From an uncultured Acidimicrobiia bacterium (GTDB lineage: Bacteria; Actinomycetota; Acidimicrobiia; Spongiisociales; UBA5794), in NCBI GenBank assembly GCA_964195545.1, contig CAXMQQ010000035.1, positions 1 to 58,263 on the forward strand: a stretch of DNA of 58,263 bases, read 5' to 3'. The position numbers and the translations under genes are program-made. How positions within the stretch are numbered: the first letter of the stretch is position 1; each line of letters begins with the position of its first letter. Under the pieces are notes generated by a model that was not told the origin of the DNA, searched no databases, and saw nothing but the letters and a program-made list of their open reading frames with translations. Positions 1 through 58,263 of this stretch are shown piece after piece.

Positions 1-205
1 CACCCCGGCGGGGGCATCCTGCATTGTTATGCCCGATTCCGGCGAGACAGGCACCCACCGGGCGGACACGCTGCGTTAATTAGGCAGCGAATGCATAACT
101 TTCGTTATTGGCACTTATGTTTGTTCCCGGCTCTTTAACGAGGCTCCGGGGACCTCGGCTCGCTTCCGGCGCCTCAACCCTCACGGTCGAAACCATGTCA
201 CCCCC
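1..205 (-). ncRNA. ssrA: tmRNA (5' portion; 3' end lies outside the window)
   Basis: Minus strand begins GGGGGTGACATGGTTTCGAC at 205, the typical tmRNA 5' end. Tag ORF at 112-80 (GCC AAT AAC GAA AGT TAT GCA TTC GCT GCC TAA) encodes ANNESYAFAA*. smpB lies nearby on the same strand. Confidence 0.95.
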
Positions 206-319
206 ATATGGGGAACACGCAAGGCGCGTTCAACATCCTTAAGCGTAGTCATGCATTCCAGTCATCGCTCCTCCCCTTCGCCGCTCCCCTAAGTCCGGTG
301 CGCAGATAGCCTGCTCGCC

Positions 320-1183
320 ATGGATGCGGAAATCACAGAAGCACAAGACTCGGACAGCGGGACAGTTGATCCTCCCACCCCGAAGCCTTCGACCATCGAC
401 GTGACCGCTCGCGAAGAAGCATCGCGATCGTCAGGGACCGCTCGCGGACTCATGATCGCGCTCGCAATCGGACTCGTCGCCGTATTTGCCATGCAGGTGT
501 TCACCCTGGTTTCCGCCGGTCGCACCGATGAGCAGATCGCTGCTCTCGACGATCAGATCCACTCCGTCAGCGGTGACGTTGCCGACGTCCAGGATTCTGT
601 GGACGCCGTCGACGAGAAGGTCGACGATCTTGCGACCGGTTCCCTGGTCGCTCCTTCCGCCTCGGGCGCTTCGGCGGCCGTTGCCCCGAGCGTGCCCGCC
701 GGGTACCTTCCGCCGTTCGAGCAGGGCCAACCGGACGCAGCCCTCGGGATGGTCCTCGGCGAAGTCACCGGTATCGAGTACTACACGCAGGCTGAGATGA
801 GCGTCGATCCAGCTGACGGCACCGCGCGGGCATGGCTGATCTGGGCGCACTGGTGTCCCCATTGCCAGCGTGAACTACCCCCGCTATCGGAGTGGTATTC
901 GGAGAATGCCGACCTGTACCCGAACGTCGAGTTGATCAGCGTCACCAGTTCTATCGACCCCGCTCGTGGCAATCCGTTGGAGCCGTACCTCGACGAACTC
1001 GAGCTTCCGTTCCCGGCGATCGTTGACCCGGACCTCGCTCTCGCTGAGCAGTTCGGGTTGAGCGCCTACCCGTTCTGGGTCTTCACCGATGGAGATGGCA
1101 CAACGCTGCTCAGAGTTGCAGGCTTCATCGAGATCGACCAAGTCGAAGACATCTTCGGCCAGCTCGAGGCCCAGGGCTCGTAG
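320..1183 (+). CDS. Membrane-anchored TlpA/thioredoxin-fold redoxin with coiled-coil linker
   Basis: N-terminal TM helix, heptad linker, WAHWCPHC CXXC motif, cis-Pro loop YPFWVF; TAGCCT 7 nt before ATG. Confidence 0.88.
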   Translation: MDAEITEAQDSDSGTVDPPTPKPSTIDVTAREEASRSSGTARGLMIALAIGLVAVFAMQVFTLVSAGRTDEQIAALDDQIHSVSGDVADVQDSVDAVDEKVDDLATGSLVAPSASGASAAVAPSVPAGYLPPFEQGQPDAALGMVLGEVTGIEYYTQAEMSVDPADGTARAWLIWAHWCPHCQRELPPLSEWYSENADLYPNVELISVTSSIDPARGNPLEPYLDELELPFPAIVDPDLALAEQFGLSAYPFWVFTDGDGTTLLRVAGFIEIDQVEDIFGQLEAQGS

Positions 1184-1194
1184 GGCCACCCCCT

Positions 1195-1764
1195 ATGCGC
1201 TCCTCTTGGGACAACCGCTACCGGGAGCGGTCGGCCCCTATCGATCCTGCAGCGTTCGTCACCGTCGAACTCGCGCCGCTTCTCGGCACACCCGGCCGAG
1301 CACTCGATCTCGCGGGTGGCGCTGGGAGACACGCCATCTGGCTCGCCGAGCGCGGCTGGGATACGACCATGATCGACACGTCGGAAGTCGCCATCGCCCT
1401 CGCCTCAGAACGGGCCGAAGAGGCAGCCGTCGATCTCCGGCTCGTCCACAGCGACCTGACCGCCGAAATGCTCCCCGACGGTCCATGGGACGTCGTGCTC
1501 ATCGTCCACTACATGCAGCGGAACCTGTTCCAGCCCGCCATCGAACGGTTGGCGGTCAACGGCCTGATCGCGTTCTCGGTGGCAACCGTGCGGAACCTGG
1601 AACGCCGGGAACGGCCTCCCCTCCCCTACCTCCTCGACGAGGGCGAAGCACCGTCACTCGCCGACGGCCTTCAGATCCTCCACTACGCAGAAGGTTGGTC
1701 AACAGAAGACCGCCACGAGGCCAGAGTGGTGGCAAGGCGGAGGGGTGGCCGACCATCGGACTAG
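1195..1764 (+). CDS. Class I SAM-dependent methyltransferase (TehB-like)
   Basis: ALDLAGGAGRHA motif I; WDNRY N-terminus. Confidence 0.88.
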   Translation: MRSSWDNRYRERSAPIDPAAFVTVELAPLLGTPGRALDLAGGAGRHAIWLAERGWDTTMIDTSEVAIALASERAEEAAVDLRLVHSDLTAEMLPDGPWDVVLIVHYMQRNLFQPAIERLAVNGLIAFSVATVRNLERRERPPLPYLLDEGEAPSLADGLQILHYAEGWSTEDRHEARVVARRRGGRPSD

Positions 1765-1766
1765 CC

Positions 1767-1792
1767 GAATACGTACTACGTATTACGTATTC
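1767..1792. repeat. Heptamer array/hairpin (TACGTAC TACGTAT TACGTAT) between convergent genes; possible bidirectional terminator
   Basis: 7-bp period; inverted repeat GAATACGTA...TACGTATTC. Confidence 0.7.
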
Positions 1793-1803
1793 CCAAGCGA
1801 AGC

Positions 1804-2262
1804 TCACCTCCGATGGCTCTTCGCCCTGTCCATCTCTCGCTTCTGCTGGCGCTCCACGATCTTCTTCCGTTTGTCGTACGTGTGACGGCCCTTCGCAAGG
1901 GCGACCTCGATCTTCGCGATACCACGAACGAAGTAGATCTGGAGCGGAACGAGCGTGAGACCTTGCTCGTTCATCTTGCCGGTGAGACGATCGATCTCCC
2001 GCCGATGCAGCAGCAGCTTCCGCTTCCGTTCCGGTGCGTGTCCACCACCGATCGCGAACGAGTACGGAGCGATGTGGGCGTTCTCCAACCAGAGTTCCCC
2101 GTCCTGTATCAAGCCGTAGGCGTCTTTGAGCTGCACTTGACCGGCGCGCAGGCTCTTCACCTCTGACCCCGTGAGAACGATGCCCGCCTCATACGTGTCG
2201 AGGATGTCGTAGTTGTAGCGTGCGCGACGGTTGGATGCGACGACCTTGTGACCTTCAGTCAT
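1804..2262 (-). CDS. smpB: SsrA-binding protein SmpB
   Basis: NRRARYNY, EAGIVLTGSEVKSLR, RKLLLHRREI, YDKR motifs. Confidence 0.98.
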   Translation of the reverse strand: MTEGHKVVASNRRARYNYDILDTYEAGIVLTGSEVKSLRAGQVQLKDAYGLIQDGELWLENAHIAPYSFAIGGGHAPERKRKLLLHRREIDRLTGKMNEQGLTLVPLQIYFVRGIAKIEVALAKGRHTYDKRKKIVERQQKREMDRAKSHRR

Positions 2263-2309
2263 GATGCGAAGACTAGGAGCGTGACGGACGATGCCGTTGC
2301 CCGGATTTG

Positions 2310-3503
2310 CTAGAAGTACTTGACCGGGTTCACGGGATTGCCGTTGATGCGGACCTCGAAGTGGAGATGGGGTCCAGTTGATACGCCGGTCGAACCAATG
2401 TAGCCGATGACCTGGCCTGCATTCACCTTCTGTCCGTTCGATACGGCGAACCTCGACTGGTGGGCATACAGCGTCACCATGCCACCGCCGTGATCGATCA
2501 TGATCGAGTTCCCGTATCCGCCCTTCACTCCTGCCAAAAGGACAGTGCCGGCGGCGGCTGCCACGATCTCTTGTCCCATGCCGCCATTCATGTCAACACC
2601 GTTGTGCATCAGGGAGTAGCCATACATCGGATGGATCCTCGGTCCGAAGCCGGACGAGATCCCGCCGGGCACGGGACGCCCGAGCGTGCCGGGGGCTGAC
2701 CCGGCCGCTTTCGCTCGCTCGGCGATGACCTTCTTGATCGACGACTCTTCCTTCTCGAGCGAGGTTATCTCCACCTCGATCTCTTCGATCTCAGCGTCAT
2801 ATTCCGAGAGGAGCGACCGCTGTCGGCGATACTCGTCCTGGAGCGCATCGCTCGACCGCTGTAGTTCGTTCTGGAGCGCACCGAGACGCTCTTCTGCGAT
2901 CTTCAGTTCGGCAAGATCCGCTGCGAGGGTGGTTTCGGTCGCTGCGATCCTGTCGGTCGCTTGTTGCTCATCGACGAGGAGGGACTCGAATCGTTCAACC
3001 GTGTCGGTCCCGCTAGCGGTGATCTCATCGAGATACGCCAGTCCGATTCCAATGTCTGTCCACACTTTCGCTGACAGGGCAACGGTCGGTAGACCGAGAC
3101 CGACCCCCATGTAGCTCTCGACTGCGTACTGTGTGGCGTCTTCCCTTGCCGTTCCAAGTTCCGACCGGGTGAGAGCGAGGGCCTGGTATTTCGCATGCAA
3201 CTCTGATCTCACTTCGCGCAGTGCCCGCTGCTTCAGCGAGAGCTCTCCGGTCGCTGCGACCACATCCATCCGCGACGAAGCCATCGACTCGAGAACGGCA
3301 TCCATACGGGCAGCGGTCGCCTGGATCTCGTTGGCCAGCGCGCTGCGATTCGTCGAAGCCGCACTGAACTCGTCGCTGAGAGCATCGATCCGACTCCTGA
3401 CGCCTTGTAGATCACGGTCGAGATCATCGGCTCCCACCGAAGGAACCACGGCGAAGATCAACACAGCGGAAAGTGTCGCGACGAGAAGACGGCGCGCGGG
3501 CAT
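2310..3503 (-). CDS. Secreted coiled-coil M23 peptidase (murein hydrolase/activator downstream of ftsEX)
   Basis: Signal peptide, long coiled coil, HNGVD and GPHLHFE zinc motifs. Confidence 0.92.
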   Translation of the reverse strand: MPARRLLVATLSAVLIFAVVPSVGADDLDRDLQGVRSRIDALSDEFSAASTNRSALANEIQATAARMDAVLESMASSRMDVVAATGELSLKQRALREVRSELHAKYQALALTRSELGTAREDATQYAVESYMGVGLGLPTVALSAKVWTDIGIGLAYLDEITASGTDTVERFESLLVDEQQATDRIAATETTLAADLAELKIAEERLGALQNELQRSSDALQDEYRRQRSLLSEYDAEIEEIEVEITSLEKEESSIKKVIAERAKAAGSAPGTLGRPVPGGISSGFGPRIHPMYGYSLMHNGVDMNGGMGQEIVAAAAGTVLLAGVKGGYGNSIMIDHGGGMVTLYAHQSRFAVSNGQKVNAGQVIGYIGSTGVSTGPHLHFEVRINGNPVNPVKYF

Positions 3504-4390
3504 CAGGTGCGCAAGTACTTGTGGACCGTGAGGCTCAGGCCACTGCCGACAAGGCCGGCAGACACCCCGAACAGCAAGACCAGCGCTCCCTGAGTGAAGA
3601 GGTAGTCAGGCTGAACCGCGACATTGATCCATTCAGGCAGATCGGTGAGACGATCGACGGCCAGCTGTTGGGCAACGACGATGAACCCAACGGCGAGACC
3701 AGCCCCCATGAAGCCTTCGATCGCGCCTTCGACGAGGAACGGCACGCGCACGTACCAATTGGAAGCGCCCACCAGACGCATGATCTCGATCTCTTCGCGG
3801 CGAGCGTAGATGGCCATATGAATCGTGTTCGCGATCAGAGCGACCGCGGCAACACCGAGAGCAACGGCAAGGAGCCAGAACATCACACGCAAGCCATCGC
3901 GGAGAGAGATCATCGCGTCGATTGCCTGTCCGGCAGATTGGACGCGCAGGAGCCCGGGGGTGGCCTGAAGGCGCGTCACAATCGTCTGGTAGTCATTGGG
4001 ATCTACGGGTTTGATTCGGAGCGATGCCGGCACGATGTCGGGGCTTTCCTCGATGACGCGCAGCGTCGCCGGCTGATTCGAGAGAAGGATCCGTGCTTCT
4101 TTGAGTGCCTCGGCCTTGGAGACGAAGGCGACGCTCTCAACCTCAGCCCAACCCTCCATCTCGGCCTGCATCTCGTCGACCGCAGTCAGAGCATTGTCGC
4201 GCACGTAAGCGATCACACGAACGTCTTCGGCCCACTGGAGCGTGTTGATTCGAACCACTTCGCCGAAGACGAGGGTTCCAAAGGTGAGCGTGAGGGAGAT
4301 GAAGACGGCCAGCACGGCACCCAACACGACAAGGCCGTTGCGTCCGATGTTGGCGAAAGCTTCTCGTAGAACGTAGGAGACGCGGGTCAT
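3503..4390 (-). CDS. ftsX: Cell division permease FtsX
   Basis: 4 TM segments, [26 protein letters not shown] motif, coupled to ftsE. Confidence 0.96.
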
Positions 4391-5349
4391 CCGTCGACCT
4401 CCTCATCGGCTTCAGATTCTTCGTCTGGAGTCTCGTCATCAGCGACGATGACCTGCTCATCCTGCTCGGCGCCCTCGATGACCTCTTCTTCGACCACATC
4501 GGCCCCTTCTACGGAGCTCTGCTCTTCCGCAGAAGATCCGGTAACCGTGGTCTCCTCGACGTCGAGGGTTGCCGTCGCAGCGACTTCGGCCGTCGTGGAG
4601 GAGTCCGACCCGGCAACGACATCAGCGATGACGACCGGAGCATCGGGGGTGTCGGAATCCTCGGACCAAGACGTTTCATAGACACCACGGCTCTCGTCGC
4701 GAACGACGCGCCCACGTTCGAGTTGAACGACCCTGCGGCGCATGGCATCGACGATCGCGTGGTCGTGCGTCGCCATCACAACGGTTGTTCCCGTACGATT
4801 GATTCGGTCGAGGATGCGCATGATTCCGACCGAAGTCGCCGGATCCAGGTTCCCGGTCGGCTCATCTGCGAGAACGATGAGCGGTCGGTTCACAAAGGCG
4901 CGTGCCACCGAGACTCGCTGCTGTTCACCGCCGGAGAGTCGCCGTGGCAATCGGTCGGCCATCTCTGAGAGGCCCACGAGTTTGAGAACCTGCGGAACCT
5001 GGGCATGGATCGCCGAGCGCGACTTCCCCGTGACCTCCATCGCGAATGCGACGTTCTCGTAGACGGTCTTGCTCGGAAGAAGCTTGAAGTCCTGGAACAC
5101 GGTGCCGATGGATCGACGGAGGTGGGGGATCTTCCAATCCGGCAGGTCGGAGGCGTGCTTCCCTGCGATCCAAATGTCACCGTTGGTCGGCTTCTCCTCG
5201 CGCATCATGAGGCGGACCAGCGTCGACTTTCCCGACCCCGAAGGGCCTACGAGAAAGACGAACTCACCCTTGTTGATGTCGAGTTCCACGTCTTTGAGGG
5301 CCACGACGCCGCCGTCGTATACCTTCGTCACATTATCGAGACGGATCAT
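4387..5349 (-). CDS. ftsE: Cell division ATP-binding protein FtsE with acidic C-terminal tail
   Basis: Start taken at MIRLDNV (ATG 5349); GPSGSGKS Walker [26 protein letters not shown]. Confidence 0.96.
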
Positions 5350-5440
5350 GAAATCCCTATCGTGGCTTCGTAGTCCTACCCCACCCGCCAACGCGTTGGC
5401 AGGTTACCCAAGGGTCCGCCGTAGGAGGTGGATTGTGATC

Positions 5441-5475
5441 GAGTTGTGAGCGGTGAGCCATGAAGTCCGAACGGA
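5441..5475. repeat. Degenerate heptamer array downstream of prfB
   Basis: GAGTTGT GAGCGGT GAGCCAT GAAGTCC GAACGGA; partial reverse complement (GCTCACGATCAC) near 5495-5505. Confidence 0.55.
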
Positions 5476-5501
5476 GTGATCCCCTCGCCGAAAGCTCACG
5501 A

Positions 5502-6609
5502 TCACTTCGCCTCGGCGCGCCGCCACTGCAGATAGCTGTCTACCAACGGATCCAGGTCTCCGTCAAGGACTCCTGTGATGTTTCCGATCTCGTGACCGGT
5601 CCGGAGGTCTTTGACCATCTGGTATGGCTGGAGGACGTATGAGCGGATCTGGCGTCCCCAACCGGCCTCGGTCTGGTCTCCGCGAATCGCATCGACCTCT
5701 TGCTTCTGCTCGAGACGGGCCCGCTCGGCTAGGCGTGCGGCGAGGAGGTGCATGGCCCGAACCCGGTTCTGAGTCTGGGACCGCTCCGCCTGGCAACTGA
5801 CCACGACACCGGTGGGCAAGTGCGTCAGCCGGACCGCCGAATCGGTCTTGTTGATGTGCTGGCCCCCGGCACCCGACGCTCGGAAGGTGTCGACCCGAAG
5901 ATCCTCCGGATTGATCTCTACCTCTTTGACGTCGACCTCGGGGATGACATCGACACCGGCGAATGCCGTGTGACGCCTGGCGTTCGAGTCGAACGGACTG
6001 ATCCGCACCAACCGATGCACACCACGCTCGCCCTCCAGGATTCCGTACGCATGATCGCCCTTGACGGTGATCGTGGCCGACTTGATGCCCGCCTCCTCAC
6101 CAACCTGGTACTCGTCTACCTCGAAGGTGAGTTCTGTTCGTTCGAGGTAACGCAGGTACATGCGAAACAGCATCTCTGCCCAGTCCTGGGCGTCGACGCC
6201 GCCCGCACCGGCGTGAACAGACATGATCGCAGTCGAATCGTCGTGCGGACCGAAGAAGAGTGTCTCGCGCTCGAGGCGGCTGAGTGTCGCCTCGGTCTCA
6301 CGAATCTCCGTCAACGCATCGTCGAGGCCCGAAGCATCGTCTTCTTCGACGGAGAGTTCGATCAACACCTCTGCGTCATCGAGCGCTTCATCCAGAGTCG
6401 CGACCTGCTCGATCGTGCGTTCGTGTCTGGCGAGCGTTCGAGTTACTTCGAGAGCGTGATCTTGGTCATCCCACAGACCGGGGGCCGACGCCTGCTCTCT
6501 CAGTTCAACGAGTTCCTGTTCCTTACCTGCGAGGTCAAAGGAACCTCCTGGCATCGTCGAGGCGAGAGCGCAAGTCGTTCAGAAGTACGCGGAGGTCGTT
6601 CGGTTCCAT
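5502..6609 (-). CDS. prfB: Peptide chain release factor 2, with programmed +1 frameshift at codon 24-25
   Basis: SPF and GGQ motifs. Upstream frame ATG6609 MEPNDLRVLLNDLRSRLDDARRFL ends at CTT TGA C (6540-6534), preceded by an internal AGGAGG (6549-6544). Confidence 0.96.
6534..6549 (-). promoter_or_regulatory. prfB autoregulatory frameshift cassette AGGAGG-TTC-CTT-TGA-C
   Basis: Exact match to the canonical RF2 slippery site and internal SD spacing. Confidence 0.93.
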
Positions 6610-6631
6610 GGTGGGATGAGCGTACCCGTCA

Positions 6632-6857
6632 GCGGGTCACTGCACCTCCTGGGGTCCAGCATCCGCACCGTGGAACTGCTTGAACCACTGCGGCCCAGAG
6701 GTCAGGGTTGTTTGGAGCGGAACCCCAGCTCCCGTGCGGAGCGCTCCGTCCTGTTGGTCCACGTCGGTTGTTCCCCGACACTGCGGCGCTGCCGGCGCCG
6801 ATCGCACCCCGAATCGCGAGCTTTGTCGAGAGTCCTGCGGATGTGGGAGTGACCCGC
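6632..6857 (-). ncRNA. Candidate structured RNA, 6S-like rod (core 6657-6791)
   Basis: Nested pairings CAGCG/TGCTG, CCGCA/TGCGG, GGAAC/GTTCC, TGGACCA/TGGTTCA; outer perfect 10-bp inverted repeat 6632-6641/6848-6857; GGGAGC and GGTTCAA motifs. Confidence 0.4.
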
Positions 6858-7083
6858 CGCGTCCCGTGTTCGGCGATGGCGACGGGGCTGCGGGCGGTGA
6901 GGCCGGCAAGGCCCATCATGACTCCCTACTGCATCGACGTTCTGGGCATCAGCGGAGGATCGAACGATGACGCGATCGCCATGCCTTTGAGAGGGCCCCC
7001 TCAGGCGAGATCAGAGGACCTGCGAGATATGCTGCATTGACGACGGTGCTCTTGAGTTCCATGGAGCCGAGAACACCATGCGC

Positions 7084-9735
<2,652 letters not shown>

Positions 9736-9937
9736 GGTGAAGTGATGATACGGGCACGAGGCCGCTTGTTGGGCAGCCACCCACCGACACTGGATCGAAG
9801 TATCCAGCCCGAGATCTCCAGAATCTGGTCCCGTATCGTGAATTGACGCCACGGATCCAGCGGGTAGGTCACAGCGAGCGCCCGCACCCTGACGCTCACG
9901 CGAGTACTCTTGATCCATCGACACGAGGTGAAGGCGA

Positions 9938-10120
9938 GTGAGTTCGAGCAACACATGTGCCGCCGGCGGTGGGGCGTTCTACGGCCTGGGCATCTTCGGA
10001 GCGTTCGTGTACTTCTGGCAGCAGGCAGACGCATTCTGGGGGTACGTGTTCTCCTTCTTCCAGGCTCTCTTCTGGCCGGCCTTCATGGTCTACGAGGTGT
10101 TTGTCGCCCTCGGCGGTTGA
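9938..10120 (+). CDS. Small two-TM membrane protein (60 aa)
   Basis: SD-like GAGGTGAAGG before GTG; two hydrophobic helices, [11 protein letters not shown] and WPAFMVY. Confidence 0.75.
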
Positions 10121-10259
10121 CCGCGAACTTCGGCAGCGATTCATGACGGCTCGGTTCCGAGAAGTCCCTGCATTGTCTCAGGCTTCTTCGTGAGTCGTCA
10201 TGGAAGGTTTGCGCCCGATTCCCCGACATGGCAGACAGCGAAGAGCGAAGACCCGGTCG

Positions 10260-10294
10260 GACGGAATACGGAATGAGGTCTACGGACTACGGAC
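10260..10294. repeat. Heptamer array downstream of response regulator
   Basis: GACGGAA TACGGAA TGAGGTC TACGGAC TACGGAC. Confidence 0.7.
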
Positions 10295-10297
10295 CAC

Positions 10298-10948
10298 TCA
10301 GGACAGGCTGATCAGGTCTTCTCTCACGGCGTACAGCACCGCTTCGTTCCTCGAGTGGAGACCGAGCTTGTCGAGGATGTTCCTGATGTGGTTCTTCACA
10401 GTGTTCTCGGAGATGAACAAGAGGACGCCGATCTCGCGGCTCGTCTGTCCCCCGGCTACGAGTTGGAGCACTTCGAGTTCGCGCCCTGTCAACACGGGCT
10501 TCCTCGACTGCAGGAGTTCTTGGTGGCGGAGTAGCTGCCGGGTTACATCAAGGAGTTTGCCTGCCATGTTCGGGGATACGGCCGCCCCGCCGCTCTCAAC
10601 GGCGTTGAGGGCCCCGACCAGAGCATCGAACGGAGCGTCCTTGGTGACATAGCCTCGAGCGCCGGCCTTCACGCCGGCAAGGAGATCCTCCTCCGATTCG
10701 CTCGCTGTGAGAAGAACCACCCGCGCAGTCGGAGCGACGGCGCTGATCTTCTCAACGACCTCGAGTCCGGACATACCCGGCATCAGGATGTCGAGAAGGA
10801 CCAGATCCGGCTGATGTTCCTCTGCAGCGGAGACTGCACCCTCGGCGTCACCGGCCTCGGCGACAACGTCGAATCCAGCGTCTCTGAGGGCGGAGCACAG
10901 TCCTGCCCGGAACAGCGGTACATCGTCCACAATGAGCAGTCTTTTCAT
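10298..10948 (-). CDS. NarL/LuxR-family response regulator (orphan)
   Basis: Receiver domain (VDD, LLDILMP, K) plus LuxR HTH ISENTVKNH; located between hpf and secA as in many actinobacteria. Confidence 0.95.
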   Translation of the reverse strand: MKRLLIVDDVPLFRAGLCSALRDAGFDVVAEAGDAEGAVSAAEEHQPDLVLLDILMPGMSGLEVVEKISAVAPTARVVLLTASESEEDLLAGVKAGARGYVTKDAPFDALVGALNAVESGGAAVSPNMAGKLLDVTRQLLRHQELLQSRKPVLTGRELEVLQLVAGGQTSREIGVLLFISENTVKNHIRNILDKLGLHSRNEAVLYAVREDLISLS

Positions 10949-10972
10949 CTCGACTCAACACTCCAGCTTGGA

Positions 10973-11521
10973 TTACTCCGGCTCGATCATGCCGAGATCG
11001 CCATCCCGCCGGTAGTAGAGCACCGACTGTTTGCCTCTGTCTGCGTCGAGGAAGACGAAGAAGTCGTGTCCGAGCATCTCCATCTGCAATACAGCTTCCT
11101 CGACCGACATGGGCCGCATCGTGAATCGTTTCCGCCTCACGATGACGGCATCCCGGTCTTGTAGGTCATCGACCGAGTTGACGACCGGGTTGAGGTCTTT
11201 GTGACTGGACTTGCGGGATCGCTGTACGAGTCGCTCTTTGAGCCTTCGGAGTTGCCGTTCGTACTTGTCGGACGCTGTGTCAAGTGCCGCTCGCGCATCG
11301 AACGCATCCGACTCAACGCGGACGATCTGGCCGCCAGCGTTCGAGGTGATCTCGACGCGATACCTGCCTTCGGTCTGCCTTGGGTTGCCGTTCTCGGAGA
11401 ATTCGACGTCGACACTCGTCACGCCGTCGAAGATCCTCCCAGCATGCTCGACCTTCTCTTGAGCGAGATCGCGGACATCGTCGGCAATCTCGGTGTTCCG
11501 CCCGTGGATCCGAACGTTCAC
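10973..11521 (-). CDS. hpf: Ribosome hibernation promoting factor (long HPF/RaiA)
   Basis: S30AE N-domain plus C-terminal PMSVEEAVLQMEMLGHDFFVF. Confidence 0.96.
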   Translation of the reverse strand: MNVRIHGRNTEIADDVRDLAQEKVEHAGRIFDGVTSVDVEFSENGNPRQTEGRYRVEITSNAGGQIVRVESDAFDARAALDTASDKYERQLRRLKERLVQRSRKSSHKDLNPVVNSVDDLQDRDAVIVRRKRFTMRPMSVEEAVLQMEMLGHDFFVFLDADRGKQSVLYYRRDGDLGMIEPE

Positions 11522-12237
11522 TCGTGCTCCTCTCCGTGACGACTGTGCCCCGCCGGACTTCTTCCGGGCGCGTCGAACCGGCCTACTCGGGTCGTTCGGG
11601 CGCGGAGGGTGCTTCGATCGGTCGGACCGTTGAACGGTTGAACGGTCACCGCACCTCCAAAGGGGCTCTCTCCTGTCTTCATCCTACTCGCGCAAGTGGC
11701 AACCAGGACAAGAGTCGGAAGACCCTCAAGTGCGGTCGCTGCTGCACGGGCCGTCGCCCCCGTCGTGAGCACGTCATCGACCAGCGCTGCGTTCTTCGGG
11801 ACCAATGAGCCGGTCGGAGCGAACGAGATCGCGGAACGTTCGTCGCGGCTGCGTCCTGCGTGCCGGCGCCACCACCATCGCGGTTTGATCGCCGCTACGA
11901 CGGGGAGCCCCGTTCGTCGAGCAACGCCTGAGGCAAGAACGGCTGCCGGGTCGATTCCGTGGCGGAACGCTCGGAGGATGGCTCTCGGCACGGGGACGAG
12001 AGCTGTCGCAGATGATGGGACTCTCTCGGCCATCGCGTCGGCGAGCGGTTCGGCTGCAGCGAACACGGCCCGATACTTGAGGGCGTGAACGAGACGCCGG
12101 GCCGAGCCCTGATGAACGAAACCGGCCACTCCGACCAGACCCGGTGCAACCGACACGTCCGGGGCGGGACGGAGCTCAAAGCGACACGGTTCACAGAGCG
12201 CCCCTGAGCAAGGCATGGTGCAAGAGAGGCACAACAT
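11518..12237 (-). CDS. comF: ComF family phosphoribosyltransferase
   Basis: CxxC...CxxC zinc ribbon, LVHALKY, LVDDVLTTGAT; start ATG 12237 follows TACGGT. Confidence 0.88.
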   Translation of the reverse strand: MLCLSCTMPCSGALCEPCRFELRPAPDVSVAPGLVGVAGFVHQGSARRLVHALKYRAVFAAAEPLADAMAERVPSSATALVPVPRAILRAFRHGIDPAAVLASGVARRTGLPVVAAIKPRWWWRRHAGRSRDERSAISFAPTGSLVPKNAALVDDVLTTGATARAAATALEGLPTLVLVATCASRMKTGESPFGGAVTVQPFNGPTDRSTLRARTTRVGRFDAPGRSPAGHSRHGEEHE

Positions 12238-12260
12238 GCCCCGACCGTAGGGACGGGGTG

Positions 12261-12357
12261 GGACAAGAAATATCAAGTAGCAAGTCACAAGACATAGGCA
12301 ACAGGACGCGAGGGCGGTCCGGTCTTGCTCCTTGTGTCTTGCTGCCTGCTACTGGAT
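12261..12357. repeat. Inverted pair of heptamer arrays forming a long hairpin between ahcY and comF
   Basis: TATCAAG TAGCAAG TCACAAG ACATAGG CAACAGG ACGCGAG ... CTTGCTC CTTGTGT CTTGCTG CCTGCTA. Confidence 0.8.
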
Positions 12358-13604
12358 CACGTCCCTTCTTCCCAGGACTCCAGGTACTTGGCCTGTTCCT
12401 CCGTCAGGGTCTCGAGGCTGGCGCCCATGGCTTCGAGCTTCAACCGGGCAACCGATTCGTCGAGCTCACGCGGCAGCGTGTACACGTCGGGGGCGAGATC
12501 GGCACCGACGTCGACGAGCCACTCCGCAGCGAGCGCCTGATCCGCGAACGACATGTCCATCACATCGGCCGGATGGCCCTCCGCCGCAGACAGGTTCACG
12601 AGTCGACCCTCAGCCACCACGATGATCCGGCGTCCGTTCGCGAGTTCGAACTCCTCGAGATTGTCACGGATCTCACGGCGAGCAACCGCCATCTCCTCAA
12701 GGCCCTTCAAATCGAGCTCCACGTCGAAATGGCCCGCGTTCGCCAGGATCACGTTGTCCTTCATCACCGAGAAATGCTCAGGTCTGAAGATGTGGATATC
12801 CCCCGTCACCGTCACAAACACATCCCCGATCGGAGCGGCCTCGGCAGCCGTCATCACCCGATAGCCCTCCATCGCAGCAGACAACGCCCGAATCGGATCG
12901 ACCTCGATGACGACAACGCTTGCACCCAACCCAGCAGCACGACGAGCAACACCCCACCCACAATCGCCAAACCCGGCCACAACGACCGTACGACCCGCGA
13001 ACAAGATGTTCGAAGCCCGCAGAATCCCATCAAGAGACGACTGCCCGGTTCCGTGCCGGTTGTCGAACAGATGCTTCGTCGCAGAATCATTCACCGCAAC
13101 CACCGGATATCGAAGAACTCCGTTCGCAGCCATCGAGCGGAGACGCAACACACCCGTCGTCGTCTCCTCCAAACCACCCAGGATCGGCTGGCTCGGCCGT
13201 TCCCGATGCAACACCGTCGTCGTATCCGCCCCATCGTCGAACACAAGATGCGGCTCAGAGTCCAAGATCGCGTTGATGTGGGTATAGAACGTGTCCGAAT
13301 CCTCACCCCGCAGCGCGAACACAGGAATGCCGTCATCAACCAACGCGGCGGCCACGTCATCCTGCGTCGACAACGGATTCGACGCACACAACGCCACCGA
13401 CGCACCACCAGCACGCAACGTATACATCAACGCTGCGGTCTCACTCGTCACGTGCATGCACGCGGCAACTCGAACACCATCCAACGGCTTATCCGTCTCG
13501 AACCGATCACGGATCGCGGCCAGAACGGGCATCCGACGATCCGCCCACTCGATCCGCCGATGCCCCCCAGCAGCCAACCCCGGATCAGCAATGTCGTAGT
13601 TCAT
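12357..13604 (-). CDS. ahcY: Adenosylhomocysteinase (short form)
   Basis: SNPLSTQD, EETTTG, KHLFDNRHGTGQS, GRLVNL, GHPADVMDMSF. Confidence 0.97.
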   Translation of the reverse strand: MNYDIADPGLAAGGHRRIEWADRRMPVLAAIRDRFETDKPLDGVRVAACMHVTSETAALMYTLRAGGASVALCASNPLSTQDDVAAALVDDGIPVFALRGEDSDTFYTHINAILDSEPHLVFDDGADTTTVLHRERPSQPILGGLEETTTGVLRLRSMAANGVLRYPVVAVNDSATKHLFDNRHGTGQSSLDGILRASNILFAGRTVVVAGFGDCGWGVARRAAGLGASVVVIEVDPIRALSAAMEGYRVMTAAEAAPIGDVFVTVTGDIHIFRPEHFSVMKDNVILANAGHFDVELDLKGLEEMAVARREIRDNLEEFELANGRRIIVVAEGRLVNLSAAEGHPADVMDMSFADQALAAEWLVDVGADLAPDVYTLPRELDESVARLKLEAMGASLETLTEEQAKYLESWEEGT

Positions 13605-14593
13605 AGTGCCCCCTTCGCGAGCATCGTCTTGAAAGCCTCCAACGTCTCAACCGGCGTCGCATCAACACCCGCCGCATCCGCCATCGCGACCGAAGCAACG
13701 TCGCCCACCACGGCAAGGCTGAAGAATCGGGCGAGTGCGCCGTCTCCGGTTGAGAGCACATCGCCGATGCGATGAACCTTGCCCGACAGCACCGTTTCTG
13801 AGAGCTCCAGGCGGTGTGCAACGCTCGGATGATCGGCGGAATCCCTGAGGTAGACCACGCCGAATGCGTCGCTCGTTTCCGGCTGCCACCCTTCGAGTTC
13901 GTTGTGGTTCATCTCCGGGACGACTCCGGCGAATGCGGGAACCTTGGCGTTCTCGTTGATCTGTGTCTTCCACCGGTATGCGGCCGTCGAGCCGACTCCA
14001 CGGCCGCCGTAGATGACCGCGGTTCGATCTTCGAGACCGGCGGCGAGGTCGCGCCCGAGTTCGACGGCGCCACCGTGCCCCCCATCGAGAAGGCTGTCGA
14101 CGACGTCGGCGGCTTCGGTGAGGGCGGCTTCGGCGTTCGGTATGTGACCACCTGCGCCGAGCATGGCGGTCACGGCGGCCGTCTGGTAGCCGACACCGGC
14201 GCGTGGCTGGAGACCTCCGGGAACCTCGACGTACGGTAGGCCGCGCTCTCCTGCGATCTCGGCGAGTCGACCTCCGGAGGCGACAGCGGCAAGATCAAGA
14301 CCGGCCGAAATCGCTTGTTCGACGCCGGAGAGCACCTCTTCGGTGTTTCCGCTGTACGAGACGGCGAGTACGCCAGCACCTGCGTCTGCCGCCCACGCGG
14401 GCAGCCCGTACCCCTGGTGGACGATCATGGGATGGCGCGGTCTCGATGCCAGCGTTCCGATGGTGGCCGCCATCGCAGATCCTCCCATGCCCAGGAGCAC
14501 GATCGGACCATCGGATTGCAGCGGAGAGATTTCGTGGCCGATCCCCCACCGGAGTTGCTCCGGAAGGGTCAGGATGTCATCGAACATCGTCAT
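13601..14593 (-). CDS. Bifunctional phosphoglucose/phosphomannose isomerase (SIS domain)
   Basis: GMGGS, SYSGNTEE, QPR, RWKTQINENAK, PEMNHNE. Confidence 0.93.
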   Translation of the reverse strand: MTMFDDILTLPEQLRWGIGHEISPLQSDGPIVLLGMGGSAMAATIGTLASRPRHPMIVHQGYGLPAWAADAGAGVLAVSYSGNTEEVLSGVEQAISAGLDLAAVASGGRLAEIAGERGLPYVEVPGGLQPRAGVGYQTAAVTAMLGAGGHIPNAEAALTEAADVVDSLLDGGHGGAVELGRDLAAGLEDRTAVIYGGRGVGSTAAYRWKTQINENAKVPAFAGVVPEMNHNELEGWQPETSDAFGVVYLRDSADHPSVAHRLELSETVLSGKVHRIGDVLSTGDGALARFFSLAVVGDVASVAMADAAGVDATPVETLEAFKTMLAKGAL

Positions 14594-14772
14594 TGGTCAG
14601 AAGGAGTGGCTTCGTCGATCAGCATGACCGGGATGCCATCTCGAACCGGGTACTGGAGCCCGCATTCCGAGCACACGAGTGCCGGCGGCTCGGAACGCTC
14701 GACGAGCGTCCCGGTACACGATGGACATTGCATGATCTCCAGCAATGTCGGGTCGATCAAATGGTCGGTCAC
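14590..14772 (-). CDS. Trm112 family protein
   Basis: LLEIMQCPSC...CSEC...YPVRDGIPVMLIDEA. Confidence 0.93.
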   Translation of the reverse strand: MTDHLIDPTLLEIMQCPSCTGTLVERSEPPALVCSECGLQYPVRDGIPVMLIDEATPSDQ

Positions 14773-16106
14773 GATCCCTCCTCGATGATCGATGCCACCG
14801 CAGCGACGAGTTCATCGACCGCAGCGGCGTCTGGTGCTTCTGCATTGAGCCTGAGCTTCGGCTCGGTGTTCGACGGTCGAAGATTGAACCACCGGTCACC
14901 GAGATCAACGGTGAGCCCGTCGAGATGGTCGATCCTGGCACCGCTGTATGCGGCGGCCACGGCGGCGGTGGCCGATGCTTGATCTGCCACGTCGTAGTTG
15001 ATCTCGCCCGATCCGACATACGGCTCATAGTCCAGCCGTAGCTCGGAGAGTGGGCGTCCGTCCTCCGACATCACCTGCATCAGGACAAGCATCGCGAGGA
15101 TCCCCGAGTCGGCCCGGTAGTTGTCTCTGAAGTAGTAGTGGCCTGAATGTTCGCCCCCGAACACGGCACCGGTGTCCTTCATCACCTGTTTGATGAACGA
15201 GTGCCCCACTCGTGTTCGCACCGGTACGCCCCCAGCAGCGCGAACCCGCTCGGGGACCGCCTTGGAACAGATGAGGTTGTGAACCACCGATGCGCCGGGC
15301 TCTCTGGCGAGGAACCAATCGCCGATGATCGCCGTCGTCGTGCTGCCGGGCAGAGGGACGCCGCGGTCGTCGATGAAGAACGCCCGGTCTGCATCACCGT
15401 CGAACGCGACGCCGAGGTCGGGCTTCCGTTCACTCATGAGGGCGAGGAGATCAACGAGGTTCTCCGGCCTGAGCGGATCTGCCGGGTGGTTCGGGAATGT
15501 TCCGTCCGGTTCGAGATAGAGGCCGATGAGTTGGGCCGGGAGTCGGTCGAATACGGATGGCACTGCAATGCCGGCCATCCCGTTACCTCCATCCGCCGCA
15601 ACGGTCAGCTCTGAGAACACCGATGCGTCGACGACTCCGAAAAGATGATCAACGTATCCCCCGAGGATGTCCACGGCCTCGATCGAGCCGCGATCTGCCA
15701 GTTCTTCGAACTCCGAGGCAGCGATTCGCTTGATGTCGTTGAGCCCCGAGTCCTCCCCGACCGGCGCGGCTCCCGCGAGGCAGAACTTGAGACCGTTGTA
15801 CTCGGGAGGATTGTGCGATGCGGTCACGACGACGCCGGGAAGGTCCATCGATCCCGATGCGAAATAGAGACCATCGGTGGTGATCTCTCCGATGTCGATG
15901 ACGTCGGTCCCGGTGGCGGTGATCCCGTCGATGAGCGCGGCTGCGATGCCGGGCGACGATGTGCGACAATCGTGTCCAACGGCGATCCTGTCGACGCCGG
16001 CGAAAACAGCGAAGCCACGGCCGATGCGTCGAGCCGCTTCCTCATCGATCTCGGATGGGTAGAGGCCGCGAACGTCGTACGCCTTGAAGATGGTGTCCAG
16101 TTCCAT
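14769..16106 (-). CDS. manB: Phosphomannomutase/phosphoglucomutase
   Basis: Start MELDTIFKAYDVRG (ATG 16106 after TACAAT); TASHNP, DGDADR, GGEHSGH, RPSNTEP. Confidence 0.95.
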   Translation of the reverse strand: MELDTIFKAYDVRGLYPSEIDEEAARRIGRGFAVFAGVDRIAVGHDCRTSSPGIAAALIDGITATGTDVIDIGEITTDGLYFASGSMDLPGVVVTASHNPPEYNGLKFCLAGAAPVGEDSGLNDIKRIAASEFEELADRGSIEAVDILGGYVDHLFGVVDASVFSELTVAADGGNGMAGIAVPSVFDRLPAQLIGLYLEPDGTFPNHPADPLRPENLVDLLALMSERKPDLGVAFDGDADRAFFIDDRGVPLPGSTTTAIIGDWFLAREPGASVVHNLICSKAVPERVRAAGGVPVRTRVGHSFIKQVMKDTGAVFGGEHSGHYYFRDNYRADSGILAMLVLMQVMSEDGRPLSELRLDYEPYVGSGEINYDVADQASATAAVAAAYSGARIDHLDGLTVDLGDRWFNLRPSNTEPKLRLNAEAPDAAAVDELVAAVASIIEEGS

Positions 16107-16178
16107 GGTGGGATTGTACGGTCGCATGGGAACTGGCCGGGTCCCTGTGTCCCATCTCTTCCTACACTCATCGCAGAC

Positions 16179-16886
16179 ATGACATCCGATACTCCAACGA
16201 CCCTCTCGATCGTGATCCCGGTCCACAATGAAGCGGACTACCTTCCCGGTGCTCTCGCAGAGCTCTTCGATGAGATCTCCGACGTGCCGGCATCGATCAC
16301 TGTTCTGGTGGCTGAGAACGGCTCGACGGACGGAACGGCACAGGCCGTTCGCAAGCTGATGAGCCGGTACGCCGGTCTCGACCTCCTCCAACTTCCCACG
16401 CCGGACTACGGCGCGGCAATGAGGGAAGGATTCGTCTCCACCGACGGCGAGTGGGTCGTGAACTTCGACATCGACTACTTCTCCGCCGACTTCCTGCGCT
16501 CCGTCGTCTCGATCGGGGATGAGGCAGACCTGGTGCTGGCCTCCAAACGAGCCGAAGGCGCCGACGATCGTCGCGGCATCGTGCGTCGGTTCGCCACGTG
16601 GACGTTCAACCAGGTGCTGCGATTCGTACTGTCGTCCGGCGTTTCGGACACCCATGGCATGAAGGCGATCCGACGCGAGGTGATCGATCAGATCGCCGCG
16701 GCGGTGATCTCAACTCAGGATCTCTTCGACACCGAACTCGTCGTTCGTGCAGAGCGTGCCGGTTACCGCATCGTTGAGGTGCCGGCGGTCGTCGAGGAGA
16801 AGCGAGAGACGAAGAGCAGTCTCGCAAAACGTGTACCTCGCACGCTCTATGGCGTGTGGAACATCAGAAAGAGCCTGAGGGTCTGA
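16179..16886 (+). CDS. GT2 glycosyltransferase (polyprenol-phosphate sugar synthase-like)
   Basis: SIVIPVHNE, ENGSTDGT, DID, SDTHGMKA, FDTELV. Confidence 0.9.
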   Translation: MTSDTPTTLSIVIPVHNEADYLPGALAELFDEISDVPASITVLVAENGSTDGTAQAVRKLMSRYAGLDLLQLPTPDYGAAMREGFVSTDGEWVVNFDIDYFSADFLRSVVSIGDEADLVLASKRAEGADDRRGIVRRFATWTFNQVLRFVLSSGVSDTHGMKAIRREVIDQIAAAVISTQDLFDTELVVRAERAGYRIVEVPAVVEEKRETKSSLAKRVPRTLYGVWNIRKSLRV

Positions 16887-16899
16887 GCCTCGCCTCTCC

Positions 16900-17358
16900 T
16901 CATGCCTCCGAAGGGCTGCTCTCCTGGTCCTTGATTGCGTTGCCGAACACGATGTCGCGATAGGAGGCGAACTTCGGGAGGAGGATCACGATCGACGTGA
17001 TCAAGTACACGACGTTCGCGGCGACCTTCGACAGCGGACCGAACAGGGTCTCAGCGAACCACATCGTGCCCGCCGTACCGGCCCATGCGGCGAGGTTGAC
17101 CAGATAGAAGCGCATCGTCTCGCGGCCGGAGACCCTGCCGTCCTTGATCTCGAAAGTCCAGGCTCTGTTCAATAGATACGACATGAAGGTAGTGAGGGCG
17201 AAGGCGACGCTCACCGCAGCCACCGACCACCAACCCATCCAGAGGAAGAGGTTGAAGAGGGCGAAGGACACAACCGTATTGGCGATTCCGACGAGTCCGA
17301 CTTTGACGAACTGCTCGAACGCCGCCTTCGTCATGAAGCTTGCTAGATAGCGCTTCAT
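16900..17358 (-). CDS. GtrA family flippase-like membrane protein
   Basis: QFVKVGLVG, SYLLNRAWTF, 4 TM. Confidence 0.9.
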   Translation of the reverse strand: MKRYLASFMTKAAFEQFVKVGLVGIANTVVSFALFNLFLWMGWWSVAAVSVAFALTTFMSYLLNRAWTFEIKDGRVSGRETMRFYLVNLAAWAGTAGTMWFAETLFGPLSKVAANVVYLITSIVILLPKFASYRDIVFGNAIKDQESSPSEA

Positions 17359-19553
17359 GCAACGACCTCGGACGAGCGAAGCTTGTGCCGCCGGTACGCG
17401 TACGCGCCCAGACCGGCGAGAGCGATCACAGTGAGAGCCATACCCAGATTCTCGGCAGATGTGTTTCTGAACTCAAGAACGACGTGCTCGTCGGTCGGAA
17501 CGACGACCATCAGTGAAGGAGCAGTTCGATATGGCCCGTCTGCCCCCTCCGCCTTCCAGTTCGGGAAGTAGGACTCCTTCACGAGATGCGGCACGCCGAT
17601 GGCCGTCGTCGTGAACGAGATGCGATCATCTTCCTGGACGATGTCGGTCACGACGCCCGTATCGCCATAGGTTGACACCGAGGTCAAACGATCCTCGACC
17701 GCTTCGACCCGGAGCCACCCCTCGGGCCCGGTCTCGACGAGCCAGTTGTCCAGATGATCAACATCGTCGTACCACTCGAGCGAGGGATCGAGGAAGTCTC
17801 CACCCCCATCCCACACAGACGGTCTCATGGTCGCGACTTCGACAAGATCCGAGTCGGGGAGAACGAAGATCGTCCACGGTGAGGCGAACCCGATCTCGAC
17901 AAGACCCGCCGAGCGGGCCTCGGATTCGCCCTTCTCCGTGAAGCTCACGTAGTAGGTCACGTCGTACACGGCGAGGTGGGAGATCCCCCGCTCCATGTTG
18001 AACCCTCGGTAGTCGAGTCCTCGTACCGGATTCGACGGTCGCTCACTGACTTCGGACGCGTTCAGGAAGTGGAACGGCGTCGTGAGCGACGATTCGAAGA
18101 ACAATCCTTCCATCGACGGGTGGCCCTCGCTCCAATACGGGAACAGCATCAACGCCATCGGCGTCCCGTACTTGTTCATGTCGGAATTCGCTTCCCACAT
18201 GATGCGACCGGGCGGGAGCGTGTCGACCGTCTCCATCAGCGCCTGATACTCGTGATAGTCGGCCTTGCCCTCATATCCCTCGAAGTTCCACTTGACCCAT
18301 CCGGGCACGTCATGGACCGAAAGCATGGTGGCGGCGAGTACGACGAAGCCGACACCCAGCGACGCACCGATGACCACTGTTCGTCGGAGAGGAACCCGTC
18401 GTGAGATCTCGAAGACGGCCAGACCGAGGGCAATGCCGGCGAAGACATACGCGCCGAAGTACCAGTAGGGCAGCAGCCGGGCGTTGTATAGGGCGGTGAT
18501 GCCGATTTTCGGAAGAATGAAGTAGCCGGCGAGCGGCAACAGGGTGAGCCATGCCAGCACCATCACGTCGTCGCGTCGCAGCATCGTCCAGACCATCCCA
18601 ATGAGCCCAAGCACCAGGACGGGTATGAACTCCCCCGGTAGCGGGGATCCCGGATTCGTATCACCGACGACGTTGGCCACGGGGGACCATCCCATATCGG
18701 TCGTCAAGCCCTGGAACACGCGGATGCCGAGCGGCAACGCCCAGAACGCGGCGATCGCGAACCCGACGACCCATGACGAGATGACGGCTCGCGGTCCGTT
18801 TCGCCTGAACAAGAGCGACACCGAGACAACGACCACGATCATGGTGGTGACAATGTGGGTCATCGCCGTCAGAGCGAGGATGATCCCCGCCAACGGCGTG
18901 AACCGCCGTCCCAGACGCGTATCGCGAGCGACGATCCCGAGATAGACGATCGACAAAGCGAAGGACCATGAGAACGAGAACTCGCCGGCGAGCGTCGACT
19001 TGATGTTGGCTCCGAAGATCGAGAAGCTCTCCATGAACACGAACATGGAGCCGGTGAGCGCAGCCAGTGCCGCTATCGGACGCGAGAAGGCAAGAAGGCG
19101 GACGAAGGCATACGTGGCGACGGGAAGCGCCACGAGGCCGACGATCGCAACGAGCTTGAATGCGACACCGTATGGGATGAATACGTCGAGGACGACGGTC
19201 AGAAGCGCCGGGATCGGGAAGTAGAAATAGAGAGCGGGGAATCCCGCGTACCAGGCACCCGACCAACCGAACAGTCGGCCGGATGGCAAGAGCACGTCCT
19301 TGAGAACCTGGGGCAGGAGCACGTGGGCTCCCATGTCGCCGCCCGTCGGCGTGTTGGCAACCAGGATCTCTGGGAATCGAATCAGTGATCCCGACCCGAT
19401 GACGCCGAGAATGCCCGACATGATGAGCAAGATGATCAACGTCGGCGCACCGATCAGCAATAGGATCAGCCAGGTCGGTGAAGTACCGGTAGCGACGGCC
19501 TCTGATCGCTCAGAAACAGACTCGACCACGGCGGGCGCAGGAGAGGAGCTCAC
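17355..19553 (-). CDS. Multi-TM GT-C-like membrane protein (6-pyruvoyl-tetrahydropterin synthase-related/YfhO-like)
   Basis: GGDMGAH, W...WYAGFP..YFY motif, about 13 TM, C-terminal SYFPNW; translationally coupled to GtrA. Confidence 0.8.
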   Translation of the reverse strand: MSSSPAPAVVESVSERSEAVATGTSPTWLILLLIGAPTLIILLIMSGILGVIGSGSLIRFPEILVANTPTGGDMGAHVLLPQVLKDVLLPSGRLFGWSGAWYAGFPALYFYFPIPALLTVVLDVFIPYGVAFKLVAIVGLVALPVATYAFVRLLAFSRPIAALAALTGSMFVFMESFSIFGANIKSTLAGEFSFSWSFALSIVYLGIVARDTRLGRRFTPLAGIILALTAMTHIVTTMIVVVVSVSLLFRRNGPRAVISSWVVGFAIAAFWALPLGIRVFQGLTTDMGWSPVANVVGDTNPGSPLPGEFIPVLVLGLIGMVWTMLRRDDVMVLAWLTLLPLAGYFILPKIGITALYNARLLPYWYFGAYVFAGIALGLAVFEISRRVPLRRTVVIGASLGVGFVVLAATMLSVHDVPGWVKWNFEGYEGKADYHEYQALMETVDTLPPGRIMWEANSDMNKYGTPMALMLFPYWSEGHPSMEGLFFESSLTTPFHFLNASEVSERPSNPVRGLDYRGFNMERGISHLAVYDVTYYVSFTEKGESEARSAGLVEIGFASPWTIFVLPDSDLVEVATMRPSVWDGGGDFLDPSLEWYDDVDHLDNWLVETGPEGWLRVEAVEDRLTSVSTYGDTGVVTDIVQEDDRISFTTTAIGVPHLVKESYFPNWKAEGADGPYRTAPSLMVVVPTDEHVVLEFRNTSAENLGMALTVIALAGLGAYAYRRHKLRSSEVVA

Positions 19554-19592
19554 GACCGAAAGGCTAGCGAGGGCGTGTCGGTCGGTCGGGCC

Positions 19593-19778
19593 CTACGGCT
19601 CGCGGCGAGCCACATCAACGAGTGAATCCAAATCAAGTTGCTCGCCGTCACGGTCCCACCACTTCGATTCACACCGATGGCACGAGCAGAACACAACTTC
19701 CGAACCATCCGGAAGCTTTAGTTCGATCTCGATAACGGTGTCTTGGCCACACGTACTACACCGGAGTCCATCACTCAT
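19593..19778 (-). CDS. Small zinc-ribbon protein (61 aa)
   Basis: CSTC...CHRC pairs; SD GGAAGG upstream of ATG. Confidence 0.72.
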   Translation of the reverse strand: MSDGLRCSTCGQDTVIEIELKLPDGSEVVFCSCHRCESKWWDRDGEQLDLDSLVDVARREP

Positions 19779-19803
19779 GTTCTGCCTTCCATGGGTTCGA
19801 AGA

Positions 19804-19838
19804 GTAGTCCGTACTCAGGACTCTGTAGTCCCTAATCC
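19804..19838. repeat. Heptamer array (GTAGTCC type)
   Basis: GTAGTCC GTACTCA GGACTCT GTAGTCC CTAATCC. Confidence 0.65.
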
Positions 19839-19875
19839 TGTTGTCGGCTGTCGGTACGGACTTCCCACCTGCCTT

Positions 19876-19917
19876 GCTCAAAGCTCATATCTCAGAGCTC
19901 AAATCTCACCGCTCAAC
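19876..19917. repeat. Heptamer array, six units with CTCA core
   Basis: GCTCAAA GCTCATA TCTCAGA GCTCAAA TCTCACC GCTCAAC. Confidence 0.85.
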
Positions 19918-19920
19918 CAC

Positions 19921-20202
19921 TCAGCCGCTCGCTTCTGGGACGTCTTCCAACTTCCCGAGATACCGAGAACGGCGCTTTCCGTCTTCGTTCCAGTACGCGT
20001 ACCAGTAGGGACCGTGTGGGCACCGGGTACAGTTCTCCTTGCCGCACCGCACCATCTGCTTGCGTAGTTTTACCTCTGGCCCCGATCCCGGCAGGGCCAC
20101 GCCGCGTCCCTCGAGACGAGCCTTGGCAAGGATGTAGAGACGGCGCAGCTGGTGCTCGTCCATCTCTCGCACAGCCTCGAGGACGTCTCGGTCGATAGAC
20201 AT
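19921..20202 (-). CDS. DUF6788-like small Cys/His protein
   Basis: VRCGKENCTRCPHGPYWYAYW..DGK..SRYLGK; start MSIDRD at ATG 20202. Confidence 0.8.
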   Translation of the reverse strand: MSIDRDVLEAVREMDEHQLRRLYILAKARLEGRGVALPGSGPEVKLRKQMVRCGKENCTRCPHGPYWYAYWNEDGKRRSRYLGKLEDVPEASG

Positions 20203-20210
20203 CGTGCCCC

Positions 20211-20426
20211 CTATGCCAGAACCGGAGCGAACAGGGTCGGTTGTGATCTGCGATCGTGGAGCACCCATCCAACCGGTGGCGTGACGCGATCGGCATGGGT
20301 CGTGCATAGCGGGTAGCGAGTGCCCGGTGCTGGTGATCGTTCGCGGTCGACCAGCCAGGCCTCACGCCGATCGTATGCGTAGGTGAGGCACGAGGTGGGG
20401 TTCGATGAGCAGCGTACGCAAGTCAT
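20211..20426 (-). CDS. DUF3499 family protein
   Basis: CVRCS..LTYAY...LCTTHADRVTPPVGW; conserved position between DUF5719 and manB. Confidence 0.85.
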   Translation of the reverse strand: MTCVRCSSNPTSCLTYAYDRREAWLVDRERSPAPGTRYPLCTTHADRVTPPVGWVLHDRRSQPTLFAPVLA

Positions 20427-20478
20427 TGCCGCGCAAAGGTAGGGGTCGAGGGGGCACAGACCAAGCATTTCGAGACGG

Positions 20479-21975
20479 TCATCCGACTCCGACACCACCG
20501 ATGAACGCCACACCCTGAGGTCCGGCGATAGACACAGCCACAGAGACCGGCAGGCTTGCGTCGATGAGCATCCCCGAGTTACCCGATTCAGAGAGCGAGG
20601 GAACGGGGATCTCGACATACCGGCCGGCGGGAATCAAGAACTTCTCGGTTCGAATTGCCGAAACGCCGAGAGGGCTCACAGTCACGGTCGCCTCTTCCCC
20701 GGAGGGGTTCAGGACCCAGATCGACGTCTGGGCACCGGGCACGACGCCGAGACCGGGCACCAGCCACCGTTCGAGAGGATCGGTGTTCCCCGGCATTGCC
20801 GCCAAACCGTCGTAGACGACGTGGACTTCGGCTTCCTTGCCCTCGTCCGTTTCGGCCGTGTCGTCGTCGGTCGCTGTCTCGTCGGTCGCTGTCTCGTCGG
20901 TCGCGGCGTCGTCGGTCGACTCGTCGACGGCGGACTCCTCTTCATGCTCGACAACGTCGGTACGCGGGAACGTCCCTTCCGGGGCGGCTTGGATGACGGC
21001 TCCGATCGGGGCATTTGACCGGACGCGCACAGAGAACGGCGGCTCTGCAAGATCTGACAGGTGGATTCGCAACGGTTCGAGTGGCGCGACGATCCTCCCA
21101 TCGGCGTCGGGGATCGGACCCTCCGGTGTGAAGAGATCGATCGCAACCGTGGCACCAACACTGCCGATGTTGGAGATGACCAGGGTCGGTTCTAGTCCGG
21201 GGAGACTCGTGACGGGGAAGTCCCAGACCGTGGATTGCCCGGTCCCGGGCCAGGAGGCCTCGTCGCTCTCGTTGTTGAGCACGAGGCTCGGAATCACGAT
21301 CCCGCTCTCGGACGTCACGGTGAAGGTGGCCATATCGAGGAATGGGATCACGCGGGAGAGATCGGTGGTGATCCACGATCGTCCGGGAACATCGATGCTC
21401 TCGAATCCAGCGAGGGGCGACCTACCGAATTCGGTGATCAACTCGATGGTGACTTTGGCGTTTTCTGCGAATGGATTGAACAGCTGAAGTTCGAGGGTGA
21501 ATCCCTCCGCCGTGATGCCGCCGACCAGTTGCCACTCCTTCGGAACCGATGCGACACACCGGTCCCCCGTGATGATCTCCTCCGACCACATCACCGTCGT
21601 CGCGACTGCCGGTCCGTCGTCGAATTCCACCACACCGGGAGACGTTCCCCGGCGAACGATCTCGCCGGCGTTGATACTCCTTGCTCCGGGTCCGCGAAGC
21701 CGGACCTCGCCGACACCCGGTTCCTCAGTTGGGTTCGAATTCGGGAGCGTGACCGTGGCGTTGACGTCGGCCATCGACGCCAGATTGAATGCTGAGTCAC
21801 GCAGGGCGCCCGAGATCACCCAAGGGCAGTACCAGGCGCTCGGATCACCGGTCGCTCCGATCGCCTCAGCGGGCGGTGCCCCGAATTCCGGAGGACGAAC
21901 GTCGACCGGCTCGGTCTGAGCGAGAGCGAGTGTTCCGAAGGCGACAACGACGATGCCGGCGATCATCCGCCTCAT
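20479..21975 (-). CDS. DUF5719 family exported protein
   Basis: Signal/TM, AWYCP, LFNPF; ATGA overlap with the upstream glycosyltransferase; conserved synteny. Confidence 0.78.
   Translation of the reverse strand: MRRMIAGIVVVAFGTLALAQTEPVDVRPPEFGAPPAEAIGATGDPSAWYCPWVISGALRDSAFNLASMADVNATVTLPNSNPTEEPGVGEVRLRGPGARSINAGEIVRRGTSPGVVEFDDGPAVATTVMWSEEIITGDRCVASVPKEWQLVGGITAEGFTLELQLFNPFAENAKVTIELITEFGRSPLAGFESIDVPGRSWITTDLSRVIPFLDMATFTVTSESGIVIPSLVLNNESDEASWPGTGQSTVWDFPVTSLPGLEPTLVISNIGSVGATVAIDLFTPEGPIPDADGRIVAPLEPLRIHLSDLAEPPFSVRVRSNAPIGAVIQAAPEGTFPRTDVVEHEEESAVDESTDDAATDETATDETATDDDTAETDEGKEAEVHVVYDGLAAMPGNTDPLERWLVPGLGVVPGAQTSIWVLNPSGEEATVTVSPLGVSAIRTEKFLIPAGRYVEIPVPSLSESGNSGMLIDASLPVSVAVSIAGPQGVAFIGGVGVG
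20864..20920. repeat. In-frame 15-bp tandem repeat encoding (ATDET)n acidic loop
   Basis: TCGTCGGTCGCTGTC x2 exact plus two degenerate copies. Confidence 0.8.
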
Positions 21976-24776
21976 CCGAACTTCCTTCCAGCCCAGGCGA
22001 CGCCGGCCAGAGCAACGAGCCACACGCCGGCGGCAATCGCCTGACGCCGTCGGCCTTCGATCGGCTCGAACTCGACCGTGCCGGCGGCTGCCGTCATCCG
22101 GTTTGCCCAGCCGATCTGCTCCCAGTCACCGGGGCCCCATCGATCGTTGGCGTTCTCTCTCACTTCGACGTCGACTCCGAACTCCGGATCCCCTTCATAT
22201 CCGGTGCCGACACGAGTCCAGGGTGTGCCCTCGGCGCTGATGGCGCGAACGGCGTATTCCGCCTCGTTCTCGAACGTTGTGTTGGAGAGCCCACCGCCGA
22301 GCGGCACGAGATCCAGTTGGCCAACGAAGAGCGTCTTCCATGCATCGGCGAACGAATCCCTCCCATCCTCCGCGAGGATGACGACCCATCGAATGCCGAA
22401 CGGAGCCAACAGTTCTCCGGCGCGTTTCGTTGCCCCACCGATTATCGACTCCAGCGTCTGAGCGAGTGCGTCATCGCCGACCCTGGCCGTGTGCAAATGC
22501 GTCTCCCACGACTCCGGCATCGGTGCGGACACGAGCCGATACGCCGCTCCTGCGACGGTCCGATCGTCGCCCGGCAGGTTCCCCGGTGCCCCGAGGACGA
22601 GGATTCTCGATGCGGCAGGATCACCGGGTCGGGCCGCTGAGAAGGTGAACGCCTCGCGGTACTCGTCACCTGGATATCCGGCACGACCCCCCAGAATCGT
22701 GACGGTGGATGCTGCTACGACGAACACTGCCGCGGCGACAGCGACTCCAGCAACGATGCGGCGCCATCCCCCGACCTCTCGCACCCGTGTGATGGCTTCG
22801 AACGCCGGACCGACGATGAGCGCAATGCCTAGCGATACCAACGCGAGACTGACGGTCTCGATCTCCCGACCCGCTCCGATATCGTTCGCCCGGGCAAGGA
22901 GCGATCCGCCTGCTGCGGCGATCGCTCCCCAACCAGCGACGAGCGCAAGCCGCTGCGGCGCAGCTACGAGTGTGGCTGCGGCAGCAATCCCGACGATGGT
23001 CGCAGACACGATCGGCAACGCCCAGTAGGCGTCGCCATCCGTGACGAACCGAGAGAGATCGGCAACACCGAGCCAGGGGAAGAGCAGCGGAATGGCAAAG
23101 ATCGCGCCGACCAGGGAAACGCCGAAGGCCCTCCACGCGCTGCCGTCGGTGAAGTTGAGGAGGGCCCACAGGAGCAACGCCACGATCGGTACCGCCAGAG
23201 CGAGAGGTGCGAGCATTGCGCTGAGACCGGCGATCGCAGCGATCGCAGCGATCCTCCCGATCCTCGAGACCGAGGATGCGGGGAACGAGGCCAAAGCGAA
23301 ACGCATGGACCAGGGGATCAAACCGACGGCAATGGCGACGCCGACGGCGGTCTCTTGGGCAAGGGCTTGCGCCGCGGGACCCGCGACGTAGACGATCCCG
23401 GCAAGAGTCCCTGCAACCGCACGTACGCCCCATGTTCGTAGCAGGCGGACAACACCCCAGATACCAAGCAGCCACGACCCCGCGGTCAGTACGTACTCGG
23501 CAAGGCGGCGATTGTCGAAGAGAATGGTCTGGATGAAGCCGGTCAGGGCGGTGAACGGGCGAAGCGCCTCCACCGACCCGAGTCCAGCGGGGTTCCACCC
23601 TCCGGCATACGCCGAGATGGCACCCGGCCCCGATTCGGCGAAGGGGAGGCTAAATCCGACAGCCGGAAGACCGGTAGACCAGATACCCCGGGTCGCGAGG
23701 AAGACGAACACCAGGGCGAGCGCCCCGACAATAAACGATGGCCGCCTGAGTTCGTCACCGACCACCTCGATCGAGAGTCGATCCTCTCCAGGGAGCCTCC
23801 GTCGAATCCGGTCGGAAAGCTCCGCTACGACCGACTTGAGGGCGACCGAGCCACTGATCTGATATCTGAAGAGCTCAGAGTCGCCGACGACTCGTCCCTT
23901 CCGCACATCTCGACGCTCGCGAAGCGTGTTCGGCAGCTTCACGACGATCCAGAGCCACGCCAGCAGCCAATGGAAGAACCGCCACCGTCCAAGGAAGAGG
24001 GAAAGAAACGACTGGGCGAATCCGGAGAGGAACGCCATCGGGAGCGCCCAGAGCAACGTCAACGGTCCGTAGACCTTAATCATCGCTCGGATCCGTCCGG
24101 CACGTTCCCGCCATCGATCGAGATCTGCTCGATTGTCGGTTGCGAGCACTTCAGATGATGGAACAGCAACGATGCGAGCACCGCGAAGTCGTGCTCTCTG
24201 GCAGAAGTCGACGGCTGCGGCGGATTGCGCCAGGGCGACATCCGGGCCGCCGAGACCACGGGCGAGATCCGTGCGAACGAGCATCGACTGTCCTCCGACG
24301 GCGGCAACATCTCGGACGACGTCGTACTGCCCCTGGTCGAGTTCATCCTCGTCGAACCCCGTGTACGGCGTCGCGAATACGTCGGTCGCGAACCCGGCCG
24401 ACAGCAGACGATCGGGGCTCGCCTCATCGAGAACTTTCGAGCCGGCTACCGAGGCGTCGAGACGCGCCTGTCCATCGACCAATGCTCCGAGGGCGTCTGG
24501 TCGCGGGCGTACGCCGCCGAGAACGAACCACAGAAGGGTGGCGTCGGTGCCGGATTCGATGAAGGCACCGAGTCCGGCGATCCACTCAGCGTCGTAAGCA
24601 GATGCGATCTGACGCGCGTCTCTATCTCCACCGACCACGACGATCCGCTGTGTTTTGTACACTTGGCGCTGGATCGATTCGATGGTCGCTGGAAGATCGG
24701 CACCGCGTCGAGCGACGACCACGGCTGCAACAGATACTGGGCGGGTGCCCTCCGGAGATGACATGAACGAGGCCAT
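21972..24776 (-). CDS. GT2 glycosyltransferase with large multi-TM C-terminal region
   Basis: N-terminal GT2-like domain (DELDQGQYD, DFCQRARLRG) followed by many TMs; start 24776 or 24764. Confidence 0.85.
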   Translation of the reverse strand: MASFMSSPEGTRPVSVAAVVVARRGADLPATIESIQRQVYKTQRIVVVGGDRDARQIASAYDAEWIAGLGAFIESGTDATLLWFVLGGVRPRPDALGALVDGQARLDASVAGSKVLDEASPDRLLSAGFATDVFATPYTGFDEDELDQGQYDVVRDVAAVGGQSMLVRTDLARGLGGPDVALAQSAAAVDFCQRARLRGARIVAVPSSEVLATDNRADLDRWRERAGRIRAMIKVYGPLTLLWALPMAFLSGFAQSFLSLFLGRWRFFHWLLAWLWIVVKLPNTLRERRDVRKGRVVGDSELFRYQISGSVALKSVVAELSDRIRRRLPGEDRLSIEVVGDELRRPSFIVGALALVFVFLATRGIWSTGLPAVGFSLPFAESGPGAISAYAGGWNPAGLGSVEALRPFTALTGFIQTILFDNRRLAEYVLTAGSWLLGIWGVVRLLRTWGVRAVAGTLAGIVYVAGPAAQALAQETAVGVAIAVGLIPWSMRFALASFPASSVSRIGRIAAIAAIAGLSAMLAPLALAVPIVALLLWALLNFTDGSAWRAFGVSLVGAIFAIPLLFPWLGVADLSRFVTDGDAYWALPIVSATIVGIAAAATLVAAPQRLALVAGWGAIAAAGGSLLARANDIGAGREIETVSLALVSLGIALIVGPAFEAITRVREVGGWRRIVAGVAVAAAVFVVAASTVTILGGRAGYPGDEYREAFTFSAARPGDPAASRILVLGAPGNLPGDDRTVAGAAYRLVSAPMPESWETHLHTARVGDDALAQTLESIIGGATKRAGELLAPFGIRWVVILAEDGRDSFADAWKTLFVGQLDLVPLGGGLSNTTFENEAEYAVRAISAEGTPWTRVGTGYEGDPEFGVDVEVRENANDRWGPGDWEQIGWANRMTAAAGTVEFEPIEGRRRQAIAAGVWLVALAGVAWAGRKFG

Positions 24777-25725
24777 TCAAGGACGGAACTCGGCATATTC
24801 CAACCCTTTCGCCGTTGTCCTGACCGGCGGAGTCGGTGGAGCGCGCGGCGCACGGTCTCTCAGACAGGTCTTCGGCGGTGACCGCCTCACCGTGATCGGC
24901 AACGTGGGAGACGACGAACTGGTCCACGGCGTCCACGTTTCCGCTGATCTCGACACCGTTCTCTACACGCTCGCGGGCATCGAGGGGCCCGTCGGCTGGG
25001 GTATCAGCGGGGACTCCTTTGCCGCGATGGATCAACTCGAGACGCTCGGCGTCGATGCCACGTTCCGGATCGGCGATCGAGACCTGGCGACGTGTCTGTT
25101 CCGAACCGGGATGCTCGCATCCGGCCATTCGCTCTCTGATATCACGGAACAGATTCGCGCGGCTCTCGGCGTAGAAACGCGGGTCCTCCCGGCTACCGAC
25201 GACCGGGTCCGGACCAGAGTCCGGATCGCCGACGGTACGTGGCTCGCGTTCCAGGAGTACTTCGTCGAGCGGCGGCACCGCGACCGTGTCGTTCAAATCG
25301 AGTACGCAGGCGCCGAGCATGCGGTGCCCGCCGCCGGAGTCATCGAGGCGATTGCTGCCGCCGACCTCGTCGTCATCGCTCCATCGAATCCACCCCTGTC
25401 GATCGGCCCGATCATCGCGATCCCCGGAGTTCGCCGGGCCATCATCGAGAAGGATCGGGTCGTCGCCATCAGCCCTCTGTTCGGGGGCAAGGCGCTCAAA
25501 GGGCCAGCCGATCGGGTTCTGGAATCTCTAGGATTTCCCCGGGGGAACGCGGGAGTTCTCTCAGCCTATGAGGGTCTCATTTCCGATCTCGTCATCGATG
25601 TCGAGGATGCTTCAGACGTGCAGACGCTCTCCACATCGGTCAGGATCCACGCCACCGACACCCGCCTTGGTTCGGATGACGAAGCCCGCCGATTCGCCGA
25701 ATGGTTCAAGGAGACGTTCACATGA
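24763..25725 (+). CDS. cofD: 2-phospho-L-lactate transferase CofD (FbiA)
   Basis: GGVGGAR, NVGDD, DLDTVLYTLAG, GDRDLAT, FQEYFV, PSNP, GPAD; start uncertain. Confidence 0.93.
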   Translation: MNEAIQGRNSAYSNPFAVVLTGGVGGARGARSLRQVFGGDRLTVIGNVGDDELVHGVHVSADLDTVLYTLAGIEGPVGWGISGDSFAAMDQLETLGVDATFRIGDRDLATCLFRTGMLASGHSLSDITEQIRAALGVETRVLPATDDRVRTRVRIADGTWLAFQEYFVERRHRDRVVQIEYAGAEHAVPAAGVIEAIAAADLVVIAPSNPPLSIGPIIAIPGVRRAIIEKDRVVAISPLFGGKALKGPADRVLESLGFPRGNAGVLSAYEGLISDLVIDVEDASDVQTLSTSVRIHATDTRLGSDDEARRFAEWFKETFT

Positions 25726-26417
25726 GCATTGAGATCCACCCGATTCGCGGCATCCCCGAAGTCGTTCCAGGGGACGACCTTGCAGCTCTCATCGTCGAGG
25801 GCCTGGACTGCTCAAAGATCGCGTTGTCCGACAGCGACGTCCTTGTGATCACTCACAAGATCGTCTCCAAGGCCGAAGGTCGAGTCGAACCGGCCCCCGA
25901 TGACCGGGCCTACCGGGAGTTGGCTGAGCGAGAGGCTCGTTCGATCCTGAGGCGACGCGGCGACCTCCTCATCGCCCAGACCCATCACGGATTCATCTGC
26001 GCGAACGCGGGTGTAGATCGCTCCAATGTGGCAGACGGCATGGCGGTTCTTCTCCCCGTCGACCCGGATCGATCGGCACACCGCATCCGGCTCCGTATCG
26101 AGCGAATGATGGAACGCTCGATCGCTGTCGTCGTCACCGACACGTTCGGCCGTCCATGGCGACGCGGACTTGTCGACGTCGCCATCGGTGTCTCCGGACT
26201 CCCGGCGATTCTCGACCTGCGGGGCGAGTCCGATGCCCACGGCCGCACGATGAACGTCACCGAGATCGCGATCGTCGATGAGATCGCAGCAGCAGCCGAC
26301 CTCGTCATGGGGAAGGCCGACGGGATACCCGCCGCCCTCATCCGTGGCATCAAACTGACCGGAGACGGACGAGCAACCGACCTGGTAAGACCCCCAGAAG
26401 AGGACATGTTCAGATAG
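25722..26417 (+). CDS. cofE: Coenzyme F420-0:L-glutamate ligase CofE (no nitroreductase domain)
   Basis: KIVSKAEG, ANAGVDRSN, TDTFGRPWRRG, DMFR; ATGA overlap with cofD. Confidence 0.95.
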   Translation: MSIEIHPIRGIPEVVPGDDLAALIVEGLDCSKIALSDSDVLVITHKIVSKAEGRVEPAPDDRAYRELAEREARSILRRRGDLLIAQTHHGFICANAGVDRSNVADGMAVLLPVDPDRSAHRIRLRIERMMERSIAVVVTDTFGRPWRRGLVDVAIGVSGLPAILDLRGESDAHGRTMNVTEIAIVDEIAAAADLVMGKADGIPAALIRGIKLTGDGRATDLVRPPEEDMFR

Positions 26418-26420
26418 AGC

Positions 26421-26469
26421 GTAAGAACTGAGACGAGAGACTCAGCCCAACGGCATCTCGTGTCTCGCT
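26421..26469. repeat. Heptamer array/hairpin between convergent cofE and epimerase
   Basis: GTAAGAA CTGAGAC GAGAGAC ... TCTCGTG TCTCGCT. Confidence 0.6.
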
Positions 26470-27409
26470 ACTGTCTTCTGAACCAGTCGATGGTCTGGGC
26501 GAGACCGTCGTCGAGGCTCGTCCATGGCTCCCATCCGAGGGCCTTCTGGGCTGCTGTCGGGTCGAGGGCCGAGCGACGCTGCTCGCCGGCCCGAGGGGCC
26601 GCGTGATTCGGGCGAACAGAAGAGCCGACGATCCTGGCCATCTTCTTGTAGAGGTCGACCACGGTCGTCTCCACGGAAGTCCCGATGTTCAGGTAGCGAC
26701 CCCCACCTTGGAGCGCTGCACGCCAACAGGCATCGGTGACATCCTCGACGAAGACATAGTCACGGGTCTGGAGTCCGTCGCCGTAGATCGTCGGTGTCCG
26801 CCCGGCCAGAAGATCTCCGGAGAAGATGGCAACAACGCCGGCCTCGCCAGCGGGATCCTGCCCGGGTCCGTACACGTTGGCGAAGCCGAGAGACACGTAG
26901 TCGAGGGCGGCGGTCCTCCGAAAGTAGTCCAGGTAGTCGTCAACGATCTTCTTCGATACGCCGTATGGCGAATCGGGCTTCCTCCTGATGGTCTCATTCG
27001 TCGGGATCGATGGGGTGTCGCCGAACGTTGCCCCACCGGACGATGAGAACACGACCCGATCGACGCCGGCATCTCGGGCGGCAAGTAGCACGTTGATCGT
27101 GCCGAGCACGTTGATCGACGCGTCGGTGACCGGGTCGGCGACGGATGCGCGCACGTCGATTTGAGCGGCTAGATGGAACACGACTTCGGGGGCAAAGGCG
27201 ATGAATGCGTCACGCAGCTCCGGTGCGCGAACGTCGATCTGATGAAAATGGACATGCCCCAGAGCGCGAGCACTGGCAAGGCGCGACAGCATCCCGGTCG
27301 AGAGATCGTCGATGACGAGCACTTCGGTACCCTCGTCGATGAGGCGGTCCACCAGATTCGAACCGATAAAACCGGCGCCACCGGTGACGACTACTTTCGA
27401 GATGCCCAT
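26468..27409 (-). CDS. NAD-dependent epimerase/dehydratase (UDP-glucose 4-epimerase-like)
   Basis: TGGAGFIG, YGVSK, NVYGP, GDGLQTRDYV. Confidence 0.95.
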   Translation of the reverse strand: MGISKVVVTGGAGFIGSNLVDRLIDEGTEVLVIDDLSTGMLSRLASARALGHVHFHQIDVRAPELRDAFIAFAPEVVFHLAAQIDVRASVADPVTDASINVLGTINVLLAARDAGVDRVVFSSSGGATFGDTPSIPTNETIRRKPDSPYGVSKKIVDDYLDYFRRTAALDYVSLGFANVYGPGQDPAGEAGVVAIFSGDLLAGRTPTIYGDGLQTRDYVFVEDVTDACWRAALQGGGRYLNIGTSVETTVVDLYKKMARIVGSSVRPNHAAPRAGEQRRSALDPTAAQKALGWEPWTSLDDGLAQTIDWFRRQ

Positions 27410-28122
27410 CAGCTCCTCCTCGGATCCGTCGAGAGCGTAGCCCGGTCATGGAGCCGGACTTCCCCGCTGTGCACCGCGATGACGCCGCCGGTCGTCTCAA
27501 CCATCAACGAGCCTTCGTCGGATACGTCAAGGGCAGTCCCGGATCCGGATGCATACGAGACCGATCGGCCGATCGTCACACACGCCGCCCGGTATTCGTC
27601 GATACCCCAGTCGTGCGTCGGGAGTGCCATCGAAACCAGGAGCCGATCAGCCCAACCTGCAGCGATCTCCCGTTCGGTTCCCGGCGCCGGGACTGTCTCG
27701 CACAATGCGGCACCACCTTCGATCGGTTTCTCCCAAAGCAGATTGAGTCCTAATCCGACGGTCACGACCCCATCACTCGACTCGGCAAGCAGTCCGCCGA
27801 TCTTCCCGGCGCCGATGACGAGATCGTTGGGCCAGCGCAGACCCACCGCGACACCTGCGACCGCACCGATGGCCGATCGGGCGGCCAAACCAGCAGCGAG
27901 TGGTATCAGACTCCAGGTCTCGATCGGCCAGGGTGGTTCGAAGACAAGCGATGCGAACACGGCCCGGTCCGGCTCGAGCCATTCACGACCGAGTCGACCC
28001 CTTCCGGCTCTTTGGTGGCCTGCGATCACGAGAACGGGATCGGAGCCTTCGTAGCGTTCGCGAGCCTCATCTTGAGTGGATTCGACGGATTCGAGTTCGA
28101 CAACTGCGTATCGTGTAGCCAA
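27409..28122 (-). CDS. birA: Biotin--protein ligase
   Basis: STQD, QRAGRGRLGREW, WPND, KIGGLL; next to the carboxylase genes. Confidence 0.93.
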   Translation of the reverse strand: MATRYAVVELESVESTQDEARERYEGSDPVLVIAGHQRAGRGRLGREWLEPDRAVFASLVFEPPWPIETWSLIPLAAGLAARSAIGAVAGVAVGLRWPNDLVIGAGKIGGLLAESSDGVVTVGLGLNLLWEKPIEGGAALCETVPAPGTEREIAAGWADRLLVSMALPTHDWGIDEYRAACVTIGRSVSYASGSGTALDVSDEGSLMVETTGGVIAVHSGEVRLHDRATLSTDPRRS

Positions 28123-28165
28123 TCATCCACCTCGATGGTCAGACCTTGAGACTAACGGGAGAACC

Positions 28166-29716
28166 GTGAGCACTGAAGACCACATCAAGAAGCTACGAAC
28201 CCTGCGCGAGGAGGCCACCGCGCCGGTGAACCAGCGCGCGGTCGATCGTCAACATGATCTCGGGAAGCTCTCTGCGCGCGAACGCATCGATCTGCTCCTC
28301 GACAAGGACACGTTCCAGGAACTCGACATGTTTGCGAGGCACCACGCGTCCGGCTTCGGCATCGAGGACAGTCGCCCGTTCGGAGACGCCGTCATAACCG
28401 GCTACGGCAAAGTCGACGGTCGAACGGTCTTTCTCTACGCGGAGGACTTCACCACGTACGGCGGGAGCCTCGGTGCGGCGGTCGCCGACAAGATCTGCAA
28501 GGTGATGGATCTCGCGATGGACAACGGCGCACCCGTCATCGGGATCAAGGACTCGGGCGGTGCAAGGATCCAGGAGGGTGTCGCGGCGCTGCACGGCTAC
28601 GGACGAATCTTCGAACGCAATGTTCGTGCCTCGGGAGTCATCCCCCAGATCTCGGTCATCATGGGACCCTGCGCCGGTGGTGCCGTCTACTCACCGGCCA
28701 TGACCGACTTCGTCTTTCAGGTCGAAGGAACGTCCCACCTCTTCATCACCGGCCCGGAGGTCATCAAGACCGTCACCGGTGAGGACGTGACGATGGAGGA
28801 GCTCGGAGGCGCGCACGCTCATGCAACCCGATCCGGTGTTACCCACTTCGTCGTTCCAGACGACCGGTCGGCGATGGACGAGGTCCGCTATCTGCTCTCG
28901 TTCTTGCCGCAGAACAACATGGAAGTTGCCCCGTTCTTCACACCGCTCGATCGTCCAGACCGCCAGGATGAGCTGCTCACCACCATCATTCCGGATTCAC
29001 CGAACCAACCGTACGACATGGTCGACGTCGTCCATTCGATCGTCGACGATGGAGAGTTCTACGAGGTGCATGAGCACTTCGCCCCGAACCTGATCGTCGG
29101 ATTCGCTCGGCTCGACGGATACACGATCGGCGTCGTCGGGAACCAGCCAGCGGCCCTCGCTGGAACACTCGACATCGATGCCTCGATCAAGGGTGCGAGG
29201 TTCGTACGGTTCTGCGACGCCTTCAACATCCCGCTGGTGACGCTCGTCGACGTGCCCGGGTTCCTCCCCGGCGTCGGCCAAGAACACGCAGGGATCATCC
29301 GCCACGGGGCCAAGCTTCTCTATGCGTTCTCAGAGGCGACCGTGCCCAGGGTGACGGTGATCACCCGCAAGGCCTACGGAGGAGCATTCCTGGTCATGAA
29401 CGCCCGGTCGATTCGCGCCGACATCGCATTCGCATGGCCCACGGCTGAGATCGCCGTCATGGGTGCGAAAGGCGCCGTGAACATCATCCATCGGCGGGAG
29501 ATTCGAGAGGCCGAAGACGTGGAGGCCGAGAGCCAGCGCCTGATCGAAGACTACGAAGATCGTTTCAACAACCCGTACGTCGCTGCCGAACGCGGCTACA
29601 TCGACGATGTCATCGAGGCGCGCGAGACGAGGCCCCGTCTGATCCGTGCTCTCGAGATGCTGCGCAACAAGAGAGAAGCGACGCCTCCAAGGAAGCACGG
29701 CAACATCCCGTTGTAG
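28166..29716 (+). CDS. pccB: Acyl-CoA (propionyl-CoA) carboxylase beta subunit
   Basis: GGARIQEG, GPCAGGAVYSP, DVPGFLPG, RKHGNIPL; GTG start after GGGAGA. Confidence 0.93.
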   Translation: MSTEDHIKKLRTLREEATAPVNQRAVDRQHDLGKLSARERIDLLLDKDTFQELDMFARHHASGFGIEDSRPFGDAVITGYGKVDGRTVFLYAEDFTTYGGSLGAAVADKICKVMDLAMDNGAPVIGIKDSGGARIQEGVAALHGYGRIFERNVRASGVIPQISVIMGPCAGGAVYSPAMTDFVFQVEGTSHLFITGPEVIKTVTGEDVTMEELGGAHAHATRSGVTHFVVPDDRSAMDEVRYLLSFLPQNNMEVAPFFTPLDRPDRQDELLTTIIPDSPNQPYDMVDVVHSIVDDGEFYEVHEHFAPNLIVGFARLDGYTIGVVGNQPAALAGTLDIDASIKGARFVRFCDAFNIPLVTLVDVPGFLPGVGQEHAGIIRHGAKLLYAFSEATVPRVTVITRKAYGGAFLVMNARSIRADIAFAWPTAEIAVMGAKGAVNIIHRREIREAEDVEAESQRLIEDYEDRFNNPYVAAERGYIDDVIEARETRPRLIRALEMLRNKREATPPRKHGNIPL

Positions 29717-29771
29717 ACGCACCACCCGGACAGGTTGGCCACAATGACGGTCAATTGACTTCGTGCCCGGG

Positions 29772-30578
29772 TCATGGTCGACACGTCCAGTGCGCCCAGG
29801 GCGAGTCTCCAACACTGAGGGAGTACTCAACGAGCCATGCGGCAGCAGCGATGTTGGCTTCGGGCGTAAATGGCGACGCCCCCTCGAAACCCGCTTGTTC
29901 CGAGGAATGCGACCACGTGCGATCTAGGAACTGAAAGAGACCAGAAGCGCTGCTTCTCGGGTTGCGGGCGTTGGGATCACCGTTCGACTCGCAATCAATG
30001 ATCGAGAGCGCCTCGTCGATCCGCTCCGGGGCGAAGTACTGCTCGACGATCGACCGCCATCGCTCCACAGGATCGGCGACAGGGATTGTCGTCGTCGAGC
30101 GCAACGCATCCATCGCGTTGCGCTCAGACTCTGCCAGAAGCTCGGCCGTGGCGATGTCCCACTCTGCGAGGAAGTCCGCTTCGGCGAACGCCTGGTCGGA
30201 CTGCGGATCGGCCGACCGTGCGACCTCCAAGATCATGTCGAGCAGGATGGCGAACTCGGGACGCACGAGGACGCCTGCTCTCTCGCCGGCTCCAGCCACC
30301 GAGACCACGCGGGCCGCCACGGCAGTCAGAAGGCGGCCGGCGTCGATGTGGTTGAGGTCCACCCGTTCGGCAAACAACTCGACGGCCCAGACGCGGCGAG
30401 CCAGCTCAGTATCGGTCACCGCCTGCTGAGAGATATCGGCCAGCGTCTCGACCTGCCGAAGCGCATCAGAGGGCGCGTCCTCGTCCGCGGCAGCGGCGCG
30501 TGTCGTCGAGAGCGCGACGAGACCGAGCGCGACGAACAACACGATGAGAAGGCGGGGGTACCGCATGGGGAAGCCCAT
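29772..30578 (-). CDS. Secreted lytic transglycosylase (SLT/lysozyme-like domain)
   Basis: Signal peptide; CESNGDPNARN..SSASGLFQF...W; start 30578 or 30566. Confidence 0.85.
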   Translation of the reverse strand: MGFPMRYPRLLIVLFVALGLVALSTTRAAAADEDAPSDALRQVETLADISQQAVTDTELARRVWAVELFAERVDLNHIDAGRLLTAVAARVVSVAGAGERAGVLVRPEFAILLDMILEVARSADPQSDQAFAEADFLAEWDIATAELLAESERNAMDALRSTTTIPVADPVERWRSIVEQYFAPERIDEALSIIDCESNGDPNARNPRSSASGLFQFLDRTWSHSSEQAGFEGASPFTPEANIAAAAWLVEYSLSVGDSPWAHWTCRP

Positions 30579-30690
30579 GAGGCCCGTCAGGCTATGGGGG
30601 CTCTCCCGATACCGCTGTCTTTCGTAACCCTGCACCGACCTCCGGAGTCCGACCGCAGACGACCAAGCACCCTCGTATAGAATGCCCGCC

Positions 30691-32436
30691 GTGAAGTCCG
30701 TTCTCATCGCAAATCGAGGCGAGATCGCCGTCAGAGTCATTCGCGCCGCTCATGACCTCGGCCTCCGAGCGATCGCCATCTACTCCGAACTCGACCGCGA
30801 CGCCGTGCACGTCGACCTCGCCGACGAGGCATGGAACGTCGGGCCTGCCCCATCGGCCGAGTCATACCTCAACGTGGACCGCATCCTGGAAGTTGCTCGG
30901 GAGTCGAAGGGTGATGCCATCCACCCCGGGTACGGGTTCCGCGCTGAGAACACTGGATTCGCCAGAGCGGTGACCGATGCGGGCTTCACATGGGTCGGTC
31001 CATCTCCCGAAGCGATCGCAACGATGGGCGACAAGATCGCGTCACGAATCGCTGCTGCCGAAGCCGGCGTGTCGGCAGTCCCTGGAACGACCGAGCCGCT
31101 CGCAGACATCGCCGAGGTCAAGGCCTTCGCTACCGAACACGGGTTCCCGATCGTCATCAAGGCAGCTCACGGGGGCGGAGGTAAGGGGCTCAAAGTCGTT
31201 TGGGATGAGGGTGACCTCAAATCAGCGTTCGAAGGTGCAAGACGCGAGGCTGAGGCATGGTTCGCCAGTCCAGAGGTCTACGTCGAGCGCTACCTAGATA
31301 CGCCGCGCCACATCGAAGCCCAGGTCATCTTCGACACCCACGGCAACGGTGTGTTCCTCGGAGAGCGAGACTGCTCACTCCAGCGGCGCCACCAGAAGCT
31401 GGTCGAAGAGACACCGGCTCCCGGCTTTACCGACGAGCAACGGGCCAAACTCGCAGATGCCGCGCTCGCCGTCGGCCGTGCCGCCGGATATGTGAATGCA
31501 GGCACTGTCGAGTTCCTCCTCGACACGAACGGCGACCTCTTCTTCCTCGAGATGAACACGAGAATTCAGGTCGAGCACACCATCACGGAAGAGACGACCG
31601 GCATCGATCTCGTCGTGGAGCAGTTGAGGGTCGCGGCAGGCGAGGTTCTCTCGTTCGACTCAGTCGAGCGGACCGGTCACGCCATCGAATTCCGGATCAA
31701 CGCAGAGGACCCCTCCAGCGGATTCCTCCCCACACCGGGCAAGCTCTCAACGTACCGTGAGCCGGCTGGACCCGGTGTTCGCGTCGACAGTGGCGTCCGC
31801 CAGGGTTCGCACATCTCGCAGTACTACGACAACCTCATCGCCAAGCTCGTCGTCCGGGGGCGAGACCGCGAAGAAGCGATTCGTCGCTCGGTCCGGGCGC
31901 TGACTGAGTTCAAGATCGAGGGGGTTCGAACCACGATCCCCGCCCATCTACAGATTCTCCAGGGCCCGGACTTCCCCGCCGGAAGCATCAACACGCGCAT
32001 CGTTGAAGATTCGATGGACTTCAGCAAACTCGATACGGAATCGTCACCGGCGATACCGGAAGATGAAGAGCTCCAAGAGCGCGATATCACGGTTGAGGTC
32101 GGCGGCCGACGCTTCGAGGTGAAGTACTGGTCGCAGGTGATCGCATCGACGGGTTCGGGACAGCGTCCCGCACCGCGACGCAAAGCACCGAAGCTCACCA
32201 AGGACCAGTCCTCCGGTTCCGGCGAGGGCCTCGTAACCGCGCCGATGCAGGGCACCATCGTGAAGGTTCACCATTCAGCAGGAGAAGCTGTGCGAGCGGG
32301 CGACCCGGTGTGCGTGCTGGAAGCCATGAAGATGGAGAACGAGATCAAGGCGCCCGCCAGCGGCGACATCGTAGATCTCCGGGTCCAGCCCGGCGACACG
32401 GTGACCGCAGGTGCCGTGTTGATGGTGATTCGGTAG
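30691..32436 (+). CDS. Acetyl/propionyl-CoA carboxylase alpha subunit (biotin carboxylase plus BCCP)
   Basis: ANRGEIA, HPGYGF, RDCSLQRRHQK, EMNTRIQVEH, EAMKM; leaderless GTG 7 nt after TAGAAT (alternative ATG 30682). Confidence 0.96.
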   Translation: MKSVLIANRGEIAVRVIRAAHDLGLRAIAIYSELDRDAVHVDLADEAWNVGPAPSAESYLNVDRILEVARESKGDAIHPGYGFRAENTGFARAVTDAGFTWVGPSPEAIATMGDKIASRIAAAEAGVSAVPGTTEPLADIAEVKAFATEHGFPIVIKAAHGGGGKGLKVVWDEGDLKSAFEGARREAEAWFASPEVYVERYLDTPRHIEAQVIFDTHGNGVFLGERDCSLQRRHQKLVEETPAPGFTDEQRAKLADAALAVGRAAGYVNAGTVEFLLDTNGDLFFLEMNTRIQVEHTITEETTGIDLVVEQLRVAAGEVLSFDSVERTGHAIEFRINAEDPSSGFLPTPGKLSTYREPAGPGVRVDSGVRQGSHISQYYDNLIAKLVVRGRDREEAIRRSVRALTEFKIEGVRTTIPAHLQILQGPDFPAGSINTRIVEDSMDFSKLDTESSPAIPEDEELQERDITVEVGGRRFEVKYWSQVIASTGSGQRPAPRRKAPKLTKDQSSGSGEGLVTAPMQGTIVKVHHSAGEAVRAGDPVCVLEAMKMENEIKAPASGDIVDLRVQPGDTVTAGAVLMVIR

Positions 32437-32467
32437 TCGGTATTCCGTAGCCCGTACTCGGGTTTCA
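32430..32467. repeat. Heptamer array at convergent junction, including the stop codon
   Basis: GTAGTCG GTATTCC GTAGCCC GTACTCG. Confidence 0.75.
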
Positions 32468-34021
32468 GGTACCTGGACGGTACCTACCGAAAACATCTGC
32501 CAGAGCGCCTGATATCTCGCCTACGGTTGCTTCGAGCTTCACGGCTTCTCTCATGGAGGGGAGGAGATTCTCGGTGCCGGCGGCAATCTGACGGATAGCT
32601 TCGAGTGCCAACTGGACGGCGTTCTCATCGCGGCGCGCCCGTAGCCGCCCCAGGCGGTCGATCTGTTCGGACTCGATCCGACGGTCGACCCGGAGCACGT
32701 CATGATCCCCCGTCTCGTCGACCTCGAACTGGTTGATGCCGACGATCACGGCATCGCCCGATCCGATTGCTCGTTCGTGGTCGTACGCCGCGTTCTCGAT
32801 CTCACGCTGCTGGAACCCGGACTCGATTCCAGCGACGGCTCCGCCGAGGTTGTCGATCCTCCCGATGAGGTCCATGGCCTCAGCTTCAAGTCGATCGGTG
32901 AGCGACTCGACGAAGTACGAACCGGCGAGCGGATCGATTGCGGAAGCGACACCAGATTCATGGCCAAGTATCTGCTGTGTCCTGAGCGCGATCATCACAG
33001 CCTCCTCTGTAGGAAGACCGAGCGCCTCATCGTACGAGTTCGTGTGCAAAGACTGTGTCCCTCCGAGGACAGCAGCGAGGGCCTGATACGCCGTTCGAAC
33101 GATGTTGTTGAAGGGCTGTTGCGCGGTCAACGTCGATCCCGCGGTCTGTGCATGGAATCGCATTCGCCATGAAGACGGCGCGGTGGCACCGACGCGGTCC
33201 CTCATGAGCCGTGCCCACATGCGACGGGCGGCCCTGAACTTCGCCGCTTCCTCGAAGAGATCGCTGTGGGAGTTCCAGAAGAAGGACAGTCGAGGGGCAA
33301 GAATGTCGACGTCGAGACCGGCTCGCTGTGCCGCTTCTACATAGGCGAGGCCATTCGCGATCGTGAACGCTATCTCCTGAGCGGCAGTCGATCCGGCCTC
33401 GCGAATGTGATAGCCGCTGATGGAGATCGTGTTCCAGTTCGGCAGCGCCGCGGAACAGTACGAGAACACATCGGTGACCAACCGCATCGAAGGTGCCGTC
33501 GGATAAATGTAGGTACCGCGGGCGATGTACTCCTTCAATATGTCGTTCTGAACCGTTCCGCGTACCTGATCGGCCGGCACCCCCTGCTCTTCAGCGACGA
33601 GTTCGTACATCAGCAGGAGTACCGCCGCCGTCGAGTTGATCGTCATCGACGTGGTGACCTCACCGAGGGGGATCCGATCGAAGAGCACCCGCATATCGTC
33701 GATCGAGTCGATCGCAACGCCGACCTTGCCGACCTCTCCTGCAGCCATTTCGTCATCGGAGTCGAGCCCCATCTGCGTCGGAAGGTCGAACGCTACGGAC
33801 AACCCCGTCTGTCCCGCATCGAGGAGTCTCCTGAACCGTTCGTTCGTCGCCAGAGCGCTACCGAAACCGGCGTACTGCCTCATTGTCCAGAGGCGTCCCG
33901 TGTACATCGACGCATAGGGGCCACGGGTATATGGGTAGGACCCGGGCTCTCCCAATTGCTCATCGGGATCCCAGTCGCGCATGTCGTCGGGGCCGAACTC
34001 TGTCCGGTTTGAGTCGTTCAT
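32465..34021 (-). CDS. Methylmalonyl-CoA mutase, substrate-binding large subunit (B12-binding domain separate)
   Basis: [14 protein letters not shown] (Tyr typical of MCM), [26 protein letters not shown]; no DxHxxG domain. Confidence 0.93.
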
Positions 34022-34111
34022 GTTCCTGGGGTCCGGGGTCTATCGGGGGTCTGTTCCTATGCTTTTCGCGAGTTCGATGCTACCTGCGGGAACTCGATCG
34101 CAAGCGGAAGC

Positions 34112-36622
34112 GTGTCATACACGATGGATCCGAACATCCATGAAGCTCACCGGATCGACCGGAAGCGCCGGCGTCTGCCCGGACTGCTCCTCCTCGCGGT
34201 CATCGTAACCATTGGAGCGGCATGGGTGGGCCTGTTCGGCTTCCTCGGGTCGAACGCGGCGCTCGGGACCGTCGAGGACCTTCAGGATCAGTACTTCTGC
34301 GATGTGTCGACCATGGATCTCTCGTTCCCGGACGTCTCCAGCCTGTCGAGCGTGACCACCGCAGACGGAGTCGAGCTCGGGAAGCTCTCGGAACGAAACA
34401 GTCAACCGATCCCGCTTGACGAGATTCCGGATCTCGTGATCGGGGCCCTCCTCTCAGCAGAGGACAAGAGCTTCTACGAACATGAGGGTGTTGACTTCAA
34501 AGCCATCGTACGAGCCGCGATTGGCGGCGGAGAGACCGGCGCTTCAACGATCACCCAGCAGGTCGTGAAACAGACGTACCTCAGTGCTGATCGGACTCTT
34601 GAACGCAAGATCTGCGAAGCTCAGGTTGCCGCCGAGCTCGAGCGCCTGTACACCAAGGACCAGGTCCTCGAGTTCTATGCGAACTCGATCTTCTTCGGAT
34701 CGAACGCATACGGGGTCCAGGCCGCGGCCCAGGAGTATTTCGCGAAGGACCTCGACGAGTTGACCCTCGCCGAAGCGGCGACACTCGTGACCCCGATCAG
34801 GAATCCGACGTTCTATCACCCGAGGCAGAACCCCCAGAACTCGATCGCCGTTCGGAACCAGACCATCGACCGGATGGTGGCCAACGGACTGGCGACCGAG
34901 GAGGAAGCCGAGGCAGCGAAGACCTCCCCACTCGGCATCGTCGCTCATTCAGCTCGTGAAGAGTTGGATCCCCAGGTGATGCTCGCGGTCCGCCAGCAGT
35001 TGCTCGACTCCGACGGATACGGACTCGGGGACTCGTATGAGGAACGCAAACGGGCTCTCTTCGGCTGCCCTGCAGCGGACACAACATGCTCTGGGGGCGG
35101 TGGCCTCCAGATCGACATCACCATCGACTATGACCTCCAGAGCGAGGCCAACCGGGTCCTTCGAGCCTGGTTCCGACCCGAATACGGCGGACCGACGGGC
35201 GCCATCGCCACCGTCGAGAACGCGACCGGGGCGATCAAGGTCATCGCATCCGGCGTCGACTTCGGCAACGACCTCGAAGCCGGACAGCGCCCGTACGACC
35301 TCGCCACGGGAAGCGCGCGCAACGCCGGCTCGGCGTTCAAACCGTTCACGCTCACGGCTGCGCTCGAGAACGGAGATCTCGAGGGTCGACCCGTGACGCT
35401 CTCCTCGTTGTGGGATCGATCGAGTCCCGCCATCATCGACTGCGGATACCCATGTTCCGCCGACGGGAACACATGGACGGTCGAGAACGCCGGGGGCAAT
35501 GCGGGGCACGATCTTCAGTCCCTGGAATCGGCCACCTTCAACTCCACGAACGCGGTCTATGCACGGCTCATCGATGCGATCGGACCCGCCGTCGTTGTGG
35601 ACACGGCCCGGGATCTCGGTATCACGTCGCAGCATCTCAAACCGTTCCATGCGATCACCCTTGGAGCCGCATCGGTCAGTCCGCTCGAGATGGCGTCTGC
35701 GTACTCAACTCTTGCCAACTACGGAAACCGGGTCGAGCCATACCTCATCAGCCGCATCACCGACACGACCGGCACCGTGATCTATGAGCACAAGGTCCAT
35801 CCAGAACGGGTCCTCTCCCGCTCGATCGGTTCGGTTGTGGTGAGCACGCTCGAAAAGGTCGTCTCTCAGGGGACCGGTAGACGCGCCGACATCGGTCGCC
35901 CACAGGCGGGGAAGACCGGAACCGCCACGAATCACACCGATGTGTGGTTCGCTGGTTTCGTTCCCCAACTCACGACAGCGGTCTGGGTCGGATACGCGGA
36001 CCGTCCGCTGCCTATGGAACGGTTCACCATCTGGAACGACGTCGAGGGAACCGAACAGTCGGTGCAGCGGGCCTTCGGTGGCACGGTCGCCGCGCCGGTC
36101 TGGGCGCAGTTCATGGAGTACGCGACCCGCGACCTCCCTGCCATCGACTTCGCTCCCGAGCCGGCCGGTGCAGACGTCTACAGGATCCTTCCGAGGACCG
36201 TGGTGCCCGACCTCACTGGGCTGACTCACGAGGAGATGGCCGATGTCGTCTACGGAGCGGCCCTCCGCCTCGACCGGATCGAAGCACCTTCCTCACTGCC
36301 GGAAGGACAGATCGTCACCATCACCCCCCGGGCAGGTACCGCGGTTCAGCAAGGGACCACGGTCAGCGTCATCGTGTCGAGCGGTGTGCCCGAAGAGGTG
36401 GCAGCCCCGAATCTCGTCGGCCTACCACTGGGCGATGTCAACCCAGCGCTTCGAGAATTCACTGAGGAGACCGGCGTTCAGTTGAGTTGGGCCGTCGAGC
36501 ACGCCACCGTGGCTGAATCACAACTGTGGGGAATCGTCATCAGAACCGATCCGTCCGCTGGTGCGCCCGTTACCACCGGGGACACGATGTACCTGGTCGT
36601 CGGGAGGGAGCCGAGTGGATAG
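34112..36622 (+). CDS. Class A penicillin-binding protein (transglycosylase/transpeptidase with PASTA domains)
   Basis: EDKSFYEH, GASTITQQ, SAFK, STN, KTG; start 34112 or 34124. Confidence 0.95.
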   Translation: MSYTMDPNIHEAHRIDRKRRRLPGLLLLAVIVTIGAAWVGLFGFLGSNAALGTVEDLQDQYFCDVSTMDLSFPDVSSLSSVTTADGVELGKLSERNSQPIPLDEIPDLVIGALLSAEDKSFYEHEGVDFKAIVRAAIGGGETGASTITQQVVKQTYLSADRTLERKICEAQVAAELERLYTKDQVLEFYANSIFFGSNAYGVQAAAQEYFAKDLDELTLAEAATLVTPIRNPTFYHPRQNPQNSIAVRNQTIDRMVANGLATEEEAEAAKTSPLGIVAHSAREELDPQVMLAVRQQLLDSDGYGLGDSYEERKRALFGCPAADTTCSGGGGLQIDITIDYDLQSEANRVLRAWFRPEYGGPTGAIATVENATGAIKVIASGVDFGNDLEAGQRPYDLATGSARNAGSAFKPFTLTAALENGDLEGRPVTLSSLWDRSSPAIIDCGYPCSADGNTWTVENAGGNAGHDLQSLESATFNSTNAVYARLIDAIGPAVVVDTARDLGITSQHLKPFHAITLGAASVSPLEMASAYSTLANYGNRVEPYLISRITDTTGTVIYEHKVHPERVLSRSIGSVVVSTLEKVVSQGTGRRADIGRPQAGKTGTATNHTDVWFAGFVPQLTTAVWVGYADRPLPMERFTIWNDVEGTEQSVQRAFGGTVAAPVWAQFMEYATRDLPAIDFAPEPAGADVYRILPRTVVPDLTGLTHEEMADVVYGAALRLDRIEAPSSLPEGQIVTITPRAGTAVQQGTTVSVIVSSGVPEEVAAPNLVGLPLGDVNPALREFTEETGVQLSWAVEHATVAESQLWGIVIRTDPSAGAPVTTGDTMYLVVGREPSG

Positions 36623-36801
36623 GATCTGCTCGGGGTATTGGTCTGTCGCTGAAGTGGCGGCTGGATGTCTCAGAGGCATCGGCGTCAACTGGCAAGGACA
36701 CACAACGAAGGCGCAGTCGGGACAGCGTCGAGGCGGGAGAGACACGGCGCCCGTTTCTGTGACGGGCCACTAGATTCGTCCGGCCGGGTAGCCTCGATGA
36801 C

Positions 36802-38568
36802 ATGGGTGACGTGCCCCTGGGCAGACTCTGGAACTACGCACGGCCGCATCGCGGCCGCATCGCGACGGCCACCCTCTGGTCGTTTCTCAACACGGCGATG
36901 GACATCGCTCCACCGTTCCTCATCGGGATGGCCATCGATGTTGTTGTTCGCCAAGAAGACTCAATCCTCGCTTCTCTCGGCATCGCCGATCCGCGGTCGC
37001 AGCTGGTCGTTCTCGCCGCCATCACATTCGTGGTGTGGGCCCTCGAGTCACTCTTCGAGTATCTCCACGGTGTGGCGTGGCGCAACCTTGCCCAAACGAT
37101 CCAACACGACCTGCGCGTCGATTCGTACGCTCACATGCAGGACCTGGAGCTCGGCTTCTTCGAGGATCGCCGATCCGGGGATCTCATGGCCGTCCTCAAT
37201 GATGACGTGAACCAACTCGAACGGTTCCTCGACATCGGTGCCAACGAGGTCATCCAGATGTTCACAACGGTGGTCCTGATCGGAGCGGCGTTCTTCATCA
37301 TCGCTCCTTCGGTTGCCTGGCTCGCGTTCCTCCCTGTACCCGTCATCATCTGGGGCTCGTTCAGGTTCCAACGAAGGATCGAGCCCCGATATGAGGTCGT
37401 CAGAGAACAGGCCGCTGCGATCAACTCGCAACTCTCCAACAACCTGGGCGGCATCGCGACGATCAAGGCATTCACCGCCGAAGACCGAGAGGTCGAACGG
37501 ATCACGCTCGAAAGCGACCGCTACCGGACGGCGAATGCCGCAGCCATCAAGCTCTCGTCGGCGTTCTCGCCGCTCATCCGGGTAGCGATCCTCATCGGGT
37601 TCACCGCAACCCTGGTATGGGGTGGCTTCCTCGTCCTCGACGGCGCGCTCAGCGTCGGCTTGTACTCGGTGATGGTGTTCCTCACTCAGCGCCTGTTGTG
37701 GCCGCTCACCCACCTGGGACAGACATTCGACCTCTACCAGCGAGCGATGGCATCTTCCAAGCGGATCTTCCGAGTGCTCGACACCGAACCAAGCGTGATC
37801 GACGGCCCGGACGACCTGGGATCCGTGGTCGGATCGTTCGCCTTCGACTCGGTGGGATTCTCGTACACCGACGGCTACCCGATACTCACCGACATCACGA
37901 TCGAGATCCCGGCCGGTCTCACCACCGCGTTCGTCGGACCGACGGGTTCCGGCAAGACCACGCTCATCAAACTGCTTCTGCGTTTCTATGATCCGAATGT
38001 CGGATCCATCACTCTCGATGGCATCGATCTGCGGCAGCTTCGGCGATACGATATTCGACAAACCATCGCACTGGTCTCCCAGGACGTCTTCCTGTTCCAC
38101 GGATCGGTTGCAGAGAACATCGCGTATGGACGGCCGAATGCAACTGCCGACGATATTCGCGAGGCGGCCCGAACGGCAGAAGCCCACGACTTCATCGAAG
38201 CTTTCCCCTCGAGCTATGAGACGATCGTCGGGGAACGAGGTCAGAAGCTGTCGGGTGGTCAACGGCAGCGGCTCTCGATCGCACGGGCGCTGGTCACCGG
38301 ATCCCCGATCCTCCTTCTGGATGAAGCAACGTCGTCGGTCGACAACGAGACCGAGGCCGCGATCCAACGATCCCTCGCAAGGGTCGCCCATGATCGAACG
38401 GTCGTGGTGATCGCACACCGACTCTCCACCATCCGTCACGCCGACCGTATCTACGTGGTCGGCGACGGGGTCATCGTGGAGTCGGGGACACACGAAGAGC
38501 TGATCGATCATGCCGGGATCTACCGTTCGCTGTGGAAGGTTCAGACCGGCTCAGCGATCGAAGGTTGA
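36802..38568 (+). CDS. ABC transporter fused permease/ATP-binding protein
   Basis: 6-TM domain, [22 protein letters not shown]. Confidence 0.96.
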
Positions 38569-38635
38569 ACCAAACGTTTCGCGACCTTACTCAAGATACT
38601 TGACGCTACCTGATGTTATTTGATATTCGTTAGGT

Positions 38636-39100
38636 ATGACCTCTTCAGTCACGGTGACGTCCGGAGCTGTTCCTCGAAACAGTGCTCGTCCTCCCACCGG
38701 TTCCGGGAACATCGCGCCACCTCCGGGCGTCACCGTTCGTCCCGCCTATCGCCCGACAGTCGCCAGACGAGCGGAGATTCGACCCGTCCCCTGGAACGGG
38801 GCACCAACCGGGTTCCCATCCCACCACCCGTACGTCCGGAAGTTCTGGACTGCGGCCATCGGTCCGGGAGCGGTCGCAGACCTGATGCGTCTTGCCGTCG
38901 CCGCACAACGCGGCCGCTCCCTCCCCATCCCGACAAGCCTCTCCCTTCTCTCGCGAGAAGGTCTGGTCTCGTGGTGTCACGGCAGTCTTCTCACCGGCAT
39001 CTCCGTACCCCCGCTCTCCAAACGCCATCTCCGTCAGATGACACCCACACTGCGTCGGGAACACCAATTGGCTCTGCTCGGCTTGCCAACTGCATCCTGA
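38636..39100 (+). CDS. Conserved hypothetical protein
   Basis: Fills the intergenic space, TTGACG promoter-like hexamer upstream, ordered core GF...PYVRKFW...IGP. Confidence 0.6.
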   Translation: MTSSVTVTSGAVPRNSARPPTGSGNIAPPPGVTVRPAYRPTVARRAEIRPVPWNGAPTGFPSHHPYVRKFWTAAIGPGAVADLMRLAVAAQRGRSLPIPTSLSLLSREGLVSWCHGSLLTGISVPPLSKRHLRQMTPTLRREHQLALLGLPTAS

Positions 39101-39260
39101 GGCTGGGCACCGGGGCGATCCCGTGGTGATCGTCAGTCGCGGTGAGACCGATGACGTCTCCCGTGCGGCGGTCCTCATCGACGGCACGGCAGGTGAGGTG
39201 CTGCCAGATTTCGTGGATCGACTCACCGCTTCACAGCTTCGACGATGTAGCCTCACGAGC

Positions 39261-40319
39261 ATGGATGACAGAACTGCTGAGATCATGCCGGACGACGTCG
39301 TACTCGACTCGTTCGTTGCGATCGTCGATCTTCGTGAAGGCGATTCTCCCACCCACAAGATCGCCGGCTCGGTTCGGATCGACCGCTTGGACCTCGACCG
39401 AATGGAAGAGCTCGCCCCCTCCCCCGACGCCCCGATCCTGCTCTACTGTGGCATCGGAGAGGTCTCGCTCGTCGCCGCACGATCGCTCGCAGAGCGCGGG
39501 TACACCGGTTTCGTGTCCCTGCTCGGCGGCTTCCGACGTTGGCGATCAGAAGAGCGACCCACCGTCACCGCCGACGACGGTGTGACAGACCGCTACGACC
39601 GACACATCAGGCTCGCAGGGTTCGGCCAGGATGGCCAGAACAAGATCACAGCGGCCAGCGTGCTGGTTCTCGGTGCCGGTGGCCTCGGGTCTCCTGTGAT
39701 CCAGTACCTCTCGGCAGCCGGAGTAGGCACGATCACCATCGTTGACGGCGACACCGTGGATTCGACGAACCTCCAGCGACAGGTGCTCTTCGATGAGGCT
39801 GCCATCGGGACGAGGAAGGTAGATGCCGCAGTGGCAAGCGTTCGGGCGCTCAATTCCAACGTGACGGCCGTCCCGGTCGCGACGTGGCTCGACTCGGCGA
39901 ACGCTCTGTATCTGATCAGTGATCACGACGTCGTCGTCGACGCTTCCGACAACTACGCCAGCCGCCTCGCCGTCAACGATGCGGCGGTCGCTCTCGGCAT
40001 CCCATTCATCCACGGAGCGGCGATCAGGTGGGAGGGACTCCTCGCCGGGTTCGATCCGCGCGTTGGCCCGTGCTACCGGTGCCTGTTCCCGAAGCTCCCG
40101 GAGAACGAGACGGCCTGCAGCGACGTCGGCGTGCTCGGAGCCGTGACGGGAGTGATCGGCTCCTTGATGGCGGTCGAGGCGCTCAAGCACATCATCGGAT
40201 CACCCGACCGGCTGGTCGACCGCCTCATCACCTACGATGCCCGATCGGCACGATTCGATTCACTGAGAATCGCGAGATCGACTTCGTGTCCGGCCGGACA
40301 CGAAGTCGGCAGTCGGTAG
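39261..40319 (+). CDS. Rhodanese-ThiF/MoeB family adenylyltransferase
   Basis: N-terminal rhodanese (LYCG..G..S, SLLGGF..W), RYDRH, GAGGLG, NLQRQ, CYRC; leaderless ATG after TAGCCT. Confidence 0.9.
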   Translation: MDDRTAEIMPDDVVLDSFVAIVDLREGDSPTHKIAGSVRIDRLDLDRMEELAPSPDAPILLYCGIGEVSLVAARSLAERGYTGFVSLLGGFRRWRSEERPTVTADDGVTDRYDRHIRLAGFGQDGQNKITAASVLVLGAGGLGSPVIQYLSAAGVGTITIVDGDTVDSTNLQRQVLFDEAAIGTRKVDAAVASVRALNSNVTAVPVATWLDSANALYLISDHDVVVDASDNYASRLAVNDAAVALGIPFIHGAAIRWEGLLAGFDPRVGPCYRCLFPKLPENETACSDVGVLGAVTGVIGSLMAVEALKHIIGSPDRLVDRLITYDARSARFDSLRIARSTSCPAGHEVGSR

Positions 40320-40371
40320 TCGGTATCCGAGGAAGGCATCCTCGTTCACCTCAAGGCTCAGAATTCAGAGC
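40302..40371. repeat. Two heptamer arrays at convergent junction
   Basis: GAAGTCG GCAGTCG GTAGTCG GTATCCG, then TCAAGGC TCAGAAT TCAGAGC. Confidence 0.75.
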
Positions 40372-40375
40372 TCTG

Positions 40376-41068
40376 TCAGTCGGCGATCGGGAGATGCAGG
40401 GCTCGGCCGCTCCGTACGACCGGCTCTACGGGTGAGGGGGTCGGCGTCGGGATTGCTGCGCTTGCCTCGACGGCTGGCGTCACCGGTGCGGGTGCGACGC
40501 TCGTGGTCGTCACCTTCGGTGTTGGGGCAGCGGTCGTCGTGGTCGTCGCGGGTGCCGGAGCGGGTGTGGGGGCGACGGTTGTCGGAGGCGGGGCCGTCGT
40601 CGTGGTGGTCGTCGTGGTCGGCGCGGGTGCCGGAGCGCCCTTGCGCATGAAGATGACCGTCACCCAGAGCTGACCGCTGTCGCTCTGCGAAACGCCGATC
40701 CCTACGTAGTTGTAGTCGCCGAGGATGTTGCGGCGGTGTCCGGACGAAGCCATGAAGGCGGTGTGGAGGCTGTCGACCGAGGGACCGGCGCCGACGTTCT
40801 CGGCCAGAGCTTCCCACCCGGATGCGACGGCGCTCAGCGGACTCGTGTGATAGATCTTGCCCGCTGCCATCATCTCGGCGCTGTGTGCCCTTGCATCAGG
40901 AACGAGGTCTGAATGCACGCTGACCGGTGCCAATCCTGCAGCGGCTCTCGAAGCGTTGATCTTCGAAAGGAACGCTCCCTCGGTCCCGGCTTGTGCAGGA
41001 AGGGCCAATCCGACCGTCATCACCAAGAGGGCAACGACGATTATGGAGATCTTGCGAGTGTTGCGCAT
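40376..41068 (-). CDS. Secreted CAP (SCP) domain protein with Pro/Thr-rich tail
   Basis: Signal peptide, ARAHS..M, ENV, FMASSGHRRNIL; SD GGGAGG. Confidence 0.92.
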   Translation of the reverse strand: MRNTRKISIIVVALLVMTVGLALPAQAGTEGAFLSKINASRAAAGLAPVSVHSDLVPDARAHSAEMMAAGKIYHTSPLSAVASGWEALAENVGAGPSVDSLHTAFMASSGHRRNILGDYNYVGIGVSQSDSGQLWVTVIFMRKGAPAPAPTTTTTTTTAPPPTTVAPTPAPAPATTTTTAAPTPKVTTTSVAPAPVTPAVEASAAIPTPTPSPVEPVVRSGRALHLPIAD

Positions 41069-41138
41069 GGGTCCTCCCGAACACACAGAGCATTTGAGTA
41101 ACTACTCTGTGTATCGGAGGGACCCGGGGAGTGCTTTA
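41069..41138 (-). promoter_or_regulatory. Long inverted repeat overlapping a sigma-28/WhiG-like promoter and the CAP gene SD
   Basis: GGGTCC CTCCGA TACACAGAGTA / TGCTCTGTGTG TTCGGGAG GACCC; TAAA-N16-TCCGATAC. Confidence 0.55.
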
Positions 41139-42584
41139 CCCTTTCTTCACCATTTCGCGCGCTAACTCGACGAGCGTCCTGACGGTGAACCCAGTACCGC
41201 CCCTCGTCACATAGTGCTCTGTCTTGTCGGCACGTCCCGGACCGGCGATGTCGAGATGGACCCAGGGACGATCGTCGACGAACTCTGCGAGGAAGAGGGC
41301 GGCGAGGATCGCCCCACCCCACCGATCCCCGATGTTCTTCATGTCCGCCACCGGCGAATCGAGAAGCGAGCGGTACGAGCGCTCGAACGGCATCGTCCAC
41401 ATCGACTCACCTGCGAACCTCGCAGCAGCCTCGACCGCAGCAATTGCTTCGTCGTCGTTGCCGAAGATCGCTCCAACCGCCGGTCCAAGGGCAACCTTCG
41501 CTGCCCCGGTCAGGGTCGCGATGTCAACGATCAAATCGGGTTCCGCCTCTGCAGCGATCCCCAGACCATCGGCGAGAATGATCCGCCCCTCGGCATCGGT
41601 GTTGAGGACTTCGACTGTCTTCCCGTTGTACGCGGTGAATACGTCGCCCGGTCGCTGTGCGCCCCCGCCCGTCATGTTCTCGGAGAGAGGAGTAACGCCG
41701 AGCACACGAATGGGTAGCCCGATCTCGGCGATCGCCTGCATCGCTCCGTATACGGCTGCCGCTCCGGCCATGTCGGTCTTCATATCCTCCATGCCCTTCG
41801 CCGGTTTCAGCGACAGGCCACCGGAGTCGAAGACGATTCCCTTCCCAACGAAAGCGACGAGCGATGCTGCGTCGTCCGGTTCATACCGCATAATCACCAT
41901 CCGCGGCGGATTGGCGGATCCGGCGCCGACGGCAATCAGGCCCCCGTATCCCCTTTCGGCAGCCTCGACCTCGTCGACGATCTCCACGGAAATCTGGTCG
42001 CTGAGCAATCGCGCACGGTCTGCAAGGACCTCCGGTGACTTGTCGACCGCCGGCCGGTTGATCAGATCCCGGGCGAGCGTGACACCACGAGCGATCGCGG
42101 CTGCATCGGCTATCTGTGCCGTCGTGCCATCAACCGCCTCGACGAGTTCGAGCCGCTCGTTCACACGCAGCTTCGGTTCGCTGCGGTATTCGTCGAAACG
42201 GTAGGCCCCGAGCAGATAGCCGAGCGTGACGGCACCGATCGCGCCCTCGACGTCGACCAGATGCAGCGTCGTCGCCGCAGAGGCGTACGGTGCCGACAGC
42301 CGCCCAACCGTACCGGCCGCTCGGCGGAGCGACTCCGCATCAGCCTCTTCGCCGAGGCCAACGAACGCAACCGATTCGAATGAGAGATCCCCTCCAGGGA
42401 CGATCGCCGTCTGACCGGAGGCACCGGTGAACTCGCGTGACTCGAGATAGCCGGTGATCCACGGCCCCAGCTGTTCGGCCGCAGATTCGGCGCCTGGGCC
42501 CCAGGTCAACTCTGCGAACACAGGAACGATCAGTAGATCCGCTGTTGAATCAGCAATTGCTGCGCCCGGGACGATCTCGGTCAT
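41136..42584 (-). CDS. pepA: Leucyl aminopeptidase (M17)
   Basis: GKGIVFDSGG, MKTDMAG, NTDAEGR, ATLTGA, HLDIAG. Confidence 0.96.
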   Translation of the reverse strand: MTEIVPGAAIADSTADLLIVPVFAELTWGPGAESAAEQLGPWITGYLESREFTGASGQTAIVPGGDLSFESVAFVGLGEEADAESLRRAAGTVGRLSAPYASAATTLHLVDVEGAIGAVTLGYLLGAYRFDEYRSEPKLRVNERLELVEAVDGTTAQIADAAAIARGVTLARDLINRPAVDKSPEVLADRARLLSDQISVEIVDEVEAAERGYGGLIAVGAGSANPPRMVIMRYEPDDAASLVAFVGKGIVFDSGGLSLKPAKGMEDMKTDMAGAAAVYGAMQAIAEIGLPIRVLGVTPLSENMTGGGAQRPGDVFTAYNGKTVEVLNTDAEGRIILADGLGIAAEAEPDLIVDIATLTGAAKVALGPAVGAIFGNDDEAIAAVEAAARFAGESMWTMPFERSYRSLLDSPVADMKNIGDRWGGAILAALFLAEFVDDRPWVHLDIAGPGRADKTEHYVTRGGTGFTVRTLVELAREMVKKG

Positions 42585-43123
42585 GTTGTTTCTCCTCGTG
42601 TCGGGGTCCACTCGCGCTCGACGGCGCGAGCGAGCATGTACAAGTAGTCGGCAAGACGGTTGAGGTAGGGGACGACGAGCGATTCGGACTCGCCGGCGAG
42701 ATGGCTGACCGCTCTGCGCTCGGCCCTGCGAATGACCGTGCGAGCAACGTCGAGTGCCGCCGCAACCGGTTCCCCCCCGGGAACGACGAACTCCGCCGGC
42801 ATCTCCAGTTCGGCAGCGATCCGATCGATGCGCTCCTCAAGACGATCGATCATGGACGAGTCGACGCTACTGACACCCGGTGCGAGTAGGTCTCGACGAT
42901 CAGGATCAGTAGCGAGCTCTGCCGCGACCACGAAGAGATCTCGCTGCACCTCGAGTACAGCTGCGGCCACATCCGGTTCGGCCTGAGCCCTGACCACGCC
43001 CAGAGCAGAGACGGATTCGTCGACCGTCCCATACGCTTCAGGTCCGCTGGAATCCTTTCCGACCCGTCCGCCGTGGAACAGCCCCGTTGTTCCGTCATCA
43101 CCGCGCCGGGTGTAGATCCGCAT
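42581..43123 (-). CDS. PduO-type ATP:cob(I)alamin adenosyltransferase
   Basis: IYTRRGDDGTT, YGTVDE, RTVIRRAER, YLNRLADYLY. Confidence 0.94.
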   Translation of the reverse strand: MRIYTRRGDDGTTGLFHGGRVGKDSSGPEAYGTVDESVSALGVVRAQAEPDVAAAVLEVQRDLFVVAAELATDPDRRDLLAPGVSSVDSSMIDRLEERIDRIAAELEMPAEFVVPGGEPVAAALDVARTVIRRAERRAVSHLAGESESLVVPYLNRLADYLYMLARAVEREWTPTRGETT

Positions 43124-43125
43124 GG

Positions 43126-45075
43126 TCAGGAGACGCTGAGCCAGGCGGCAACACGGTCGGCAACGGCTGGAGGCGTGAATCCCCATTCCTCGGCGATGAC
43201 CGATGCCGGCGCGGAGGTGCCAAAGTGGTCGATCCCGATACGGAGTCCGGTTCGGCCTGAGAAGCGTTCCCATCCGACCGTGACTCCGGCTTCGATCGTT
43301 GCCGTCGGCAGGTCACCGCCCAACACCGTCGTTCGGTACTCCTCGTCCTGAGCGAGGAACAGTTCGACGCTGGGCATCGAGACCACCCGGATCGAGTGCC
43401 CGCGTTCGTTGAGAATCTCTGCTGCCTGTTCCGCAAGCGGAACCTCGGATCCGGTGGCTATCAGGACGGCGTCGTCGCCCTTTCTGCGGACATATCCGCC
43501 ACGCGCGACCAGATCCCGATCGATGACTTCGCTCGGAACGGGCAGACCTTGGCGACTCAGGATGAGGGCAGTGGGCCCATCGCCATGATTGACTGCCAAC
43601 TCCCATGCGACGGTGACCTCGGTGGGATCGGCCGGGCGGATGACCCGAAGACCGGGGATCGATCGGAGAGCGGCGAGATGCTCGATCGGCTGATGCGTCG
43701 GACCGTCTTCACCGAGGAACACGGAGTCGTGGGTCCACACCCAGATCGAAGGGGTCCCCATGAGGGCACCGAGCCTCACGGCGGGCCTCATGTAGTCGGA
43801 GAACATCAGAAACGTCGCACCGTAGCCTCGAAGACCGCCGTGCAGCGTGATGCCGTTCACGATCGATCCCATGGCGTGTTCACGGATGCCGAACCGCACG
43901 TTCCGGCCGGTCCGATCGGATGCGGTGAAATCTCCCGACATCTCGATCCGACTGTTGTTGGACGGTGTTAGATCCCCTGAACCACCCATGAGGCCCGGCA
44001 GCGATCCTGCAACCTCCTGGAGCACTTCACCGGAGAGCGCTCGCGTAGCAACCGATGAGCCGGCATCGTGATGAGGCACACCGAGATGGAGATCCGGCGC
44101 GTCGAAGAAGCCTTCTAGTTGCTTCTTCCGTACCGAGTCGGCGGCGTCACGCCGTCGCGTCCACGATTGCCTGGCCTCACTGCCACGCTGCATGGCGTCG
44201 CGGTAGAATCCGTACACAGCTGTCGGAATCTCGAACGGCGGAAGATCCCAGTCGAAGGCGGCACGAACCAATGCGATCTCATCGTCTCCGAGCGGCGATC
44301 CGTGAGACGACGATGCGTCCTGCTTGTTCGGCGAACCGAATCCGATGTGCGTGCGGCAGAGCACAAGCGAGGGGCGAGCATCTTCGTTCGCTTCCGCTAT
44401 TGCGGCGGCAATCGCGTCCCGATCGTGCCCGTCAATAGCGATGGTATGCCAGCCGTAGGAATCGAAGCGAGTCGCCACGTCCTCGGTAAACGCAAGGTCG
44501 GTGGAACCATCGATCGTTATGTGGTTGTCGTCGTAGAGGTAGGTGATCTTGCCGAGTCCAAGGTGTCCAGCGAGCGATGCCGCCTCGGCGGCAACGCCCT
44601 CCATCAAGTCACCGTCGGATACGAACCCGTAGATCCGGTGATCGACCAGATCGGAGCCCAGAACCGATCGGAGATGTGCCTCGGCGATCGCCATTCCGAT
44701 GCCCGTGGCGAAACCCTGACCGAGCGGACCCGTGGTCATTTCGATCCCGAGTCCCGGGTCGTGCTCCGGATGTCCCGCCGTCACCGATCCGAACTGCCGG
44801 AACGCCTTGATGTCGTCCATGGTGAGGGGGAAGCCGGAGAGGTGAAGCAGGGAGTAGAGCAACATCGATCCATGTCCGTTCGACAGCACGAACCGGTCAC
44901 GATCGATCCAGGTGGGATCGTCTGGGTCGACGACGAGAAATCGGGACCAGAGCACGGACGCGATGTCGGCCATACCCATGGGCATACCAGGGTGTCCCGA
45001 GTTGGCTCGCTGGATTGCGTCGATCGATAGGACGCGAAGGGCGTCGGTTGCTCGTTGTTCGACCGTGTTCGTCAT
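43126..45075 (-). CDS. tkt: Transketolase
   Basis: [34 protein letters not shown]. Confidence 0.97.
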
Positions 45076-45138
45076 CAGACCTCCTGTTGTACTAGTGCCA
45101 CATCAGGCATCCCGTGCGACACTTGTAGGGTACCGTTC

Positions 45139-45300
45139 AGCCGCCCGGCCAAGGAGCGCGCCGGGCAAAACATGCCACCCATCTCGACGACCAGGCATCG
45201 CCACGCCTTGTGGCTTCGGCTCGGCTAGTCCGACACAAGGAGTGGCGAAGACTCATCCTTTCGCCTGGCGCGCCTGGCCGCCGCTCTGGGCGACGGCATA
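45139..45300. other. Long imperfect rod-like palindrome (candidate sRNA or REP-like element)
   Basis: Outer stem CGGCCAAGGAGCGCGCCGGGC / GCCTGGCGCGCCTGGCCG; inner stem TCGCCAC-G-CCTTGTG / CACAAGG-A-GTGGCGA. Confidence 0.55.
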
Positions 45301-45313
45301 GCGCAGCACGCTC

Positions 45314-46387
45314 CTAGTCCACAAATCGCACCTTTCGCGACGACCGATTCAGCCGTTCGAAACCGTCGGCAGTGGCAACCACAATGTCCTCGATCCTCAT
45401 CCCCCATCGATCCGGGACGTAGATCCCCGGCTCGATAGAGAACGCCATGCCCGAGCGAATTGGCTCGGCGTTCCCCTGAACGATGTACGGCTGTTCGTGT
45501 GCATCAAGACCGATGCCGTGTCCGGTTCGGTGGATGAAGAATTCACCGTATCCCCCATCGATGATGATCGAGCGTGCTACAGCATCGATCGCCTCGGCCG
45601 TTGTTCCCGGACGAACAGACTCGACTGCGGCCCGCTGTGCACGTTCGAGCACGGCGTATGCCTCCTCAAATCCTTCGGGTGCCTCTCCAAGGCAGTACAT
45701 GCGAGTGGTGTCTGATCCATATCCCCGCACGCGGCCGCCGAAATCGACGACCACTGCATCCCCCGTTTCAATGACCTTGTCGGAAGCTTCATGGTGTGGA
45801 GATGCGCCGTTCCTTCCTGCGGCGACGATCGCGAATGAGGCCGACTCATGAACCGAGGCGAGGACCAGGTCGGCGACGATCCGCGATAGTTCGCGTTCGG
45901 TGCGACCGCTGAACCGCACCGTTGCGAGGTGGTCGGCCACGCCATCGGCCGCGTGCCCTGCCTCTCTCAAGGCCGCTATCTCATGCTCGTCTTTGATCAT
46001 GCGCAGGGGTGCCATCAGCGGCTCTGCATCGACGAAGCGGGAGCCGGGAAGGCGATCCTGGAAAGCGATGAGGAACGAGGCCCACATCTGATCTCCAACG
46101 GCGATCACGCCGTCGTTCGGCAAGGTGGCAGCGATCCGATCGAATGGGTCGTCGGTCTCTCCCCACGGCCGAACCTCGACAGATGTATCGACCCGCGGGG
46201 CCTCGAGCACCGGCACAAAGAGGGTGGCCTCGCCGAAAGCAGGTACGACGAGTGCGGTGATCCGTTCGAGCGGCATGGCCCGGTATCCCGTCAGGTACGG
46301 CAGATCGGATCCGACAGAGACAAGGAGTACATCGACTCCTCCTTCCCGTAGCGCTGCCTGGACGGCGACGATGCGTCTGTGGTTCAT
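45314..46387 (-). CDS. Xaa-Pro peptidase (M24)
   Basis: ASPHH, DFGG...SDTTR, HRTGHGIG, EPGIY, RIED. Confidence 0.95.
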   Translation of the reverse strand: MNHRRIVAVQAALREGGVDVLLVSVGSDLPYLTGYRAMPLERITALVVPAFGEATLFVPVLEAPRVDTSVEVRPWGETDDPFDRIAATLPNDGVIAVGDQMWASFLIAFQDRLPGSRFVDAEPLMAPLRMIKDEHEIAALREAGHAADGVADHLATVRFSGRTERELSRIVADLVLASVHESASFAIVAAGRNGASPHHEASDKVIETGDAVVVDFGGRVRGYGSDTTRMYCLGEAPEGFEEAYAVLERAQRAAVESVRPGTTAEAIDAVARSIIIDGGYGEFFIHRTGHGIGLDAHEQPYIVQGNAEPIRSGMAFSIEPGIYVPDRWGMRIEDIVVATADGFERLNRSSRKVRFVD

Positions 46388-48036
46388 CGTGCGGCCTCGA
46401 GGGATTCGCGTGCGTGGTAGGACGACCGGACGAGCGGGCCCGCTTCAACGTGCGGCAGTCCAAGTCGGACGCCTTCGGCCGTGTAGCGGATGAATTCGTC
46501 GGGCTCGACGTACCGATCTATGGGGCGATGTCTCGCCGTGGGTCGCAAGTACTGACCGATAGTGACGATGTCGACGCCGACGGCTCTCAGGTCGGCAAGT
46601 GCTCCGAACACTTCTTCTTCAGTCTCCCCCATTCCAACGATCAAGCCGGACTTCACAGCCCCCGCCGGGTTGGTCCACTTGGCGCGAGCGAGCAGGGCGA
46701 GTGAGCGGGCATAGTTCGCCGCCGTCCTGATGTCCCGTTGGAGCCTCAGGACGGTCTCGGTGTTGTGGTTCAGAACGGCCGGCTTGGATGCCATCACCGT
46801 TTCGAGGTCATCGACTGATCCCTTGAAGTCCGGGATCAGCACTTCAACCTCGCATTCGGGCATCCGCTCTCGAATGGCTGCGATGGTGTCGGCGAACACG
46901 CCTGCGCCGCCGTCCAGCAGGTCATCGCGATTCACCGACGTCAGCACAGCGTGGTGAAGCCCCATTTGTTCGACGGCTGCCGCTGCGCGCGCTGGCTCAC
47001 CGAGGTCAACGGGACCGGGTTTTCCCGTACTGACATCGCAGAACGCGCAAGCCCTCGTGCATGTCTCTCCGAGCAGCATCAGCGTCGACGTCCCCGATTC
47101 CCAGCACTCGAAGATATTGGGGCAGCCAGCCGCCTCGCACACGGTGTGGAGTTCCAAACCCCGCATCAGCTTCTTGAGATCCCTGAATCCGTCGGTGGAG
47201 AGGTTCGCCCGTACCCGCATCCATTCAGGTTTGTCCGGCTCCCCGGAGAGGAGGCCGCGAACGGTGATCGGTGTCGCGCCGATCCGATCGGCCGAGAAGA
47301 CGCCTGCAGCCACCATGGCATCGACGTCGTACGGACTGGATCGATCACGATTTGGGAAGGCGCCGAGTTGCACCTCGGGACTCCCCCCGAACACTTCTGC
47401 CGCCCGTGGGATCAGTGCTTCCACGACGGACTCCATCTTGATGGTCCGACCGGCGGTCTCAGACAGCGACGTCACGGGGCGATTCGGGATCCCACATGGG
47501 ACGATGTTCTCGAAATACCCGAGATCCGGTGCCACGTTGATCGCGAATCCGTGCGTCGAGACACCGGCCGAAATCTTCACCCCGATCGCAGCGAGCTTCC
47601 CCCGGTCGGTCCACACGCCGGTGAAGCCATCCTCGGCCCACGCCTCGATCCCAAGGTCGGCGAAGGTAGTGATCAACATCGCCTCGATGCGTCTGAGGTG
47701 ACCGACGGCGTCCCAGCCGTCAGATAGCGCTGGTACGGCAACGATCGGGTATCCAACGAGCTGGCCGGGACCGTGATACGTGATATCTCCGCCCCGGTCG
47801 GTGAATACCAGGCGGGCCCCGATGCCACTGAGGTCATCCTCTGCGATCTTCAGGTTCTCACCATCTCCGTTGCGGCCCACCGTGTAGGTGTGCGGGTGTT
47901 CAAGCAACAGGAGATAGTCGTCGCCTGAGCGGCCGGTCGCTCGCCCATCCCGGAACGCGCGTTGAAGGTCGAGTGCTTCGTCGTACGGGACGCGGCCAAG
48001 CCATCGGATCCGAAGACGCGACCCGCTTTCGGTCAT
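46384..48036 (-). CDS. lipA: Fused octanoyltransferase LipB-lipoyl synthase LipA
   Basis: RGGDITYHGPGQ and PCG (LipB); CEAAGCPNIFEC, CTRACAFC and RSSY (LipA); ATGA overlap with dlaT. Confidence 0.94.
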   Translation of the reverse strand: MTESGSRLRIRWLGRVPYDEALDLQRAFRDGRATGRSGDDYLLLLEHPHTYTVGRNGDGENLKIAEDDLSGIGARLVFTDRGGDITYHGPGQLVGYPIVAVPALSDGWDAVGHLRRIEAMLITTFADLGIEAWAEDGFTGVWTDRGKLAAIGVKISAGVSTHGFAINVAPDLGYFENIVPCGIPNRPVTSLSETAGRTIKMESVVEALIPRAAEVFGGSPEVQLGAFPNRDRSSPYDVDAMVAAGVFSADRIGATPITVRGLLSGEPDKPEWMRVRANLSTDGFRDLKKLMRGLELHTVCEAAGCPNIFECWESGTSTLMLLGETCTRACAFCDVSTGKPGPVDLGEPARAAAAVEQMGLHHAVLTSVNRDDLLDGGAGVFADTIAAIRERMPECEVEVLIPDFKGSVDDLETVMASKPAVLNHNTETVLRLQRDIRTAANYARSLALLARAKWTNPAGAVKSGLIVGMGETEEEVFGALADLRAVGVDIVTIGQYLRPTARHRPIDRYVEPDEFIRYTAEGVRLGLPHVEAGPLVRSSYHARESLEAAR

Positions 48037-49520
48037 CGAAGCTCCTGGCCCCAATCCCAGGTCTCGAGGTTCGTCTGGATCCGGTTGAGGAACTGCGTGG
48101 CGACCGATCCGTCGAACGCGCGGTGATCCCATGTGAGTCCGAGATAACCGATGTGGCGTACAGCGATGGTGTCTGTGCCGTCTGGCAGGGTTACTACAGT
48201 CGGACGCTTCTTGATCGTGTCGGTCGACAGGATCGCTACGTTCGGCAGATTGATGATCGGCGCACTCAAGTACGAGCCAAATGGTCCAGGATTGGTGATC
48301 GTAAACGTGCTTCCTGAGATGTCATCCGGTTCCAGGTCGCCGCTTCGTGCCTTCTCTGCGATCTGCCGGATGCTGCGTGCGAGCCCCTTCAGCGTCAGCC
48401 CGTCGGCCCCTCGCACGGTTGCTACGAGGAGTCCTTGCGTATCGAGGTCGACGGCGACACCGAGGTTGACACCGTGGTGGAGGGTGACCGTTCCTGCTTC
48501 GAGATCCAGGGAGCTGTTGACGACCGGGAACGAGGCGAGCGCATCCATCATCGCTCGAGCGATGAAGGGCAGGTAGGTCAAGGAGAATCCCTCCTCGTCC
48601 TTGAACCGATCACGATGCGCCGCACGCACGTGTTCGACTTGTTCGTAGTCGACCTCGATCGACGTCCAAACGTGGGCGGCCGTGCGCTTGGCATGGATCA
48701 TGTGCTCGGCGATCGTGCGGCGGAGGCGCGGGATCTCGACGACCTCGTCGCCGCCTCCGGTCGTGAGCGTCACCTTCGTTGGAGGCGCGGGCGTGCGATC
48801 CGTGGTTCCGGCGGTTACGACAGATGCCGCTGCTATTGGCGGGGGTACCGAATCCGCGATCGGTTCTGGTGCTGGAGCGGACGTCGAGGGAGCTTCTTGG
48901 GCGGCTCGCTCGGGAGCCGGTGGCGCAGGAGAAACGGCGGCCACCGGCGTTGGAGTTGGACTTGGAGTCGCAGGAGCCCCTGGTTTCGATGTGATGTACC
49001 GCTCGACGTCCTTCCTCGTAATGCGTCCGCCGTCACCGCTACCGGAGACGAGGTCGAGGTCCACGTTGTGTTCGTCCGCGAGGCGACGTACGACGGGTGA
49101 CAGGATGGCCCGTCGCGACGAGTCGCCGGAGACAACTGGAGCCGGAGTCGGAGCTGGTGGCACCGCGGCGGGTGTCGCTTCTCCCGGAGTACCCGTGGGA
49201 CCCATCGCCGACGAACCCGTGGGACCCATGGCCGCCGTGCCCGTCGATTCGATCGGCGGCTCCTCGGAAGCTGCCGTCTCACCGGCTTCACCGATGACCA
49301 CGATCGCAGTCCCCACGGTCACGGTCTCGCCGACCTGGACGAGAATCTCGCTGATCACGCCGGATGCAGGTGACGGCATCTCGGTATCCACCTTGTCGGT
49401 CGAGATCTCAACGAGGACTTCGTCCTCAGCGATCTCATCGCCGACCTGCTTGGCCCAACTCAGGATCGTTCCCTCGGTCACCGTCTCGCCGAGCTGTGGC
49501 ATCGTCACCGTCACGGGCAT
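48033..49520 (-). CDS. 2-oxoacid dehydrogenase E2 dihydrolipoamide acyltransferase
   Basis: Lipoyl domain STDKV, E3-binding domain, catalytic DHRAFDG. Confidence 0.95.
   Translation of the reverse strand: MPVTVTMPQLGETVTEGTILSWAKQVGDEIAEDEVLVEISTDKVDTEMPSPASGVISEILVQVGETVTVGTAIVVIGEAGETAASEEPPIESTGTAAMGPTGSSAMGPTGTPGEATPAAVPPAPTPAPVVSGDSSRRAILSPVVRRLADEHNVDLDLVSGSGDGGRITRKDVERYITSKPGAPATPSPTPTPVAAVSPAPPAPERAAQEAPSTSAPAPEPIADSVPPPIAAASVVTAGTTDRTPAPPTKVTLTTGGGDEVVEIPRLRRTIAEHMIHAKRTAAHVWTSIEVDYEQVEHVRAAHRDRFKDEEGFSLTYLPFIARAMMDALASFPVVNSSLDLEAGTVTLHHGVNLGVAVDLDTQGLLVATVRGADGLTLKGLARSIRQIAEKARSGDLEPDDISGSTFTITNPGPFGSYLSAPIINLPNVAILSTDTIKKRPTVVTLPDGTDTIAVRHIGYLGLTWDHRAFDGSVATQFLNRIQTNLETWDWGQELR
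49191..49238. repeat. 24-bp in-frame duplication in E2 linker (AMGPTG x2)
   Basis: ACCCGTGGGACCCAT present at 49191 and 49215. Confidence 0.75.
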
Positions 49521-49560
49521 TCGTTCGTACTCCTTTGTGTCCGGGCTCTAGTTCTCGTCG

Positions 49561-50931
49561 TCAATGCAATGGCCGTCCAGCAGCAGCGAGCAACGTCTCG
49601 CCGATGCCCTCAGAGATCGTTGGATGAGCGTGAATAAATGCTGCAGCCTCTGAGGGCAGGGCTTCCCAACCGACCGAGTACATCAACTCATGGATAATCT
49701 CGCCCGCATTCGGATCGACCACGGTCGCGCCGAGCATCGGACCGTCCTTCTGGGCGATGATCTTGACGATGCCACCGGTCTCGCCATGGATGATGGCGCG
49801 ACCGACGCCGCGCATTCCGTGACTCGTCACTTCGACATCAAACCCTTGCTCGATCGCTTGGGCCTCTGTGAGTCCGACCGCTGCCGCTTCCGGGTGTGTG
49901 TAGACGACCATCGGAATCGCTCGATAGTTGACCGCCGCGGTCTCACCGTTCGCAATGTGGGTTACGGCGGCGATGGCCTCAGCGAAACCGACATGGGCCA
50001 ACTGTGGGGTCCCCGCCACGACGTCACCCACGGCATAGATGTTCCTGGCCACCGTCTGCATCGTCTCGGGATCGACCGGGATGAACCCCCGGTCCGTTGC
50101 GATGCCTGCCGTCTCGAGACCGATACCATCGGTTACCGGCGCTCGTCCAACGGCAACGAGCACCACGTCGACTTCGACGGACTCATCGCCCACGGGAACT
50201 GTCACCCCAGATGGAGAGAAGCCGGGGGCACCGACCTGCATGCCGGTCTTGATTTTGATGCGCTTCTTCCTGAAGGAACGACCGACAGCCTTGACCGCTT
50301 CGGGTTCCATACCGGGAAGGATCTGATCGAGGGCCTCGACAAGGAAGACCTCGCTCCCGACATCGGCAAGCATCGAGGCGAACTCCGCGCCGATCGCTCC
50401 GGCCCCTATCACTGCGACGCGATCGGGCTGGTGATCCCAGTCGAGGGCGTGATCGCTGGTGACGACTCGTTCACCGTCGATCTCATAGCCGGGAATCGTA
50501 CGAGGTACGGAACCGGTGGCGATGATGGTTGCTGCTGCCGACAATTGCGTCGCTGTCCCATCGAGCGCGGTCACTTCGACACCGCCATCGATGATTCGAC
50601 CGAAGCCATTGTGGATCTCGACTCCTCGCGCCTTCAGAAGTCCCGACAGCCCCGTGACGAGACCGTCCACGATTCGATTCTTTCGTGCCAGCGCTGCCGA
50701 CCAGTCGAGAACTGGTTCCGAGGAGACGACACCGAACTCAGACGAGCGAGTGACGGTTTGGTAGACGGAAGCCGTTTCGAGCCAGGTCTTGGCCGGGATG
50801 CAGCCCCGCACGAGGCAGGTGCCACCGAGGCGCTCCTTCTCGACAAGCGCCACGGAGAGACCGAAATTGTGGGCGTAGAGAGCAGCCGCGTATCCGCCTG
50901 GCCCTCCACCGATGATGACGACGTCGTGCAC
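49561..50931 (-). CDS. lpdA: Dihydrolipoyl dehydrogenase
   Basis: GGGPGG, GGTCLVRGCIP, HAHPTISE. Confidence 0.96.
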   Translation of the reverse strand: MHDVVIIGGGPGGYAAALYAHNFGLSVALVEKERLGGTCLVRGCIPAKTWLETASVYQTVTRSSEFGVVSSEPVLDWSAALARKNRIVDGLVTGLSGLLKARGVEIHNGFGRIIDGGVEVTALDGTATQLSAAATIIATGSVPRTIPGYEIDGERVVTSDHALDWDHQPDRVAVIGAGAIGAEFASMLADVGSEVFLVEALDQILPGMEPEAVKAVGRSFRKKRIKIKTGMQVGAPGFSPSGVTVPVGDESVEVDVVLVAVGRAPVTDGIGLETAGIATDRGFIPVDPETMQTVARNIYAVGDVVAGTPQLAHVGFAEAIAAVTHIANGETAAVNYRAIPMVVYTHPEAAAVGLTEAQAIEQGFDVEVTSHGMRGVGRAIIHGETGGIVKIIAQKDGPMLGATVVDPNAGEIIHELMYSVGWEALPSEAAAFIHAHPTISEGIGETLLAAAGRPLH

Positions 50932-51045
50932 CGCTTCCTCCGAACTTGAGCGCCGCCAGACTAGCGGAGCCGGGGACCCTGTTCAGAGTGTCTGCGCGAT
51001 CGAACCGCTCTGCAGACCCATCGTGACATCGTCTGTGACAGCCGG

Positions 51046-51894
51046 TCAGTTGTCGGCAAGACCGAGCAGCCTGATGGCATTGTCGTGCAACACACGGCGT
51101 CGAGCGGTCTCATCCACCGACCCGGGATGCCAGGCGGCAAGTGCATCGTCGAGTGATGCGAAACACCAATCGCTGCCGAAGAGGCAGCGGTCGAAATCAA
51201 GACCGGCCAGAGCGTCATGATTCTCCAAGCGCCCATTCGGCGTGGATTCGATGAGGTTCAGCCAGACGTTCGACTTGTGGGCCGCAACCGCCACTGCTTC
51301 ATCGCGCCACAGGCGACCCAGGTGAGCGATGACGATCTGCAGATTCGGGAACGTTGCAGCAATGTGGTCGACTGCTGTCGGCGCACCATGGGAGAGCTTC
51401 AATCCGGTTCCGCCCGGCATGCCTGAGCCAAGTCTCGAGTAGCCCGTGTGAAAGAGGCATATCAGGCCATGCTCTGCCGCTGTCTCATAGACGTTGAATG
51501 CGAAGCGTGATGAAGGATCGAAGCCTTGGCCGACCGGATGGAAGGCGAGGCCGATGAGTCCGAGTCGCGCAGCCGAATGAACCCCGGCCACGGCTCCGGC
51601 ACCCCTCGCAGGGTCGATCGATCCGAACCCATAGAACACGTCGGGATGTGTGGCCACCATCGCTGCAACGTCCGCGCTGGAGAAGGGCCGTTGCTTGGTG
51701 ACCGTTTCCGCATCCCACCCGAGGAGAACCGCCTTCCCGTTTCGATCCCGGTAGGTGGCAGCTATCTCATCGACCGTGAGAGTCTCGAGGTTGGCCCCGA
51801 TCTGACCTTCCAGCGGCTCGAGGTACGGGGCGATCGGACCGCCGAGGAGTTCAGCGACAGGAGGATGCACATGGAAGTCGATGAAGTCTGTCAA
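51046..51894 (-). CDS. Amidohydrolase_2 family protein
   Basis: DFHVH, FHP, FHTG, AHLG, FGSDW; TTG start overlaps the stop of the upstream small ORF. Confidence 0.88.
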   Translation of the reverse strand: MTDFIDFHVHPPVAELLGGPIAPYLEPLEGQIGANLETLTVDEIAATYRDRNGKAVLLGWDAETVTKQRPFSSADVAAMVATHPDVFYGFGSIDPARGAGAVAGVHSAARLGLIGLAFHPVGQGFDPSSRFAFNVYETAAEHGLICLFHTGYSRLGSGMPGGTGLKLSHGAPTAVDHIAATFPNLQIVIAHLGRLWRDEAVAVAAHKSNVWLNLIESTPNGRLENHDALAGLDFDRCLFGSDWCFASLDDALAAWHPGSVDETARRRVLHDNAIRLLGLADN

Positions 51895-52094
51895 CGGGAG
51901 CGAAATCCTCGGTTGCGGGCTTCGGCAAGTGTGTCCGGCCCGAACGATTGGAGCAGCTTCTCTCCCATGAGATCTTGCTCTTCGGCTCGAGCCTCGAGCG
52001 CAGCGAAGTCGTCGACGTTGTCGCAGTCGTGAACGATCATGTCGTCGCGAGTTCCGATGAATCTCATGTGGTCGAATCGACGAAGGCGAGACAT
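51891..52094 (-). CDS. Small hypothetical protein (67 aa)
   Basis: TATCGT 6 nt before ATG (leaderless); TTGA coupling to the amidohydrolase. Confidence 0.7.
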   Translation of the reverse strand: MSRLRRFDHMRFIGTRDDMIVHDCDNVDDFAALEARAEEQDLMGEKLLQSFGPDTLAEARNRGFRSR

Positions 52095-52112
52095 GCCCCG
52101 ACGATAGTCGTG

Positions 52113-52559
52113 TCAGGACCGAGTGAGTCGAACGGTTGCGATGGAGATGCCGCTGCCACCGGCCTTGATGCGGATCTCCCCATCGACCCCTTCGCCGTCG
52201 AAATCCATCGTCCACTCCCCGTCGGTTCCATCGGAACTGGTGATCTCGTACCCGTTCAAGGGGAGGTTGTCCTCGTAGTACGTCACTACGGCGCCGATCG
52301 ATGCAGGGAGCGTGGTGACCATCTCTGTCAAGCCACGGTTCGTGTCGACCATCGTGGCTCCCACGACGGCTTCATCCGGGATTGGAAACGAATCCGGCAC
52401 GACCTCAGGGACTGTGCCCCTTCCGAAGACGACGGCTGACGCGTTGGCATCACCGTTCGTTGTCGTTGCGGCGTCCCCCGCCGAACCGCCACATCCGGCC
52501 GCGACCAACGCCGCCACGATGAGTGCTGCAAACCCGGCAAGGGGTTTGTTCATCTGCAT
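52113..52559 (-). CDS. Putative lipoprotein
   Basis: Signal peptide with lipobox VAAGC; TATCAT 6 nt before ATG. Confidence 0.8.
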   Translation of the reverse strand: MQMNKPLAGFAALIVAALVAAGCGGSAGDAATTTNGDANASAVVFGRGTVPEVVPDSFPIPDEAVVGATMVDTNRGLTEMVTTLPASIGAVVTYYEDNLPLNGYEITSSDGTDGEWTMDFDGEGVDGEIRIKAGGSGISIATVRLTRS

Positions 52560-52582
52560 CGTCGGATGATATGGGAACAGCC

Positions 52583-52665
52583 GGACTAGGAACGAGATGA
52601 CGGACATGAGACTTCAGACCCGAGGCATCAGCCGCGATCGGGGAATCTCATGTCTCATATCTCTC
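52583..52665. repeat. Inverted heptamer arrays in divergent promoter region
   Basis: GAACGAG ATGACGG ACATGAG ACTTCAG ACCCGAG GCATCAG ... ATCTCAT GTCTCAT ATCTCTC. Confidence 0.65.
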
Positions 52666-52710
52666 ACCTACCCCTCCCCAGGGATCTGACTTCTAGTAAG
52701 TTCCTGGGCT

Positions 52711-53259
52711 ATGGACTTCCACTCGATACGTCTCTTCTTCGCGCTCCTCGCGCTCCTTGCCAATGCCGCCACGATCGCAATCGTGGTGATCGGGATCGCA
52801 GGCAGGCGCGGGCCGTCGGGCCACGAGTTGCGCGAGCGCGTCTTCGGCGCGTTCCGTGGACTCGAACTGTGGCTCGGATTCGCCGTCGCGACGACCGCGA
52901 CACTCGGCAGCCTCTATCTCTCCGAGATCGCTCACTTGGTCCCTTGCACCTACTGCTGGTACCAGCGGATCGCCATGTATCCCCTCGTCGTCATCCTCGG
53001 TATCGCCGCGCTGAGGAAGGACCAGGGGGTCCGCATCTACGCAACGACTCTCGCAGTGATCGGTGCCGTGCTTGCTTTCTACCACCGCATCGTCCAGGCG
53101 TTCCCCGAACTCAACGGCTCGGCGTGTTCGGCAGGAGTCCCCTGCACTGCCGCCTACTTCACGCTGTTCGGGTTCGTCACGATTCCCTACATGGCGTTGA
53201 GTGGATTCCTGCTAATTCTCGCCTTGCTATACGTCGATCACTCCAATAGCCCCGCCTGA
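52711..53259 (+). CDS. dsbB: Disulfide bond formation protein DsbB/BdbC
   Basis: GSLYLSE, PCTYCWYQRIAMYP, second Cys pair CSAGVPC, FVTIP. Confidence 0.92.
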   Translation: MDFHSIRLFFALLALLANAATIAIVVIGIAGRRGPSGHELRERVFGAFRGLELWLGFAVATTATLGSLYLSEIAHLVPCTYCWYQRIAMYPLVVILGIAALRKDQGVRIYATTLAVIGAVLAFYHRIVQAFPELNGSACSAGVPCTAAYFTLFGFVTIPYMALSGFLLILALLYVDHSNSPA

Positions 53260-53292
53260 CGGCCATCATTGCCGTCCCTCGAAAGGAGTCCC

Positions 53293-53928
53293 ATGGCCGG
53301 AACAAACAAGAAGCAGCCACAGTCGTCCGGAAGGTCCCGGTCGATTCCCGTCGTCGGCATCGTGTTCGCCGTTGTCGCCGTCCTTGCCGTCGTCGCAGTT
53401 GTGTTCGCGGGGAACACAGAACTTGGAAGCGAATACGGTGAGCCACAGGTTCAGGGCCAACTCTCCCCGATGCCGTCCGACGCCGCAGTCGACACCTCAG
53501 CCACGGGACAGCCATCACCGATCGTGATCGGCGCAGACTTCGATGGCAATGAGGTCCGGATCGAAAACGACGGCATAGCCAAAGCGATCGTGCTCCTCGC
53601 ACACTGGTGCCCCCATTGTCAGAACGAGGTCCCCGAGGTTCAGGCGTGGCTCGAGTCGGGCGGCGGAGTCGATGGCGTCGACCTGTACTCAGTCGCCACC
53701 TCGATGAGCTCTTCTCGTGACAACTATCCGTCGTCAGAGTGGCTCGATCGCGAGGGATGGACGGTGCCACTGGTCGTGGACGACCAGGACGACAGCGTCT
53801 ACAAGGCGTACGGTGCCGGCGGATTCCCTTTCTGGGTCTTCGTGAACAGCGACGGAACCGTTGCGGCCCGGGCAGCAGGGAGAATCGGGATCGATCAACT
53901 CGAACAGTTCATGAACACTCTCTCCTAG
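53293..53928 (+). CDS. Membrane-anchored TlpA/thioredoxin-fold redoxin
   Basis: SD AAGGAG, TM helix, AHWCPHC, FPFWVF. Confidence 0.9.
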   Translation: MAGTNKKQPQSSGRSRSIPVVGIVFAVVAVLAVVAVVFAGNTELGSEYGEPQVQGQLSPMPSDAAVDTSATGQPSPIVIGADFDGNEVRIENDGIAKAIVLLAHWCPHCQNEVPEVQAWLESGGGVDGVDLYSVATSMSSSRDNYPSSEWLDREGWTVPLVVDDQDDSVYKAYGAGGFPFWVFVNSDGTVAARAAGRIGIDQLEQFMNTLS

Positions 53929-53936
53929 TGGCAGCC

Positions 53937-54866
53937 ATGGAGTTCGGATTGATGGTCGAACCCCAGGTCGGGGGAAGCTACACACGGCTGAAGGAGCTCG
54001 CACTTTGGGCGGAAGACCAGGGACTCGACGCCTTCGCCCGGTCCGATCACTACCTGGACCAAGACCGATCGGCACCCGCCACCGATGCCTTGACCACCTT
54101 CGGCGGGCTTGCGGAGGTTACGGATACGATCCAGCTGGTCGTGCTCGTCACACCGATCACGTTCCGTCACCCTGCGGTGATAGCAAAGACCGCAACGACG
54201 CTCGACGAGATGACCGCCGGTCGTTTTGCCCTCGGCGTCGGCACGGGATGGATGCAGGGTGAGCACGATGTGCTCGGATTGAACCTCCCCGAGCTCGGTG
54301 AGCGCTTCGACCGCTTCTACGAAACACTCTCATATCTCCATGCTGCGTTCGGCACCAACGAGGGATTCGCGGGCGAGTACTACAGCCTTGCTCCGGTAGA
54401 GATACTCCCCCACCCGGCGAACGTCCCCATCGTCATCGGTGGAAGTGGGATGAAGAAGACTCCTACGTATGCCGGTCATTTCGCGAGCGAATACAACATG
54501 TTCGTTGCCGACAGGGACACGGTTGAGCGGCGCCTCGACGTGATGCGGGCCGCTGAGGCGGATGCCGGCAGGGAGCCCGGGAGCGTGAAGGTGAGTTTCG
54601 TTGGTCCCACCGTCGTCGCCGCCACCGATGACGCGTACGCCGCACTCCTCACAGAGCGCGGCTCCAAGAGAAGCATGAGCGCAACCGCGTACGAAGCATT
54701 CCTCGCCGAACGCAACATTCCCCACGGCGTGCCCGATCAGGCAGCAGCTGTCATCGCGGATCTAGAAGGGATAGGCATCGGGCGTTTCTATGTCCAGGAG
54801 TACGCCCATCTCGATGACATCGACACGGACGATCTCACCACCGTGTTCAGAGCACTACGCGGATAG
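53937..54866 (+). CDS. LLM-class (probably F420-dependent) oxidoreductase
   Basis: RSDH, LVTPITFRHP, GRFALGVGTGW, IGGSG; cofD/cofE are in the window. Confidence 0.9.
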   Translation: MEFGLMVEPQVGGSYTRLKELALWAEDQGLDAFARSDHYLDQDRSAPATDALTTFGGLAEVTDTIQLVVLVTPITFRHPAVIAKTATTLDEMTAGRFALGVGTGWMQGEHDVLGLNLPELGERFDRFYETLSYLHAAFGTNEGFAGEYYSLAPVEILPHPANVPIVIGGSGMKKTPTYAGHFASEYNMFVADRDTVERRLDVMRAAEADAGREPGSVKVSFVGPTVVAATDDAYAALLTERGSKRSMSATAYEAFLAERNIPHGVPDQAAAVIADLEGIGIGRFYVQEYAHLDDIDTDDLTTVFRALRG

Positions 54867-54913
54867 GAGAAACCCCATCGTCTACAGGTCGGCACGGGCC
54901 TAGTCTCGCGTGC

Positions 54914-55666
54914 ATGACACCGCTCCTCTCCGTCGAAAACCTGCACGCCTCGGTCGAGGGAACCGAGATCCTCAAGGGCGGTGATCTCATCGTCAATCCG
55001 GGCGAGGTCCACGCCATCATGGGTCCCAACGGCTCCGGAAAATCGACACTCGCCAACGTGTTGCTCGGCCATCCGTCATATACGGTGACTGAGGGCACGA
55101 TCACATACAAGGGTGAAGACATCACCGCGACCAAACCCGACGAGCGGGGCCGCACCGGTATGTTCCTCGGCTTCCAGTACCCGGAGGAGATCCCCGGCGT
55201 CTCCGTCATCAACTTCCTCCGTGCGGCGCTCTCCAATCGCACCGGCATCGACTACACGGTGCTCGAGTTGCGGCTCAAAGTCGTCGAGGCGATGAGAGAG
55301 CTCGAGATGGATCAGGAATTCGCCGACCGATACCTCAACGAAGGCTTCTCGGGGGGCGAGCGGAAGCGCAACGAGGTTCTCCAGATGGCGGTTCTCGAAC
55401 CGGACCTGGCTGTCCTCGACGAGACCGACTCCGGGTTGGATATCGACGCTCTGAAGATCGTCGCTGAAGGCGTTACCAGGCTCAGCAATGAGAACCGCGG
55501 CTTCGTCGTGATCACCCACTATCAGCGCATGCTCGAATACATCACCCCTGACGCGGTTCACGTGTTCCTCGATGGTCGCATCGTCGACACGGGTGGGCCA
55601 GGGCTCGCCGACCGGATCGAGGCTTCCGGCTACGACGACTACCGGACCGGAGTTGCAGCGACTTGA
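54914..55666 (+). CDS. sufC: Fe-S cluster assembly ATPase SufC
   Basis: MGPNGSGKST, FQYPEEIPGV, NEGFSGGERKR, DETDSGLD. Confidence 0.97.
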   Translation: MTPLLSVENLHASVEGTEILKGGDLIVNPGEVHAIMGPNGSGKSTLANVLLGHPSYTVTEGTITYKGEDITATKPDERGRTGMFLGFQYPEEIPGVSVINFLRAALSNRTGIDYTVLELRLKVVEAMRELEMDQEFADRYLNEGFSGGERKRNEVLQMAVLEPDLAVLDETDSGLDIDALKIVAEGVTRLSNENRGFVVITHYQRMLEYITPDAVHVFLDGRIVDTGGPGLADRIEASGYDDYRTGVAAT

Positions 55667-56895
55667 CCGACCTCCGTTACCTCCGCGAGGACTTCCCAAT
55701 CCTCACTCGAGAGGTAAACGGGCGGCCTCTCGTCTATCTCGACTCCGCGGCAACGACCCAGAAGCCGATTCAGGTCCTCGATGCCGTCGATACGTTCTAC
55801 CGCACGAAGAACGCCAATGTCCATCGCGGGGCATACTTGCTCTCCGCAGAAGCGACCGACGCGTACGAGGGAGCCAGAGCGAAGGTCGCCTCGTTCATCA
55901 ATGCTGCGTCGCCGGACGAGCTCGTGTTCTCCCGAGGCGCCACAACCTCGCTCAACCACATCGCATACGGGTGGGGCCTCAATCACCTCTCGGAGGGCGA
56001 CCGCGTCGTGCTCACCGTCATGGAGCATCACTCCAACGTCGTTCCCTGGCAACTCGTCGCTCGCCATACCGGCATCGAACTCGTCTACCTCACGATGGAC
56101 GATCGATACGAAGTCGACCTGACCGGCCTCGAAGACCTCATCGACGAACGGGTGAAGATCGTCGCGGTCTCCGGCATGTCGAACGTGACCGGCACCCTCG
56201 GTCCAGTACGAGCCCTGGTCGAAGCCGCGCGAAGCGTTGGTGCGCTCGTCGTCGTCGATGCTGCCCAACTGGTCCCGCACGCCCCGACCGACGTGCAGGA
56301 ACTCGATGCCGACTTCCTCGTCTTCTCCGGTCACAAGATGCTTGGACCGACAGGAATAGGAGCCCTGTGGGGCAAGCCGGAGCGTCTCGAGGAGATGGAG
56401 CCCACTGAGGGTGGGGGCGAGATGATCGCCGACGTGGGACTCTACGAGTCTCGTTGGGCGCCGGTCCCCCAGAAGTTCGAAGCCGGCACTCCGCCGATCG
56501 CTCAGGCGGTCGGGCTGGGAGCCGCCGTGGACTACCTGGATGCCGTCGGCATGGAGACGGTGAGGGATCACGAACAAGAGATCACCGGCTATGCCATGAA
56601 GCGCCTTGCTGGGATCCCCGATCTCGCCGTGTATGGCCCGAGCGATCCGGAGAATCGTGGCGGCGCCGTGAGCTTCTCACTTGGTGATATCCATGCGCAC
56701 GACATCGCAACGATTCTCGACCAGCATGGCATTGCCGTTCGTGCCGGCCACCATTGTGCGAAGCCCCTGATGCGGCACCTTCAGGTTCCGGCGACAGCCC
56801 GGGCGTCGTTCTATCTCTACAACACGACCGAAGAAGTGGACCTCCTCGTCGAGGGACTCATCGAAGCCAGATCTCTGTTCGGCCTCGACGCCTGA
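55663..56895 (+). CDS. sufS: Cysteine desulfurase SufS
   Basis: YLDSAATTQKP, SGHKM, FEAGTP, RAGHHCA. Confidence 0.97.
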   Translation: MTDLRYLREDFPILTREVNGRPLVYLDSAATTQKPIQVLDAVDTFYRTKNANVHRGAYLLSAEATDAYEGARAKVASFINAASPDELVFSRGATTSLNHIAYGWGLNHLSEGDRVVLTVMEHHSNVVPWQLVARHTGIELVYLTMDDRYEVDLTGLEDLIDERVKIVAVSGMSNVTGTLGPVRALVEAARSVGALVVVDAAQLVPHAPTDVQELDADFLVFSGHKMLGPTGIGALWGKPERLEEMEPTEGGGEMIADVGLYESRWAPVPQKFEAGTPPIAQAVGLGAAVDYLDAVGMETVRDHEQEITGYAMKRLAGIPDLAVYGPSDPENRGGAVSFSLGDIHAHDIATILDQHGIAVRAGHHCAKPLMRHLQVPATARASFYLYNTTEEVDLLVEGLIEARSLFGLDA

Positions 56896-56916
56896 GAGCA
56901 GTATTGTTCCTCTCGT

Positions 56917-57363
56917 ATGTCTTCCCTTGACGAGCTCTACCGCCAGGTCATCCTCGACCATTACCGGAACCCGCGTCGCCGAGGATCCCTTTCCGGTCCT
57001 CACGTTCATGCGGAGGGGCTCAATCCATCCTGCGGGGATGAGTTCTCCCTCGATCTCCAGATCGAAGACGGTGTCATCACAGACGCGGCCATCCAAGGCC
57101 AGGGCTGCTCGATCTCGCAGGCATCCGGGTCCATGATGACCGACGTGATCGTCGGCAAGACGATCGACGAAGCCCGGGAAGCCACAACGACGTTCAAATT
57201 GATGATGAGCATTGAGGAAGGGGAGGATCCCCTTGATCCGGAGCGCCCGGGCGCCGTGCTTGGAGATCTCGAAGCGCTGCAGGGAGTGAAGAAGTTCCCG
57301 GTGCGCATCAAGTGCGCGGATCTTCCCTGGACGACGCTCACCGACGCCCTCGATCGAGCGTGA
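56917..57363 (+). CDS. sufU: SUF system NifU-like protein SufU
   Basis: LYRQVILDHY, NPSCGD, GCSISQAS, RIKCA. Confidence 0.96.
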   Translation: MSSLDELYRQVILDHYRNPRRRGSLSGPHVHAEGLNPSCGDEFSLDLQIEDGVITDAAIQGQGCSISQASGSMMTDVIVGKTIDEAREATTTFKLMMSIEEGEDPLDPERPGAVLGDLEALQGVKKFPVRIKCADLPWTTLTDALDRA

Positions 57364-57396
57364 GTGTCACTGATGTCAACTCGGCAAGATAGAGGC

Positions 57397-57978
57397 ATGA
57401 GATACTCACCAAATACGGCGCTCATCGTCGTCGATGTGCAGAACGACTTCGCCGACCCGGACGGTTCTCTCTACGTGAGCGGAGGCGAAACGACGATCCC
57501 GTTCATCAACGAACAGATCGCGGCGGCGGCTGACGCTGGGGCAACCGTCATCTACACCAGGGATTGGCATCCCGAGTCAACGCTCCACTTCGCCAAAGAT
57601 GGTGGGATCTGGCCGGTGCACTGCGTCGGCGAAACTTGGGGATCTGGATTCCATCCGGATCTCAACGCGAACGGTGAAGAGATCAAGAAGGGCACGCGCG
57701 GAGAGGATGGCTACTCGGGATTCACCGTTCGGGATCCGGAAACGGGTGCGGAGTCGTCAACGGGCCTCGGGAGTCTTCTGCGGGACAAGGGAATCACTGA
57801 TGTGGTCGTGGTCGGCCTCGCGACCGATTACTGCGTGAAAGAGACCGCGCTCGACGGCACTCGTTTGGGCTTCACGACGACGCTACTCACGGACGGAGTC
57901 CGTCCGGTGGATCTCACTTCTGGTGATGGGGCAAGGGCGATCGCTGAGATGGTCGATGGCGGGGTCATCGTTCGGTAG
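57397..57978 (+). CDS. pncA: Nicotinamidase/pyrazinamidase
   Basis: VDVQNDF, DWHP, WPVHCV, GLATDYCV. Confidence 0.93.
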   Translation: MRYSPNTALIVVDVQNDFADPDGSLYVSGGETTIPFINEQIAAAADAGATVIYTRDWHPESTLHFAKDGGIWPVHCVGETWGSGFHPDLNANGEEIKKGTRGEDGYSGFTVRDPETGAESSTGLGSLLRDKGITDVVVVGLATDYCVKETALDGTRLGFTTTLLTDGVRPVDLTSGDGARAIAEMVDGGVIVR

Positions 57979-58262
57979 TCGGTGGCCGTCTGCGGTGGCG
58001 TACTGGGTATCGGGTACGCCGGGCGGGTCGGTCTGGGTGGGTCTGGGTTTGTCGGGGTTCTGAGCAAGCGTCGTTTGAGTGGTGGGCTGTCGGGGTCGAT
58101 TCGGAAGCCTTGTTGGTGGATTGCAACATGGTGGTGGAACCAGCACAGGGTGGTGAGGTTCTCTGGGTTGTGGGATCCGGCGTTGGAACGCAGGCGAATG
58201 TGGTGGGGTTCGAGCCGATACCGAGATGTGCAGCCTGTAATGGTGCAACTGCGGTCGCGATG
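57828..58262 (-). CDS. 3' end of HNH endonuclease (DUF222/13E12-like), truncated by the window edge
   Basis: Frame from 58262 reads HRDRSCTITGC...EPHHI......G.HNPENLTTLCWFHHH; A/C-rich coding strand; first stop at 57828. Confidence 0.85.
   Translation of the reverse strand, partial: HRDRSCTITGCTSRYRLEPHHIRLRSNAGSHNPENLTTLCWFHHHVAIHQQGFRIDPDSPPLKRRLLRTPTNPDPPRPTRPAYPIPSTPPQTATDYRTMTPPSTISAIALAPSPEVRSTGRTPSVSSVVVKPKRVPSSAVSFTQ
57972..58020. repeat. Heptamer array starting at the pncA stop
   Basis: GTAGTCG GTGGCCG ... GTACTGG GTATCGG GTACGCC. Confidence 0.65.
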
Positions 58263-58263
58263 C

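Follow-up and report, generated by a model that had tools for sequence, protein, structure and literature searches.

Short tandem arrays of heptanucleotides are scattered among the genes of contig CAXMQQ010000035.1 (58,263 nt, here called the window), part of a 2.08 Mb Acidimicrobiia MAG with an assembly completeness of 83.7%. The question raised by this stretch of DNA is why a 7-nt period should recur at so many gene junctions when the units themselves differ. A sequence-only reading had listed 11 such intervals and suggested either a dedicated generating mechanism or a periodic RNA-binding/termination system acting on 3' UTRs.

Period and position of the arrays

The 11 intervals had been chosen by eye, and for that reason unbiased lag scans were added. 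Lag 7 is the best among lags 4-12 in all 11, with lag-7 identities of 0.43-0.93 and shuffle p values of 0.0002-0.017; the periodicity is weakest in 5441-5475, 26421-26469 and 57975-58020. A blind sliding scan of the window (28 comparisons, at least 18 matches) gives seven lag-7 regions (1762-1799, 10258-10304, 12260-12306, 19803-19839, 19871-19919, 32421-32466 and 40302-40336), compared with 0-2 at lags 4, 5, 8, 10, 11 and 13. It recovers 7 of the 11 listed loci, and TRF contributes 52645-52663. Across the MAG, intergenic DNA has a lag-7 identity of 0.2806, where adjacent lags give ~0.263, and coding DNA one of 0.2515. The MAG contains 105 period-7 tandem arrays, compared with 3-8 at lags 5, 8, 10, 11 and 13. 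These arrays are nearly restricted to intergenic DNA, far above chance; they are short, with a median of 24 nt and 3.4 units, and account for 1.3% of it. The heptamer arrays are real, and the dispersed 7-bp periodicity that had been described for the window holds genome-wide, with the excess in intergenic rather than coding DNA and above shuffled controls.

Chance or an assembly artefact is very nearly out of the question as their source. Four of the 11 intervals are weak and escape the blind sliding scan (TRF recovers part of one, 52645-52663), and arrays adjoin assembly gaps in relatives. Against this, at a score of at least 11 the intergenic DNA of the MAG holds 51 arrays at lag 7 (and 27 at lag 14), versus 0-5 at other lags and 0.4 in shuffles, and the same junctions hold arrays in independently assembled genomes. 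The genome-wide lag-7 scans and the sliding scan of the window refute this explanation.

The arrays also have a positional pattern. As first described, most in the window follow a stop codon (9 of 11 start within 26 nt of one), several are at convergent junctions (1770, 26421, 32433 and 40302) and several form inverted pairs, two of them strong and one weak. For example, the self-complementary array TACGTAC TACGTAT TACGTAT at 1770-1791 (TRF period 7, 3.1 copies; lag-7 identity 13/14; fold z -2.34) lies at the convergent junction of a methyltransferase gene (stop 1764) and smpB (stop 1804). A weak, degenerate array, GAGTTGT GAGCGGT GAGCCAT and so on, is found at 5441-5475, 26 nt 3' of the prfB stop (5502, minus strand); its lag-7 identity is 15/28 (p 0.0016), it is unstructured (z 0.01), and both TRF and the blind scans missed it. 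The array at 10237-10294 (AGCGAAG twice, then GACGGAA TACGGAA TGAGGTC TACGGAC TACGGAC) ends 3 nt from the stop of a LuxR-type response regulator gene (10298-10948, minus strand). TRF (10237-10251 and 10261-10294) and the blind scan both report it, and it too is unstructured (z +0.87). Two arrays lie close together further on. GTAGTCC GTACTCA GGACTCT GTAGTCC CTAATCC at 19804-19838 (lag-7 identity 19/28; found by the blind scan) is 25 nt upstream of a small gene, a 61-aa zinc-ribbon ORF (19593-19778, minus strand), and GCTCAAA GCTCATA TCTCAGA GCTCAAA TCTCACC GCTCAAC at 19876-19917 (TRF periods 7, 14 and 21; lag-7 identity 25/35) is 3 nt 3' of the stop of ORF 19921-20307 (minus strand). In runs X1 and X3 the contig breaks at this second array.

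At 32433-32460, GTAGTCG GTATTCC GTAGCCC GTACTCG (TRF period 14; lag-7 identity 14/21) begins on the TAG stop of a biotin carboxylase gene and breaks off 4 nt short of the stop of a methylmalonyl-CoA mutase gene. At 40302-40371 (TRF 40304-40325; lag-7 identity 30/63; fold z -2.18), GAAGTCG GCAGTCG GTAGTCG GTATCCG spans the ThiF/MoeB stop (40317-40319) and a second array, TCAAGGC TCAGAAT TCAGAGC, precedes the stop of a convergent CAP-domain gene (40376). The weak array GTAGTCG GTGGCCG and so on at 57975-58020 (lag-7 identity 18/39, p 0.017; fold z -2.56), missed by TRF at period 7 and by the blind scan, begins on the TAG stop of an isochorismatase gene.

Of the inverted pairs, GAGACGA GAGACTC ... 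ATCTCGT GTCTCGC at 26421-26469 (lag-7 identity 18/42, p 0.007) occupies the whole convergent gap between an F420 ligase gene (stop 26417) and an epimerase gene (stop 26468); its fold of -16.9 kcal/mol is weak (26415-26470, z -1.64). The two strong pairs are gene-less hairpins. That at 12272-12357 (minus strand), with CAAGTAG-type and CTTGCTN-type arms, begins at the stop of an S-adenosylhomocysteine hydrolase gene (12357-13604, minus strand); folded as 12255-12359, it has an MFE of -39.7 kcal/mol (z -4.63), and none of 200 shuffles reaches a fold as good. In run X6, a related strain carries 74 different letters at the place of 12250-12358. The hairpin at 52587-52670 has GACATGA-type and TCTCATG-type arms (TRF 52645-52663) and an MFE of -36.7 kcal/mol when folded as 52585-52680 (z -3.76; 0 of 200 shuffles as good). 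It corresponds to the listed interval 52590-52665, in the divergent region between ORF 52113-52607 and dsbB (52711).

Similar preferences are seen across the MAG. Convergent gaps hold 33 of 102 arrays but 18% of gap bases (chi-square p 0.0007), and 31 of 83 arrays, where 20.6 are expected, have a facing stop codon no more than 10 nt away, a positional bias toward gene ends. The stop is TAG in 17 of 30 genes with an array within 7 nt downstream, compared with 31.5% genome-wide (p 0.004).

This enrichment beside stop codons and in convergent gaps would suit sites in transcripts, be they periodic sites for an RNA-binding protein, factor-dependent terminators or 3' UTR stabilisers. So would the array found behind the S-adenosylhomocysteine hydrolase stop in 6 of 6 genomes examined in spite of its differing sequence, and the paired arms, which retain complementarity and fold well. 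Such a role is nevertheless improbable. The unit consensus of the MAG arrays shows no sense/antisense preference (20 vs 30), 19 of the 102 arrays are in divergent gaps, some arrays are upstream of genes, and solitary arrays show no structure (z 0.01 to +0.87). No U-tract terminator touches an array in window positions 1-20000 except a partial one at 12312-12330, inside the 12272-12357 hairpin. Unit and period also differ between close relatives at one junction, which argues against a sequence-specific reader. The proposed RNA-binding/termination system thus finds no support in strand, gap type, folding or the period of 8 seen in a relative.

S23p cassettes and a common pool of units

The units of the arrays share a degenerate consensus, G-A-S-W-R-C-N (5.46 bits, compared with 3.5-3.9 for letter-shuffled units), and can be treated as the one family they had been taken for. 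There is no S23p gene in the window, in agreement with the statement that it lacks a four-helix-bundle gene. The association of heptamer arrays with such genes (TIGR02436 / PF05635) is found in the relatives. Twenty-one genomes of the same genus (G-numbers) were compared, plus five S23p-positive genomes outside it and five S23p-negative genomes of the same class. PF05635 (S23p / 23S-rRNA-IVS / Avd-like) scores above cut-off in 18 of the 21, and inverted arrays from the unit families seen in the MAG enclose the genes. Among 16 cassette loci inspected, 15 have period-7 or period-8 arms on at least one side and 11 on both. The arms covary within cassettes: in 8 of 11, the upstream unit is the reverse complement of the downstream unit, whereas between cassettes the mean is 3.07 mismatches.

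The MAG arrays and the cassette arms draw, as judged by unit sequence, on one pool. Of 105 intergenic arrays, 25 have a unit that matches one of 12 cassette-arm unit classes exactly (2.1 on average and at most 8 after shuffling), and 65 have one that differs from such a class by no more than one mismatch (24.0 on average and at most 36 after shuffling). For example, the arms of the 12272-12357 hairpin align with those of an S23p cassette in G014 (L061), an alignment that takes in the variant unit CAAGACA as well as the inner flank GGTCCGGTCTTGCT, and GACACGA-type units (compare 26421-26469) are cassette arms in two genomes, G017 and G015. This shared pool is silent on direction, and the arms could be one more target of a genome-wide repeat process.

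Cassettes occupy orthologous junctions. Those of relatives map to five MAG junctions, among them window 9780-10298, where six genomes (G018, G009, G016, G005, G011 and G004) have an S23p cassette. The S23p proteins group by junction; the cassettes are long-term residents rather than frequent movers, and a hundred past insertions are hard to picture. In the MAG itself the S23p copies have decayed. At C6:56486-56515 an arm (four GACAGCA units on the cassette sense strand) and leader are kept with only a few codons of S23p; C9 carries an S23p pseudogene (tblastn E 3.7e-10) disrupted by a frameshift and an internal stop, and C29 a truncated copy. No intact S23p gene was found in the MAG, although at 83.7% completeness one may be unassembled. 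It counts against descent of the arrays from cassettes that just three decayed copies stand beside 105-139 intergenic arrays and that solitary arrays are the majority in the relatives as in the MAG; of the 16 arrays in 80 kb of G018, 2 flank an S23p gene.

PF05635 proteins are similar in sequence and structure to Avd, which serves diversity-generating retroelements as accessory protein (PMC10053308). Reverse transcriptase (PF00078) occurs in only 3 of the 21 genus genomes and was not found in the MAG; therefore the S23p genes here are not parts of such elements.

Turnover between species

Comparison of orthologous junctions, which had been suggested as a check, shows that arrays turn over between species: the junctions retain arrays, but these differ in unit, in number of copies and even in period, which is 7 or 8. 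At the 32433-32460 junction there are 8-mers in G018, G007 and G002; G005 and G012 have inverted 7/14-mers there, and G011 and the relatives with a 78-79% identical mutase have no array. At the place of 19804-19838, G012 and G002 have GTAGTCG/GTAGTCC or GTATTCC arrays; G012 has GCTCATG-type units at 19876-19917, and G011 and G018 have different arrays at 40302-40371. One close relative prefers period 8 genome-wide (12 arrays vs 4) and has it at the same junctions. The description "conserved period, variable sequence" is accurate within this MAG but does not extend to the genus, and it would follow from in-place slippage with concerted evolution as well as from the dedicated generating mechanism that had been suggested.

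Co-occurrence with S23p across genomes was counted as TRF period-7 arrays with at least three copies. Five S23p-positive genomes outside the genus have 21 in 160 kb (4 in G167, 6 in G066, 1 in G086, 0 in G112 and 10 in G090); five S23p-negative ones (G136, G038, G053, G082 and G148) have 0 in ~170 kb. On the other side, the S23p-positive G086 and G112 are array-poor in the 20-40 kb sampled.

Such change could be that of ordinary slippage-prone SSRs with no tie to S23p, the hold of the replicative polymerase on its template favouring 7-nt units and the arms being another intergenic site. Heptanucleotides are described as outnumbering every other class of long SSR in many genomes, Actinobacteria included, and the polymerase-slippage idea is published, attributed to Mrazek et al. 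2007 (PMC4679880, PMC4692102). Most arrays are solitary, in the MAG and in its relatives, and copy number and unit change at one junction, as slippage predicts. We consider this account unlikely, if worth keeping in view. The units are far from arbitrary, since they have a consensus in common and a small set of families turns up at many loci and again in cassette arms. The S23p-negative genomes, without such an array in the ~170 kb sampled, are of the same class and similar biology, and the preference of one relative for period 8 is not predicted by a fixed polymerase footprint.

Known heptamer systems and the origin of the arrays

Our preferred reading, which we hold to be probable, places the arrays in the known LSSR/STRR-like class of short heptanucleotide tandem repeats, as one system with the arms of the S23p cassettes. 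The STRR are short tandemly repeated repetitive heptamers of filamentous cyanobacteria. They resemble the present arrays in being intergenic and in having several unit types per genome, but belong to another phylum and have other units, so that the MAG arrays are not STRR in the strict sense. Three heptanucleotides are mentioned for Calothrix PCC 7601 (PMC4692102). Prokaryotic heptanucleotide LSSRs (Mrazek et al. 2007, as summarised in PMC4679880 and PMC4692102) are sporadic across phyla, including Actinobacteria, and likewise consist of tandem 7-nt units, intergenic, at many loci per genome and variable between relatives. The arrays described here are short, have a degenerate consensus and are tied to S23p cassettes by unit family and position, a link not drawn in section 3 of PMC4679880 or in the account of heptanucleotides in PMC4692102.

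The GGGAATC / GGGGAYT heptamers of Xanthomonas and Nostoc are also intergenic, with some inverted pairs between convergent genes, and occupy the same junctions in related species while length and sequence vary extensively. They are G-rich and can form quadruplexes, unlike the MAG units, and the same account makes no connection between them and S23p (PMC4692102). The solved S23p structure is from Xanthomonas (PMC4990558). Marine Beggiatoaceae have many short intergenic sets (2-6 copies) of TAACTGA direct repeats with no known mechanism (PMC4679880). That is a single unit, described as mostly just upstream of start codons, whereas the MAG arrays have many related units, mostly after stops.

A published parallel to the cassettes is the 23S IVS of Coxiella burnetii, in which tandem GACAGAT heptamers, variable in number between strains, precede an S23p ORF and RNase III cuts at the first repeat (PMC4990558). 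GACAGAT matches the MAG consensus at 6 of 7 positions. There too the S23p gene lies between complementary termini that form a stem, and the ORF is undergoing reductive evolution (PMC4990558). The cassettes differ in lying between protein-coding genes rather than in rRNA, in that both arms are arrays and in that most arrays are gene-less; RNase III cutting of their stems is putative.

A cassette consists of an upstream stop codon, an arm of 3-6 units, the S23p gene, a complementary arm and the next gene. On the preferred reading, decay of the S23p genes in the MAG would have left orphaned single arms and gene-less paired arms, in the positions of cassette arms, namely right behind stop codons and in convergent gaps. 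The solitary arrays would thus descend from cassette arms, as unit family and position suggest for most of them. Slippage during replication, presumably the mechanism of array change, would act with point mutation and with homogenisation inside each array; therefore position would persist while unit sequence, copy number and sometimes length turn over. Paired arms stay complementary and give 20-35 bp stems, similar in kind to those that RNase III cleaves within the intervening sequences of 23S rRNA, and may be processed at the RNA level. The single arms are probably relics with no sequence-specific role.

Heptamer arrays at the ends of genes

Short arrays with a period of seven nucleotides, which the sequence-only reading had picked out at gene junctions of the window, are a real feature of this genome. 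Across the genome, intergenic DNA matches itself at lag 7 with an identity of 0.2806; neighbouring lags give about 0.263 and coding DNA 0.2515, and there are echoes at lags 14 and 21. Scored as runs of self-matches (+1/-2), 51 intergenic arrays reach at least 11 at lag 7; shuffles give 0.4 and the other lags from 4 to 15 give 0-5, apart from lag 14 with 27. Lowering the cut-off to at least 9 yields 157 lag-7 arrays. Although coding sequence covers 90% of the genome, 105 of these are mostly intergenic; lags 5, 8, 10, 11 and 13 have 3-8 intergenic arrays. The autocorrelation check thus shows an intergenic excess over shuffles, coding DNA and other lags alike. In the window, lag 7 is the best lag in all 11 intervals that had been named. 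A blind sliding scan returned seven lag-7 regions, all among these loci (comparable lags gave 0-2), and TRF recovered six of the 11. Four intervals (starting at 5441, 26421, 52590 and 57975) are weak in the blind scan, and TRF recovers part of the one at 52590. The arrays are small (median 24 nt or 3.4 units) and together occupy 1.3% of intergenic DNA.

The arrays had been described as having different core motifs. Their units do fall into 49 classes, the six commonest of which recur in 9, 9, 7, 6, 5 and 5 arrays. They are not unrelated: taken in any rotation and on either strand, the 105 units align to one degenerate consensus, G-A-(C/G)-(T/A)-(A/G)-C-N, with an information content of 5.46 bits (3.5-3.9 for letter-shuffled units).

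Array position is biased toward gene ends. Genes were called with a custom dicodon-based caller (2081 genes), for which stops are exact and starts approximate. A gene is present on both sides of 102 arrays. Convergent gaps, with 18% of gap bases, contain 33 of these arrays, and divergent gaps, with 29%, contain 19 (chi-square p 0.0007). A facing stop codon is at most 10 nt away for 31 of 83 arrays; 1000 simulations that placed arrays at random in their gaps gave 20.6 (maximum 31), a somewhat generous comparison because simulated arrays could not overlap genes and 16 observed ones do. Several arrays extend through the stop codon into the last codons. TAG is the stop in 17 of 30 genes with an array at most 7 nt from the stop, against 31.5% genome-wide (p 0.004). 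In the window, a stop codon lies no more than 26 nt from the start of nine of the 11 arrays, and four are in convergent gaps, much as the sequence-only reading had placed them.

The assembly that includes the window as contig C35 has 91 contigs, 2.08 Mb, a G+C content of 62.5% and a completeness of 83.7%. Gene order in the window is actinobacterial (tmRNA, smpB, M23 peptidase, ftsX, ftsE, prfB, secA, hpf, then DUF5719, CofD and F420 ligase), and the nearest named records to the response regulator at 10298-10948 are Acidimicrobiia MAGs. Four sequencing runs were compared on the basis of contigs only; 94% of sampled words of window 10001-20000 are present in run X1, labelled marine sediment metagenome. 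None of the claims made here depends on genome G021, which is unpublished. The 5' part of the tmRNA (1-205, minus strand; Rfam RF00023, 87.3 bits) is truncated by the window start and is about 1.6 kb from smpB (1804-2262, minus strand), with two other genes intervening; Rfam at gathering thresholds detected nothing else in the window. Tandem repeats of 15/30 nt (TGTCGTCGTCGGTCGC-type, TRF score 92-93) at 20852-20937, within the DUF5719 gene (20479-21975), are presumably a coding low-complexity repeat. The single ORF at 46384-48132 (minus strand) combines a lipoyl ligase A/B catalytic domain with a radical-SAM domain behind it. This looks like either a fusion of the LipB-LipA type or a pair of genes joined by an overlong start call. 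A 61-aa zinc-ribbon-like ORF (CxxC...CxC..C) at 19593-19778 (minus strand), overlooked by the custom caller, is conserved in five compared genomes (G018, G012, G002, G016 and G009) and has two arrays just upstream.

Inverted pairs, terminators and known repeat classes

A reverse-complement partner within 150 nt, matching at 12 or more of 14 positions, is found for 14 of the 105 arrays and for three in each of two controls. The inverted pairs reported for the window are borne out by folding: two complementary arms form a strong stem at 12272-12357 (folded as 12255-12359, -39.7 kcal/mol, z -4.63) and at 52587-52670 (folded as 52585-52680, -36.7 kcal/mol, z -3.76), and a weak one at 26421-26469 (folded as 26415-26470, z -1.64). 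The solitary arrays form no such stem, and no structure was found on folding those at 5441, 10260 and 19804-19917.

A periodic system for RNA binding or termination in 3' UTRs had been suggested as one explanation. It is not supported. The unit consensus has no strand preference relative to transcription of the neighbouring genes, with a sense/antisense split of 20 against 30. Intrinsic (rho-independent) terminators have a G+C-rich stem and a U tract; scans of window 1-20000 for these and for sigma-70 promoters found none at arrays except one partial site, 12312-12330, within the 12272-12357 hairpin. Over the same stretch there are 17 terminator-like sites, compared with 11.3 ± 3.2 in shuffles.

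Bacterial heptanucleotide repeats have been on record since about 1990, and we know of no accepted origin or role for them. The arrays described here add a new example to this known class, one that is sparse and has partly decayed. They have these characteristics of heptanucleotide LSSR/STRR-like repeats: head-to-tail 7-nt copies beyond chance, intergenic bias, many loci, and variation between relatives. They are not STRRs in the strict sense of named units in heterocystous cyanobacteria, since their nearest named records are Acidimicrobiia MAGs and their units differ from the cyanobacterial ones. As related in PMC4679880 and PMC4692102, heptanucleotide repeats ranked first in abundance among long SSRs in many genomes, those of Actinobacteria among them, in the work of Mrazek et al. 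(2007), who suggested polymerase slippage. Heptamers of Xanthomonas and Nostoc are described at conserved junctions, where their length varies and some of them form inverted pairs (PMC4692102).

S23p cassettes at the same junctions

As had been noted, a four-helix-bundle gene is missing from the window: nothing there matches PF05635, the Avd-like family referred to here as S23p. Its genome as a whole has no match over the cut-off and three decayed copies; on contig C29, for example, a truncated 83-aa S23p ORF scores 24.6 bits against a cut-off of 33.8. In 18 of the 21 genomes of the genus PF05635 is found over the cut-off, in 1-4 copies each, and the search for such genes flanked by heptamer arrays, proposed from the sequence, succeeded in these relatives. 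In the 16 loci read (out of 19, with L067 taken separately and L066 and L069 left out) the S23p gene is bracketed by inverted tandem arrays, an arrangement termed a cassette; both arms were called in 11. A distance of 62-107 nt separates the upstream arm from the Pfam match, and one of 39-70 nt separates the match from the downstream arm. In at least six loci, judged by eye, the upstream arm starts 2-5 nt past the preceding stop codon, the same geometry as in the window arrays.

Arm units of the cassettes include GACAGCA, GACACGA, GTACTGA, GTAGAAA, CAAGTAG, CGGTATT and similar heptamers. Among the 105 array units of the window's own genome, 25 are identical to one of 12 cassette-arm classes (shuffled 2.1, maximum 8), and 65 differ from one by no more than a single base (shuffled 24.0, maximum 36). 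The window hairpin at 12272-12357 aligns with both arms of a cassette in relative G014, and the alignment extends to an internal variant unit and to 14 nt of inner flank, which makes the hairpin a relative of that cassette that lacks the gene and lies at a different junction. By unit matching and by the G014 alignment, the arrays share unit families with bona fide cassette arms. The most informative feature of the arrays is that they and the arms of S23p cassettes form part of one system, and the S23p genes have decayed in this genome.

Five junctions of the genome are occupied by cassettes in relatives. The first is that between secA and the response regulator, at window 9780-10298, where five relatives have a cassette (G018, G009, G016, G005 and G011), G004 has one in the opposite orientation, and 4 of 24 other Acidimicrobiia loci have one as well. 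In place of the cassette of these six relatives the window has a small membrane ORF (9938-10120, plus strand; 60 aa, hydrophobic) and arrays at 10237-10294. The second, C6 56363-56571, retains four GACAGCA units (cassette sense strand), the leader and a few codons; the gene is gone. The S23p copy at the third, C9 4688-5158, is a pseudogene: it is frameshifted, contains an internal stop and lacks part of its 5' end (tblastn E 3.7e-10). The fourth, C21 5923-6609, has an inverted TCTCACA-type pair with no gene, and the fifth, C6 71944-71955, is an empty gap of 11 nt. An in-frame stop interrupts the S23p copy at the secA junction in G004 (contig C6, L160; TGA) and in G009 (contig C6, L062; TAG), so the gene is decaying in other species of the genus too.

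In the 75 nt before the S23p starts of L051-L065, the leaders have in common (by eye) a TTCCAA-like box and, 8-14 nt ahead of the start codon, a box that resembles TGGTAG/TGATAT. The sequence suggests that transcription of the cassette may start from a promoter of its own within the upstream arm and give an mRNA with almost no leader, in which case both arms would be present only in read-through transcripts. Two loci titled 'uncultured Kiloniellales bacterium' (L078, L082) contain a response regulator of the window's actinobacterial type (74-75% identity) and the S23p cassette; these bins are probably mislabelled or mixed.

To our knowledge, the S23p/IVS protein family has been unexplained for about as long as the heptanucleotide repeats. 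No paper linking S23p cassettes with chromosomal heptamer arrays at large turned up in a literature search, and the sole printed link between S23p and tandem heptamers that it found is a paper on the Coxiella 23S IVS (PMC4990558). That source describes tandem GACAGAT heptamers, variable in number among strains, upstream of an S23p ORF in reductive evolution, with an RNase III cut at the first repeat; in its account RNase III excision or cleavage of such stems is known only for rRNA IVS. Four-helix-bundle genes are mentioned in PMC8700078, with no repeats, and PF05635 is equated with Avd in PMC10053308. A diversity-generating retroelement was rejected: reverse transcriptase (PF00078) is found in 3 of the 21 genus genomes and not in the window's own, and the Avd-like gene is therefore not working within such an element here.

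Turnover of arms and a possible dependence on the gene

Cassettes are mostly inherited in place, since S23p proteins group by junction with six label changes (minimum 5), compared with 12.1 when shuffled (0 of 200 shuffles as low). Two distinct S23p lineages occur at the secA/response-regulator junction, so at least one replacement has taken place there. Arm complementarity within cassettes is exact in eight of 11, with one mismatch in two and two in one, against a mean of 3.07 between cassettes; this covariation implies that the stem is either selected for or repaired.

Comparison of orthologous junctions, which had also been proposed, shows arrays persisting across species while unit, copy number and period change. 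At the carboxylase/mutase junction (18 of 30 loci, those with both flanking genes) the window's own genome has 7-mers, three relatives (G018, G007, G002) have 8-mers, two (G005, G012) have inverted 7/14-mers, and neither G011 nor more distant relatives have an array. An array is found 3-10 nt downstream of the SAH-hydrolase stop codon in 6 of 6 genomes, with five different units; G012 was left out for its N run, and the others had no anchor in the sampled stretches. In a related strain from run X6, 12250-12358 is replaced by 74 other letters, and a co-occurring contig of run X1 has an 8-mer array beside 10304. In G011 and G012 (L036-L040) 100-N scaffold gaps lie beside or between long heptamer arrays, e.g., CTGTCTC x4 / N100 / CTGTCTC x7 in G011. 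Because short-read assemblies break at such arrays, MAGs give only minimum counts of them.

The arrays could be made and renewed by a process that requires the S23p (Avd-like pentamer) gene itself, a reading we consider unlikely. It is hinted at by array density in syntenic samples of the genus, taken without G005, G010 and G015 (loci of 4-7 kb only). The three genomes without intact S23p (G006 3.7, the window's own 5.1 and G013 7.5 arrays per 100 kb; eleven others 3.3-36.5) are among the five lowest of 14 (p 0.044, uncorrected). A further hint is class-wide, where PF05635 occurs in 10 of 151 sampled genomes, all of the same order. TRF on arbitrary stretches, with L176, L177, L186 and L187 (1-5 kb) left out, found 21 period-7 arrays of at least three copies in 160 kb of five S23p-positive genomes (G167 4, G066 6, G086 1, G112 0, G090 10) and none in about 170 kb of five S23p-negative ones (G136, G038, G053, G082, G148). 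This contrast is a lead and not a result, because the samples, at 10-80 kb per genome, are small and the genomes related to each other, which counts against the gene-dependent reading, as does the scarcity of arrays in the S23p-positive G086 and G112.

Unit length may likewise be set by cassette lineage. Arms of 8 nt are confined to one S23p clade (3 of 3 cassettes, 0 of 13 others), and solitary arrays in G018, the only genome of the 8-nt-arm clade sampled at length, are mostly 8-nt (12 period-8 and 4 period-7 arrays in 80 kb). Against gene dependence, G011 has S23p of the same clade, yet its solitary arrays are 7-nt.

For annotation, such arrays supply or abut stop codons and break assemblies; they are not to be taken as terminators or regulatory sites by default. 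The genus provides a compact natural series, from intact cassettes through cassettes with in-gene stops, a frameshifted pseudogene, an arm and leader without the gene, and gene-less hairpins to single orphan arms. With this series at conserved junctions and with covarying arms, any dependence of the repeats on the gene can be tested by comparative genomics and simple cloning. If such a dependence is true, unit length would be determined by the cassette lineage, and loss of the gene, as here, would leave a genome with only decaying orphans; the unexplained heptanucleotide repeats of bacteria would then be the footprint of the S23p gene family.
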